From positions 1-42,606 of the forward strand of contig CAYRRY010000003.1 in the NCBI GenBank assembly GCA_964426805.1: a stretch of DNA of 42,606 nucleotides, written 5' to 3'. Below, one piece after another: positions 1-42,606 of the stretch; the first letter of the stretch is position 1, and the number at the start of each line of letters is the position of its first letter. The notes beneath the pieces were generated by a model. The model saw nothing but the letters and a program-made list of their open reading frames with translations. It made no database searches and was not told where the DNA came from. The DNA comes from an uncultured Candidatus Saccharibacteria bacterium (GTDB lineage Bacteria; Patescibacteriota; UBA1384; XYA2-FULL-43-10). The position numbers were made by a program, and so were the translations under genes.

Positions 1-146
1 GCTGTGATTTAGCCGCAGGCAGTGCCGGTAAAAAATTGACGAATACAAAGGCAACCGCACAGCGAGGTGACTTTATAACATTAGCCGGAAACATCACAGG
101 TTTTCAGATAGTCAACAAACGAGGAACCTGGGCGGTTGAGAGCTAA
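1..146 (+). CDS. 3' end of an unidentified gene (partial, enters from the left edge)
   Basis: Frame 3 is open from the window edge to TAA at 144-146 (...GDFITLAGNITGFQIVNKRGTWAVES*). No family recognised. Confidence 0.3.
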   Translation, partial: CDLAAGSAGKKLTNTKATAQRGDFITLAGNITGFQIVNKRGTWAVES

Positions 147-220
147 TTCGTAAAATTGAAAACTGAATAACGCAAAACGCAAATAGTTATAAGAAACAAT
201 AAATTTTTTGGAGATAAATT

Positions 221-1111
221 ATGCATGACGTAGCAATAATCGGCGGAGGAATAGCAGGACTAACATCTGCAATATACACAACTAGAAGGGAGCTTAAAAC
301 TGCTGTTATCTCGCTCAACCCCGGAGGGCAGATGGCCACAACACCAGACATTGAGAATTGGCCGGGTGAAGAAATGATAAACGGTGCAATGCTTTCAACA
401 AAAGTTCAAAAGCAGGCTCAAAAGTTTGGTGCCGAGATAAAAATGGGTATGGTAAGCAAGGTTGCAAAAATTAACAACGGTTTTGAAATCGAATTTGGAA
501 AAGAGAAAATCCAAGCCAAATCCCTGATTCTGTCATACGGCAAATTGCCCAGAAAACTAAATATTCCAAACGAAAAAGAGCTCGAGGGAAAAGGTATATC
601 TTACTGTATTAACTGTGATGGTCAATTTTTCAAAGGCAAAGATGTCGCTATAATTGGCGGCGGAAATTCCGCTTTGGAAGCTGCAATCACTATGTCAACC
701 ATCGGAGACAAGATATACTTAATACACAGAAAAGATGAATTCCGTGGTGAGAAAATACTAATTGAAAAAGTTAAGAGTCTCAAAAACATAGAATTGATTC
801 TGAATGACGAGATAACAAAAATTGAAGGTAGCGAAAAACTTGAAAAAGTGATCACAAAAAATGGGAAAGAACTTCTGGTCTCTGGACTTTTTGTAGAGAT
901 CGGCTACGTGGCAGATTCCAGCATTGTATCAGACTTGGTTGATGTCGACGACAGCAATCTAATTAAAGTAAACGTCAACCAGGAAACTTCCCAAAAAGGC
1001 GTCTTTGCTGCTGGTGACATTACTGATCAACCCTTTCAGCAATTAGTTATTGCGTCTGGTCAAGGAGCTACAGCAGCACTTTCAGCTTTCAAATATTTAC
1101 AATCCATTTAG
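221..1111 (+). CDS. trxB: Thioredoxin-disulfide reductase
   Basis: N-terminal FAD motif IIGGGIAGL, redox CxxC (CINCDG), NAD(P)H motif GGGNSALEAA followed by HRKDEFR, and C-terminal GDITD. GGAGA Shine-Dalgarno (SD) site upstream. Confidence 0.9.
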   Translation: MHDVAIIGGGIAGLTSAIYTTRRELKTAVISLNPGGQMATTPDIENWPGEEMINGAMLSTKVQKQAQKFGAEIKMGMVSKVAKINNGFEIEFGKEKIQAKSLILSYGKLPRKLNIPNEKELEGKGISYCINCDGQFFKGKDVAIIGGGNSALEAAITMSTIGDKIYLIHRKDEFRGEKILIEKVKSLKNIELILNDEITKIEGSEKLEKVITKNGKELLVSGLFVEIGYVADSSIVSDLVDVDDSNLIKVNVNQETSQKGVFAAGDITDQPFQQLVIASGQGATAALSAFKYLQSI

Positions 1112-1200
1112 TTTTGTGAACAATTGGTTTAATGATAAAATAGAATTAACAGCAAAATAGTTGACGCATTTTTCATATATTAAATATCTTGGAGGGATAG

Positions 1201-2418
1201 ATGGATTTGGAAATAAAAAGCACAGAAGAGGGAAGGAAACCAAAAAGAAACCTTGAAAAGCGCATAGCAGATCTCAAAAGAAGATTTACTGAATTTTTCA
1301 AAAACCCCAAAAAACGCTTACTCTTTATTATAATCTCGGGAGTAGTCCTGATAGCTCTTTTTGCTATAGGTTTTTATTTTCTAACTCACGAGGATTACCA
1401 GATATTTCCCGACAAGGATCCTTTGATAGACGAAGAGGAGGATGCCGAGGTTCTATACGAAGCAATTTTGGACGGAGTGATGACAGACGCTGATTCGGCC
1501 AGCAAGCATCCTTTGGCTATAATGGTTGAAAACCATACTCAGGCAAGACCTCAGTCAGGATTGATAAAGGCAAGCGTTGTCTACGAGGCTATCGCAGAAG
1601 GAGGAATCACAAGATTTATGGGGGTTTTTGGAACAAATGAAGCTGAAATTGTGGGACCAGTTCGTTCAGCTAGACCATATTATGTTGATTGGGCTGAGGG
1701 ATACGACGCCTACTATGCCCACGTTGGCGGCAATGCTACCGCACTCGATCAAATCAGGGCTGATGCCGTTCTTGATCTTAATCAATTTTCATACACCGCT
1801 CCTTATTGGAGAGATCGAAGTTTGAACGTTTCGTCCGAACACACTATGTTTACCTCCACTTCAAAGCTACGAATTCAAGCAAACGAAAACGGATATTCAA
1901 CTGCAAATAATTTCAATAAATACAAATTCAAAGATGATCCAGAGAAGGGAACTAACGAAGCCCTGTCCTTGCCACAAACGCAGAAAATTTCAGTTGACAT
2001 CTCTTCTTATAACTACAACGTCTATTTCGAATATGATAAAGAAAACAATTGCTACAAACGTTTCATGGCTAATAAGTCTCACAATGATAGAACATCCGGT
2101 GACCAGATTACGCCTAAAAACATTGCCATTATGACAGTAAACAGAGCTCCGCACACAACTAGAATAAATGAGAATGGTTGGTTGATGGATACAGTTGGCA
2201 CAGGTGACGCTACAATATTTGTAGATGGCAAAGAGATATCAGGTAGCTGGAAAAAAAGTTCCAAGTCCGACCGAGAGATATTTTACGATCAAGACGGAAA
2301 AGAGATTATCTTCAACCGAGGACAACTTTGGATTACAGTGATTCCTCCAGGCTCCTCTTTTTTAGTCGAAACCACACCAGCAGCCGACATTGAAACCGAC
2401 ACCTTTGGAAATGAATGA
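1201..2418 (+). CDS. DUF3048 (YerB-like) membrane-anchored protein
   Basis: N-terminal TM helix. Block HPLAIMVENHTQARPQSGL..VVYEAIAEGGITRFMGVF..GPVRSARPYY is typical of the DUF3048 family. GGAGGG SD. Confidence 0.7.
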   Translation: MDLEIKSTEEGRKPKRNLEKRIADLKRRFTEFFKNPKKRLLFIIISGVVLIALFAIGFYFLTHEDYQIFPDKDPLIDEEEDAEVLYEAILDGVMTDADSASKHPLAIMVENHTQARPQSGLIKASVVYEAIAEGGITRFMGVFGTNEAEIVGPVRSARPYYVDWAEGYDAYYAHVGGNATALDQIRADAVLDLNQFSYTAPYWRDRSLNVSSEHTMFTSTSKLRIQANENGYSTANNFNKYKFKDDPEKGTNEALSLPQTQKISVDISSYNYNVYFEYDKENNCYKRFMANKSHNDRTSGDQITPKNIAIMTVNRAPHTTRINENGWLMDTVGTGDATIFVDGKEISGSWKKSSKSDREIFYDQDGKEIIFNRGQLWITVIPPGSSFLVETTPAADIETDTFGNE

Positions 2419-2463
2419 TATTTATTAATTTATTGGAATAATTTAACTCCCAAGGGAGGAAAT

Positions 2464-3789
2464 ATGGCGAAAATAAAAGAGGTTAAAGCTTATGAAGTTT
2501 TGGACTCCAGAGCTAATCCAACCGTAGCTACAAGAGTAGTTTTGGATGATGGTTCAACCGATACTGGATATGTGGCCTCTGGAGCCTCTACGGGCAAATA
2601 TGAGGCTTTGGAGCTTCGAGATGGTGACAATAAACGCTATGGAGGAAAAGGCGTTACAAAGGCTATCCAAAACGTAAATGAGACTATTTCTCAGGCCGTA
2701 ATAGGCTTGGATGCTAACGATCAACAAGCATTAGACGAGAAAATGATCCAGCTTGACGGAACTGAGAATAAATCTAAGCTAGGTGCAAATGCTATTCTTT
2801 CTGTCTCTCTGGGAGCTGCTAAAGCATCTGCTTGGAGCAACAAGCTAGAACTCTACGACTATTTGGCTCAACTCATGGGCGAGAAAACTGATAAATTCAA
2901 AATTCCAATCCCATTTCTAAATATATTAAACGGTGGAAAACACGCTGTGGGTTCTACAGACTTTCAGGAGTTTATGATAGTGCCGGTTAAATTTGAATCA
3001 TTTAGTAAAGCAATCCAAGCTGGTGCAGAGATATATCACAGCTTAGGAGAAATACTGAAAGAAAGAAGCTATCAACCCTTGGTTGGTGACGAGGGAGGCT
3101 TTGCTCCGGCTCTTTTTTCAAATGAACAAGCCATGGAACTTCTGATGATGGCTATTAAGGAGGCTGGATACCATGCGGGAGAAGAGGTTTTTATCGCCCT
3201 AGACCCGGCTGCCTCTGCTTTCTATTCTGAAGATATTTATCAACTTCACAGAGAAAATCGGTCATTGACAACAGATGAAATGGTCGCATTTTATGAAACC
3301 TGGGTAGAAAAATTCCCGATAATTTCGATTGAAGACGGCTTAGCCGAGGAAGACTGGACTGGCTGGGGAGAGTTAACCAAGAGACTGGCAGGACGCGTTC
3401 AAACTATCGGTGATGATCTGTACGCAACCGACAAAAAGCTACTTCAAAAGGGGATCGATCACAAATCAAGTACTGGGATTCTGATCAAACCAAATCAAAT
3501 TGGAACTTTGACCGAAACAGTAGAAACGATACGTATAGCCAAAAAAGCAGGGATGAAATCGATTATCTCTCACCGATCAGGAGAAACCTCAGATTCTTTC
3601 ATAGCTGACCTTGCTGTGGCCTGTGGTTGTGGAGTTTTGAAATCTGGAGCGCCAGCTAGATCTGATCGAAGCGCTAAATACAATCGATTGTTAGAGATAG
3701 AGAGTAGATTTAGCGACAAATGTGAATTCGCTAAGTGGGAGGGAATAGAAAAAAACGAACAGGACAAAGTCCCACATATAGACATGTAG
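2464..3789 (+). CDS. eno: Enolase (phosphopyruvate hydratase)
   Basis: Full-length match to the enolase pattern (VLDSRANPTV..., GDEGGFAP, IKPNQIGTLTET, SHRSGET). GGGAGG SD. Confidence 0.97.
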   Translation: MAKIKEVKAYEVLDSRANPTVATRVVLDDGSTDTGYVASGASTGKYEALELRDGDNKRYGGKGVTKAIQNVNETISQAVIGLDANDQQALDEKMIQLDGTENKSKLGANAILSVSLGAAKASAWSNKLELYDYLAQLMGEKTDKFKIPIPFLNILNGGKHAVGSTDFQEFMIVPVKFESFSKAIQAGAEIYHSLGEILKERSYQPLVGDEGGFAPALFSNEQAMELLMMAIKEAGYHAGEEVFIALDPAASAFYSEDIYQLHRENRSLTTDEMVAFYETWVEKFPIISIEDGLAEEDWTGWGELTKRLAGRVQTIGDDLYATDKKLLQKGIDHKSSTGILIKPNQIGTLTETVETIRIAKKAGMKSIISHRSGETSDSFIADLAVACGCGVLKSGAPARSDRSAKYNRLLEIESRFSDKCEFAKWEGIEKNEQDKVPHIDM

Positions 3790-3811
3790 ATTATTTAGAT
3801 TGTTCTATACG

Positions 3812-3848
3812 AAAAGAGCCACATCGCATGACATGGCTCTTTTCTTTA
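3812..3848. terminator. Bidirectional intrinsic terminator between convergent eno and the transglycosylase gene
   Basis: 10-bp perfect stem aaaagagcca/tggctctttt (3812-3821 with 3834-3843), flanked by A and T runs. Confidence 0.6.
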
Positions 3849-3867
3849 TGTATCTGACTTAATATCG

Positions 3868-4596
3868 TTAGAATCCAAGCGAAGTAGCAACTTCCATCAC
3901 CTTGTAGTAATAACTAGTTGATCTGTTGTAGCCCCACAATGCACTTTTTACATCCGGGTAACCACAGGCAGACAAATATCTAGCTGCAGAAAAAACTGCG
4001 TCTTCTACGTTTGTGATATCAGCCGTACCGTCACCATTTCCATCTACTCCGTAAGATCTCCAGGTGGATGGCAGAAACTGCATAGGGCCTACTGCGCCAG
4101 CGTATGAGCTTTTTGAAGTAGAGCCTGAACACCCAGTCTCGACATAGTGAACAGCCTTCAAAATTCTCCAGTCTACACCATATACAGCCTCTGCTCTCTG
4201 ATATATCTCATCAAAGTTGGAAGGATCATTGTATATTTTTGTAGATCTAGTAGAAACTGTATCAGCAGACTCTGCTGATATTTTCAGCTGAGAAAGCTCA
4301 AGAGACTTGGCAATTGCCTCGGCTTCGGCCTGTTCTCTAGCTTCTCGCTCTATTTTGGACTCACCAGGTATAATTTCAACCTTAGAATTTTCAAGAACTA
4401 AAAGCTCATGAGAGTCGGTATTTAGTTTTATTTTAGTCTCATTACTTTCCTCAGTAGCATTTGTTATGCTTAGAGGCAACATTGTCGCTATAGCTAGCGA
4501 TATGGCCAATCTCTTAGCAATATCACTTTTTCCCTTCAATCTCTCTAAAAGAGCGATTTTTAGGTTTTTCACATTACTATCTGGAACTTGGACCAA
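3868..4596 (-). CDS. Secreted lytic transglycosylase (SLT_2/MltB-like domain)
   Basis: C-terminal block GAVGPMQFLPSTWRSYGVDGNGDGTADI..EDAVFSAARYL and an N-terminal signal-anchor (RLAISLAIATMLPLSITNA). The TTG start at 4596 is uncertain. Confidence 0.72.
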   Translation of the reverse strand: MVQVPDSNVKNLKIALLERLKGKSDIAKRLAISLAIATMLPLSITNATEESNETKIKLNTDSHELLVLENSKVEIIPGESKIEREAREQAEAEAIAKSLELSQLKISAESADTVSTRSTKIYNDPSNFDEIYQRAEAVYGVDWRILKAVHYVETGCSGSTSKSSYAGAVGPMQFLPSTWRSYGVDGNGDGTADITNVEDAVFSAARYLSACGYPDVKSALWGYNRSTSYYYKVMEVATSLGF

Positions 4597-4643
4597 GGCG
4601 TATTCAGGTATGTTTGGTCTTACCCCAGATACTCTTATTAATT

Positions 4644-4664
4644 AAAAAAACTCCCGAAAGGGAG
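4644..4664 (-). terminator. Intrinsic terminator (minus strand) just upstream of the transglycosylase gene
   Basis: Minus strand reads ctccc-tttc-gggag followed by seven U. Confidence 0.55.
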
Positions 4665-4675
4665 AATACTTCTCT

Positions 4676-4704
4676 AATATAGCATATATTTTAGGGTTTG
4701 TCAA
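4676..4704 (-). promoter_or_regulatory. Sigma-70-type promoter with extended -10
   Basis: Minus strand: TTGACA (4699-4704), 17-nt spacer ending in TGC, then TATATT (4676-4681). Confidence 0.5.
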
Positions 4705-4777
4705 GGGCTTTATTTTTTAAGCTCGCAGAGCATAAACCCAACGTGGTTTTGCGGTCAATACCCCCTATGATACAGTA

Positions 4778-4805
4778 GATGCGCGCCCAGAGTCGGGCGC
4801 GCATC
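4778..4805 (-). terminator. GC-rich hairpin downstream of the islet-1 secreted-protein gene
   Basis: 11-bp perfect stem gatgcgcgccc/gggcgcgcatc with a 6-nt loop. No U-run, so terminator function is inferred from position only. Confidence 0.4.
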
Positions 4806-4828
4806 CAGTTTCCAGTCGTCACCGCGAG

Positions 4829-5599
4829 CTAATGTCCAAACAGGACCAGCTCACCCTTTGCGATCTCGATCGCAAAGGGCTTTACTTCCCCCGAGTTTCT
4901 GTCTACTCGATGGAAGTAGGCGAACCCCAGACCTCTAATCAGGGGCCCCTTGTACTCCTCTCGGGTTGGGTAACGCACAGTGTACGTTCCTCCCGACTCC
5001 TTTTCTACAAGGTCAGATAGATGAAGGACGAAGTGGGTTTTGGGCTCAAGACCCAAAAACGCCAACTCCATCGCGTCTTCGATCATTTCCGATGGCAAGC
5101 CATAGCCATTCGCCATGGCATAGTCCACATCTGCCCAGCCAACGATGCCCTTGGCGATACGACTATAGACTTCACCGAACTTCGTGTAGTCTTCTGCGGG
5201 TGAAACCATTTTCGTCGTCACGAAGACCGCTTGGTCCACCCAGCACAAGTGTGGACTCTCCAAACAGTACAACATGACGATTGCCGTTCCTTCTCTCGCA
5301 GGGTAGAGAGTGAACCCCCCGGTTTCCTTGCGTACACCACCAGTAGAGCTCAAGCACAGTTCCCAGTTGCCAGGGACTGATACTTGGTTGCCGTCGAGGT
5401 CAAGCCAGACAGGCTCGACACTTGCGAAGAGAGACTTGCCTTCTTCAACGTCGAAAGTGTATATATCTTTGTCGAAGATGCGCGGCTGTGCGGCGTACTC
5501 CAAAGCGTCTGGGTAGACCGGCACAGCTCTTCGTTCCTGCGCCTGAGCGCAGATGGCAAACGAGAAGATAACGACAACCACAGCTGTAATTCTGTACAT
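4829..5599 (-). CDS. Secreted hypothetical protein (high-GC islet 1)
   Basis: The ORF track starts at 5650, but ATG at 5599 has AGGAGG 6 nt upstream. That start gives MYRITAVVVVIFSFAICAQAQE, a signal-peptide-like N-terminus. No family recognised. Confidence 0.7.
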   Translation of the reverse strand: MYRITAVVVVIFSFAICAQAQERRAVPVYPDALEYAAQPRIFDKDIYTFDVEEGKSLFASVEPVWLDLDGNQVSVPGNWELCLSSTGGVRKETGGFTLYPAREGTAIVMLYCLESPHLCWVDQAVFVTTKMVSPAEDYTKFGEVYSRIAKGIVGWADVDYAMANGYGLPSEMIEDAMELAFLGLEPKTHFVLHLSDLVEKESGGTYTVRYPTREEYKGPLIRGLGFAYFHRVDRNSGEVKPFAIEIAKGELVLFGH

Positions 5600-5712
5600 A
5601 ATTGGCCTCCTGGCCGTGGGGTCATGCCCCAGTTGATTGTGAAAATCCAAGTCGTATACGACGACTCAAGGAGAGAGCTTTTTGTCCCTCGCTTCAATCG
5701 TTGAAACAGTAC

Positions 5713-5741
5713 ATACTAGCACATACTTTATCATTTGTCAA
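5713..5741 (-). promoter_or_regulatory. Sigma-70-type promoter with extended -10 for the 4829-5599 gene
   Basis: Minus strand: TTGACA (5736-5741), 17-nt spacer ending in TGC, then TAGTAT (5713-5718). Confidence 0.5.
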
Positions 5742-5757
5742 TGCCTGGCTTTGCTCT

Positions 5758-5798
5758 CACACAAAACAAAACACCCTCCCGTGAAACACAGGGGAGGG
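5758..5798 (-). terminator. Intrinsic terminator after the 5851-6183 gene
   Basis: Minus strand: ccctcccc-tgtg-ttt-cacg-ggaggg hairpin followed by the U-rich tract tgttttgttttgt. Confidence 0.55.
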
Positions 5799-5850
5799 CT
5801 AGGTCAGTTCAATTCCACGATGACCCGATGAGGCCAAAGCGAGTCAATGG

Positions 5851-6183
5851 TCAGAAGGGAGAAAGTCCAATCGCGTCCGAAAGTCGACAAGCAACCACCG
5901 TCCCTATTGCCAATACTGTAGGTATCACCATCATCGCCAACATACGATCTTGCATGCCGCAATAATGACGGGTGGGTTTGCTTATCAACGCGTCCTCAGT
6001 CCTCTCCCTCAGAACGTAAGCCAGAACGATCAGTAACGTCAGCGAGATTGTCCAGAAAGCACACCCCGCAACGTTCGGGTCGACAGCATGCCCATGTCTG
6101 GCCATGAGTTGCCAAACAACGATAACCAACAACCCCACAGCCCCGAGCAGCGCCACTAGGGACAAACAAGTTTCCTTCTCCAC
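5851..6183 (-). CDS. Small integral membrane protein (about 3 TM, high-GC islet 1)
   Basis: GTG start. Hydrophobic segments are CLSLVALLGAVGLLVIVVW, CAFWTISLTLLIVLAYVL and MLAMMVIPTVLAIGTVVA. No family recognised. Confidence 0.5.
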   Translation of the reverse strand: MEKETCLSLVALLGAVGLLVIVVWQLMARHGHAVDPNVAGCAFWTISLTLLIVLAYVLRERTEDALISKPTRHYCGMQDRMLAMMVIPTVLAIGTVVACRLSDAIGLSPF

Positions 6184-6254
6184 AGGAAGCCCACCATCCT
6201 TTCGCTCAAGTTGTCCGCAACGATTGCGGAACTGTTCACGATATCACACAATTA

Positions 6255-6283
6255 AGTATATGTCACTATTATTAGCATGTCTA
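6255..6283 (-). promoter_or_regulatory. Candidate promoter for the 5851-6183 gene
   Basis: Minus strand: TAGACA, 17-nt spacer, TATACT, in the AT-rich divergent intergenic region. Confidence 0.35.
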
Positions 6284-6313
6284 GATATTTGATTAATTTA
6301 GCGATGTGCGGTC

Positions 6314-6331
6314 TGCTATAATAAATTCATG
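6314..6331 (+). promoter_or_regulatory. Extended -10 promoter abutting the start codon (leaderless-type)
   Basis: TGcTATAAT (6314-6322), with ATG at 6329 only 6 nt later and no SD. Confidence 0.45.
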
Positions 6332-6757
6332 AGAGATAATGAGTGGTTAGAAAACAGGCTAGAGTACCTCCAGCGAAAGTATTTCGCTGATATTGATATT
6401 CCAAATACTCTCACCGTTAAGTTCGGTAGACGCGCTAAAACCAGGCTTGGAAGCATCAAAAAAGTATTTCCTAAATCACTTCTGGAACGAATGACGGGCA
6501 AGTTTGAGACTGAGATACTAATAACTGGCTTTTTTAGAGACGAACTTGTGCCTGAATATGTGATCGATGCAACTGTTGCTCACGAACTATGCCACTACGC
6601 TCACGGCTTCTCTTCTCCTTTGCCTCAGATCGCAAATCACCCGCACAGAGGCGGAATCGTCCACAAAGAGCTTCGAGAGCGGGGAATGGGGGAGATGGAA
6701 AAGAGACAGAAAAAGTGGATAAAGGACAAGTGGCAAAAATATATTAAATCTAAATAA
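6329..6757 (+). CDS. SprT-like/DUF45-like zinc metallopeptidase domain protein
   Basis: HExxH (HELCH), preceded by the SprT-like pattern FGRRAKTRLGS...I.I. Confidence 0.55.
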   Translation: MRDNEWLENRLEYLQRKYFADIDIPNTLTVKFGRRAKTRLGSIKKVFPKSLLERMTGKFETEILITGFFRDELVPEYVIDATVAHELCHYAHGFSSPLPQIANHPHRGGIVHKELRERGMGEMEKRQKKWIKDKWQKYIKSK

Positions 6758-6867
6758 AACCTTAACTGCACATAGGCGCAACTCAATGCTTGAAATAAGT
6801 TCACGTTTGGGGTATTATGCAGACAAGTAAATAACTTATCGACAAGGCTGTCATCTGACATTTTTGT

Positions 6868-7092
6868 TTGATATTACCCCGAAGGGTGGTGATAGTTTTG
6901 ATAGAAGTAAAGAAAAAGGGCAATGAAAGACTAGATGTAATGATCCGACGCTTTAACCGAGAGGTACAACAAAGTGGAGTTTTGACTATTGCCAAAGAAA
7001 AACGATTTTTCGAAAAACCTGCAAACAGACGAAAAGTTAGAGAATCAGCTCTTCGAAGAAATAAGATTCAAGCTATAAAACGAGGATATTAG
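6868..7092 (+). CDS. rpsU: 30S ribosomal protein S21
   Basis: IEVKKKGNERLDVMIRRFNREVQQSGVL...FEKPANRRK aligns with the S21 pattern. The true start is probably internal (GTG 6886 or TTG 6898). Confidence 0.85.
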   Translation: MILPRRVVIVLIEVKKKGNERLDVMIRRFNREVQQSGVLTIAKEKRFFEKPANRRKVRESALRRNKIQAIKRGY

Positions 7093-7152
7093 TTTAGGCG
7101 TTAGGAGCTATAAATTAGGTTCTTAGGTTGAAGCATAATATTGTGAGGTACT

Positions 7153-7596
7153 ATGACATTAGTTGATGATATCAATAAAGACTTTCTAGAGGCCTACAAG
7201 GCAAAAGACGAGACAAAATCGTCTGTTTTGAGGATACTTAAAGGAAATTTACAATCCGCAGAGAAGGAAAAAGGGTCAGCTCTCACAGACGAAGAGACGG
7301 CCAAGATCGTCCAGAAAGAAGCGAAACAGCGGAATGAATCGATATCAGAGTTCAAAAAAGGCGAACGTGATGATTTGGCAGAGAAAGAAGCAGCTGAATT
7401 AAAAATTTTGGAAATATATCTCCCCGAACAGATGAGTGAAGATGAGATAAAAAAAACAGTAGAAGAAACTATCGCCGAAGAGGGGGCAAAAAGCAAAGCC
7501 GATATGGGCAAAGTTATGGGCGCGGTTATGCCGAAAGTTGCCGGCAAGGCAGATGGTGGCCAAGTTTCTAAAACGGTTAATGAGCTTTTAGCTTAA
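7153..7596 (+). CDS. yqeY: GatB/YqeY domain protein
   Basis: Typical YqeY sequence (AYKAKDE..VLR.LK, LTDEE...KQR.ES...GR.DL...E..ILE.YLP, MGKVMG..MPK..GKADG). rpsU-yqeY synteny as in Firmicutes. Confidence 0.85.
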   Translation: MTLVDDINKDFLEAYKAKDETKSSVLRILKGNLQSAEKEKGSALTDEETAKIVQKEAKQRNESISEFKKGERDDLAEKEAAELKILEIYLPEQMSEDEIKKTVEETIAEEGAKSKADMGKVMGAVMPKVAGKADGGQVSKTVNELLA

Positions 7597-8547
7597 ATGA
7601 AAACAAAAAAATACGAAAAAAATTACTTCTTGGTTTCAATTTCCGTTCTAACTGTAGTTAGCTTTCTCTTCTTTCTCATAACTTTCTCGATCGCCCGAGC
7701 CTCTGACATCTCTCCTTCTTGGGCGATTTTGTTATTAATACTCCTTTCTCTAGGATTGGCTTTTTTAATCTCCTTTGGATACATCTGGTTTAGCCAAACT
7801 CTCTCAGACGCCATGATGATTTTCCGCCGACGTTTACACTGGAACAGCCTGACCAATCCACTGCTTTTGAGACTTTCAGAAGAAGCTCCGGGGACCTATC
7901 ATCATTCGATTATGGTTTCAAACATTGCCCAAAAAGCATGCCGAGCCATAGGTGTTGATTCGCTGCTAGTTCGAACCGCAGCTTATTATCACGACATAGG
8001 AAAACTTGAAGAGCCTCTGTCCTACGTAGAGAACCAGGCAGATGTAGAAATACCGAGTGATGAAAATGCAGCAACCATACGAAAAAACGCTAAAATAATA
8101 ATCTCACACGTCAAAAAAGGCATAAAAATTGCTAATGAAAATAATATGCCAGAAGATATGATCGACCTCATCTCTGAACATCACGGAACAACTAGAACTC
8201 TATTTTTCTACGAAAGAGCCAGAGACAGGGGACTTAAAATCAAAAAAACTGATTTTCGCTACCCGGGACCCATACCCCAAACTAAGGAATCAGTAATTCT
8301 GATGTTGGCTGACTGTGTAGAGGCAACTGCTCGCGCCTATGAATCACTCTCTAAAACGGATATCGACAATATCGTTTCTAGCTCCATAGAGGAGCGCCTC
8401 TCTGACAATCAGTTTAAAAATGCTAACCTTTCTGAATCTGAACTTGCCAAAATACGTGCTTCACTTATCGAGTCCTTAAACTCAATTTATCACCAAAGAA
8501 TCAGATACATAAAAGAAGAAAATGAATCAAATTCAGATTCCAAATAA
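7597..8547 (+). CDS. HD/HDIG-domain membrane phosphohydrolase (short PgpH/YqfF-like)
   Basis: Two N-terminal TM helices, then GTYHHS..YYHDIGK..SEHHGT..FRYPGP.P...E..I.MLAD, as in the 7TMR-HD family. Position upstream of ybeY matches Firmicute synteny. Confidence 0.78.
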   Translation: MKTKKYEKNYFLVSISVLTVVSFLFFLITFSIARASDISPSWAILLLILLSLGLAFLISFGYIWFSQTLSDAMMIFRRRLHWNSLTNPLLLRLSEEAPGTYHHSIMVSNIAQKACRAIGVDSLLVRTAAYYHDIGKLEEPLSYVENQADVEIPSDENAATIRKNAKIIISHVKKGIKIANENNMPEDMIDLISEHHGTTRTLFFYERARDRGLKIKKTDFRYPGPIPQTKESVILMLADCVEATARAYESLSKTDIDNIVSSSIEERLSDNQFKNANLSESELAKIRASLIESLNSIYHQRIRYIKEENESNSDSK

Positions 8548-8911
8548 ATTCAAAAACATTACCGATCAAGAAATAGATAAAGTCGCACAATCTGCACTAT
8601 TAGCACTTGATATCCAAAAAAGCATTGTCGAGATTGAATCGATCGATAAAGAGGAGATAGCAAAGCTAAATTTTGAATACAGAAGAAAAAACGAGCCTAC
8701 AGACGTTCTCTCTTTCCCACTGAAACAAACTCCTGGGAAAAATAACCTGTTAGGCAATATATTTATCTGCGAAGAAGTGGCCGAGAAGAGAAACGAGAAG
8801 CTGCAGGAGCTAGTCAAACATGGAATCTTGCATCTAATCGGGGCTGATCATGAGAAAGATCAAGCATCTTGGGATGAGATGGCTGAAAAAATTAATCACA
8901 AAATGGGATAA
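8522..8911 (+). CDS. ybeY: rRNA maturation endoribonuclease YbeY
   Basis: Metal motif HGILHLIGADHE plus DVLSFP. Overlaps the preceding gene by 26 nt. Confidence 0.85.
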   Translation: MNQIQIPNKFKNITDQEIDKVAQSALLALDIQKSIVEIESIDKEEIAKLNFEYRRKNEPTDVLSFPLKQTPGKNNLLGNIFICEEVAEKRNEKLQELVKHGILHLIGADHEKDQASWDEMAEKINHKMG

Positions 8912-8912
8912 T

Positions 8913-9281
8913 ATGTTGAATCTAAAAAAATTAGCCAAAAGCTTTCACTATGCTTTCCGCGGAGTTATCACACTTTTAAAAAATGAACAAAACGCACGTA
9001 TTCACGCGAGTGCAACCATAATTGTGGGAATACTGGCTTTTCTTCTAGAAGTAACTAGGGTCGAAGCAGCTGTTTTATTTATGGCGGTTATTATGGTTTT
9101 TGCGCTAGAGATAATGAACACGGCTGTCGAAAAGGTCTGTGACCTGATATGCGTCAAAGATAATCCGGAAATTGCCTACATAAAAGATGGTACTGCTGGC
9201 GCGGTTTTAATCGCAGCTGTCATTGCAATTGTGGTAGCGATACTAATCTTCCTGCCTCATATCCGTGCTTTGTTCGGGTAG
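8913..9281 (+). CDS. dgkA: Diacylglycerol/undecaprenol kinase family protein
   Basis: The ORF-track start at 8850 overlaps ybeY. ATG at 8913 directly follows the ybeY stop and gives MLNLKKL.... DgkA motif EIMNTAVEKVCD and 3 TM segments. Confidence 0.8.
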   Translation: MLNLKKLAKSFHYAFRGVITLLKNEQNARIHASATIIVGILAFLLEVTRVEAAVLFMAVIMVFALEIMNTAVEKVCDLICVKDNPEIAYIKDGTAGAVLIAAVIAIVVAILIFLPHIRALFG

Positions 9282-9361
9282 GAGTTGCAAATCTTTCGCT
9301 TTTTACTGTAAAATATATAAAGAGACAAATCGAATAATTTCTAAGGTTTGGAGGGATAAAA

Positions 9362-10591
9362 GTGGCTCGAGATAATATTGTTGTTGGGCTTGATATTTCA
9401 AGTACAAAAGTAATCACTTCGGTAGGTAAATACGAAGAAGGTGTTTTAGATATAATTGGACTTGGAAAATCCGCCAACCAAGGAATGAGAAAAGGAATGA
9501 TTGTTGATATAGAGGAAACTGTTTCGGCCATTTCCGCTTCGCTTGAAGAAGCGGAGAGGATGGCGGGGATACCACTGCGCGGTACAACTATCGGCATAGA
9601 TGGCGCCCATATAGAATCGGAAGACAGCAAGGGTGTAATTGCAGTATCGAGAGCAGATGGAGAGATTGCCGAAGACGATGTAACACGGGTCGTCGAGGCA
9701 GCCAGAGCCATACCAAACAAACCTAACAGAGAAGTTCTACACGTAATTCCAAAAACATTTATCATAGACGGTCAAGACGGAATCAAGGATCCAATCGGCA
9801 TGAGCGGTATACGGCTTGAGGTCGACGCGCATATCATTTCCACCTCCACTACCGCTATGAAAAACCTGCAAAGATCTGTTGAACAATCTGGATTGAACAT
9901 AAACGACGTGGTATTTACTCCACTAGCAACTTCCAAGGCTTTGCTCTCAAAGAGACAGATGGAGATAGGGGTAATCCTGATAGATATCGGTTCCGCTGTT
10001 ACTACATTCTCAGTTTATGAAGAGGGGGATCTGATAAGTTGCGGGATAGTTCCGATTGGCTCATCTCACATAACCAACGACCTAGCGATAGGGCTTCGAA
10101 CAAATCTAGATGTAGCCGAAATATTGAAGCTTAAACACGGATTCGCACTTCCAGAAAGAGTTTCAGAAAAGGAAGAAGTACGACTTTCAACCATAGATAA
10201 GAATGAAGATGGAGCTGCCTCAACAAAGTATATATCAGAAATTATCGAGGCCAGGCTTAACGAAATACTACTCATAATCCAGGAAAAGTTGCAGCTCGCG
10301 GGCAAAGATGGCACACTACCAGCAGGGGTAATATTGTCTGGTGGAGGTTCAAAGCTAGAAGGTATTATAGAATTAACCAAAGAGACGCTACGTTTGCCAG
10401 CACAGATTGGCACCCCGATATTCGAGATTTCCGGTCTTGTTGACAAGCTAGATGATCCAGTATATTCTACAAGCATAGGATTGATGCTCTGGGATAGGGA
10501 AACCGCTGGGTCCACATCTGCAATATCAAGCCAGTCTTTAAATGGCATATTAGATAAGGCAAAAGGATTGTTTAAACAGTTCTTGCCGTAA
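9362..10591 (+). CDS. ftsA: Cell division protein FtsA
   Basis: Actin-fold motifs (VGLDISSTKV, IDIGSAVT, LSGGGSKLEGI). GTG start with GGAGGGA SD. Sits directly upstream of ftsZ. Confidence 0.93.
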   Translation: MARDNIVVGLDISSTKVITSVGKYEEGVLDIIGLGKSANQGMRKGMIVDIEETVSAISASLEEAERMAGIPLRGTTIGIDGAHIESEDSKGVIAVSRADGEIAEDDVTRVVEAARAIPNKPNREVLHVIPKTFIIDGQDGIKDPIGMSGIRLEVDAHIISTSTTAMKNLQRSVEQSGLNINDVVFTPLATSKALLSKRQMEIGVILIDIGSAVTTFSVYEEGDLISCGIVPIGSSHITNDLAIGLRTNLDVAEILKLKHGFALPERVSEKEEVRLSTIDKNEDGAASTKYISEIIEARLNEILLIIQEKLQLAGKDGTLPAGVILSGGGSKLEGIIELTKETLRLPAQIGTPIFEISGLVDKLDDPVYSTSIGLMLWDRETAGSTSAISSQSLNGILDKAKGLFKQFLP

Positions 10592-10618
10592 TTAGTCGGA
10601 GGGTAGGAGAGAAAGCAC

Positions 10619-11749
10619 ATGGCAATCAAAGACTCAGAACTCGAAAGCTTTGCAAAAATTAAGGTAGTTGGCGTTGGCGGTTCCGGTGGATCCGCTCTTA
10701 CGCGTATGATAAACTCCAAACTTCGCGGAGTTGAGTTTATTGCTATTAACACAGATGCTCAGGCTCTAGCCTACAACGAATCTCCTATAAAAATTCAAAT
10801 AGGGAAAGAAACTACTCGCGGACTTGGTGCCGGCGCAGACCCAGAAGTCGGACGAAAAGCGATAGAGGAGAACAAAGAAGAAGTGTTTGAAGCCCTGCAA
10901 GAATCAGATATGGTGTTTGTTACATGTGGAATGGGTGGTGGAACAGGAACAGGAGCCGCTCCCTTTGTGGCAGATATTTCAAAAGAGCTCGGCGCCCTGA
11001 CAGTTGGTGTTGTTACCAAGCCTTTCTCTTTCGAAGGTCACAGAAGAAAGAAAATCGCCGAAGCCGGAATCACAGAGATGAAGGACAAGGTGGATACGCT
11101 GATTACTATTCCAAACGACAGATTGCTTCAAGTCATAGATAAAAAAACTTCACTCTTCGACGCTTTCGGTGTTGTTGACGATGTCTTACGACAAGGTGTT
11201 CAGGGCATAGCCGATCTTATCACCTTGCACGGTATTATAAATGTTGACTTTGCTGATGTTAAAGCAATTATGTCCGATGCAGGTTCCGCACTTATGGGCA
11301 TAGGTCACGGCTCAGGCGACAACAGAGCGATAGAAGCAGCAAGGGCAGCCATAGATTCGCCACTTTTGGAGCTATCTATCGACGGTGCAAAAGGAATTTT
11401 GTTCAACATCACTGGCGGTCCAGACTTGGGCATGTACGAGATCGATGAAGCGGCCAAAGCCATTACAGAAGCTGCTGATGCTGATGCAAATATTATCTTC
11501 GGCGCAATTATAGATGAAGCGATGCAAGGAGAAGTAAAGATTACCGTTATCGCTACAGGATTTGAATCCGAACATCAAAAAACAATTAAACCACAAATAT
11601 CAAAATCATCAAATCCAGAATCCATACCTCAGTCACAGATGATCCGAAGTACAAATGGACAAACAGTAACACCCGACCCGGAGCCACAGCCAGAAGAGGA
11701 CGATGACGAGATCGAGGTTCCAGCTTTTATTAGAAGAAAGCTTAAGTAA
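10619..11749 (+). CDS. ftsZ: Cell division GTPase FtsZ
   Basis: GVGGSGGSA, tubulin signature [17 protein letters not shown], and the C-terminal peptide [14 protein letters not shown]. Confidence 0.97.
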
Positions 11750-11769
11750 CTAAATCTAGGAGGGCATTA

Positions 11770-11940
11770 TGTGTGGAGATGACAAACCAACAACAGAAGG
11801 CGGAGAGGCCACTGAGGCTCCTGCAGCAGACGCAGCAGCAGAAACAGTAGCACCTGCAACAGAAGGTGAAGACGACGCGGCAGAAGAAACACCAGCAGCG
11901 GACGACGCGGCAGAGGGTGAAGAAGAAGTAACTGATTAAC
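11770..11940 (+). CDS. Small highly acidic A/E/T/P-rich protein (56 aa, below the ORF-track cutoff)
   Basis: ATG 5 nt after AGGAGGG. Translation is MCGDDKPTTEGGEATEAPAADAAAETVAPATEGEDDAAEETPAADDAAEGEEEVTD*. A terminator follows immediately. Confidence 0.5.
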
Positions 11941-11961
11941 AATATCGTTTAACGATAAACA

Positions 11962-11996
11962 AAAAAACTTGAATTTCGGTTCAGGTTTTTTTGTTT
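11962..11996 (+). terminator. Intrinsic terminator after ftsZ and the small acidic ORF
   Basis: Stem aaaaaacttgaa/ttcaggtttttt (one G-U pair), running into a T-run. Confidence 0.6.
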
Positions 11997-12007
11997 ATAT
12001 ACAATGC

Positions 12008-12037
12008 TTGACACCCCAAGATGTAGTGTAATATAAT
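12008..12037 (+). promoter_or_regulatory. Sigma-70-type promoter for nrdR
   Basis: TTGACA (12008-12013), 18-nt spacer, TATAAT (12032-12037). Confidence 0.55.
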
Positions 12038-12045
12038 GTCATCAC

Positions 12046-12061
12046 ACACTAGATATCGTGT
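12046..12061. promoter_or_regulatory. Candidate NrdR box
   Basis: acactagatatcgtgt is an imperfect 16-bp palindrome with acac...gtgt ends, resembling the NrdR-box consensus. Only one copy seen. Confidence 0.25.
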
Positions 12062-12088
12062 TATTCCAAATTCCTAATTCTTATCCAT

Positions 12089-12535
12089 ATGTTATGCCCA
12101 GCCTGTAAAAAAAACGATTCTAAAGTTCTTGACTCACGAGATGAGAAAATTTTGGTTAGACGTCGCAGAGAATGTTTAGGTTGTAAGCACCGATTTACTA
12201 CTTTTGAAAGAATAGAAACACCAAAACTTCGAGTCTTGAAGCGAAGTGGTCGCAAGGTTGATTATGAGAGATCCAAGCTGGAAAAGGGAATACGACTAGC
12301 TTTGGAAAAACGACCATTTTCCGAATCCGATATTCAGGATATCGTCTCATATCTTGAGCACAATATTCTAAAACTAGCCAAAGACAAAGTTATCACCTCG
12401 AAGCAAATAGGGGATATGGTAACCAAAAAGTTGCGTCATGTGGACGAAGTAGCCTATATTAGATTTGTATCAGTTTATAAGAAATTCGGCAGTGCCAAGA
12501 AATTCAGCCGTGAAATTGAAAAGTTAAATAAATAA
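12089..12535 (+). CDS. nrdR: Transcriptional repressor NrdR
   Basis: Zinc ribbon CPACK...CLGCKHRFTTFE followed by an ATP-cone domain. Confidence 0.93.
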   Translation: MLCPACKKNDSKVLDSRDEKILVRRRRECLGCKHRFTTFERIETPKLRVLKRSGRKVDYERSKLEKGIRLALEKRPFSESDIQDIVSYLEHNILKLAKDKVITSKQIGDMVTKKLRHVDEVAYIRFVSVYKKFGSAKKFSREIEKLNK

Positions 12536-12551
12536 TATTTGAGGAGGAATA

Positions 12552-12893
12552 ATGAGTGAGAAAGAAAAAAAGGGAGCAAATAGCATTGACGCAAAGCAGT
12601 TTGAAGAATTAATTAAAGGTGATAAGCCGGTGTTTGTAGACTTCTCCGCCACCTGGTGCGGACCGTGCCAAATGATGCTTCCGATTATTGACGAATGGGC
12701 AGCTGAAAGCGATGAAAAAGACTTTGTAGTAGCTAAGCTCGATATCGACCAGGCTCCAGAAGTAGCAGCAAAATACAACGTGATGGGAGTACCTACATTT
12801 ATCATATTCAAGGACGGCAAAGAGGCCGAAAGAATGCAGGGAGTAATGCCAAAAGAGAGCCTAGCTGAGGCTATGGAAAAAGTGGCAAAATAA
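12552..12893 (+). CDS. trxA: Thioredoxin
   Basis: WCGPC active site and the GVPTFIIFKDG motif. GAGGAGG SD. Confidence 0.93.
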   Translation: MSEKEKKGANSIDAKQFEELIKGDKPVFVDFSATWCGPCQMMLPIIDEWAAESDEKDFVVAKLDIDQAPEVAAKYNVMGVPTFIIFKDGKEAERMQGVMPKESLAEAMEKVAK

Positions 12894-12902
12894 CCTCCAC
12901 AC

Positions 12903-12931
12903 TTGACTTTTGTTACTTTATGTGATACAAT
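12903..12931 (+). promoter_or_regulatory. Sigma-70-type promoter with extended -10, 10 nt after the trxA stop
   Basis: TTGACT (12903-12908), 17-nt spacer, TGaTACAAT (12923-12931). Confidence 0.55.
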
Positions 12932-12937
12932 ACTATT

Positions 12938-13033
12938 GTTGCCAAAATTTAAGCCATACCATATGCGCTTAGATCTAGGCAAAGATCTTTAAAGACAGCG
13001 ACGCCCCGGATTTATTCGGGGCTGTTGCTTTTA
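12938..13033 (+). ncRNA. Candidate ~95-nt small RNA or terminated leader
   Basis: Bounded by the 12903-12931 promoter and the 12997-13033 terminator. Internal hairpin agatct-aggcaa-agatct. No ORF. Confidence 0.3.
12997..13033 (+). terminator. Intrinsic terminator
   Basis: Stem gccccg/cggggc, extended by agcgac/gttgct (one bulge), followed by TTTT. Confidence 0.6.
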
Positions 13034-13109
13034 GAAGGGATACTAATCTCTCTTAAAAGCAGCAATTGTTGCTGCACATCACAGCCCGATCCCACATGGA
13101 GGGATCAAG

Positions 13110-13610
13110 ATGAAGCAAATGACGATATATGACAGAGTCATTTTTTCAATCATGCTGGCGCTGATAGTGCTGATCTGGGGAGGACACCGATACGACTTTC
13201 TTGGCATTCAGAATCCGTCGAGGATGATCGGCGTCATGCTGACTGCTCTTGCCCTGGTTGTCCTGACGGCCACCGCCAGCAAGGTCGAAAGGCGAAAGAC
13301 AATGGCTAACCGGAGACGATTCTGGTTGAGCCTGATCATCATAGCGCTGATGTGGTGCTTCCACTACATCGTGTTCAGCGCCCCCCGACTCATCCACCCC
13401 CTTACGGGGGAGGCGTTAATTCCCGGCCTACCAATTATACCGGCAATTAACGGGGGAGCCCTACTTCTCGCGGGTCTAGTCTGGTTGTGTGTGCGAGTTT
13501 CGCGCATGTCAACCAATGACCGATGGCTCGTTAGCCCCTTCAGAGCACTCCGAGAATCAATACACCTCGGAGACTGGAAGGACGACGGGGCAAACGAACA
13601 AGATGATTGA
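13110..13610 (+). CDS. Integral membrane protein (about 4 TM, high-GC islet 2)
   Basis: GGAGGG SD 7 nt upstream. Four hydrophobic segments and an acidic C-terminus (DDGANEQDD). No family recognised. Confidence 0.62.
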   Translation: MKQMTIYDRVIFSIMLALIVLIWGGHRYDFLGIQNPSRMIGVMLTALALVVLTATASKVERRKTMANRRRFWLSLIIIALMWCFHYIVFSAPRLIHPLTGEALIPGLPIIPAINGGALLLAGLVWLCVRVSRMSTNDRWLVSPFRALRESIHLGDWKDDGANEQDD

Positions 13611-13620
13611 TCTTCACAGG

Positions 13621-13660
13621 CCGGCAACGACCCTCCCAGGGACGTTGCCGGTATTTTTTT
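13621..13660 (+). terminator. Intrinsic terminator after the islet-2 gene
   Basis: 9-bp perfect stem ccggcaacg/cgttgccgg followed by tattttttt. Confidence 0.7.
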
Positions 13661-13713
13661 GTCTTTGAATTCCACCCTAACGCTTAAAAATCTAACAGCT
13701 AATAGCTGTATTC

Positions 13714-13731
13714 TGCTATAATACACTCATG
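13714..13731 (+). promoter_or_regulatory. Extended -10 promoter abutting the start codon (leaderless-type)
   Basis: TGcTATAAT (13714-13722), with ATG at 13729 and no SD. Nearly identical to the 6314-6331 module. Confidence 0.45.
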
Positions 13732-16629
13732 CAGTCACAAATAAGCTTCGAAAATACACATACTGAGAGCATACTAAAAAGCCTCAACTCTGAGCAAAAA
13801 AAAGCAGTAACCCACAAATCTGGGCCTCTTTTAATTATCGCTGGAGCTGGCACCGGAAAAACAACCGTTATAACTAGAAGAATTGCGCATCTTATAGACA
13901 AGAAATTAGCCAAATCGTCTGAAATACTTGCCCTTACCTTTACTGAAAAAGCAGCAGCCGAGATGGAAGAGCGTGTCGACCAGCTAAGCCCATACGGCTA
14001 TACAGACATGTGGATATCTACATTTCACGCTTTTGGCGATAGACTCCTGCGAGATTTTTCAATTGACCTCGGCCTTCCAGCAAACTTTAAAGTTCTAACT
14101 TCAACCGAGCAGGCGATTTTTATGCGTGAAAACATCTACGCTTTCGACCTAGTCCAGCTTCGCCCCATAGCCAGCCCCTTAACCCATATTCAAGCCATGT
14201 TGAATCATTTTTCAAGACTAAAAGATGAACTCATCGGACCCGAAGAATATCTCGCTTGGGCGGAAAAGAACCTAGAAATTGTTAAATCAAAAAAATCAGA
14301 AGAAGATATCCTTGAGGCAGAAAAATACCTAGAGCTTGCAAACGCATATCAACGATATCAGGATCTAATGATTCAAGCCGGGAACCTTGACTTCGGAGAT
14401 CAGATATTTCTAACTCATAAACTTCTTAAAAATAACAAGAAGGTTTTAGCTGACAGCCAAAAGAAATTTAAATTTATCTTAGTCGACGAGTATCAGGACA
14501 CAAACTTCGCTCAAAATGAGATTGTGAAGCTTCTGGCCTCAAAAGATAAGAACATAACCGTGGTGGGGGACGATGATCAATCAATTTATCGCTTTCGGGG
14601 AGCATCTATCTCAAACATACTAGATTTCACTAAATCATTTAAAAAATGCACTCAAATCGTTTTAAACAGGAATTATCGCTCAACCAAACAGATTCTAGAC
14701 GCTTCATACAAACTCATACAACACAATAACCCTGACAGACTAGAAATCAAGAATAAGATCAACAAAAAACTATCGTCCACCCTTTCGGGCGATGAACCCG
14801 CTCTCATCTACTCCAACACTCTCTCAAGTGAAGCCGACTCTGTTGTGGAGAAGATAGTCGAACTTAAACAAAAAGAGGGTCTAAAATTCAACGATTTTGC
14901 TCTTCTGGCTCGTGCCAACAATCACACAGAACCATTTATTCAAGCGCTCAATGCTAAAGGGATTCCTCACATATTCTCAGGAGCATCCGGGCTCTTTTCT
15001 CAGCCAGAGATAAAGATGATTATTTCATTTCTAAAATGCTTAGTTTACAACGACGATAATCTGTCATTTTACAATCTAGCTACTTCAAAGCTATACAATG
15101 TCTCGCATGAATTAATGACGAAATACTATACGATTGCCAAGAGAAAAAACCGTCCAATAGCTGATATATTTGAAAACCCAGGGGAGCTGAAAATCTCCGA
15201 TGAGATAGACCCCGTTCTTTCTGACTTGAACAAATACCGTGAGAAGAAAAACGAGCCTGTCGGGGAAACTTTATACGATTTTCTGGTTGAGAAGAAGTAT
15301 CTCAAAACCTTAACAAAAAATCTCTCGACCGAAAATGAGATCGAAATTTACAACATAGCTAAGCTTTTCGATAGAATAGCAGAGTTCAACCGTTCGTCAG
15401 AAGAGAGAGGAGTCTTGAAGTTCTTGGAGAATATCGAACTGATACTCGAGGCTGGAGACGACACTGCTTCAGCAGAGATTGATCCTTCGATCGAGGCTGT
15501 AAATATATTGACTGCCCATTCCTCGAAAGGGTTAGAGTGGCCTGTTGTGTTTGTAATTAACTGCGTAGCAGATAGGTTTCCTTCCAGAAGAAAAAGTGAG
15601 CAACTGCCGATTCCTGCTGAGATTGTAAAAGAGAAAATTCCAGAAGGAGACTTTCATCTCCAAGAAGAGAGAAGGCTTTTCTACGTGGCCTCGACTAGAG
15701 CTAAAAATCATTTATTTTTAACTTCTGCCAAGGACTACGGTGGCAAAAGAGCAAAAAAACTTTCACCCTTTGTGTTAGAGCTGCTCGACGAAGCTTCGGT
15801 TGACAGCGTAGTCCAAAAGAGTGATCCTATGCAAAAAATTATTCAGCACAAGAAGGTTGCTACTAAACCTCGCCCGATCCCAGCGAAGTTCCAAACTGAT
15901 ATAATATCTCTCTCAAGGGCTCAAATAGATGATTACTACACCTGTCCACAAAAGTTCTACTACGCACACATCGTCAAAATACCTCTGCTTGAAAATCACT
16001 ATCTAATGTACGGAACGGCAGTTCATGCAGCCCTCGATCACTACTTTCAGAGAAAATTAGCAGGACAGAAACCAGACTACAAACAGCTAATATCTGACTT
16101 CAAAAGTTCTTTTAGAAATGTGGGTTTCATAACTCGTGAACATGAGGATACAAGATACAAAACAGGCCTAGAGACTCTATCTAGATTTTATAATCTGGAT
16201 CAGAAGGAACCGGTAATGCCAGCTGCGGTGGAGGAGAGATTTGAGTTCTCTGAAAACAAAATTAAGGTAAACGGGCGATATGATCTGATTGTTGGAAAAG
16301 ATAAAGAGGCCAACATCATCGACTTTAAAACCTCGAAAGTAAAAGACCAGAAAGACGCTGACCGCAGGGTAAAGGATTCAACCCAGATGAAGATCTACGC
16401 TCTTGCTTGGTATGAGAAATTCGGCTTTATCCCCAAAAGCACGCTCTACTTCATAGAACACAATCTTCAAGGAGAGGTAGTTTATAAGCCAAAACAACTT
16501 GAAAAAACAAAAGAGATGATACTTGAGGCGGGAGAGGGGATAAAGAAAGGCAAACTCAAAGCCACGCCAGCACAGCGCCAGTGCTCGCTCTGCCCATACT
16601 CGGATATCTGCCCAGATTCAAAAGCGTAG
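13729..16629 (+). CDS. UvrD/PcrA-type SF1 helicase fused to a C-terminal PD-(D/E)XK (Cas4/AddB-like, Cys-cluster) nuclease
   Basis: Helicase motifs AGAGTGKT, VDEYQDTN, GDDDQSIYRFRGA, RNYRS, TAHSSKGLEW, YVASTRAK. C-terminus has CPQKFYY...GTAVH...DLIV..IIDFKTSK...QMKIYALAW...CSLCPYSDIC. Confidence 0.88.
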   Translation: MQSQISFENTHTESILKSLNSEQKKAVTHKSGPLLIIAGAGTGKTTVITRRIAHLIDKKLAKSSEILALTFTEKAAAEMEERVDQLSPYGYTDMWISTFHAFGDRLLRDFSIDLGLPANFKVLTSTEQAIFMRENIYAFDLVQLRPIASPLTHIQAMLNHFSRLKDELIGPEEYLAWAEKNLEIVKSKKSEEDILEAEKYLELANAYQRYQDLMIQAGNLDFGDQIFLTHKLLKNNKKVLADSQKKFKFILVDEYQDTNFAQNEIVKLLASKDKNITVVGDDDQSIYRFRGASISNILDFTKSFKKCTQIVLNRNYRSTKQILDASYKLIQHNNPDRLEIKNKINKKLSSTLSGDEPALIYSNTLSSEADSVVEKIVELKQKEGLKFNDFALLARANNHTEPFIQALNAKGIPHIFSGASGLFSQPEIKMIISFLKCLVYNDDNLSFYNLATSKLYNVSHELMTKYYTIAKRKNRPIADIFENPGELKISDEIDPVLSDLNKYREKKNEPVGETLYDFLVEKKYLKTLTKNLSTENEIEIYNIAKLFDRIAEFNRSSEERGVLKFLENIELILEAGDDTASAEIDPSIEAVNILTAHSSKGLEWPVVFVINCVADRFPSRRKSEQLPIPAEIVKEKIPEGDFHLQEERRLFYVASTRAKNHLFLTSAKDYGGKRAKKLSPFVLELLDEASVDSVVQKSDPMQKIIQHKKVATKPRPIPAKFQTDIISLSRAQIDDYYTCPQKFYYAHIVKIPLLENHYLMYGTAVHAALDHYFQRKLAGQKPDYKQLISDFKSSFRNVGFITREHEDTRYKTGLETLSRFYNLDQKEPVMPAAVEERFEFSENKIKVNGRYDLIVGKDKEANIIDFKTSKVKDQKDADRRVKDSTQMKIYALAWYEKFGFIPKSTLYFIEHNLQGEVVYKPKQLEKTKEMILEAGEGIKKGKLKATPAQRQCSLCPYSDICPDSKA

Positions 16630-16693
16630 TGTTCGCTTTATGTTCGGTATTTGTTGTGATATAATTATCAAGTAAAAACATTAATCACATTAC

Positions 16694-17842
16694 ATGACCA
16701 CAGAGTTAATCTTGATAGCCATTGCAGTCTTTCTGGCAGCCACAGTTGGTACAATTGTTGCCAATATTTTAGTTCGCAAAAAACAAGCCAAACAACTCGA
16801 AAACTTAAATCTAGAAGAAAAAATGGCTCGTCTCTCCCATGAGGCACTCAAAAGCAACAACGAACAATTTCTAACCCTTGCTAAAGAAGTTTTGGGCGCA
16901 GAGAAAGGAAATATAAAAACTGACCTTGAAGGTAAAAAGTCCCAAATATCTTCATTGATTGCGGAGATAAGAACTGACATCAAAAAAAACGAAGAGAGAC
17001 TAAAATCCTCAGACGACGATCGGGTACGTTCCTTTTCCGCTCTAAAGCAGGAGATGGAGGAGTACAAAAAGATAAGCGGGGACTTGAAGTTATCCACAGA
17101 TAAACTGAAAGCGCTGCTTTCGAACAATCAGATGCGCGGAGCCTTTGGTGAACAGATAGCAGAAAATCTACTAAAAATGGCTGGATTCGTAGTTGGTCAA
17201 GATTATTCTGCCAACAAAGCGCAGGACACCGAAAGCACGCGGCCAGACTTTACAATATTTTTACCTGATAGAACAAAGATAAATATTGATGTAAAGTTTC
17301 CATACTCATCGCTCATCAAATCCATAGAGTCCGAAAATGAGGAAGAGAAAAAACGACACTTTAGACAATTCAAGCAAGATGTGAAAAATAAGATTAAACA
17401 AGTTTCAACCAGGGACTACATAAATCCAGCCGAGAAAACAGTTGATTTTGTCATTCTCTTTATACCAAATGAGATGATTTTTTCATACATTTACGACAAG
17501 ATGAACGACGTCTGGGAGGAAGCAATGCAGAAAAAAGTTATTTTTACAGGACCTTTCTCTTTTACTGCAATCTTACGCATGGTCAAGCAGGCATACTCTA
17601 ACTTTCGATACCAAGAGAACCTTCATCAAATAATCGGTCATATCCAAAAGTTCGACACAGAGTATCAGAAATATTCGGAATCAGTTGATAGGCTTGGAGA
17701 GAGAATCAAGTCTGCCGACAAGCAGTTCGAGGTAGTTTCGACTACCCGAGACCGGCAGCTTACAAAAGTAGTCGACAAGATTAAGGACACGGACCTCGCT
17801 GAAATAACCCCAGAAGCAGACGATATACCTAAAATAATATAG
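16694..17842 (+). CDS. rmuC: DNA recombination protein RmuC
   Basis: N-terminal TM helix plus coiled coil, then the RmuC core (RPDFTIFLP....I.IDVKFP, DFVILFIPNE). Confidence 0.88.
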   Translation: MTTELILIAIAVFLAATVGTIVANILVRKKQAKQLENLNLEEKMARLSHEALKSNNEQFLTLAKEVLGAEKGNIKTDLEGKKSQISSLIAEIRTDIKKNEERLKSSDDDRVRSFSALKQEMEEYKKISGDLKLSTDKLKALLSNNQMRGAFGEQIAENLLKMAGFVVGQDYSANKAQDTESTRPDFTIFLPDRTKINIDVKFPYSSLIKSIESENEEEKKRHFRQFKQDVKNKIKQVSTRDYINPAEKTVDFVILFIPNEMIFSYIYDKMNDVWEEAMQKKVIFTGPFSFTAILRMVKQAYSNFRYQENLHQIIGHIQKFDTEYQKYSESVDRLGERIKSADKQFEVVSTTRDRQLTKVVDKIKDTDLAEITPEADDIPKII

Positions 17843-17845
17843 AGC

Positions 17846-18802
17846 ATGTCAAAAGAATTCATAGTTACAAGTAACGACGAAGGAAAAAGAATTGACCAAT
17901 TTTTGGCCAATAATTTTTCTGATCTATCCAGAAATAAACTTTCCAAAATGGTCAAGACAGGAGAAATCACGTGCAATAGAGGCATGGTTAAGCCGAGTCA
18001 TAACCTAAAAGAGGAGGATGTAATCTCTGTAGGTGAAATCAAGAAAGATCAAGCTAATTCTGTCCCAAAGGGAGAAAAAATAGACTTGGAAATCATTTTC
18101 GAGGATGATGATGCGATTGTTATAAACAAGCCGGCAGGCTTAGTAGTTCACCCCGCAGATGGCAACGAGTCGGGCACACTAGTCAACGCACTTATCAACT
18201 ACTATCCAAAAATTGTAGATGCTATTTACGATCAACACTCAGAAGTTTCGAAGATTCGTCCCGGCATAGTTCACAGACTAGACAAAGACTCTTCTGGAGT
18301 TATGATAGTGGCAAAAAACAAGAGTGCACTTGATTTTTTATCTGGCGAGATAAGAGCACGAAATGTCGAGAAGAGATACCGTGCAATCTGTTTGGACAAT
18401 CTTCCGAACAAGTCCGGAGAACTCATAAACAAACTAATTCGTCATCCGCAAAAGAGAAAAGAGATGGCTATATCAGAAGATGACAGAGGAAAAGAGGCGA
18501 TTACAAAATATAAAGTGATTAGCTCACATAAATTCAATGATCAAAATATATCATTAATTGAGTTTCAGATCATAACAGGCAGAACACACCAGATAAGAGT
18601 TCACGCCAAATCACTCAATTCGCCGGTGCTAGGTGACAAGGTTTACAACATAAAAGCTAGTGACGCTTTGTCGAATGAGCTAAATATCAATCGACCACTT
18701 CTGCATTCACGGTTACTGAAAATAAAATTACCAAACGGCGAAACAAAAGAATTCATCGCTAAAGTGCCTGATGATTTTAAGAAAGTTTTAGATAAGTTTT
18801 AA
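17846..18802 (+). CDS. rluD: RluA-family 23S rRNA pseudouridine synthase (RluD-like) with an S4 domain
   Basis: HRLDKDSSGVMIVAKN catalytic motif, TGRTHQIRVH, and an N-terminal S4-like RIDQFL segment. Confidence 0.9.
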   Translation: MSKEFIVTSNDEGKRIDQFLANNFSDLSRNKLSKMVKTGEITCNRGMVKPSHNLKEEDVISVGEIKKDQANSVPKGEKIDLEIIFEDDDAIVINKPAGLVVHPADGNESGTLVNALINYYPKIVDAIYDQHSEVSKIRPGIVHRLDKDSSGVMIVAKNKSALDFLSGEIRARNVEKRYRAICLDNLPNKSGELINKLIRHPQKRKEMAISEDDRGKEAITKYKVISSHKFNDQNISLIEFQIITGRTHQIRVHAKSLNSPVLGDKVYNIKASDALSNELNINRPLLHSRLLKIKLPNGETKEFIAKVPDDFKKVLDKF

Positions 18803-18881
18803 TAGAACTATTTACATTTACTTAGCTTTTAGTATATGCTTAAGTTACTTAAGTATGATTTTATATTAACTTTTTTATATT

Positions 18882-19514
18882 ATGAAAACCCAACGCGAAA
18901 GAATAACTATCTCAATTCGGAAAGAGATACTCTCAAAGATTGATAAAAAAATAGATGGAATAAGACTTCGAAACAGATCTCACGCAATTGAAAGTATGGT
19001 TGTGGAAACGCTGGGCATCGATACAATCTCCGATGTCGTGATTATGGCCGGTGGAGAAGATGCGATAAAGTCAGTAGATGCGATAGGAGAGCTACTGTTA
19101 AAACTAAAAAACATTGGCGTCGAGGAAGTTATTATCGCCGTCGGCTACTTGGGCAAAAAGATAAAAGACGTACTAAAAGATGGAGAAGAGTACGGCTTGC
19201 ATATTAACTATCTTGAAGAAGGCGAAGGCACGGGCGGAGTTTTGATTGAAATGAAAAAGTCTTTAAAAAAATCTTTCTTAGTAATAAATATTGATAAAAA
19301 AACAGACGTAGACCTAAAAACTTTACTAGATTTTCACAAATCTTCGCTATCGCTGGCTACTGTTGCCACTGAGAATATCAAAACATTGAAGGGTATCTAC
19401 GTACTTGAATCCGAGGTACTAGACTATCTGCCCAAAGGTTTTTCTATGCTTGAAGAAGATGCCTTTCCAAAACTTTTAGAAGAAGGTAAACTCACCATCT
19501 ATCCGATACTTTAG
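18882..19514 (+). CDS. Ribbon-helix-helix domain fused to a degenerate nucleotidyltransferase-like domain
   Basis: N-terminus ERITISIRKEILSKID...RSHAIESMV looks CopG/RHH-like. The remainder resembles sugar-nucleotidyltransferase folds (VIMAGGED..., EGEGTGG) but lacks the canonical GxGTRL loop. Confidence 0.5.
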   Translation: MKTQRERITISIRKEILSKIDKKIDGIRLRNRSHAIESMVVETLGIDTISDVVIMAGGEDAIKSVDAIGELLLKLKNIGVEEVIIAVGYLGKKIKDVLKDGEEYGLHINYLEEGEGTGGVLIEMKKSLKKSFLVINIDKKTDVDLKTLLDFHKSSLSLATVATENIKTLKGIYVLESEVLDYLPKGFSMLEEDAFPKLLEEGKLTIYPIL

Positions 19515-19571
19515 CCGACAAGACCCTATGCACTTGTGGAATTTATGGAATAGTAATAAAATAAAGAACAT

Positions 19572-20858
19572 ATGAGAAGAAATTTATGGATATCATTGGC
19601 TGTGATTGTAATCTTTACCGCGCTTGCGGTATTTATTGATATGCCGAAAAGCTTTTTCTTTGGAGACAAAATCAAGGCTTTGCTCGGACTCGACCTGCAA
19701 GGAGGAACAGAACTAATCTATGAAGCTGATCTTTCTGCATCAGAAAACAAAACAAAAGACCTGGATAATCTAAAAAGCGTCTTTAGGTCTCGCATAGATG
19801 AATTGGGAGTGGCTGAACCAACAATACAAACTATTGGAACAAGTAGAATTTTAATAGAGCTACCTGGAATAAAAAATATCGACGAGGCCGTGGAAAGAAT
19901 TGGTGATACATATGAACTGGTATTTATGACTGAAACAGAGAGCGAAGATGGAGTGGTGCTCACAGATTATTATAGCGATGAAGTATATCAAACTCTCTGG
20001 GCACCAACCGATTTAACCGGTAGAAGTTTGAGTTCAGCAGAAGCGACTTTTCAGGGAGGACAAGCTCAAATTCAATCAAAACCAGTAGTCTCGATTAGCT
20101 TTGATAATATCGGCCAAGAAAAGTTTGCCACCTTAACCCGTGAAAATCTGGACAAAAGAGTTGCTATGGTGCTTGACAATAAGATCATTTCAGCACCATA
20201 TGTCAAAGTTGAAATAACCGACGGAAGAGCAGTTATCGAGGGCTCAGATGATATCAAAGAAGCACAGCAACTTGCAAAAAGATTAAACGAGGGTGCGCTA
20301 CCTGTCACCGCCAACCTAGTAGCACAACAAAACATCGGAGCATCACTCGGCGCAGATAGTTTGAAGAAAAGCGCTATTGCCGGTGCAATAGGGCTTTTGC
20401 TTTTAGTTATTTTTATGATTGTTTATTATCGTTTCACCGGCATCATGGCAGCCATAACTCTTACCATATATGCACTTATCACTCTCGCCATGTATAAACT
20501 TATTCCCGTAACCCTAAGTCTTGCCGGTATTGCAGGCTTTGTTTTGTCTATCGGCATGGCGGTCGACGCCAATGTTCTGATATTTGAGAGAATCCGTGAA
20601 GAGCTTCGATACGGCAAAGAGATGAATATGGCGGTCAAAGATGGTTTTGTCCGAGCTTGGTCTTCAATCCGTGATTCCAATTTAAGCTCAATAATAACCT
20701 GTTTTGTCTTGTATATTTTTGGCTCAGGCCCCGTTCGAGGCTTTGCACTAACTCTGGCCATAGGAATCTTAGTCAGCATGTTTACAGCCATAACTGCAAC
20801 TAGAACATTTATGCTTTTGATCGCAAACACAAAAGCAGGAAAGTGGTTCAATGTATAG
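19572..20858 (+). CDS. secD: Protein translocase subunit SecD
   Basis: LGLDLQGG, a periplasmic domain, and the C-terminal 6-TM block with GMAVDANVLIFERIREE. Confidence 0.93.
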   Translation: MRRNLWISLAVIVIFTALAVFIDMPKSFFFGDKIKALLGLDLQGGTELIYEADLSASENKTKDLDNLKSVFRSRIDELGVAEPTIQTIGTSRILIELPGIKNIDEAVERIGDTYELVFMTETESEDGVVLTDYYSDEVYQTLWAPTDLTGRSLSSAEATFQGGQAQIQSKPVVSISFDNIGQEKFATLTRENLDKRVAMVLDNKIISAPYVKVEITDGRAVIEGSDDIKEAQQLAKRLNEGALPVTANLVAQQNIGASLGADSLKKSAIAGAIGLLLLVIFMIVYYRFTGIMAAITLTIYALITLAMYKLIPVTLSLAGIAGFVLSIGMAVDANVLIFERIREELRYGKEMNMAVKDGFVRAWSSIRDSNLSSIITCFVLYIFGSGPVRGFALTLAIGILVSMFTAITATRTFMLLIANTKAGKWFNV

Positions 20859-21735
20859 AATAATTTCAAAAAGAAAAAATTGGTTTATACTCTCATCTAT
20901 CTTAGTAGCACTATCGATAGCTTCAATATTTATATTCGGCTTGAGAATAGGTATCGACTACAAAGGGGGAGCAATTGTCGTTTTAGAATCTGGCAATGAA
21001 AATGCTCAAGAATTAATTAACGAAAGTCTTGGAGAGCAGGAAGTAAGCAGTTATCAATTAAAACCAAGTGGCGACAATCAATACACTCTAAGATTTGAAC
21101 CGATAGAAAAAGCTGAGCACGACCAAATTCTTAGCTCAATTAAAGAAAAAGTAGGGGAGATAGAGGAAGTTCAATACGATAATATCGGTCCAACAATCGG
21201 TAAAGACTTAACTAACAAGTCTATACTTTCGGTTATTTTAGCCTCCCTAGCTATCATTCTCTTTATCGCCTTCTCTTTTCGAAAAGTACCAAAACCTCTA
21301 AGCTCATGGAAGTTCGGCACACTCGCAGTAGTCGCCCTAATTCACGACCTAATTATAACGACTGGAATAATCGCGCTTCTTGGTCACTTCTTCATCTGGA
21401 TGGAGATAGACGCCCTCTTCATCACAGCTCTTCTAACCATCATGGGCTTCTCTGTGCACGATACTATTGTGGTTTACGATAGATTACGAGAAAACTTTAT
21501 TAAAAACCCGCACAAGTCGATAGACGAGTCCGCAGAGGAAAGCGTCAACTCTACCCTGGTTCGATCAATCAATACTTCTTTAACCACCATAATCGTTCTG
21601 CTCGCGCTCTTCCTAATCGGAGGTGAATCGATCCGACACTTTGTTCTAACTCTATTAATCGGAATCCTAATCGGAACGTACTCTTCAATCTTCTTGGCTT
21701 CTCCCCTCTTGGTCTCCTGGCATAAAAAGAAATAA
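20851..21735 (+). CDS. secF: Protein translocase subunit SecF
   Basis: GIDYKGG, a TM block with GFSVHDTIVVYDRLREN. Overlaps secD by 8 nt. Confidence 0.93.
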   Translation: MYRIISKRKNWFILSSILVALSIASIFIFGLRIGIDYKGGAIVVLESGNENAQELINESLGEQEVSSYQLKPSGDNQYTLRFEPIEKAEHDQILSSIKEKVGEIEEVQYDNIGPTIGKDLTNKSILSVILASLAIILFIAFSFRKVPKPLSSWKFGTLAVVALIHDLIITTGIIALLGHFFIWMEIDALFITALLTIMGFSVHDTIVVYDRLRENFIKNPHKSIDESAEESVNSTLVRSINTSLTTIIVLLALFLIGGESIRHFVLTLLIGILIGTYSSIFLASPLLVSWHKKK

Positions 21736-21751
21736 GCAATAACAAATATTT

Positions 21752-21788
21752 AGGGTACCTTGCAAGCGGGGGAGTGCCCTTTTTTTTA
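21752..21788 (+). terminator. Intrinsic terminator after secF
   Basis: Stem agggtac/gtgccct (one G-U pair) followed by nine T. Confidence 0.65.
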
Positions 21789-22424
21789 TTTTGAACTATA
21801 TTTTTATAATATAAATCATCATCACGACACTCAAGGGATGTTAATAATAGATGCATAAATAAATGAGCAAATAATTTCGTGCTATAAAGGATGTTCTATT
21901 AATGATTGCTAATGAGGCCATAGGCATGTCAACAAGTTTTTCCAAAATTTAAGAAATAATGCTATATAATATTGTTGTCGTTTGTTTGCTTGTCTGTTGA
22001 TATCCAGATGGCATTTTGGGTATGATTTTATGTGATTATTAGAGATAGAGGACTCATTAACCCTCCAAGTGCAGATAATGCCTTAGAACGCATTCTAGAG
22101 CTTTACGAGGCTAATATCAGCTATATTGTCGGCACTTGTGTACATATATACATACTACCAGAGCTGAGTTATTAAAACGTGTCGCATTATGTTTATTATG
22201 CGTCATGTTTATTGTTACTTAATAATAGTAGCAATAGAATAAGACATCTAAGCTTATCAAATGTTTTTTCAACAGGGGGATTTTTGAATGATTTTTTTTA
22301 CTACTCTATCTTCACCTTTTATATTGTGTTTCAATATTTCTTGACGTGGCATATCTTTGGTAAAAATAGATAAAATTCAAATGATTTTTTTTCAGCACTC
22401 CCCCGCCAACTTCTCAAAAATATC

Positions 22425-22446
22425 AAAAACGCCACTATTGTGGCGC
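22425..22446 (-). terminator. Intrinsic terminator after the 1103-aa ATPase gene
   Basis: Minus strand: cgccac-aata-gtggcg followed by ttttt. Confidence 0.6.
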
Positions 22447-22466
22447 TTCTAATATACATTAACTCT

Positions 22467-25400
22467 TTATAATTTTATTGCTTGACCTTCATCCATTCCA
22501 TTCGCTTGATCATCAATCTTGTCTTCACCGGCCTTCTCAGATTTTTCCTGAACTCTATCCGTTTTTGCATTTTCTTCTTTTCCCCCGACACTTTTGGTCG
22601 GAACTTCGACCTCAGGCTTCTTCGGTACGTCGGGGCTCTTCACCTTACCCTCTATCTTGGAAGCAGGCTTCTCTTGAACTTTGGGGTGACTCGCTTTTGA
22701 CGGTGGTTTTTTATTTCCTGGGTTTTTGCCCCTGTCTCCGCTGTCATTATCTTTTTTATTGTTGTTTTTATCTCTCTTTTTTCTTTTACCTCTCCCCTCT
22801 TTGTTCTCATTTTTCTTCTCAACTTTTTTAGCAAGCTCTATCATCTTCTTGCCGTCATCGGTAATAGTAACCCCAACATCTTCAAGTTCATCAGGCGTTA
22901 CTTCCTCTCCCACATACCACTTGACCCCGCCTCGAGCCGTATGTTCTTTGAATACTTTGTCTCCTATCAAATTTTCATGTTTTAGATAACGAGGTTTCCG
23001 CTCTTTTTTCTCACCCTCTTCGCCCCCCTCTCCTGGCAGAATTTCTGCCCTATCAGCTTTAACGCTACTTTCGGTATTACGATTAGGTTTTTCTTCTACG
23101 CGCTTCTCTTTTGGCAGAGCTTCCTTTGCCACCACTTCTGGTTTTTTATTAATTTTTTCTTGGGACTTTTCTTCTTTTTTCTCAGCTGGTTTCTCCTCAA
23201 CTTTTCTGGTTTCTGTTTTTTTATCTTTTGGCCTCTCCTCTCTCCTGTTTGTCGCACTATCTATATTTGGTTTTCTGTCATTATTTTTGTTACTTGGCCC
23301 ACTATCACCTTTTTTGTTTTTAACCAACAGCGCCTCAAGTCCACCTTTTTTGAAAGCATCGGCCTGATCTTTGAGCCCCTTCATTTCAGCCATGGCTCTG
23401 TCTTCAATGTTCTGCTCAACCGTAGCTCTAGGTTTAGCATATTTTTCACGAGATAAAGCTATCACTTTTTCAGCGTTTCCTGTTAGGATATCTACCGGCG
23501 GCAATGTCCGCGCAGAAAAAGCAGGAGAGGAGACACCATCAATTAAAAGCTTAATATAAACATTATACTTATCAAGATTTACTAGATCGTTCTGATCAAA
23601 AACGGGTTCGTACTCTTTTACAAGATAGTCTGCATCCCCACCACCAACTCTAAAAGATACGATTGTTCCCGCATTTCCAAATACTGCGTCTCTCACCTCT
23701 TCCGGCATCTGGTTAACATACTGATTAGCAATATTTAAGTTTAGATGATATTTTCTAGCCTCAGACAAAATAACAGCAAAAGACTCTGTTGCAAAGTTTT
23801 GGAACTCATCTACGTATAGATACGAGTCGGGCCTGTTATCCACTGTTGTGTCTGCACGATTCATTGCTCCTAGCTGAATCTTTGTAATCATCATGGCGCC
23901 AAGCAGTGCAGAGTTGTCTTCACCTATCTTTCCTCGAGAAAGATTGACTATCATTATTTTTTTGTTATCCATGATGTTTCTGATGTCTAAGGTGGATTGT
24001 GGCTGACCAACAATATTTCGAATAGTAGCAGTTGCTAGAAACTGTCCAATTTTATTTAAAATTGGAGAGACTGCTTCTGTCCTAAATTTATTATCATATG
24101 AGCCAAATTCATTAACCCAAAACTCCCGGATCACAGGATCTTTTACCTTCTCTACAACTCTATCTCTAAAACCAGCCTCTGTAAGCATCCGAGGAATGTC
24201 TAGCATAGTAGAGTTGGGATAATCAAGAAGAGCAAGCACCGTATTTCTAAGTATGTGCTCAAGACGAGGGCCCCATGAGTGGCCAAATATTTTCTTGAAG
24301 ATTCCTACAAAACCTGACGCCACCATACCCTTGAAGTCATCTTCAACATGTTCCAAAAGGTTAAAGGCTATCGGATATGCCCTGTCTGCAGGGTCGAAGA
24401 CAATAACGTCATCTATCCTCTCGTCTGGAATACACGCTAAAACCTTATCGGCAAACTCACCATGAGGGTCAACAACAATAACCCCACGGCCCTCTCGCAC
24501 ATCGTCTAGCGCCATGTTTTCCATCAAAACAGACTTACCTACGCCAGATTTACCAATGATGTAAACGTGCCGTCGTCTGTCGTCCATCTTTATGCCAAAC
24601 TTATTGAAAACATTTCTATAAGTTGTCTCGCCAATTGTAGTTAGCTGCTTCTCTGGGTTGTTATCCACCATCGGAAGATCAGCGGGGGGCTCACCTTTTT
24701 TAGATCCAGACCAAACAATATTTGGAGTTTCCACTGTTTCGTGAGGAAAGTGATAAAGAGAAGCCAGCTCTCCAATGTTATATATTGCGCCCTCATCCTC
24801 AAACATTCGATGAGCGTATTCGTTATAAAAGATATTATCATTTAAAGTTATCTCCCCTATCTTAAATCCGTTTCCATTGGTTGTGTTGTACTGCTTGAAG
24901 GTCGCGGCCACGCCCTGAGTTTTTATCCTGGCTGACATAGGATCAGAAGATATGGCAACAATTCTAATTTTTGTTTCATACCCAAGTTTTTGAACCTTAA
25001 ATTCAATTCCTTTTAAGGCCTCTTCGACTGCTCCAGATAACACCGGCGGACCCGCCTCTTCAGGAGCTTCGGCCCCAGGTCTCACCGCTTGTGCAAATAT
25101 CAATTTAAGAAATTTCCCGATTCCTCCTCCCACTGATTGAGCCATGCCCGGTGTTCCTATCTTCTTGCCAGATTTTACAGATTGAATCACTGAATTCCCC
25201 TTTTCCTGCCATTCATCACCTACCGGACGTATAATAAATTGAAGCCAAACCTGCTCACCAGGATTTAGCTTCGACATAACAGAAGTTATCCCAGAGATTG
25301 GATCAACCTCAAAATCAGAAAATAATTTGATTGGGTAAACATCTGGCTTGGTAGGAATAAGCTCGGCCGAAGCAAAACTTTTGCCACGCAAATCAGTCTC

Positions 25401-25778
25401 TTTTGTATAATCTTCAACCTCGTTTATCTCCACAGTTGGATACTGAGCATAAATTTGACCCTCAACAAAATCTCTTAAGTGAGTCGGGATATAAACAAAA
25501 AAACGAATGTATTTGTCTTTAGAAACAATTTCAAAACTCATATGATTTTGAAAAAGTGCAGATTCAGAATAAATTCCATGCAAAGAAGCAAACATCTGCT
25601 CCGCAGCCAGTGGAGCCTTTTCGTTGTTTTTAGGAACATCTATTCGAATTATCGAGTACTGTTGAGAGCTAAGCCATTCGAGCCTTTTTTTCTGTTTTCT
25701 TACATTGTAAAGCTGGTAGACGACAAAAACGCCCCCTCCCAATAAAACAGCATAAACTAAATAAAGAATGACTTGCAT
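22467..25778 (-). CDS. Membrane-anchored VirD4/TraD-like (T4 coupling-protein-like, FtsK/HerA superfamily) P-loop ATPase with a long K/E-rich C-terminal tail
   Basis: N-terminal TM helix, Walker A HVYIIGKSGVGKS, Walker B YLYVDEFQNF, ARKYHLNLNIANQ. The last ~310 aa are low-complexity K/E/P-rich. Confidence 0.78.
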   Translation of the reverse strand: MQVILYLVYAVLLGGGVFVVYQLYNVRKQKKRLEWLSSQQYSIIRIDVPKNNEKAPLAAEQMFASLHGIYSESALFQNHMSFEIVSKDKYIRFFVYIPTHLRDFVEGQIYAQYPTVEINEVEDYTKETDLRGKSFASAELIPTKPDVYPIKLFSDFEVDPISGITSVMSKLNPGEQVWLQFIIRPVGDEWQEKGNSVIQSVKSGKKIGTPGMAQSVGGGIGKFLKLIFAQAVRPGAEAPEEAGPPVLSGAVEEALKGIEFKVQKLGYETKIRIVAISSDPMSARIKTQGVAATFKQYNTTNGNGFKIGEITLNDNIFYNEYAHRMFEDEGAIYNIGELASLYHFPHETVETPNIVWSGSKKGEPPADLPMVDNNPEKQLTTIGETTYRNVFNKFGIKMDDRRRHVYIIGKSGVGKSVLMENMALDDVREGRGVIVVDPHGEFADKVLACIPDERIDDVIVFDPADRAYPIAFNLLEHVEDDFKGMVASGFVGIFKKIFGHSWGPRLEHILRNTVLALLDYPNSTMLDIPRMLTEAGFRDRVVEKVKDPVIREFWVNEFGSYDNKFRTEAVSPILNKIGQFLATATIRNIVGQPQSTLDIRNIMDNKKIMIVNLSRGKIGEDNSALLGAMMITKIQLGAMNRADTTVDNRPDSYLYVDEFQNFATESFAVILSEARKYHLNLNIANQYVNQMPEEVRDAVFGNAGTIVSFRVGGGDADYLVKEYEPVFDQNDLVNLDKYNVYIKLLIDGVSSPAFSARTLPPVDILTGNAEKVIALSREKYAKPRATVEQNIEDRAMAEMKGLKDQADAFKKGGLEALLVKNKKGDSGPSNKNNDRKPNIDSATNRREERPKDKKTETRKVEEKPAEKKEEKSQEKINKKPEVVAKEALPKEKRVEEKPNRNTESSVKADRAEILPGEGGEEGEKKERKPRYLKHENLIGDKVFKEHTARGGVKWYVGEEVTPDELEDVGVTITDDGKKMIELAKKVEKKNENKEGRGKRKKRDKNNNKKDNDSGDRGKNPGNKKPPSKASHPKVQEKPASKIEGKVKSPDVPKKPEVEVPTKSVGGKEENAKTDRVQEKSEKAGEDKIDDQANGMDEGQAIKL

Positions 25779-25849
25779 CTTATTTCTATTGTATATTATC
25801 CCCTACTTAAATTCAACGAGTATTCATCCAAAAAAAACCGCAAGCAGAC

Positions 25850-26887
25850 TTAAGCTAGTACAAACTTTCCGCTTTCAAGCTTTTTAAATTCTTTCTGGGT
25901 TTGTAAATTTATAAGAACTGTATTCTTGCGAACAAACCTCTGCTTGGAAACAACCTTAAAAATGTCAGCAAAATCCATAGATTTATTTGCCTTCTTCATA
26001 ACAGAAACTATAACATCTTTTACAGTGCCGGATACATATCCCCATTCTTTGAGCGCGTAGATGCCCCTGCCTATCAAAACAAATCTGTCATCGGCAATCA
26101 ATTCATTGTGAACCGTAGCCGCAACAACTTTTTTCTGATCAAATTTTTCAGTTTCAATTGTACGAGCAATCTCTCGAAAATGAAGAGGTTTCTGATATCG
26201 CTTTAAGATAAAGTATATCTTGTCTCTGACAGTTTTTGGACAAACTTCTGGCCAAACGCTTAGACCGATTGTTCCCTCATATGTTTCGATTAATTTTCTG
26301 CTTACTTCTGGCAAAGCCATAAGGATGGTTGTGTTATGTTTTTTATGGTCTGGATGTTCTGATAACAATACCTCTATCTTTTTTGGAGTGCTTTGACTGT
26401 CCAAATATTTTGCCCAGTCTTTCAACACTTTAACCAATTCGTCTTTCGGCATTTTTGAGAGGACCCAACTGTCATGCAAGTTATCATCTCTCTCAATAAT
26501 CTCGATGCCTGGAATCAGTTTCAAAAATAAGTGTAGATAATTTTCCTTTTCAGAATCTTTCGAAGTTCCATCGATTATCTTATGGAGCGCTTTATCTTTC
26601 TTTACAATTCCGCCCAAACCTTCCATCTTTTCTACAATGTAATCAGAAAAATCTTTGTAATCACGAACAACACCCTGGGAAAGTTTTTTTAAAGCTTCTG
26701 CTTGGATCTGTCGAACTCGTTCTCGAGATAGCTTTAGTTCTCGCCCAATAGCTGCAAGAGATTTTATCTCTTTGCCAATTCCAAAACGACCAATGACCAC
26801 GCTGCGTTCATTTTCCTTCAACTTTCCTATTTCGGAATTCATAATCTTGACTAGCTCTTGAATTTTGTATTTGTTATTCATCTTCAT
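25850..26887 (-). CDS. Sigma-70 region-4-like HTH plus C-terminal HARE-HTH-like domain protein (not a complete sigma factor)
   Basis: ERSVVIGRFGIG.EIKSLAAIGRELKLSRERVRQIQAEALKKL matches sigma region 4.2, and no region 2 is present. C-terminus FREIARTIE...VHNELIADDRFVLIGRGIYALKEWGY is HARE-HTH-like. Confidence 0.65.
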   Translation of the reverse strand: MKMNNKYKIQELVKIMNSEIGKLKENERSVVIGRFGIGKEIKSLAAIGRELKLSRERVRQIQAEALKKLSQGVVRDYKDFSDYIVEKMEGLGGIVKKDKALHKIIDGTSKDSEKENYLHLFLKLIPGIEIIERDDNLHDSWVLSKMPKDELVKVLKDWAKYLDSQSTPKKIEVLLSEHPDHKKHNTTILMALPEVSRKLIETYEGTIGLSVWPEVCPKTVRDKIYFILKRYQKPLHFREIARTIETEKFDQKKVVAATVHNELIADDRFVLIGRGIYALKEWGYVSGTVKDVIVSVMKKANKSMDFADIFKVVSKQRFVRKNTVLINLQTQKEFKKLESGKFVLA

Positions 26888-26912
26888 TTGATTGTTCTTA
26901 AACTAATATTAT

Positions 26913-27413
26913 TTAATTGATGATATTATCTACAGCTGCCCAATCCACTTCTTCCTTCTCGGGGATAACTAGGCTTAGCTTGTCGCCAGGACTTGCCTTG
27001 AAATAAGTGACAGAAGCAAGAAGTAGCTGGTATTTCTTTCCATCCACATCTGCCTGAAACTCACCCTCATCGATCGCCTCAAGTGTACCTACAACATTCT
27101 TACGTTCAATCGGACCGATCTGCTTATAGGTATATCTCCCATCTTCGGAGACAGATAACTTTAATACGTCGCCAACAACTAGCTTAGACTTAGATGCATA
27201 GTTTAGAGGAACGTCGTACTCTTTCTTGTCGTTGCCGATCATTTTTTCGCCGTCAAAAACACCTTGCACAGCATCTTCCTCGTCAGCCGCTTCAACTCCT
27301 TCAGCCTTTCTTTCTACAGCCTGATCAAAAAGTTTTGACTTTGCAAGCCGTATTTTATTCTCTGCGTTGTCTAGAAGCTTTCGAATCTCCTCCAAATCTT
27401 TCTCGTGAACCAT
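26913..27413 (-). CDS. Hypothetical beta-rich protein with an internal duplication
   Basis: The ORF track starts at GTG 27449. The internal ATG at 27413 has an AAGGA SD. Two similar segments: SKLVVGDVLKLSV and FKASPGDKLSLVI. Confidence 0.55.
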   Translation of the reverse strand: MVHEKDLEEIRKLLDNAENKIRLAKSKLFDQAVERKAEGVEAADEEDAVQGVFDGEKMIGNDKKEYDVPLNYASKSKLVVGDVLKLSVSEDGRYTYKQIGPIERKNVVGTLEAIDEGEFQADVDGKKYQLLLASVTYFKASPGDKLSLVIPEKEEVDWAAVDNIIN

Positions 27414-27494
27414 ATTGTTCCTTTTTTTGTTTTTATGATTTATCTTCACTACATTACCATATAAGCTATTTTAAGTCAACTTATTTTTTAATTA

Positions 27495-27527
27495 AAAAAA
27501 CTATTAATTATTATTTAATAGTTTTTT
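27495..27527. terminator. AT-rich 13-bp perfect hairpin between the 849-aa ATPase gene and the downstream operon
   Basis: aaaaaactattaa / ttaatagtttttt with a 7-nt loop. A/T runs on both sides. Confidence 0.45.
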
Positions 27528-27601
27528 AAAGATAATACGATATTTCTAAACTATTTGTTATTCACTGCTAGCTATTAACTAAAACTCTACATGCCCAAAA
27601 T

Positions 27602-30151
27602 TTATCCCATAGGCCCCTTTTGGTTTCCTTCACCGATTCCCGGGAGATCTATCTTGTCCACTTTGGATCGTTCCAGAATCTCTTTTTCTATAACTTCTTT
27701 TGCTTTTCCGTATTTAAGTCTTGAAAGCTTCTTTATAGCTTCACCAAGTTTAACATTTTCGTTTGGATCGGGAGCTATGCTTATGCCGTTGAAAGGCCTG
27801 GTGGGAGCACCTTCTATGAGCATTTTAATATAAAAGTTATATTTATCGATAGTTGTCATATCGTCCATCTTCAGCGGATCAAACTCTTTCACTAAAAATT
27901 CCGCGTCAGCTGCACCAATTCTAAAGGAGATCAATGAACCCGCATTACCCATAACAGCGTCGCGGATTTCCTCGTCAAGTTGAGCCACGTATTGGTTAGT
28001 AATGCTCAAGGAAAGTTTGTATTTTCTGGACTCCGAAAGAATAGTCGCGAAAACGTCGGTAATAAAGTTTTGGAACTCATCGACATAGAGATAAAAAGGA
28101 ATTCTGTTTTCTTCTGGCATGTCCTGCCTTGAAAAAGCTCCCATGGCAATTTTGGAAACAATAATCATCCCCAATAAAAAAGCGTTGATTTCACCTATCA
28201 TTCCCTTCGAAAGATTGCAAATCAGAATCTTTTTATTGTCCATCACATCTCGAAAGTCAAAAGACGACTTCGTTTGTCCCAAGATGTTTCTCATCATATC
28301 GTTGGTCATAAAACGTCCAAACTTAGAGGTGAAATAGTTTAGCATCTCAGATTTGTGAAAGTCAGATGTTTTCTTCATCTGCTTCTCCCAAAAAGATCTA
28401 ACTACAGGATCAGTAACGTGTTTGACACAATCTTTCTCAAAATCAGGATCTGTAAATAATCTTGGAATATCTATTATAGTCCCCCCATCTGGCCTGGCCA
28501 TCAAAGTTAGTGAAGCATTCCGCATCCAGTGCTCAAACTGAGGACCCACTATTCCTGTTTGCCCAGGGTCAAACAGCTTGTAAAACATCTGAATGGCTTC
28601 CTGAACTAAAAAGTCTTTCTGCTCAACTGTTTTCCACTCAAGCATATTCAGCCCCATCGGTCGCTCGATGTCAGCGGGGTTAAAGTATATAACATCCTCT
28701 GCTCTTTCTTTTGGAATTCTCTTTAATATCCACTCCGCCGCGTCACCGTTCGGATCTAAATAAGCCACACCTTTCCCGGCCTTTATGTCTTGAAGAATCA
28801 TATTTTGAAACAAGACAGTTTTACCAACACCGGTTTTTCCTATCATATAAACGTGCCGCAGACGATCCTCATCTTTGATTTTTATCGGCTTTGTCTCTCC
28901 ACGGTAGATACTATTTCCGAGCACAGTTCCTTCGTTCGGCAAGTTCGGTGGAGGAGCGGCTCTTTTGGCTAGAAGCCACGAAATATTTGGAGTTTCAGTG
29001 AACCTATTTGGGAAGTGATAGATTGAGGCCAGCTCTTCAGTGTTCAAAAGCATTTTAGGTCCCCTACCATATAAACGGAAAGTATAGTTTGCTATCTCTT
29101 CTGATTTTTTCTTTGGAAATTGCTTTGATATTCCATTTGAGTCAGGTGCATTAAACTGATTAAAAGCTGAAGCGATATTGTCTAAGTTTTGCCGTGCCTC
29201 ATGCTCTGTTTTTGCAACCGCCACTGCTCTAACCTGGCAGTCAAAGCCAAGCTTGGCGGTCTTTTCGCCAAGTAATTTAATTTGAGACTCCTGCATCGGT
29301 GTCAGTTTGTGTGGTTGATTTGGATTATAGAACTGATCTTTGTTCTTTTCGTCTTCCGTTTTTCCGGAACTACTGATGTTGCCAATAAAATTGAAAAAGG
29401 TTTCAGCCACCTTCGAGCCAGCCGAGTTTCCATATGTAACCCTAGATTTACCCTGTTGCACGTTATAGGCCGCCTTCTCTACACTGTAGCGCCAAGTTCC
29501 CGAAGTCGGTCTCATCAGAATCTGCACTCCCGCAGTTTCATCTTCTGAAAGCTTGGAAAGTGAATTTGTAAGAGCATTAAGAGGATCGTCTTCAAGGTTC
29601 TTGTATGTTTTTATAGGGAAAATGTATTTTTTATTCAGTTTAAACTGCATCGCCTCAACTTTGAGTGGTTTGTCAGAAAATATCGAGTAATCCTCTATCT
29701 CCTTCGCTACCTCTACCTGAGCATGCGGATACTGAGCAAGCAGGTTTTTTTCCACTATTTGATAAATACTTTTAGGACAACCTACAAAGAAATACACCTT
29801 GCCATCTTTCGCCACATACTCTAGCGATATATGGTCTTGACCGGTCAAGTGGTGTTGTATGCTCTGCTTGAAGAGGGCTGATATGTTGGCATAAAATGGC
29901 TCCACCACTCCCAGCATCTCCTGAAAGTTTTTCTTCTGGTCATCCTCGTCGGCATGCTGTTCTTTGGGAAGTGAAACTTTTATCATCATCCAGTCCTTTA
30001 TTTTGTTGACCTGGGTTCGACGCAGGTATGATCTACGTAATTTCTGATACACAAAATAACCAACGATTATAACGATAGCAATAACGAGAGGCCAGACCCA
30101 CCACGGTGCCCCTCCAGAACCAGAAGTGTAATAATATTCACTTGTTGACAT
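27602..30151 (-). CDS. Membrane-anchored VirD4/TraD-like P-loop ATPase (paralog of 22467-25778)
   Basis: N-terminal TM helix, Walker A HVYMIGKTGVGKT, Walker B YLYVDEFQNF, SRKYKLSLSITNQ. Collinear with the 1103-aa paralog through the shared ELASIYHFP block. Confidence 0.78.
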   Translation of the reverse strand: MSTSEYYYTSGSGGAPWWVWPLVIAIVIIVGYFVYQKLRRSYLRRTQVNKIKDWMMIKVSLPKEQHADEDDQKKNFQEMLGVVEPFYANISALFKQSIQHHLTGQDHISLEYVAKDGKVYFFVGCPKSIYQIVEKNLLAQYPHAQVEVAKEIEDYSIFSDKPLKVEAMQFKLNKKYIFPIKTYKNLEDDPLNALTNSLSKLSEDETAGVQILMRPTSGTWRYSVEKAAYNVQQGKSRVTYGNSAGSKVAETFFNFIGNISSSGKTEDEKNKDQFYNPNQPHKLTPMQESQIKLLGEKTAKLGFDCQVRAVAVAKTEHEARQNLDNIASAFNQFNAPDSNGISKQFPKKKSEEIANYTFRLYGRGPKMLLNTEELASIYHFPNRFTETPNISWLLAKRAAPPPNLPNEGTVLGNSIYRGETKPIKIKDEDRLRHVYMIGKTGVGKTVLFQNMILQDIKAGKGVAYLDPNGDAAEWILKRIPKERAEDVIYFNPADIERPMGLNMLEWKTVEQKDFLVQEAIQMFYKLFDPGQTGIVGPQFEHWMRNASLTLMARPDGGTIIDIPRLFTDPDFEKDCVKHVTDPVVRSFWEKQMKKTSDFHKSEMLNYFTSKFGRFMTNDMMRNILGQTKSSFDFRDVMDNKKILICNLSKGMIGEINAFLLGMIIVSKIAMGAFSRQDMPEENRIPFYLYVDEFQNFITDVFATILSESRKYKLSLSITNQYVAQLDEEIRDAVMGNAGSLISFRIGAADAEFLVKEFDPLKMDDMTTIDKYNFYIKMLIEGAPTRPFNGISIAPDPNENVKLGEAIKKLSRLKYGKAKEVIEKEILERSKVDKIDLPGIGEGNQKGPMG

Positions 30152-30182
30152 TACCTATATGATAACAGATTAATGTTTATCT

Positions 30183-31439
30183 TTATGCTGCTGCATCTAA
30201 TTCTTCTCGCGCGGGTTGTTCTTCGGCCGCAGCATTCACAGAATGTTGATCTCTAAACATGTGCTCTGCGTTACTTGCCGCAGCTGAATTTGAACTTCCA
30301 TTCTGCATTTCTCTTATTAAATGTTGGGCACCGGCTGTTTTGCCTTTCTTACTCCCTCCACCAAACATTCTTGCCGCTCTTGCGAAAATCCCAGTCTTTT
30401 CTGCCGGTTCCTCCATTTCTTGAGCTTGAACATCGGGATTTCCTGTGTCTATTGGGCCGGCAAGCTCCATGGCAGGACTGTCGACAAGTTCCAGAATCGG
30501 CTTAGCAACAGGCACTGGTTGTTCTGCTTCAGCTGGCATTGCTGGTGCTTCTTGTTCAGTTGAATTCACTGCAGGCAAAACTTCTTGAACTTGAGCTGCT
30601 GCTTCGACTGGTTTTACAGGGACAGCCTCAGGGGTAGGTTTTTCGATTGAATTCTCAGTTGTCGGCATAGCCATACCTGAGAGATCTTCTGACTTGTCAG
30701 GGCTTTTAGGAGTTTGATCGGCCACCTCAGCAATAACTTCCCGGGTTGGGGTCAAGGGTTCGATTGGGAGAGAATCATTACTTGCCACATTCCCATCGGA
30801 AGCTAATTGGGTGACAGTATTTACATCAACAGCGACTTCATTTACAGTCGGCTCTTCATTCACCATTTTAGTGTCTGCCGCGTCAACGACCCCTCTCTCT
30901 CCTGCTCGCACCAAATCATTGACCGCTGCGTCAACTCCACCCTGAACCACCGGAGCACTGTTAGTGCCCAAAGCTTCAGCGGCTATTATTTTATTAGATA
31001 CTGCTTCAACTTTGGAGTCGACAGGTTCATTACCCTTTCGAGTATGGGTTTTTGCACCCACTACGCTCCCGTCACCCCTAACAGTCGCCACGTCAACTAT
31101 CTCAACCGGACTATCTGCTTGCTCGGCTGTCAGATTATCTTCAGGAGCAGCTTCCGGTTCAACGGCTGGCGGTGGCTCGGGTTTTGGTTTTCCGTGTCTG
31201 GGGAAATCTCTTGGATTCACATATGGCTTGATTGGCTCATTAATGATTGGTTTTCCTCTGTCTGGCTTCTTCGTACCAACAGCTTCTCCAGAGTTATCCA
31301 CAACTTCAGCAACTCCTGGCGTCTCACCCGGGGGTATAAACTTAAGCCTAGCCCCAGTCGGGCTGACTGCAGGAAGCGAGACAACACTCCTCTTTCTTGC
31401 TTCTTCTTGCTCTAGTAGTTCATTTAAATTTAAAGCCAA
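30183..31439 (-). CDS. Low-complexity P/A/V/E-rich protein (predicted disordered)
   Basis: 418-aa ORF with no TM segment or motif. GC is visibly above backbone (27/60 in the line at 30541). The plus-strand ORFs overlapping it are treated as shadows. Confidence 0.55.
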   Translation of the reverse strand: MALNLNELLEQEEARKRSVVSLPAVSPTGARLKFIPPGETPGVAEVVDNSGEAVGTKKPDRGKPIINEPIKPYVNPRDFPRHGKPKPEPPPAVEPEAAPEDNLTAEQADSPVEIVDVATVRGDGSVVGAKTHTRKGNEPVDSKVEAVSNKIIAAEALGTNSAPVVQGGVDAAVNDLVRAGERGVVDAADTKMVNEEPTVNEVAVDVNTVTQLASDGNVASNDSLPIEPLTPTREVIAEVADQTPKSPDKSEDLSGMAMPTTENSIEKPTPEAVPVKPVEAAAQVQEVLPAVNSTEQEAPAMPAEAEQPVPVAKPILELVDSPAMELAGPIDTGNPDVQAQEMEEPAEKTGIFARAARMFGGGSKKGKTAGAQHLIREMQNGSSNSAAASNAEHMFRDQHSVNAAAEEQPAREELDAAA

Positions 31440-31586
31440 AACCCCTCCATTTCCTATATGTTTATATCTGAAAACTTTTTTGTTGTATCTATATTGTACA
31501 AAGATTGCAGATGAATGTAAACATGTTGTATAATTATTTTAACAAGCGAATTTATGTATTTTTCTATTTAATAATCGGGGAGGGTT

Positions 31587-34500
31587 ATGAATGAGAGTCT
31601 GCGCTATGGCGAAAAAGAGCTTAATGACTTTATTGACAGACAAAATAAACAAAAAACCAAAGAAGAAGAAAATCCAGACAGACACAAAATGATGCGTTAT
31701 GAGGGCCCAGAAACCGATGATGCAGAAAAAGACCCTTTCGGTGTCGGCAAGGGATACGGAGCAAAAAAACTTGGAGTTGACAACCAGGAGTCTGAAACTA
31801 CAAACTCCACTGAGCTTGTTACCCTAAATGAAGTTAAGCCCATCTCTTCGGAGGTTATTAATGACGCTCTGAGCCTCGTAGAAGCTGACAATCGAAAAAA
31901 TGAAAATCTCAAAATTTTGAAAGAACTCATACTAAGACTAGTCCGCGAAGCTTTAGAAAAAGTACTAGCAAGCGATGGAAATGCTTACGAAGTAAAAGGC
32001 GCTGAAGGTAATTCTCAGAAAGAAGGTGTGCCGGTTGACAAAATGATCAACTTTCTCCTAGAAGAGATCGACCCTGAATCAAAAACAGAGATTTCTCTAA
32101 AGGGAGACAATAACACCTTGAGAGATGAAGTCCTGACTCAGGTTATGCACCCCTTCAACCGTCTTAGTCACCTAGAAAGAAGCAAGGTTGATGAATCTGA
32201 AGCCGCAATAATTGAAAATATCGATTTCATACTTACGTCAGAAGAGATAGCAGAAGAAGACCGCAAACGCCTAGAGATGGTTAAATTGATGATTGAAAAA
32301 TCGGAGAGATTTTTTGATCTAGATAGATCATCTTCACAATTCGACGAGGAAGGACGGAGAGTTAATAACGGCTGGAGAACTGATCACGAAGCTGAGGAGA
32401 TAAAAGAAGATGAAGTCCGCGACATGGGATCTGAAGACGCCAACCAGGAAAAAGCAAAGGCAGATTTGAATGATCGCAGAGAAGTCTTTGTTGAAGAAGA
32501 AGAGAATGTACCAGGAGGAGAAGCTGAGAAAGAGATAACACCAAAAGTTGTTGATTTCTCTGTTGAAGACGCTGAACCCACAGATCCAAAAACTGAACCC
32601 AGACAAAAAGCTCTACCGCCCCACCCCGAACAAGACGCGCTGCCGCCTCACGTTGAAGAAAAGGAAAAAATAAAGATCGCAGATATATCTGAAATCGTGA
32701 AGGCAATGGCTTGGAGAATAGCCGAAAATAGAGTCAACGAAGTGATTAACTCTGTAAATGTTCCTCAAGAATCAGGATTTTTCGGGAAAATAAAATCAGC
32801 TGCCAAAGGCATGTGGTCAAGATTAACAACTCGTGAAGGATGGCAATCCAGCCTGCACGCTATGTCAGAAGAGGGATACAGAAAAAAATATTATGATGAA
32901 GCGATCGCTGAAATACAGGGAAACAACGATTTGTTAAACGCGATAACCAACAGGGCTGAGGGAGAAGGAAGTGGCGGGACAACTCCGGAAAAAATTGAGC
33001 ATCACGAGATTCTTGATGCCGTCGTTAAACAGATGGAACTTGGCTTAGTAGAGGCTTGCGAACAGGGCGAAGACCTTGTTGACAGATCTGCTCAATTCGC
33101 CGAATTATTCAACAGACATCTGAAAGGTGAATTCTCTTCTAGAAGTGAATTCGAAGCCGCAGCAGAGGAAGCTATTAGAAATTCCGACCTTTCCCAAGAA
33201 GAATTTGCAAAAGACGAATCGCGAAGAGATGAAGCAGAGGGCCTAATGTACGCTTCGAACCTTTGGGACATTGCGGAGAGATTCAAAACACAAAGAGAAG
33301 AAGAGATAGATGCGGCACTTGGCTCTGAAAGTTTGTCAGATGTCGAAAAGGAAGCCTATATAGAGGGCTTGGAGGGATTGAATGACCTAGACATACAGTT
33401 AGTTACTAAGTTCGGAGACATAAACGAAGACCGAGCCAGAAGACCAGACAAAAAAGGAAGATATTTTAGTTGGGCAGACAACGCTCTCGACAGACTTTAC
33501 TCTGTGCCAGTTGTAGGAAGTGTAGCCAAGAAGATTACCCATCCGGTAGCAGTCGGCCTCGCTGCCTCGCTGCTTGCTCGACCTGCGGCAAAAGGAATTA
33601 TTCTAGGCGCTGCGGCAACTTTGGGTGTCGGTACTGGCTTTGCTCTGCCAATTCTAATCGGTGCTGGAATAGCAGGCGCTATTTCATACGGCAGAAGAGC
33701 CAGAAAAGTGGGACACGAAAGAGGTATGGAATCTAGAAGACAAACACTTGGCGAAGAGGGAGAGGGACAAACCGCTGAACAACTTCGTGAAAACACTTTT
33801 GCTCAAGTAGACGGAGAAGCTTTGCTTGAAGCGATAGGTAGTGACAACGAAGACGTTCAACACGACGCTCTTGTAGAAGCATCTTCTTTGCTTGAAGCCG
33901 AAAGAAGATTGAGGGCTCAGGGCAGAAATACTGATTTAATCAGAATAGGTCAAGCTGAAGGTCAGAGATTGCAATCAAACATTGTTACAAAAACTGAACT
34001 TATGGCTGCAGTTTCCGAAGCAGGACTCTCTGAAAAAGATCAACTTCTTATAAACGATAGGGCAGATGAACACGTTTCACAAGTCAGAGAAAAAGACCGA
34101 GACTTTGAAAGTTATCGCAAGAAAGAGAGTCTTCGCGCCGCAGCTAAATCTGCCGCCACTGCAGCTGTCCTGGGCTTCGCAGCTACTGAAATTGCTGACG
34201 AGGTAAGCGAACATATGCATAATGCGGGCGAACAAAATAATGTTGTAACAGCTAGCGAATGGATGCAGGGGCAGAGACCCGACGTGCATCATTATGAGCT
34301 GGATTCTCCCAAAGGCCCTGATGGTGAAAAAATTTGGGTATTTGAAAATAATTCAGACTCAATACCTGTGGAAGTTAATGAAAACCTAGACGTCGAACTT
34401 GGCATAAACGCAGAAACTGGTCAACTTGAACCCTATGGCGCACTGCCTGCAGGGGTAACCTTAGAAGACGGACAGATAGTACAGCACATCGAAGGTCTTG

Positions 34501-36728
34501 AAGGTGGCGAATTAAACGCCGAGAATTGGGGTGCTTTGCGAGACAAGCTAGTTGAAGATAACCCAGAGTTGTTCACAAAAACAGAATCAAATTGGACACG
34601 CTTTATGTCCAACGATAGACAGCCGCTCGGCAACTCTTATCACCCAGAAGGCTATACCGCTAATTCAGAAGGTACTGAGCTCGGCATGAGCTTTCTTCCT
34701 TCCGGAGGCGATGGCTCAGTTGATATAGATATTTCAGCCATGGCCGGCCATACAGCCTTTGGTGGCGGTCACAGCATAGATATCGGAAATGATACTCAAC
34801 TTTTTGTAACCATAGGACCTAGAGAGTATGAACTTTCTCACGATGTATTGGTTGTAGAAATCACTCCCGGCGAAAATGCCCACTTTCCCAAGGGGCTAGC
34901 AGACCGGTTTTTCGAAAAACTGAGCAATGGAAAAATCATCCCTAGAGAAGGCTTTCAGATAACAGTTGATCAGGCAATAGATGGAAATCTAAATACTATT
35001 GGCGATATGGATGAAACGAATATGGCTTCATTTGCTGCAGAAATCAATGGTTCAGAAGGAACAGTAGATGCGGTCGCTGGAATAGATAACGTGGTTTCAA
35101 TGCCTTCTGTTACTGAGCACAATGCCGGAGATGTGCTACCACCTATTGCTTTAGGGTCTGACCGCGAAAAACACGTTGGCAAGAAAAAAAGCGCTGAGGA
35201 TAAAACAAATAAAGACCAATTGCCGCCTGACCCGAAAAATCCCGAAACAGAGGAAGCCAACAAAGCATTAATCATGCCCGAAGATAAAAAAGAACAGATA
35301 TTGGAAGCATCGCGAGAAGCTGTGAAGAGCGGAGAACCTGAGAAAGCATCTATCTTGTCGCGATTGATTGAAGATGAGCAGATAGATCCTGAATCTTTAA
35401 AAGAGGAAATTAAAAATGACCATGGAGAGCGTTTTTCAGAAGAAAGATTCGATCAGGCCTTGGCTGAAATAACACTTATCGTCTCCCCGCCCCCGGAGTC
35501 ATCCTATGAAGAAAGTGCAGGTGACGAGGAAAATGCGCCCACTCCCAAACCTCACGAAGAAGAAACAACAGATGAAACCAAAAAAAGATTCCAAGAGGCA
35601 ATTATAATGTTCGATAAGGCCATCAAAGCAGGAGCTACTTTCAAGGATCGATTGCAAGCCGTAAAAAACGCTCAAAAAATGGGTTTCTACAGGGATGAAG
35701 AAGGAAAGGTTATAAACAAAATTAGACTGATTAGTCTCAAGGAAGATGATCAAGAATGGGATGACCAAGAGTGGGTTGATATCTCGGATCTTACAGAAGA
35801 CTATGACAACAGAATTTTGTTGACCTTAAGGGCCAGCAAAGAGGTGCTAAAAAAAGCGGTTGAAAAAATAGGAAAAACGAACCCCAACGACAGTCCCCTC
35901 TCAGAGCAGCTCAAAGGCGAAGCCGAAGAGAAGCCTGAAATAGAGGAGAATGTAGTTGACGAAAAAGAAGATGAGGTCGAGCTGGAAAATGCTGACAATG
36001 AAAAAGAGGGAGAAATTGAAAAGATTGTGCTAAACCGAGATCGCAAAGAGCAGCTTACTCAAAAACTTGAAGAGTACCAGCAGAGAGATCCTTACAAAGC
36101 TCCGGAGACGAAGATGGATACAGTATGCAAAACAGAAGTGTTGAATGCACTGCTTGAAGATGGCGAGGTAGATACTGAGAACCTTCGTGAGGAATTGCGT
36201 CAAAAGTACAGGTCTGGATTCCACGAACCAGCCTTTGATAACGCGATTTTCGTAATTAATAATTATAACGAAAACGGTGGAGTTGATGTTTCAGGAGGAT
36301 CGGGCTTACCACAAGTGGAAGCAAAAGAAGGAGAAGAGAAAGCGTTAAGCAAAGAAGAAGCGGCTGAACTCAAAAAATTGTCACGAGAGTACGGTGATTC
36401 TTTGAGCATGAAAGGCAACAGTCGACCAAGGTGGATTTTGCATGAAAATATCAGAAAAGGCACTATTGTTGAAGAAGGAGTTATAAATAAATCAGAAAAT
36501 GGTAAGGTTAGCCCAGAAGATAATTACAAATTAAGTGCTGAGGAATATTCTGTCTTTGGCTATGATGAAAAAACGGGCATGGTAGAAATGAAAATATCTT
36601 CGAAAAAACCTAAGAAGAGAAACGAAAGTGTCTCGATAAGACTAGATCGCCTAGTAAAATACATGGAGCCTAAAAAAGGGCATGAAGCTAGAAGACAGGC
36701 TGCAGCTGAAACAATTCAAGTAAATTAA
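31587..36728 (+). CDS. Giant (1713 aa) acidic protein with a central TM hairpin; no recognised domain
   Basis: GGGGAGGG SD. Uninterrupted 5.1-kb ORF. Hydrophobic block VAVGLAASLLARPAAKGIILGAAATLGVGTGFALPILIGAGIAGAISYG near residue 650. E/D/K-rich elsewhere. Confidence 0.8.
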   Translation: MNESLRYGEKELNDFIDRQNKQKTKEEENPDRHKMMRYEGPETDDAEKDPFGVGKGYGAKKLGVDNQESETTNSTELVTLNEVKPISSEVINDALSLVEADNRKNENLKILKELILRLVREALEKVLASDGNAYEVKGAEGNSQKEGVPVDKMINFLLEEIDPESKTEISLKGDNNTLRDEVLTQVMHPFNRLSHLERSKVDESEAAIIENIDFILTSEEIAEEDRKRLEMVKLMIEKSERFFDLDRSSSQFDEEGRRVNNGWRTDHEAEEIKEDEVRDMGSEDANQEKAKADLNDRREVFVEEEENVPGGEAEKEITPKVVDFSVEDAEPTDPKTEPRQKALPPHPEQDALPPHVEEKEKIKIADISEIVKAMAWRIAENRVNEVINSVNVPQESGFFGKIKSAAKGMWSRLTTREGWQSSLHAMSEEGYRKKYYDEAIAEIQGNNDLLNAITNRAEGEGSGGTTPEKIEHHEILDAVVKQMELGLVEACEQGEDLVDRSAQFAELFNRHLKGEFSSRSEFEAAAEEAIRNSDLSQEEFAKDESRRDEAEGLMYASNLWDIAERFKTQREEEIDAALGSESLSDVEKEAYIEGLEGLNDLDIQLVTKFGDINEDRARRPDKKGRYFSWADNALDRLYSVPVVGSVAKKITHPVAVGLAASLLARPAAKGIILGAAATLGVGTGFALPILIGAGIAGAISYGRRARKVGHERGMESRRQTLGEEGEGQTAEQLRENTFAQVDGEALLEAIGSDNEDVQHDALVEASSLLEAERRLRAQGRNTDLIRIGQAEGQRLQSNIVTKTELMAAVSEAGLSEKDQLLINDRADEHVSQVREKDRDFESYRKKESLRAAAKSAATAAVLGFAATEIADEVSEHMHNAGEQNNVVTASEWMQGQRPDVHHYELDSPKGPDGEKIWVFENNSDSIPVEVNENLDVELGINAETGQLEPYGALPAGVTLEDGQIVQHIEGLEGGELNAENWGALRDKLVEDNPELFTKTESNWTRFMSNDRQPLGNSYHPEGYTANSEGTELGMSFLPSGGDGSVDIDISAMAGHTAFGGGHSIDIGNDTQLFVTIGPREYELSHDVLVVEITPGENAHFPKGLADRFFEKLSNGKIIPREGFQITVDQAIDGNLNTIGDMDETNMASFAAEINGSEGTVDAVAGIDNVVSMPSVTEHNAGDVLPPIALGSDREKHVGKKKSAEDKTNKDQLPPDPKNPETEEANKALIMPEDKKEQILEASREAVKSGEPEKASILSRLIEDEQIDPESLKEEIKNDHGERFSEERFDQALAEITLIVSPPPESSYEESAGDEENAPTPKPHEEETTDETKKRFQEAIIMFDKAIKAGATFKDRLQAVKNAQKMGFYRDEEGKVINKIRLISLKEDDQEWDDQEWVDISDLTEDYDNRILLTLRASKEVLKKAVEKIGKTNPNDSPLSEQLKGEAEEKPEIEENVVDEKEDEVELENADNEKEGEIEKIVLNRDRKEQLTQKLEEYQQRDPYKAPETKMDTVCKTEVLNALLEDGEVDTENLREELRQKYRSGFHEPAFDNAIFVINNYNENGGVDVSGGSGLPQVEAKEGEEKALSKEEAAELKKLSREYGDSLSMKGNSRPRWILHENIRKGTIVEEGVINKSENGKVSPEDNYKLSAEEYSVFGYDEKTGMVEMKISSKKPKKRNESVSIRLDRLVKYMEPKKGHEARRQAAAETIQVN

Positions 36729-36757
36729 TAGTAATATATTTATTAAGGAGCATATAT

Positions 36758-37090
36758 ATGGATAAATCAAAAACAAAAATGGTACCGGAGATGACACCCG
36801 AAGTAAAAGATTATCTTCAACTTCTGATGCGCGAAAAAAAGCTTGATGTGTTGCCAGCAAAACTTCAATCAGAGATGCTGCTTGACCTTTTCGTCCGATA
36901 CATGGATTATCTGCTTGCCAATACTGCCACTTCGCTAGAAGAAGATAATAGAGACCAATTCGACAAGCTTCTGGACAGCGGAGCACCGCAAGAAGAGATT
37001 AACGATTTTATAAAAAAGAATGTAGATTCAGCAAAGGTCGCACAAGAAACTAATCAGGAATTCAGGGATATTTTTCTCGGCAATAAATAG
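36758..37090 (+). CDS. Small helical protein (DUF5663-like)
   Basis: AAGGAG SD. The pattern LP..LQSEMLLDL......L..T..SL.EE....F..LL.....EEI..F resembles DUF5663 proteins common in CPR. This is from memory, not a search. Confidence 0.45.
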   Translation: MDKSKTKMVPEMTPEVKDYLQLLMREKKLDVLPAKLQSEMLLDLFVRYMDYLLANTATSLEEDNRDQFDKLLDSGAPQEEINDFIKKNVDSAKVAQETNQEFRDIFLGNK

Positions 37091-37191
37091 ATTTATGGTT
37101 AAGTCCATTCCGCCTTTTTGATATTCCCGCACAGGCGGGAATCAACTAAAAACTCTTTTCGTAATTCATTAATATTGATCTATAAAACGAG

Positions 37192-37223
37192 GAAAGACCC
37201 GCATGCAAGCATGCGGGTCTTTC
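37192..37223 (-). terminator. Strong hairpin terminator after the islet-3 313-aa gene
   Basis: 15-bp perfect inverted repeat gaaagacccgcatgc/gcatgcgggtctttc. The minus strand continues cctcgtttt. Confidence 0.6.
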
Positions 37224-37255
37224 GGTGTATCCCTCCTCTCTTCTTCTTCTCGATG

Positions 37256-38197
37256 TCAGCTGAGTCCCAGGCGAGCAAGCTCGCCCAGGATTTGATCACT
37301 ATCTTCGTCTTGCTCCGCGAACAACTCGCGAAGTGCCCAGTTGCCGGCGCGGCCGGCAACGACCGCCTTTTCGTCGGCGGCGATCGCTACGCGACCGGCC
37401 TCCTTGGCGACTTTCATCGCCGCGGCCGCGTCATCGCGGGCCACCTGGTCCACCACCGAAGTGGCGGGGGCAGAGGTAGCTGGTGCCTTCGGCACCGAAG
37501 TGACCGGTGTGCTCGGTCGAACCACCGTAACTACAGGTGGCACCGACGGTGAAGTCGGAAACGGCGATGTCGGGGCTGCCGGAGCTGGCGCAGTGGCAGT
37601 AGTCGCTTGGGCATTGCCCAGTCGACGAAGCACCATGATCAACATCACGATACAGGCTGCAACGCCTGCAGCAATCGTCCAGAGCCAGTAATACTGTCCG
37701 AACTGGTTCTGGATCGCGGTCGAAACCGCATCCAGAATTGACTGCTGATTGCCAGTCAGCACTCGCTGATTCCCCTCAATCAGCGTTCCAAGTCCATCTA
37801 CCTCGGTCGTAGTGTGCGCATTGATCTCATCGCGCACTCGGTTGTTGTCGACCGAGATGACACCACGAGCCTGCTCTTCCGTCAAGCCAACGTGAACTGT
37901 CCGTGTGCTAGTACGGAACCGAGTCCGGTACTGCACGCGCGTCTGCGGCGTCTGGGGGGTAAGTGTCACGTTGCCACCGACATTGACGTCGATGGACCCG
38001 CGTACCCACTCTGCGTTGCGCGCTTCGGTCGTGGAGCGTCGCTCCGCAAGCGGAGTGCCGACGAGAAGTCCGTCGGTGGTCCGGTCACCGTCACGCAACT
38101 GCGTAACGGAAACGTCAGCGTCTTGCACGGGATCGTAGGCCCACGCAGTCGACACCATCATCATTGCGACGAACATCAAGGCAGTAATTCTCTTCAT
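37256..38197 (-). CDS. Signal-peptide plus single-TM protein with a P/T/A-rich linker (high-GC islet 3)
   Basis: The ORF-track start is 38287, but ATG at 38197 has GAGGAGAGGA upstream. That start gives MKRITALMFVAMMMVSTAWA. TM helix YYWLWTIAAGVAACIVMLIMVL, then a linker rich in P, T, A and S. Confidence 0.68.
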   Translation of the reverse strand: MKRITALMFVAMMMVSTAWAYDPVQDADVSVTQLRDGDRTTDGLLVGTPLAERRSTTEARNAEWVRGSIDVNVGGNVTLTPQTPQTRVQYRTRFRTSTRTVHVGLTEEQARGVISVDNNRVRDEINAHTTTEVDGLGTLIEGNQRVLTGNQQSILDAVSTAIQNQFGQYYWLWTIAAGVAACIVMLIMVLRRLGNAQATTATAPAPAAPTSPFPTSPSVPPVVTVVRPSTPVTSVPKAPATSAPATSVVDQVARDDAAAAMKVAKEAGRVAIAADEKAVVAGRAGNWALRELFAEQDEDSDQILGELARLGLS

Positions 38198-38273
38198 CGT
38201 GAATCCTCTCCTCGTAAATTGTCGCCCTCTTGGGGCGTGATATGCACACCCCATTAAGGGGACTCTCAAAGTG

Positions 38274-38339
38274 AACTTCGAAAGCAAGCAAAGAATAAGT
38301 ACTTACTCTCTCTTCGCTTTCGAAGTTTATTCTTTTTTT
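38274..38339. other. 12-bp perfect long-loop hairpin plus T-run in the leader region of the 313-aa gene
   Basis: aacttcgaaagc (38274-38285) pairs with gctttcgaagtt (38316-38327). T-run at 38328-38339 on the plus strand. Confidence 0.35.
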
Positions 38340-38441
38340 AAGGTACAGTGTATTAATTTATATCAACTACACTTCACCTTAATCGAACAATTTGGTCAGA
38401 AAGCCCAGTCGCATATTGCTTCCAGGCTCTCAGGTTTTGGC

Positions 38442-38473
38442 GGGTGGCCGAGACATCGCTGTCTCGGCCACCC
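38442..38473 (-). terminator. GC-rich hairpin after the acidic-repeat gene
   Basis: 14-bp perfect stem gggtggccgagaca/tgtctcggccaccc with a 4-nt loop. No U-run on the minus strand. Confidence 0.45.
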
Positions 38474-38482
38474 AACCGGGTA

Positions 38483-38785
38483 CTACTCGACCTCGTCGTC
38501 AGCGGGCGGGGTCTCGTCGTCCTCGTCGTCAGCGGGCGTGGTCTCGTCGTCCTCGTCGTCAGCGGGCGTGGTCTCGTCGAGGAACAGCTCTTCCCTCATT
38601 GTGCGAGCGGCCGAAGCGATGGCTACGGCATTGCCCTCGACAAGTGCCAGTGCGTTACCAACCTCTTCATTCGCAGCCTGCTGGCCCGCGATTGCGCCTA
38701 TCTCGCTCAACTGAGCGAGAAAGGCGACGGCTTTCTTGTTGCCTTTTTCCGCTGCATTATTCGCTCTCTCGATGAGGGTTGACAT
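38483..38785 (-). CDS. Small helical protein with a tandem acidic C-terminal repeat (high-GC islet 3)
   Basis: The ORF-track start is 38857, but ATG at 38785 has GGAGG 9 nt upstream. Sequence runs MSTLIERANNAAEKGNKK...DETTPADDEDDETTPADDEDDETPPADDEVE*. Confidence 0.62.
   Translation of the reverse strand: MSTLIERANNAAEKGNKKAVAFLAQLSEIGAIAGQQAANEEVGNALALVEGNAVAIASAARTMREELFLDETTPADDEDDETTPADDEDDETPPADDEVE
38491..38580. repeat. Three tandem 30-bp repeats within the 38483-38785 CDS
   Basis: cctcgtcgtcagcgggcg(g/t)ggtctcgtcgt at 38491-38520, 38521-38550 and 38551-38580, nearly identical. They encode the DDEDDETTPA units. Confidence 0.9.
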
Positions 38786-38832
38786 TTCTTTGTGACCTCC
38801 AAGTGGAGCATTTTGGCGCGAACATACGAATT

Positions 38833-39030
38833 GCGCCATAATGTTGTACAATCTCATAGGCGGAGGGGGAGCCTACGTCTAACACTCTCCCGAAGGAAAG
38901 AGCTAGAATTGATCGTACAACATTCTGGCGCAATTGGTGCTGCAAAGTGTTGCTCAGTCATGCAGGCGGAGGGGGTACCCACATCTGTCGTCCCGAAGGA
39001 CAACAGAAAGAGACCAAGCAACACACTGCA
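38833..39030 (-). ncRNA. Two tandem structured RNA units with C-rich hairpin loops (6C-like), in the leader of the acidic-repeat gene
   Basis: On the minus strand each unit has an outer long-range stem, a UUCG-capped hairpin, and a hairpin with a 9-nt loop (A/U)CCCCCUCC. Stems differ between units but stay paired. Promoter at 39099-39127. Confidence 0.4.
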
Positions 39031-39098
39031 GCACATATAATTGTTTTATTCTTGAACTTCCCAAGGGAACAATTTCTCTCTCACCCTCAGAACTAGCT

Positions 39099-39127
39099 AT
39101 CTTAGCATATTAGAACAACTTTGTCAA
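39099..39127 (-). promoter_or_regulatory. Sigma-70-type promoter with extended -10, reading into islet 3
   Basis: Minus strand: TTGACA (39122-39127), 17-nt spacer ending in TGC, then TAAGAT (39099-39104). Confidence 0.5.
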
Positions 39128-39138
39128 TCCCTTTTTTA

Positions 39139-40230
39139 TTATCTTTTATTTTTCACTAGATCCAAATATACTTGCAAATTATGCAGCGTAGCCAGACGTA
39201 GGCCCAAGATCTCATTTACCCGTACCAGATGAGAGATATAGGCTCGGGAGAAACCTCCAGCGCAGGCTGGGCAGGCACAACTTTTCTCTATCACAGCCTT
39301 ATCGGTTCTGTATTTAGAGTTTAGAAGATTTATCAACTTATAGTTTTTGCCGTTTTTGATGTATACCGAACCATGTCTTGCTAAGCGTGTAGGCAAGACA
39401 CAATCAAACATATCCATACTGTACCCTATTGCTTTTTTTATATCGTCCGGAGTGCCTACGCCCATCAAGTACCTCGGCTTATCCGCAGGTAATATCTCCC
39501 CCATCAACTTCACCGTCTTCCACATATCACGCGTTTCATGATCAACCGCCAATCCTCCAACTGAATATCCGTCGAAATCCAGCTCAACCAGCCTCCTCAC
39601 ACAGTATTTTCTTTGCTCTAAGTCTAAACCACCTTGAACTATGCCGAACAAACCAGGACGCTCTCCTGCTTTCATGCCTTTAGTCTTTTTATTGAAATAC
39701 TCCTTCGATCTTTCTGCCCACTCAATAGTCAGTTCCACGGCTCTCTTGACCTCCGTCTTACTCGCTTTACCACTAGGGCAGACATCTAGCGGCATCATGA
39801 TATCTACGCCTAGATCAAGCTGAATCTGAATCACCTTCTCGGGCGTAAACATATGTTTTGAGCCATCTAGATGAGACTGAAACTCCGCACCTTCTTCGGT
39901 AATTTTGACGAGGGACTTTCTACCCTCTCCCCTATCTCCAAGTGAAAAAACCTGATATCCGCCAGAATCAGTCAAAATCGGCTTATCCCAACGCATAAAT
40001 TCGTGTAATCCGCCCATCTTTTTGATTAGTTTCTCGCCCGGTCTTAGATATAGGTGATACGTATTGGATAGTACGATCTGAGCTCCAAGCTGGCTAAGCT
40101 CTTCTGGGCTCACTCCTTTTACACTACCAACAGTCCCCACAGGCATAAAAAATGGGGTGTTAATGTCTCCATGGGGAGTTTTTATAACACCTGCCCTACT
40201 TTTAGATTTTTTGTTTAATACAAATTTCAT
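39139..40230 (-). CDS. tgt: Queuine tRNA-ribosyltransferase
   Basis: TPFFMPVGT, LSNTYHL, DSGGYQVFS, GLAVGE-like GGLAVDH, and the zinc site C.CPAC...H. ATG at 40230 (MKF...) is preferred over TTG at 40236. Confidence 0.95.
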   Translation of the reverse strand: MKFVLNKKSKSRAGVIKTPHGDINTPFFMPVGTVGSVKGVSPEELSQLGAQIVLSNTYHLYLRPGEKLIKKMGGLHEFMRWDKPILTDSGGYQVFSLGDRGEGRKSLVKITEEGAEFQSHLDGSKHMFTPEKVIQIQLDLGVDIMMPLDVCPSGKASKTEVKRAVELTIEWAERSKEYFNKKTKGMKAGERPGLFGIVQGGLDLEQRKYCVRRLVELDFDGYSVGGLAVDHETRDMWKTVKLMGEILPADKPRYLMGVGTPDDIKKAIGYSMDMFDCVLPTRLARHGSVYIKNGKNYKLINLLNSKYRTDKAVIEKSCACPACAGGFSRAYISHLVRVNEILGLRLATLHNLQVYLDLVKNKR

Positions 40231-40243
40231 CGGCAAAAGTTTA

Positions 40244-40284
40244 CCAAAAACGACTCGCCTTGTCTAGCAAGATGAGTCGTTTTC
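40244..40284 (-). terminator. Intrinsic terminator after rplL
   Basis: 10-bp perfect stem aaaacgactc/gagtcgtttt. The minus strand ends in tttttgg. Confidence 0.7.
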
Positions 40285-40302
40285 TTAAAAAACCAATATA
40301 GG

Positions 40303-40797
40303 TTATTTCATTTCTACTGTAGCACCGGCAGCTTCTAGCTTCTTCTTTGCTTCCTCAGCATCTTCTTTCTTTGCACCCTTTAGGATCTCTTTTGGAGCGG
40401 CATCAACCAAGTCTTTTGCTTCTTTTAGCCCTAACTCAGGCTTGATCTCTCGAACAGCCTTGATAACTTGAATCTTCTTGTCTCCACCCGAAGCAAGTAT
40501 GACGTCGAACTCAGACTTCTCTTCTGCAGCAGCTTCGCCACCTGCAGGAGCACCCGCAGCAGCAGCTACTGGAGCAGCAGCGCTAACACCAAATTTCTCT
40601 TCTAGTTCAGAAACCAACTCAGAAAGCTCTAGAACAGAAAGTTCTTCAATCTGTTTGATTAAATCCTTGAACTTGCCACTTGGCTCTTTCTTCTCTTCTT
40701 TGGCTTCTTCTTTTACTTCTTCCTTTTTCTCCTCTGCCTTTGGAGCCTCGGGAGCTTTTTTCTCTTCAACTTTTTCCTCTTTTTTCTCTTCACTCAT
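40303..40797 (-). CDS. rplL: 50S ribosomal protein L7/L12 with a ~40-aa K/E-rich N-terminal extension
   Basis: Core [19 protein letters not shown]...AAA hinge...[21 protein letters not shown]...[13 protein letters not shown]. Confidence 0.93.
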
Positions 40798-40824
40798 AAT
40801 TATCCTTTCGTAAAAATATATTTA

Positions 40825-41346
40825 TTAATTTTTCTGCTCTTTAACTTGATTCAAAACATTGACCAATCCTCGGATATTGCCAGATAGTACATTTAACATG
40901 CCACTTAGTGGTGCGGCAATCGTGCCAACTACCTTTGCATATAACTCTTCCTTTGAAGGAAGCGCGGCCAAAGCCTTTACTCTGTCAACTTCCAAATACT
41001 CATCTCCCATAAATCCGCCCATAACCTCTAGCTCTTCGTGTTTTTTGGCGAAAGCGTCCAGCTCTTTCACGCCCTGTACTTCATCTTGGTATGAAAAAGT
41101 TATTGCAAGGGGCTTCGTATAATGCTCTTTTGGAATATCAATTCCTCTCTCTTTCAAGGCTAATTTCAAAAGTGAATTTTTGGTAACCACAAGTTCAGAA
41201 CCGTTTTCTAGTAATTTTCCACGAAGCTCTTCTGAATCTTTAACCTTCAAGCCCTTGTAATCCAAAACTACGATTGATTTTGCTAGTCCAATCTTTTCAG
41301 AATATTCTTTAACTAATTTTTCCTTCATCTCTCTTGTTTTGGCCAT
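40825..41346 (-). CDS. rplJ: 50S ribosomal protein L10
   Basis: K..LV.E.......S..VV..DY.GL.V.....LR..L pattern. Sits immediately upstream of rplL. Confidence 0.93.
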   Translation of the reverse strand: MAKTREMKEKLVKEYSEKIGLAKSIVVLDYKGLKVKDSEELRGKLLENGSELVVTKNSLLKLALKERGIDIPKEHYTKPLAITFSYQDEVQGVKELDAFAKKHEELEVMGGFMGDEYLEVDRVKALAALPSKEELYAKVVGTIAAPLSGMLNVLSGNIRGLVNVLNQVKEQKN

Positions 41347-41530
41347 TGTGCCTCCGCTTATTAAAAAATCTCCGCTTTCGCAGAGACAAAACTAAAAAAT
41401 GATTTAGTTTCCTCGGCAAGTGATTAAGCCACCCCTCGGGTGACACTTGCTGTCTCTGGAAGCATATTCAATTTATCATATCAACCCAATAGTGTCAACA
41501 GTCTCACTTTCTGATCACGTTAAAACCCAA
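41347..41530 (-). promoter_or_regulatory. rplJ 5' leader (L10-leader-like) with an attenuator hairpin
   Basis: Minus strand has nested stems gcaagtg...cacttgc enclosing caccc-gag-gggtg. Then tctctgc-gaaa-gcggaga plus six U (41363-41386), directly before the GGAGG SD. Confidence 0.45.
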
Positions 41531-42316
41531 CTAAAGTTGGATTTTAATGCTCGGGCCCATTGATCGGCTAAGATATGCGTTTCTGACCTTGGTTACAGGT
41601 AGGCCAGCTATTACAGCCCGAATATTGTCAATAATCTTTTTATCTTCATATGAAACCTTGGCGATTGCAAGATGCACATTGTTGCCTTTGTCGGCCTTGA
41701 ATTCAATCTTTCCGCCTTGGAAATCTTTAGCAGCAGCTTTCGGATCATCTACCACAGTTCCGCTCTTCGGATTCGGCATAAGTCCTTTTGGTCCCAAGAT
41801 TTTAGCAATTGCTCCAAGTTTAGGCATCACTTTTCCACTTGCGATCAAGATATCGAAATCGTCTTTTCCAGCTTTGATCTTTTTTACCACGTCCTCTACA
41901 TTTTTCTCATCTACAATCTCAATCTTCTTCTCCTTGACCGCTCCACCTGGTAAATTTACCGAGCCACGCACGTTTTCAGCAGTCTTATCCAAGCTCACGG
42001 TGAGCTGAATTGTAGCATCAAAACTCTCAATCTTTTGAGACTTAAGGAGTGCTATAGCTTCTTCCGTTTCGTATTTTTTATCTTTTTCGATAGTTTTTAG
42101 CGCTTCTCTATACTTCTTGCCATGCTTTGGTTTTCTTCGGATATTTTTCTTGACTTCAACTTTTGTCTTCTTGGCTTTCTTGTTTTTTTTCTTCGCATCT
42201 TCTTTTTCGACTTTTGCTTCAGCCTTAGCCGTTTTCTCGCGCTCTTCAGCATCTTTCAAAATTGACTTCTCGTCGATTATCTCATCAGAAGAGATTTCTT
42301 GCACTTTCTGTGCCAT
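41531..42316 (-). CDS. rplA: 50S ribosomal protein L1 with a ~60-aa K/E-rich N-terminal extension
   Basis: Core GKKY.EA......Y...EAI.LLK....FD.T......L......NVRGSV.LP.G, FD.LIAS...M..LG....LGP.GLMPNPK.GTV. Confidence 0.93.
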   Translation of the reverse strand: MAQKVQEISSDEIIDEKSILKDAEEREKTAKAEAKVEKEDAKKKNKKAKKTKVEVKKNIRRKPKHGKKYREALKTIEKDKKYETEEAIALLKSQKIESFDATIQLTVSLDKTAENVRGSVNLPGGAVKEKKIEIVDEKNVEDVVKKIKAGKDDFDILIASGKVMPKLGAIAKILGPKGLMPNPKSGTVVDDPKAAAKDFQGGKIEFKADKGNNVHLAIAKVSYEDKKIIDNIRAVIAGLPVTKVRNAYLSRSMGPSIKIQL

Positions 42317-42398
42317 AATTTCCTTTCCCGACTTGTAGCCGGTTCGTGGTCAAACGTTCCTTTGGAACTCCCACTGTTTAATTTTTTATTAGGTAACA

Positions 42399-42427
42399 AA
42401 TATATCACAAGTTACGGGACAAAACAA
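42399..42427 (-). promoter_or_regulatory. Candidate promoter for rplA
   Basis: Minus strand: TTGTTT, 17-nt spacer ending in TGA, then TATATT. Confidence 0.35.
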
Positions 42428-42429
42428 GC

Positions 42430-42606
42430 CTAAACGATCTCGATTGTAGTGGCGGTCAACGGTTCATTTGAGCCGATTGTGTTTACTATCTCCTCGCTTA
42501 CCCTGTCTGTAACTTTTGAGATAACGGCTTTCTCTCTGTCTGAGAATTTGGAGAGCACAAAATCTTTTGTTTCAATCTTACTGGCAACTTCCCCATCAGA
42601 AGAAAC
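42430..42606 (-). CDS. 3' end of an unidentified gene (partial, enters from the right edge); not L11
   Basis: The minus frame is open from the window edge to TAG at 42430-42432 (...KFSDREKAVISKVTDRVSEEIVNTIGSNEPLTATTIEIV*). It does not resemble the L11 or NusG C-terminus. Confidence 0.35.
   Translation of the reverse strand, partial: VSSDGEVASKIETKDFVLSKFSDREKAVISKVTDRVSEEIVNTIGSNEPLTATTIEIV

Follow-up and report, generated by a model that had tools for sequence, protein, structure and literature searches.

Paired DUF8128/VirD4-like ATPases and their recurrent partner genes on a chromosomal contig of an uncultured Candidatus Saccharibacteria bacterium

What does a pair of ATPases resembling type IV coupling proteins (T4CPs) do in a stretch of DNA that carries no other recognisable part of a type IV secretion system (T4SS)? 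The question is raised by a 42,606-nucleotide contig of an uncultured Candidatus Saccharibacteria bacterium (CAYRRY010000003.1, assembly GCA_964426805.1), analysed in full and called the window here. A preliminary description regarded the pair as a duplicated stand-alone module with HTH and giant disordered partners, and as a candidate for an undescribed system. The two ATPase genes and their parts are as follows.

22467-25778, minus strand: A-type DUF8128/T4CP-like ATPase, 1103 aa (ORF and motifs)
25716-25772, minus strand: A-type TM helix, residues 3-21
24684-25661, minus strand: A-type N-domain, residues ~40-365
23379-24683, minus strand: A-type ATPase domain, residues 366-800
24531-24569, minus strand: A-type Walker A
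23793-23822, minus strand: A-type Walker B
22470-23378, minus strand: A-type Lys/Glu-rich tail, residues 801-1103 (20.5% K, 13.9% E)
27602-30151, minus strand: B-type DUF8128/T4CP-like ATPase, 849 aa (ORF, motifs and AF2 model)
30047-30103, minus strand: B-type TM helix, residues 17-35
28967-29992, minus strand: B-type VirB4-NTD-like N-domain, residues 54-395
27662-28966, minus strand: B-type ATPase domain, residues 396-830
28238-28627, minus strand: B-type all-α insertion, residues 509-638

Both BLASTP, which aligned A with B at 36% identity over 831 aa (E 1e-165), and the motif positions agree with the earlier view of two minus-strand paralogs sharing one layout. The N-domains were 28.6% identical, the ATPase domains 44.8% and the RecA cores 55-58%, so that the earlier wording of about half of the core was fair. 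The sequence ELASLYHFP at residue 337 of A (ELASIYHFP at 373 of B) is followed by Walker A (HVYIIGKSGVGKS at residue 404 in A, HVYMIGKTGVGKT at 433 in B), Walker B (YLYVDEFQNF, residue 653 in A and 687 in B) and an RKY motif (ARKYHLNL at residue 674 in A, SRKYKLSL at 708 in B), the last three being invariant in 84 A-type and B-type sequences. Each ATPase has a single N-terminal hydrophobic helix, which is helical in the AF2 model. Among 150 diverse representatives A/B similarity was bimodal, and the A-type/B-type split is an ancient duplication within one distinct coupling-protein family.

Profile searches placed this family on the TraD/VirD4 side, not that of VirB4. The A-type protein matched the Pfam models DUF87 (32.8 bits) and TrwB_AAD_bind (20.6 bits) at or above their cut-offs. 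For the family, FtsK_SpoIIIE remained at ~14 bits against a cut-off of 24, with the γ domain absent, and the NCBIfam models VirB4 and TraC matched the P-loop only (16-25 bits against cut-offs >560). PF26449 is precomputed for the A-type protein (the window's own P0121); orthologs carry PF26449 with PF02534, PF10412 or PF12696, and B-type orthologs PF26449 with PF02534. A full-length B-type AF2 model (pLDDT 82.9, pTM 0.72) was matched best by TrwK/VirB4 in Foldseek (E 5e-17), with TrwB, HerA and Cagβ also recovered; the match to TrwB had a TM score of 0.63-0.65 (normalised to TrwB) and an rmsd of ~5 Å over ~420 columns at 15-16% identity. The all-α domain is inserted between the two Walker motifs, as is typical of TrwB/VirD4. 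The initial assignment to coupling-protein-like members of the FtsK/HerA superfamily is upheld by this fold match, the insertion and the two Pfam hits. Modelled in isolation (pLDDT 86.1), the N-domain had significant matches to VirB4 chains only (14 matches, E 1e-7 to 3.5e-5; next match E 0.011), which suggests that this cytoplasmic α/β DUF8128 domain of ~340 aa is structurally like the VirB4 N-terminal domain, at a TM score of only ~0.4. The ATPases are a distinct T4CP family that combines Pfam DUF8128 with a VirD4/TraD-like ATPase domain.

Relatives of known context are found on plasmids and phages. The family was matched by tblastn in 644 plasmid records, covering residues ~84-796, with N-domain HMM E-values of 1e-12 to 1e-31. 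On Bacillus and Embleya (actinomycete) plasmids the relative adjoins a relaxase-type gene (Replic_Relax) near VirB4-like genes, and on a haloarchaeal Halomontanus plasmid its neighbours are conjugal-transfer genes, with no relaxase annotated. Annotated as 'DUF87 domain-containing' or 'T4SS conjugative DNA transfer family', these proteins share the two-domain architecture and ATPase motifs of the window pair and fill the coupling-protein slot in conjugation operons. They differ in being only 21-30% identical and in their plasmid neighbours, which include Replic_Relax, genes of VirB4-like and VirB6-like type and cell-wall hydrolases; no TM helix is present in the Bacillus versions, and the Halomontanus N-domain is a separate ORF. 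No relatives of the HTH protein or p166 described below were found in the plasmid loci. The proposal of an undescribed system does not survive the presence of the same two-domain family in this slot on Bacillus and Embleya plasmids: at the family level, the ATPases belong to a characterised group with known partners. Both paralogs also matched phrog_5156 end to end (E 3e-84 for A, 4e-91 for B). Its Bacillus/Geobacillus phage ATPases (phage G gp156, TP-84 gp48, 035JT001 gp50) have both domains, like the window pair, but no TM helix, and lie in an early region with Gam-like, Erf, replisome-organiser and helicase genes and no T4SS, indicating that the family can work without a channel.

Between the two ATPase genes lie two smaller ones.

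25850-26887, minus strand: DNA-binding partner with Sigma70_r4 and HARE-HTH, 345 aa (Pfam)
26678-26827, minus strand: its sigma-70 region-4 HTH, residues 21-70 (Sigma70_r4, 44.5 bits)
26042-26233, minus strand: its HARE-HTH, residues 219-282 (40.5 bits)
26913-27413, minus strand: p166, 166 aa, N-terminal helix and two tandem β-rich repeats (starts MVHEKD)

Both domains of the 345-aa protein exceed their Pfam cut-offs, in line with the original reading; sigma region 2 is absent, and PDB sequence matches were to sigma region 4 only. It could also be a mere transcriptional regulator of the operon. The 166-aa protein had been called duplicated, which holds for two ~45-aa β-rich halves repeated in tandem within the protein (hhalign probability 92-93%, E 2-6e-7) and not for the second 166-aa ORF at 13110-13610, which is unrelated. 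It belongs to no Pfam family; its homologs number at least 8000, all unnamed and none with a Pfam domain.

HTH protein and p166 were present in 9/9 close loci, in all of which a full-length HTH ortholog stands directly upstream of the A-type ATPase. Partners also recur in five of ten distant A-type loci: a full-length HTH ortholog lies directly upstream in L094 (E 1e-77) and L095 (E 2e-83), p166 lies directly downstream in L089 (E 2e-36) and L096 (E 5e-27), and in L090 p166 is fused to the A-type C-terminus (residues 891-1006, E 1e-21), the L095 A-type protein carrying an S1 (OB-fold) domain at that position instead (32.5 bits against a cut-off of 22). Partners were undetected in the other five distant loci and beside most B-type genes, p166 adjoining the B-type ATPase in 14/84 loci. 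The HTH protein and p166 thus accompany the A-type ATPase repeatedly, in distant lineages too.

Three further neighbours had been counted as parts of the module.

30183-31439, minus strand: acidic low-complexity ORF, 418 aa (31 bp upstream of ATPase-B; net charge -31; no TM)
31587-36728, plus strand: acidic giant, 1713 aa (net charge -146; hydrophobic stretch around residues 640-700)
36758-37090, plus strand: helical protein, 110 aa

These ORFs exist, but their membership in a system is unsupported. None had a match in Pfam, NCBIfam, PADLOC or PHROG. The 418-aa ORF, possibly co-transcribed with ATPase-B, is unlike the 460-590-aa genes that close relatives carry in its place. The 1713-aa and 110-aa genes are transcribed divergently, on the strand opposite to the ATPases, and have no homologs in relatives, same-position genes included; this position is a variable slot, occupied in relatives by different 690-1280-aa proteins and DUF5663-like small proteins on the ATPase strand. 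For none of the three were homologs detected, even among genes at the same position.

A Pfam scan of 46 ORFs of the 42.6 kb (all sizeable non-nested ORFs and a few antisense ones) revealed no VirB4, VirB6, VirB8-10, relaxase, pilin, integrase or replication initiator, the sole loosely VirB1-like item being a generic SLT transglycosylase at 3868-4596. The earlier statement that other T4SS parts are missing is true of the window; it does not carry over to the genome, since one whole 42.6-kb contig is ~4% of a typical genome and this absence says nothing about the organism. Nearly all of the loci examined likewise had no T4SS gene closer than 10 kb to either paralog, the exception (L093) adjoining a 1710-aa TrbL_3/VirB6-like protein. 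Throughout Patescibacteria the family sits on the chromosome amid housekeeping genes, which bears out the view that this is not a conjugation element here. SecDF and TGT flank it in both the window and relatives; B-type neighbours include a Xer-type recombinase (24 loci), DivIC (21 loci), NrdR and RNR, and the A-type gene lies between DnaB and YebC-RuvC(-RuvAB)-Xer-GyrA. Neighbourhood conservation, which the first reading had asked about, is found for the HTH protein and p166 with A-type genes far outside the clade, while only the closest clade has all four genes in this arrangement. The ATPases themselves occur almost universally and in synteny, at 40-75% identity across classes and with thousands of orthologs, and their sequence conservation, catalytic motifs intact, points to strong purifying selection.

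Such conservation bears on two readings. A decaying remnant of an integrated conjugative element might be suspected from the plasmid-borne coupling proteins in the family and the compositionally odd segment at 37-39 kb. However, no integrase, relaxase or tRNA was found in the window, the GC of the module equals that of its flanks, and the intact motifs, selection over thousands of orthologs and recurrent SecDF and TGT flanks speak against decay; conserved chromosomal synteny leaves this reading effectively refuted. A defence module against phages or plasmids, with a HerA/FtsK-like ATPase as its basis, is disfavoured and very improbable. PADLOC mad8 (E ~1e-15) and, weakly, HerA matched both ATPases, MzaA weakly matched the HTH protein, and there is DUF87 and nSTAND-type P-loop similarity, but these matches cover the generic P-loop/ATPase region only and the operon encodes no effector domain (nuclease, Sir2). 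Near-universal synteny also contrasts with patchy defence islands, and the plasmid relatives belong to conjugation operons.

The same neighbourhoods could fit an autonomous DNA motor working without a T4SS, in which anchored rings, served by the HTH protein and p166 as adaptors for DNA, would resemble FtsK/SpoIIIE, Streptomyces TraB or the phage relatives, with possible roles in chromosome handling at division, Xer dimer resolution, or DNA uptake or export at host-cell contact. We consider this rather unlikely, while recognising that it draws on the DNA-metabolism context of both types (Xer and DivIC; DnaB and RuvC) and on the phage early regions. However, RuvC-YebC and Xer often turn up as housekeeping neighbours in any case, and the synteny counts lack independence, since gene order is shared by descent among related lineages. 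TM7x already has a separately annotated ftsK, TM7x_00370 (PMC10768705), so an FtsK replacement is unneeded there. The sub-threshold FtsK_SpoIIIE score, the missing γ domain and a single TM helix, which offers no obvious membrane pore for DNA, also weigh against it.

Published surveys bear on the destination of the substrate. The survey of PMC12102498 counts, by HMM, 5,713 T4CPs in 2,918 of 3,035 patescibacterial genomes, only 148 of them near virB4; the hits may not be exactly the DUF8128 family. The orphan coupling ATPase is hence no novelty, having been published in bulk for Patescibacteria, and the authors of the survey raise exaptation of orphan T4CPs as a possibility; both the scarcity near virB4 and this suggestion favour an autonomous motor. 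The survey also describes patescibacterial T4SSs as of MPF-FATA ancestry and nearly relaxase-free, those of class ABY1 often lying with comF, recG and radA. In Southlakia epibionticum the T4SS is reported there as essential and the T4CP homologue as non-essential (citing PMC10633639), and Wang et al. describe the Southlakia T4SS as without a recognisable coupling protein. The essential role of that T4SS hence does not need the T4CP, a further point for the autonomous motor.

Taken together, the ATPases are best read as a motor that has been domesticated, is anchored in the membrane and handles nucleic acid with adaptors of its own. We tentatively propose, at somewhat less than even confidence, that anchored rings and adaptors hand nucleic acid to a T4SS encoded elsewhere. 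Each ATPase would form a membrane-anchored hexameric ring, as for TrwB, to which the HTH protein, p166 and the basic tail would bring nucleic acid, most likely DNA, and ATP hydrolysis would drive the substrate or pass it on at the membrane. Its most likely destination would be the relaxase-less MPF-FATA-derived T4SS elsewhere in the chromosome of most Patescibacteria, and the 418-aa, 1713-aa and 110-aa neighbours would be fast-evolving bystanders. Points against this proposal are the scarcity of T4SS genes around the paralogs, the two Southlakia findings, the phage relatives, the distant A-type loci and B-type genes in which partners were undetected, the low TM score of the N-domain match, and the chance that the HTH protein acts only on transcription.

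Protein cargo is the remaining alternative. The paralogs could recruit effectors to the patescibacterial T4SS, A and B serving different effector sets, with the HTH protein as a transcriptional regulator only and p166 as an IcmS/IcmW-like chaperone or adaptor. DotL was the best PDB sequence match of the ATPases. DotL-type T4CPs have small adaptor proteins and long C-terminal tails, and the A-type protein has a long disordered tail. Relaxases are almost absent from Patescibacteria, and their T4SS is thought to be co-opted for non-conjugative roles (PMC12102498, PMC10633639). Nevertheless, we regard this reading as improbable: the domains attached to the ATPase or encoded beside it are of kinds that bind nucleic acid (S1 above its Pfam cut-off, sigma region 4, HARE-HTH), the Southlakia T4CP is dispensable while its T4SS is not, and the closest relatives of known context adjoin relaxase-type or phage DNA-metabolism genes.

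Among named systems, TrwB of R388 (PDB 1E9R and related), the archetypal VirD4-family T4CP, shares with the window pair a RecA-like domain, an all-α insertion and membrane anchoring, but lacks the ~340-aa N-domain and has two TM helices instead of one. Its partners are the TrwC relaxase and the Trw T4SS from the same plasmid. VirB4/TrwK of R388 (PDB 7O42, 7O43, 8RTD) has the same overall two-domain layout, whereas the ATPase half of the window proteins scores better with TraD/VirD4 models and has no VirB3/VirB6 neighbour. A parallel in setting is provided by the orphan VirD4-type T4CPs of Quiñonero-Coronel et al. 2025 (PMC12102498), which come from the same phylum and are chromosomal, at ~2 per genome, rarely near virB4 and relaxase-free. 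The survey text available from PMC12102498 does not describe a VirB4-like DUF8128 N-domain, a division into A and B paralogs or an association with the HTH protein and p166, and both the recurrent partners and the VirB4-like domain at the front of the motor appear to be new.

The core of the locus is a pair of ATPases encoded on the minus strand, with two smaller proteins between them:

22467-25778, minus strand: ATPase-A, the 1103-aa A-type ATPase
25850-26887, minus strand: the HTH protein (345 aa), with Sigma70_r4 and HARE-HTH domains
26913-27413, minus strand: p166, a 166-aa β-rich protein
27602-30151, minus strand: ATPase-B, the 849-aa B-type ATPase

The two ATPases are paralogs, as the preliminary description of this DNA had claimed, and align with 36% identity over 831 aa (E 1e-165), rising from 28.6% in the N-domain to 44.8% in the ATPase region and 55-58% in the RecA core. 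All four motifs quoted in that description lie where stated in both proteins, and the N-terminal transmembrane (TM) helix is recovered by prediction and by modelling, one per protein and followed by basic residues. Canonical type IV coupling proteins (T4CPs) have two TM helices. Both proteins contain a RecA-like P-loop NBD of the FtsK/HerA superfamily with Walker A and Walker B at residues 404/653 (ATPase-A) and 433/687 (ATPase-B); these catalytic motifs are intact and invariant in the 84 sequences compared. ATPase-A additionally carries a Lys/Glu-rich tail of 303 aa.

Sequence models suggest that the ATPases belong to the VirD4/TraD/TraG side of the FtsK/HerA superfamily. The coupling-protein affinity previously read from motif order was upheld for ATPase-A in Pfam, where both DUF87 and TrwB_AAD_bind passed, the latter at 20.6 bits against a cut-off of 20.5 (36 bits in one A-type ortholog, profile positions 16-309 of 387). 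ATPase-B falls marginally under the TraG-D_C cut-off (21.2 versus 22 bits), and some orthologs score above the cut-offs of PF02534, PF12696 and PF10412. The best NCBIfam models are VirD4-like CD1115 and SXT/TOL TraD, with T4CP equivalogs at 41-55 bits versus cut-offs of 250-650, and a PDB sequence search with the ATPases reached only the P-loop of DotL and TrwB. VirB4 sequence models were not matched, their scores being local to the P-loop (VirB4_plasma 25 bits versus 590, TraC 16 versus 567). For the proteins of the window, the Pfam scan reported neither of the VirB4 families CagE_TrbE_VirB and AAA_10, nor FtsK_SpoIIIE (PF01580), for which orthologs reach only ~14 bits versus a cut-off of 24. 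The N-domain (~350 aa) corresponds to Pfam PF26449 (DUF8128) in the window's own entry in the protein collection (P0121) and in every listed ortholog, an assignment that comes from precomputed annotation and that the local Pfam scan did not report. A profile of this domain matched 4,252 representative clusters, at the N-terminus every time, and a literature search found DUF8128 mentioned in no paper.

The AF2 monomer model of ATPase-B (pLDDT 82.9, pTM 0.72) comprises, in chain order, the TM helix, an α/β N-domain (54-377) and the RecA core, with an all-helical insertion (509-638) between Walker A and Walker B. An all-α insertion at this place is a hallmark of T4CPs. In Foldseek searches of the PDB, ATPase-B matched TrwB with a TM score of 0.63-0.65 (normalised to TrwB; rmsd ~5 Å) and Cagβ and HerA more weakly; the best match was full-length VirB4/TrwK (E 5e-17), with both domains aligned over ~900 columns. 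Modelled separately (pLDDT 86.1, pTM 0.83), the N-domain matched VirB4/TrwK chains only (14 matches, E 1e-7 to 3.5e-5, TM 0.38-0.43), the next match lying at E 0.011. The predicted layout, an N-domain followed by a C-terminal ATPase, thus resembles VirB4/TraC/TrbE, the resemblance being one of structure only. Because the sequence models fall on the VirD4/TraD side and the N-domain model matches only VirB4/TrwK, we conclude that this family consists of coupling-protein-type motors with a VirB4-like N-terminal domain, a combination for which we found no description in a review of type IV secretion systems (T4SSs). Matches to DUF87 and to the PADLOC HerA/mad8 models are confined to the ATPase region, and the Pfam scan detected no nuclease or effector gene in the operon; that the ATPases form a defence module is highly improbable.

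This motor is encoded in an ordinary chromosome of the Patescibacteria (CPR), with Candidatus Berkelbacteria as nearest named relatives, and the GC content of the module equals that of its flanks. The window, 42,606 bp long, is a complete contig. Genes around it encode enolase, YbeY, FtsA, FtsZ, NrdR, thioredoxin, an AddA-like helicase-nuclease, RmuC, RluD, SecD/SecF, TGT and ribosomal proteins L1, L10 and L7/L12. Further features of the window are as follows:

13110-13610, plus strand: 166-aa ORF between NrdR/thioredoxin and the AddA-like helicase; no Pfam or NCBIfam match; equal in length and unrelated to p166
21736-22466, between SecF and ATPase-A: 731 bp without an ORF >64 aa
37192-37223, minus strand: strong 14-bp hairpin terminator
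37256-38287, minus strand: 343-aa single-TM, Pro/Thr/Ala-rich protein; no family match
38483-38857, minus strand: 124-aa ORF with TTPADDEDDE repeats at its end; no family match
41354-41477, minus strand: ribosomal protein L10 leader (Rfam RF00557, 50.7 bits), upstream of L10-L7/L12; the sole Rfam match in the window

No tRNA was detected in the window, and a promoter and terminator scan gave no excess over shuffled expectation, which says nothing on operon structure. Where the window has the ORF-poor stretch between SecF and ATPase-A, relatives have a DUF1290 gene (113-123 aa); the stretch may reflect the loss or degradation of a gene, or may encode an RNA not yet annotated, and contains no Rfam match at gathering thresholds. 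The interval 37100-39100 differs in composition (GC 0.47-0.49 versus ~0.40), has long ORFs on both strands and might encode variable surface proteins or be inserted foreign DNA.

In agreement with the preliminary description, the 46 ORFs scanned on the 42.6-kb contig include no T4SS channel gene, relaxase, pilin, integrase or replication gene. Relaxase and VirB genes were likewise absent within ±10 kb of 84 related loci anchored on B-type ATPases and, one neighbour excepted, within ±5-10 kb of 10 distant A-type loci. The excepted neighbour, the sole T4SS-channel-like one in the 94 loci examined, is a 1710-aa protein with a TrbL_3 (VirB6-like) Pfam match that adjoins the distant A-type ATPase of locus L093 (9962-15003, minus strand); it is near-equal in size to a 1713-aa protein of the window and shares no sequence similarity with it.

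The preliminary description had also staked its reading on a conserved neighbourhood, and this was borne out in part: p166 and the HTH protein recur with distant A-type ATPases, and the full arrangement is restricted to the closest clade. Patescibacterial copies of the ATPases are chromosomal, syntenic and strongly conserved. Among the 84 B-anchored loci, only 9, at 63% identity or more, have the order B, p166, HTH, A, usually DUF1290, then SecF/SecD. Loci at ~50% identity have the order TGT, B, A with no gene between the ATPases, and Doudnabacteria-like loci encode p166 0.7-2.7 kb downstream of B and lack a nearby A-type copy. A single B-type gene among housekeeping genes, such as those for NrdR, RNR, a Xer-type recombinase, DivIC and an aaRS, characterises the other ~60 loci (Microgenomatia, Paceibacteria, Saccharimonadia and Gracilibacteria). 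Distant A-type loci follow the order DnaB ... LytR_C-like, A, (p166), TPR, YebC, RuvC(-RuvAB), Xer, GyrA. The A/B duplication is old: similarity to A versus B is bimodal among 150 diverse N-domain representatives. These sequences fall into a broad A-type clade, 37-67% identical to A and ~35% to B and mostly with long tails, and a broad B-type clade of ~800-860 aa.

A Xer-type tyrosine recombinase is encoded a few genes from an A-type or B-type ATPase in L023, L089, L090, L096, L100 and ~20 further loci, A-type genes also lie beside YebC-RuvC(-RuvAB), and B-type genes lie beside DivIC. This proximity may be inherited synteny only, or may reflect a link to recombination or cell division. In Microgenomatia-like and other lineages, two unannotated small proteins are encoded directly upstream of B-type ATPases on the same strand, one of ~145 aa (cluster 3; 18 loci, among them L021:143-487) and one of ~133 aa (cluster 35; 6 loci, among them L058:1135-1560). 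Either may be a B-type-specific partner. As remote relatives of p166 or DUF5663 they were rejected (hhalign probability at most 1%), and neither has a Pfam match.

The Sigma70_r4 and HARE-HTH domains reported for the protein between the ATPases were verified in Pfam. The claim of a duplicated β-rich 166-aa protein stands as an internal tandem repeat, the two β-rich halves of p166 (start at nt 27413) aligning with each other (hhalign probability 92-93%, E 2-6e-7), and fails as regards a second gene copy, for which the ORF at 13110-13610 was rejected. Profile searches established that both partners recur beside A-type ATPases in distant loci. In L089 (E 2e-36) and L096 (E 5e-27) the p166 profile matches the gene directly 3' of the A-type ATPase. 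In L090 the two genes are fused, the profile matching the C-terminus of the ATPase itself (E 1e-21, residues 891-1006 of 1039). L094 (E 1e-77) and L095 (E 2e-83) each encode a full-length ortholog of the HTH protein directly upstream of the A-type ATPase, and the tail of the L095 ATPase contains a true S1 domain (32.5 bits, cut-off 22). HTH, p166 or S1 modules are therefore recurrently adjacent or fused to these motors; a p166-like domain was not detected in the tails of ATPase-A or the L095 ATPase. Neither partner was found in the other five distant A-type loci, one of which is a 3.6-kb contig, and the resulting 5 of 10 is a small sample and non-independent, because several of the ten loci share synteny. 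The p166 family comprises at least 8000 matches, all annotated as hypothetical, with no Pfam domain, and p166 has no PDB sequence match. The HTH protein was rejected as a diverged Replic_Relax (relaxase-type) protein (hhalign probability <1%).

The other neighbours named in the preliminary description, of 418, 1713 and 110 aa, exist as ORFs; their membership in the system is unsupported, and they lack homologs in the relatives. None has a match in Pfam, NCBIfam, PADLOC or PHROGs, and BLASTP without low-complexity filtering was negative against the 84 related loci, including proteins at the equivalent position; the 110-aa protein shows a sub-significant match to DUF5663 (hhalign probability 7%). 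The two larger proteins are strongly acidic. At the equivalent position close relatives encode variable proteins of 690-1280 aa, DUF5663-like small proteins and proteins of 180-590 aa, all on the ATPase strand; relative to this arrangement, the genes for the 1713-aa and 110-aa proteins are inverted in the window. We regard this stretch as variable and fast-evolving.

The origin of the family is settled by its relatives in other phyla and on mobile elements. A tblastn search of annotated plasmids matched 644 records, including Bacillus (304), Streptomyces (93), Staphylococcus, Clostridium, haloarchaea and Sulfolobus, with at least 80% of the query covered, N-domain included, in 22. Gene order in three of these plasmids is:

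B. subtilis 27.5-kb plasmid: homolog (first in operon), Replic_Relax protein, conjugal-transfer proteins, 847-aa VirB4-like ATPase, 743-aa VirB6-like protein, cell-wall hydrolase
Embleya linear plasmid: PrgI-family protein, VirB4-like ATPase, homolog, Replic_Relax protein, NlpC/P60 protein
Halomontanus plasmid: conjugal transfer protein, N-domain as its own ORF, 'TraM recognition domain' ATPase

The plasmid homologs fill the coupling-protein slot. In Halomontanus rarus plasmid NZ_CP135526 (L087:11785-16030) the N-domain ORF (391 aa) overlaps the start of the 1026-aa ATPase by 11 bases, through either a split gene or a frameshift. For the module of the window, a prophage, ICE or defence-island reading was rejected, as tRNA, integrase and relaxase were all absent from the window scan; the ATPases as an ICE remnant are scarcely credible. 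Phage relatives also exist: phrog_5156 matches both paralogs end to end (about E 1e-84 and 1e-91), and 54 phage records, Bacillus and Geobacillus phages among them, match the family. These proteins are encoded in the early replication/recombination region and have neither a TM helix nor a T4SS. Bacillus phage 035JT001 gp50 (L091:6866-9022) and Geobacillus phage TP-84 gp48 (L092:6767-9031), members of phrog_5156 from SPP1-like and other lytic phages of these hosts, directly precede genes for Gam-like and Erf proteins, a replisome organiser and a helicase. Profile searches found no relatives of p166 or the HTH protein in the plasmid or phage loci.

Among 3,035 Patescibacteria genomes, Quiñonero-Coronel et al. 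2025 (PMC12102498) report 5,713 VirD4-type T4CP homologues, spread over 2,918 genomes and with only 148 near virB4, and VirB4 in 2,417 genomes. They also place the patescibacterial T4SS within the monoderm MPF-FATA class with relaxases almost absent, note that in Southlakia the T4SS is essential and the T4CP homologue is not, and conclude that exaptation of T4CPs 'cannot be ruled out'. The essential T4SS is described by Wang et al. 2023 (PMC10633639) as having no recognisable coupling or relaxase protein. Because stand-alone VirD4-like ATPases away from T4SSs are already known from CPR genomes, the undescribed system of the preliminary description is not categorically new, and its kind is an orphan patescibacterial coupling protein. 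What is new, as far as we found, are the VirB4-like N-domain, the ancient A/B paralogy and the conserved HTH and p166 partners, including the fusion. The published counts alone do not show that T4CPs and VirB4 are decoupled: we estimate that, if any one gene is missed in a MAG with a probability of ~20%, VirB4 would be found in 80% of genomes and at least one of two T4CPs in 96%.

Based on these results, we tentatively propose a motor with adaptors that hands over nucleic acid, most likely to a T4SS. In this model the ATPases would form hexameric rings at the membrane, the HTH protein, p166 and the A-tail could serve as adaptors for a nucleic-acid substrate, and ATP would drive hand-over of that substrate, most likely to a chromosomally encoded T4SS. 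The main alternative, in which the same motor acts without a T4SS, appears somewhat unlikely, and that the ATPases instead act as a receptor for protein effectors is quite improbable. A wider version of the nucleic-acid motor, in which A, B, the HTH protein and p166 constitute a phylum-wide, vertically inherited and T4SS-independent translocation apparatus, core to patescibacterial biology, is unlikely; it would derive from a domesticated conjugative coupling protein that kept its VirB4-like N-domain and would be an evolutionary intermediate between VirB4 and VirD4. If true, such an apparatus might, for example, move DNA or RNA at host-cell contact or handle the chromosome at division.

Patescibacteria, which account for much of bacterial diversity, are dependent on host cells, and the exchange of material with these hosts is a central question in their biology. 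In the one system where this was tested the T4SS is essential, yet it lacks a recognised coupling protein in its cluster and a relaxase. The locus described here offers testable candidates for the substrate-recruitment module. The abundant 'orphan T4CPs' emerge as a specific family with a VirB4-like N-domain, two ancient paralogs and their own recurrent partners, so that a module which can be defined and tested takes the place of a vague literature remark on exaptation, and the very large, sometimes ATPase-fused p166 family gains its first functional context. Should the motor prove T4SS-independent, it would provide a new case in which a component of conjugation was domesticated for a core function of the cell.

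Compared with known systems, the Bacillus and Embleya plasmid relatives are linked to relaxase and T4SS channel genes, whereas no such gene was found on the 42.6-kb contig with the ATPases of the window. FtsK/SpoIIIE proteins have a multi-pass N-domain and a γ (KOPS-binding) domain, whereas the ATPases here have only one TM helix each and, as modelled, lack a γ domain; a replacement of FtsK is also weakened by the annotated ftsK in TM7x. HerA, finally, combines a HAS-barrel N-domain with a NurA or effector partner, whereas the N-domain of this family is predicted to resemble not HerA but VirB4.

Follow-up and report, generated by a model that had tools for sequence, protein, structure and literature searches.

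RsaE/RoxS and the UCCC-motif sRNAs of Firmicutes are stand-alone RNAs with a terminator that use C-rich single-stranded motifs as redundant seeds against Shine-Dalgarno (SD) regions. The csRNAs of Streptococcus (ccnA-E) are paralogous, CiaR-controlled RNAs of ~90–150 nt, in which an anti-SD-like sequence blocks translation initiation. Decoys of the CsrB/RsmZ type bind CsrA and carry many GGA loops. The 6C RNAs (RF01066; B11/ncRv13660c in Mycobacterium, scr3558 in Streptomyces) present unpaired loops with a conserved cytosine run, more than one per RNA. These C-rich loops bind G-rich ribosome-binding regions without a chaperone, and the family is restricted to high-G+C Gram-positive bacteria (PMC6486639).

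We analyzed a 42.6-kb stretch of DNA, referred to as the window, and read the RNA described here on its minus strand. Positions 39035–38830 comprise two adjacent ~100-nt three-way-junction modules. Each consists of a stalk of 23–25 bp (P1), a variable side arm with a UUCG cap (P2) and a third hairpin (P3) whose 9-nt loop, N-CCCCCUCC, is invariant. A preliminary description of this DNA had reported two tandem units with such stems, UUCG hairpins and C-rich loops, and they lie where it had placed them, give or take a few bases. The 198-nt stretch adopts exactly the structure described, with an MFE of −100.4 kcal/mol compared with −55.1 ± 4.1 kcal/mol for 200 shuffled sequences (z = −11.1), none of which was as stable. 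Exactly two occurrences of the 11-mer CCCCCTCCGCC are found in the window, both of them inside these P3 loops. All features are listed in Table 1.

Table 1. Features of the tandem RNA and of the islet downstream of it, in window coordinates.
Feature	Position	Strand	Remarks
Sigma-70-type promoter: TTGACA, 17-nt spacer, TG-extended TAAGAT	39099–39127	−	10/12 matches
P0, 5′-terminal leader hairpin UUCUGAGGG ... CCCUUGGGA	39059–39092	−	
A/U-rich single-stranded linker, P0 to unit 1	39036–39058	−	Unpaired in all folds; in 5/5 copies, sequence variable
Unit 1, three-way junction	38936–39035	−	MFE −57.7 folded alone; CM R1 100.4 bits; covariation
Unit 1 P1	39034–39012 / 38959–38937	−	
Unit 1 P2, CUGUUGUCC-UUCG-GGACGACAG	39006–38985	−	
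Unit 1 P3, AUGUGGGU-ACCCCCUCC-GCCUGCAU	38984–38960	−	
Unit 1 apical loop ACCCCCUCC	38968–38976	−	Closing GGU/GCC; CCCCCUCC and GG/CC pairs constant in 8/8 units
Unit 2, three-way junction	38830–38934	−	Folds; inverted repeat I1; R1 85.2 bits
Unit 2 P1	38934–38911 / 38853–38830	−	
Unit 2 P2, UUCG-capped, 1×1 internal loop	38907–38878	−	
Unit 2 P3, CGUAGGC-UCCCCCUCC-GCCUAUG	38877–38855	−	
Unit 2 apical loop UCCCCCUCC	38862–38870	−	Closing GGC/GCC
GUUCGCGCCAAAAUG, near-copy of unit 2 P1 5′ strand UUGCGCCAGAAUG	38809–38823	−	Read from sequence; alternative partner for GGCGC of P1 3′ strand
Gene 1 ribosome-binding site, hairpin CUCC-ACUU-GGAG	38796–38808	−	Over SD GGAGG (38800–38796)
Gene 1, 100-aa ORFan, acidic 30-nt-repeat tail	38483–38785	−	Hypervariable between strains
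IGR2, another conserved and hairpin-rich non-coding segment, between the two genes	38198–38482	−	81% identity to L155 vs 56–57% in flanking genes
Gene 2, 313-aa ORFan, signal peptide, one transmembrane helix, Pro-rich linker	37256–38197	−	
Intrinsic terminator closing the islet	37192–37223	−	14-bp stem, 8 GC pairs, U-rich tail

The module is also present in three further metagenomic lineages (L155/L003, L158 and L141), giving eight distinct units in total. Folded singly, all eight adopt a common shape in which the P3 loop is predicted to be unpaired every time. In the alignment, 89.8% of the paired cells can pair, compared with 30–48% when the partners are slid. Double-sided changes occur at 24 of the 41 pairs, a level reached by none of 500 shuffles; these statistics rest on few independent events, because the eight units stem from four lineages and several of them are paralogous. 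RNAalifold independently finds P1a, the internal loop, P1b, P2 and P3, with compensatory changes at 19 of 33 pairs. P1 identity between units drops to 35–50% while pairing is preserved. The earlier claim that the stems differ in sequence while pairing is kept thus gains support from homologues in three more lineages. Recent duplication followed by random drift, which had been named as a competing explanation, is ruled out: the second unit of the window shares 73% identity with its counterpart in the distant locus L158, against 63% with the first unit beside it, which makes the duplication an old one with both copies retained.

The many G-U pairs (two to seven per unit) identify the minus strand as the transcribed one. 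CM scores are 44–100 bits on this strand and 27–39 bits on the other. Folded as RNA, the opposite strand reaches −75.1 kcal/mol, which is 25 kcal/mol less favorable; with DNA parameters the values are −48.0 for the minus and −40.1 for the opposite strand. A 60-aa open reading frame (39036–38854) spans both loops in different frames, as expected from the earlier argument that the shared motif is non-coding. We rejected this frame as a small protein-coding gene, since it meets a stop after 16 codons in L155 and L003 and since the helix substitutions are compensatory.

CCCCCUCC and its closing pairs, fixed as GGY/GCC, form the sole invariant block over the eight units. The junctions are variable (0–5 nt) and P2 may be absent. 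A riboswitch would be recognized by numerous invariant positions in its junctions or internal loops; these are not found, and a ligand pocket is disfavored because the invariant unpaired nucleotides amount to one 9-nt apical loop with almost none in the junctions. The length of P1 given above holds for all eight units, and most of them have a small internal loop ~10 bp from the P1 base, at a constant position in seven of the eight. RNase III needs about two helical turns of dsRNA. The ~24-bp stalks could be RNase III substrates that, together with the 5′-terminal hairpin P0 present in every copy, determine how long the downstream mRNA persists or give rise to small hairpin RNAs, with the C-rich loop playing a secondary part. 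We consider such a processing or stability module improbable, since it leaves the invariance of the loop unexplained and we saw no gene for RNase III in the window. It would be compatible with, and not exclusive of, a reading of the loop as an anti-SD seed.

The RNA is the best-conserved segment of its locus. Between the window and L155, nucleotide identity is 92% for unit 2 and 83% for unit 1, where nearly all differences fall into P2; the corresponding values are 57% for gene 1, 56% for gene 2 and 52% for a giant gene. Between L003 and L155 the units are 100% identical, gene 1 54% and gene 2 61%. Window–L155 identity of the P1 and P3 stems taken by themselves is ~97%, beside genes that have diverged by ~50%. 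This exceeds what the pure display of a seed needs and hints that recombination occurred recently or that a sequence-specific partner exists, be it an alternative pairing or a protein. The loop and the GGY/GCC pairs, shown twice on rigid arms, might be the recognition site of an RNA-binding protein that is dimeric or repeated, so that the RNA would serve as a decoy, scaffold or operator, comparable to the GGA loops of CsrB and CsrA. Such a role would fit the joint invariance of loop and closing pairs, the conservation of P1 and P3 sequence beyond structural need, the two identical sites in fixed geometry (units are 1–3 nt apart) and the strong promoter. It seems distinctly unlikely to us, however, as the islet encodes no candidate RNA-binding protein, neither gene 1 nor gene 2 has a convincing family match and the L141 transcripts are single-module. 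Known titrating RNAs, moreover, carry far more than two sites.

The likeness to 6C lies in the loops: a conserved cytosine run is present in all eight units (7 C in the 9-nt loop), which is a resemblance only. The architecture differs. 6C has two loops in a compact RNA of ~80–100 nt, whereas the tandem RNA has one C-rich loop per module of about that size, and, unlike 6C, it has a long stalk, an optional UUCG-capped arm and tandem paralogous modules. Its loop is the anti-SD core with extra cytosines, it can lead an operon, and the composition of the genome (~40% G+C) argues against an actinobacterium. The suggested kinship with 6C did not survive the Rfam search. RF01066 is unmatched at the gathering score anywhere in the window, whose sole Rfam match at that score is an L10 leader (41354–41477). 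With permissive filters it is unmatched even at E ≤ 10 in window positions 38700–39200 and in positions 6540–7110 of L158, and the tandem RNA is therefore not a 6C member. One might still think of a true but divergent actinobacterial 6C RNA, acquired horizontally together with the downstream islet, whose G+C content is 52–59% against a window average of ~40%; the loops are indeed C-rich with at least six cytosines. The absence of matches in two lineages, the different architecture and an islet that is old and syntenic in the lineage (L158, L155 and the window) leave this idea next to no probability. What appears to stand is a likeness to 6C in mode of action, by analogy, and not membership.

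With RsaE/RoxS the tandem RNA would share C-rich seeds against SD regions and a stand-alone form with a terminator. The motifs of RsaE/RoxS are short (CCCC/UCCC) and lie in loops or linkers of small hairpins, whereas the loop described here sits on a long stalk; they are conserved across Bacillales, whereas the tandem RNA is known from four metagenomic lineages only and has no Rfam match. Like the csRNAs, it consists of paralogous units carrying an anti-SD-like sequence. In csRNAs this anti-SD/anti-AUG stretch is located between two hairpins and not in an apical loop, and there is no sequence or CM similarity. An identical short motif repeated in hairpin loops of one RNA recalls CsrB/RsmZ, but the loops are only one or two in number, C-rich and without a known partner protein.

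Rfam E-value scans of the RNA and of L158 gave chance-level matches only. A blastn search against phages and plasmids returned nothing relevant, and we found no paper describing this loop or motif. In viral contigs, the patterns TCCTTCGGGA..CCCCCTCCGCC and TTCGGG..GGNNCCCCCTCCGCCT had only chance matches in coding DNA; a scan with TGTTG..CCCCCTCCGCCT..CAACA gave no match. The tandem-loop pattern occurred at 13 loci in viral contigs and at least 120 in genome contigs. Those genome loci that we read are tandem tRNA-Ser genes (3′ end CCCACCCCCUCCGCCA) and one protein repeat, and were rejected as family members. The remaining ones are taken to be G+C-rich chance matches, and the resemblance to tRNA-Ser is treated as an artefact of the search pattern. 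None of 151 pattern-matched loci fits the CM (best 21 bits).

The promoter and the gene 1 start codon with GGAGG ahead of it, both named in the preliminary description, are present (Table 1). A near-consensus promoter (TTGACA/TGnTAnnAT) precedes all five RNA copies in the alignment of the four lineages. A few nucleotides past the predicted start site each of the five leaders forms a hairpin, with differing sequences; the case for P0 is this recurrence, since no single hairpin energy beats its shuffles. Two G-rich leader boxes considered as cis partners of the loops were rejected, because both boxes pair with each other as P0. A pairing of the leader with the gene 1 start, seen in one MFE fold, was also discarded, as L155 does not keep it. 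At the other end, a U-tract directly follows the last P1 in three of the five copies (L158, L141-A and L141-B). These three combine the predicted features of a generic trans-acting sRNA: promoter, compact fold, invariant seed-like loop and U-tract. In the window and L155 the U-tract is absent, and the RNA is predicted to run on into gene 1.

The RNA and the fast-evolving ORFan locus behind it adjoin the rplKAJL-tgt cluster, and the islet has the same position in L158, L155 and the window. Gene 1 has no family match in Pfam, PHROGs or NCBIfam, and its PADLOC match to PycC is weak (E 0.0012–0.0049) and not meaningful. An exact-protein look-up found gene 1 not on record, as the repeat number differs in L002. 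IGR2 gave chance-level matches only in an Rfam E-value scan. Gene 2 is the sole recurring protein partner of the RNA, with homologues downstream of it in L003, L155 and L158; only three strong relatives were found among 1.84 billion representatives. Nothing credible was obtained for gene 2 in Pfam, PHROGs, NCBIfam or PADLOC apart from one weak NCBIfam match to SrfA, and its AlphaFold model (pLDDT 41) is unusable. A 110-aa and a 418-aa gene have no match in the same four collections. The window also contains giant ORFans and, 8–16 kb away, genes for VirD4/TraG-like (T4SS-like) ATPases. In L155 an IS element abuts the islet. Between L003 and L155 the alleles of genes 1 and 2 have been swapped amid 100% identical flanking non-coding DNA.

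This genomic setting could point to a cis-acting 5′ leader or attenuator of the ORFan operon. In that case the loops would sense a factor in trans (protein, ligand or RNA), and formation of the last P1 would set whether the secreted-protein gene is reached by read-through or shut off by termination or SD masking. Several observations are in line with such a leader. Downstream of the RNA and on its strand there is always a gene for a secreted protein or for a member of the gene 2 family (the latter in the window, L155, L003 and L158), and the last P1 with its U-tract is terminator-like in L158 and L141. A mimic of the P1 5′ strand, GUUCGCGCC, follows downstream in the window and in L155; it is retained in L155 and L003, where the loop between differs, and could compete as an alternative pairing partner for the P1 3′ strand (38809–38823 in the window). 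The gene 1 SD is covered by a short hairpin, and L155 and L003 have other short hairpins at this place. The tandem layout also recalls tandem riboswitches, which can be cooperative. On the other hand, L141-A has its own promoter and U-tract without an open reading frame before the next promoter, gene 2 starts at a distance of ~180–700 nt with gene 1 being optional, and neither L158 nor L141 shows the alternative pairing. We regard a cis-acting leader or attenuator of this kind as rather unlikely.

A role at the DNA level appears very improbable. The repeats could act as single-stranded hairpins (recombination sites resembling attC, or a mobile element's single-strand promoters or origins) or as recombination anchors for hypervariable cassettes, given the replaced gene 1 and gene 2 alleles, the nearby ATPase genes and IS element, and a minus strand that folds well with DNA parameters (z = −8.9). 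However, the strand asymmetry is strong and based on G-U pairs, in keeping with RNA, the compensatory variation includes wobble pairs, and in all five copies a consensus promoter is aimed into the repeats. The islet of the window holds no integrase, relaxase or recombinase, no integrase or recombinase was found among the window proteins scanned, and on our reading attC-type core sites are absent. The conserved flanks may nevertheless serve as passive homology for recombination.

About one third of the window genes have SDs (GGAGG/GAGG), roughly half of which are GGAGGG(G). The best computed loop-TIR duplexes, at −11.8 to −14.6 kcal/mol, are found at genes with GGAGGG(G). Gene 30183–31439 and ftsZ are examples with a GGAGGGG-led 5′ UTR. 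Scores of −10 or lower are reached by 17.6% of the TIRs and by 4.7% of the background windows; this enrichment argues for plausibility, not specificity, because any CCUCC loop fits many SDs. The loops had been described as complementary to GGAGG, including the SDs of the islet genes. This complementarity is seen as 5-bp matches at gene 1 (GGAGGU, −8.0 kcal/mol) and gene 2 (−9.0 kcal/mol), but the energies show that the islet SDs are not the best partners. One perfect 8-mer complement of the loop exists in the window, which is within chance (our estimate ~0.3). Pairing of the C-rich loops with G-rich, SD-like sites is the most plausible mechanism we can predict.

Based on the architecture and the loop we propose the following mode of action, in which transcription, transcript ends, targets and regulatory outcome are predicted from the sequence. 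The strong, constitutive-type promoter would give rise to a transcript consisting of the P0 hairpin, the A/U-rich linker and one or two stalk-and-loop modules. The rigid P1 stalks would hold out the P3 loops as seed sequences. Since the loop appears as an extended copy of the anti-SD core CCUCC, it can pair with GGAGG, GGAGGG and GGAGGGG ribosome-binding sites, and this pairing would block the initiation of translation. The C-rich loops of actinobacterial 6C have been shown to act in this way, and the same is described for RsaE/RoxS. In L158 and L141, the U-tract directly past the last module suggests a stand-alone sRNA that terminates at this point. With no such U-tract in the window and L155, the RNA would there head the mRNA of a hypervariable operon of two genes as its 5′ leader; from this position it may act in cis on the mRNA, be freed by processing, or both. 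A new lineage-restricted family of sRNAs or 5′ leaders, directed at GGAGG(G) sites through anti-SD-like loops, is our best explanation, which we hold tentatively as a real possibility.

A bolder version has, in our view, little chance of being correct. The RNA could be a strongly expressed anti-SD mimic, whose two arm-held copies of CCCCCUCC rival the ribosome for GGAGGG-type sites. Leaderless genes occur in this genome beside strongly SD-led ones (ftsA, ftsZ, the giant surface protein and others), so such a mimic would switch translation between both classes. The constant structured DNA of the RNA would at the same time provide an unchanging frame for the exchange of hypervariable surface-protein cassettes from strain to strain.

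To our knowledge, uncultivated bacterial lineages with small genomes have so far yielded very few known regulatory RNAs. The RNA described here represents a compact, well-supported family absent from Rfam, built from a modular stalk, an optional arm and an invariant loop. Its seed sequence is identical to an extended anti-SD and is testable: if the seed model is true, changing CCCCCUCC to GGGGGAGG or to an A-rich loop would alter GGAGGG(G)-led expression. Should the loops not target SDs, an RNA that is 92–100% conserved amid proteins of ~40–60% conservation would still mark a function. If they do, riboregulation by C-rich loops would reach beyond Actinobacteria and Firmicutes, and the family would offer a handle on translational control where leaderless and SD-led initiation coexist.

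Two adjacent modules of like architecture occupy positions 39035-38830 on the minus strand of the window. Each is a three-way junction with a long stalk (P1), a side hairpin (P2) and a hairpin with a C-rich loop (P3). The 198-nt stretch containing both units folds at -100.4 kcal/mol compared with -55.1 ± 4.1 kcal/mol for shuffled sequences (z = -11.1), and the predicted fold is that of the modules listed in the table. Within the window, CCCCCTCCGCC has exactly two occurrences, one in each loop. The opposite strand reaches a fold energy of only -75.1 because each unit contains four to seven G-U pairs, and R1, a covariance model derived from five of the units, gave 44–100 bits on the proposed strand versus 27–39 bits on the opposite one. 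It is unlikely that the units act as DNA hairpins. Coordinates and fold thus bear out the tandem minus-strand RNA pair of the preliminary description, as well as its promoter and the ATG at 38785, which is the first downstream of the promoter to be preceded by a Shine-Dalgarno sequence (SD).

Features of the RNA units and the islet that they open
Feature	Position	Strand	Description
Promoter	39127-39099	minus	near-consensus TTGACA, 17 nt, TG-TAAGAT; directed into the units
Unit 1	39035-38936	minus	P1, 5-nt junction, P2, P3
Unit 1 P1	39034-39012 with 38959-38937	minus	23 bp, one U-U mismatch
Unit 1 P2	39006-38985	minus	9-bp hairpin, UUCG cap
Unit 1 P3	38984-38960	minus	8-bp hairpin, loop ACCCCCUCC
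Unit 2	38934-38830	minus	P1, P2, P3
Unit 2 P1		minus	24 bp, one G/A mismatch
Unit 2 P2		minus	UUCG-capped hairpin with 1x1 internal loop
Unit 2 P3		minus	7 bp, loop UCCCCCUCC
Gene 1			100 aa, acidic 30-nt-repeat tail
IGR2	38198-38482	minus	hairpin-rich spacer of 285 nt, separating gene 1 from gene 2
Gene 2			313 aa with signal peptide, a single TM helix and a Pro-rich linker
Islet terminator	37223-37192		strong

Homologous RNA was found at four metagenomic loci (L155, L003, L158 and L141). Each of eight distinct units, folded alone, adopts the same shape. In their model-fitted alignment 89.8% of the pair cells hold standard pairs, against 30–48% with the 3' partners slid. Changes on both sides were seen in 24 of 41 pairs, counts that stem from few independent events as the units represent only four lineages and include several paralogues; none of 500 shuffles reached the observed values. 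RNAalifold, run unguided, recovered these helices and scored 19 of 33 pairs as compensatory, and in a MAFFT alignment, which is not model-fitted, P1 and P3 were 95% paired with double changes in 10 of 32 pairs. The homologues thus uphold the proposal of covarying stems around a fixed C-rich loop. P1 comprises 23–25 bp in every unit and in seven of the eight is interrupted, some 10 bp above its base, by a small internal loop; its pairing stays intact at inter-unit identities down to 35–50%. P2 is freely variable, with compensatory changes between orthologues; it is missing from the second L141 unit (L141-B), and of the other seven units five cap it with UUCG and the remaining two with UUAC and UUUU. 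Invariant across the units are the loop CCCCCUCC, the GG/CC pairs that close it and two G-C pairs of P1.

A 60-aa ORF runs across both loops in the window. It reads them in different frames and, in both L155 and L003, a stop truncates it to 16 codons, so the small-ORF reading was rejected; the units are unlikely to be protein-coding, as the preliminary description had argued from the frames. Unit 2 of the window shares more sequence with L158 unit 2 (73%) than with its own neighbor, unit 1 (63%). The duplication is therefore older than these lineages and both copies have been maintained, which disposes of a recent duplication with random drift.

All five copies of the RNA transcription unit share the promoter TTGACA-N17-TGnTAnnAT. 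In every copy the predicted transcript start, GUUCUGAGGG, pairs with a CCCUURGGA-like stretch further 3' to form a 5'-terminal hairpin (P0), followed by an A/U-rich single strand of 15–25 nt and the unit or units. Directly 3' of the last P1, L158 and both L141 units have UUUUU, UUUUCU or UUUUCUAUUU, and no ORF lies between L141-A and the next promoter. In the window and L155 the U-tract is absent after unit 2. Its place is taken by GUUCGCGCC, a mimic of the unit 2 P1 5' strand, and then by a short hairpin covering the SD of gene 1. The same RNA is thus found in two settings: with U-tract endings as a stand-alone gene, and running on into gene 1 as the leader of an operon.

In L155 an IS element (HTH and rve transposase fragments, 6939-8296 and 9361-9636) abuts the RNA promoter, at the place taken by tgt in the window and L158; homology between L155 and the window starts exactly at the -35 box. 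L158 carries a gene for a 178-aa winged-helix and Cas2-like (PaaX-type) regulator between tgt and the RNA promoter (5941-6477), which is absent from the other lineages.

The islet measures 1.9 kb at 52–59% G+C (chromosome ~40%) and is transcribed in the order promoter, leader, units 1 and 2, gene 1, IGR2, gene 2, terminator. Upstream lie rplA-rplJ, rplL and tgt; downstream and convergent are a 110-aa gene and a 1713-aa ORFan. Searches of Pfam, PHROGs, NCBIfam and PADLOC turned up nothing convincing for genes 1 and 2; the weak matches were PycC in PADLOC for gene 1 (E 0.0012–0.0049) and SrfA in NCBIfam for gene 2 (E 0.0043; 16.5 bits, cut-off 150 bits). The tandem repeat of the gene 1 tail (38487-38579, minus) numbers three copies in the window. 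L002, an otherwise identical contig of the same strain, has two, and its gene 1 encodes 90 instead of 100 aa. Besides the units, IGR2 is also non-coding and conserved; it comprises at least five hairpins and matches no Rfam family. Its equivalents are L155 5923-6210 and L003 569-915; in the latter, the longest hairpin is extended at its tip by a 59-nt insertion.

Nucleotide identity along the islet locus
Segment	Window vs L155	L003 vs L155
Leader	78%	
Unit 1	83%, with P2 accounting for nearly all differences	
Unit 2	92%	
Units 1 and 2 together		100%
Gene 1	57%	54%
IGR2	81%	81.6%, chiefly the 59-nt insertion
Gene 2	56%	61%
110/111-aa gene	75%	76%
Giant gene	52%	92%

Judged from these alignments, the islet locus is a fast-evolving mosaic with the non-coding RNA segments as its constant frame. 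Between L003 and L155 it looks as if protein cassettes had been swapped between constant non-coding anchors. Over L003 224-1926 and L155 4999-6552, gene 2 is identical for its first ~150 nt and ~50% identical thereafter.

The RNA of L002 (ENA) is identical to that of the window. L155, a JGI contig of 26 kb that carries the whole islet, was reached via the 110-aa neighbor gene, L003 via gene 2 (44% protein identity) and L141 by one metagenome pattern scan. An exhaustive HMM search of 1.84 billion representatives yielded three strong and two weak members of the gene 2 family. One weak match, P0008, led to L158, from a more distant organism with the synteny of the window (rplA-rplJ-rplL-tgt ... 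RNA ... gene 2 homologue ... giant gene). R1 detected two units in L158 (69.6 and 44.3 bits) and the second unit of L141 (43.7 bits); it had no match in 151 loci fetched by pattern scans, and phage and plasmid collections held nothing similar to the RNA. As far as the collections searched show, the family appears confined to four related uncultivated lineages. The tRNA-Ser genes at L053 2830-2990 (minus) and L088 5990-6200 (plus), from CPR MAGs (Woykebacteria, Saccharibacteria), terminate in CCCACCCCCUCCGCCA, a 12-mer identical to the unit 1 loop plus 3' stem. We treat this as coincidence; the 12-mer was retrieved by our own search pattern.

Rfam recognizes a single family in the window, a ribosomal protein L10 leader (RF00557, 41354-41477, minus, 50.7 bits) upstream of rplJ. 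The remaining genes are housekeeping (enolase, ftsA, ftsZ, addA-like, secDF, nrdR) or encode VirD4/TraG/HerA-like ATPases. The block adjoining the islet (22467-36728) contains two VirD4/TraG-like ATPase genes, a sigma-70 region 4/HARE-HTH protein and the 418-aa and 1713-aa ORFans; no relaxase was seen in it, and it may be a secretion or conjugation-like apparatus. Other patches of 47–52% G+C (4829-5650, 13110-13610, 30183-31439) hold ORFans without Pfam matches, two with GGAGGG(G) SDs; the covariance model placed no units beside them.

The loop is the sole unpaired element with an invariant sequence and consists of the anti-SD core CCUCC with three extra Cs. SDs (GGAGG/GAGG) precede about a third of the window genes, roughly half of these being GGAGGG(G), not GGAGGU, and several other genes look leaderless. 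This usage hints at an unusual anti-SD tail of the host 16S rRNA, whose gene lies outside the window. At several of the leaderless-looking gene starts, including 6329 and 13729, TATAAT is found 6–7 nt ahead of the ATG. The best predicted duplex between the loop and a translation initiation region involves the 418-aa gene at 31439 (GGAGGGG, -14.6 kcal/mol), followed by ftsZ, a DUF3048 gene, ftsA, the ORFan at 13110 and the giant gene (-11.8 to -12.2). The islet SDs singled out in the preliminary description are weaker predicted partners, at -8.0 and -9.0 only. Outside the units, the perfect 8-nt loop complement (GGAGGGGG) has a single site (25739-25732, minus), in codons 14–16 of the gene for a 1103-aa HerA/VirD4-like ATPase, which is within the chance expectation of ~0.3.

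We tentatively favor, at somewhat less than even probability, a mechanism in which the loops would act as displayed seeds against SD-like sites. It is the best supported one because the C-rich loops of the actinobacterial 6C sRNAs were shown to bind G-rich ribosome binding regions (PMC6486639), and it reaches beyond structure and conservation. The sequence conservation of P1 and P3, however, is unexpectedly strong and exceeds what seed display explains. Three other readings therefore stay alive: that the units are a cis-attenuator, a protein-binding RNA or RNase III-related.

Membership in 6C (Rfam RF01066) had also been suggested. The RNA gave no match to the 6C covariance model, and both architecture and host differ; the relation, which lies in the C-rich loops, is therefore one of analogy. 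RsaE/RoxS, csRNAs and CsrB-type RNAs have only single features in common with the present RNA, no Rfam family matched it, and our literature search found no paper mentioning the loop or such a motif. The structured RNA modules are a real, previously undescribed family, which by analogy would count as a variant of the "C-rich-loop riboregulator" kind. Narrowly distributed and with a putative regulatory function, it combines solid structural evidence with an unusual design and a testable seed.
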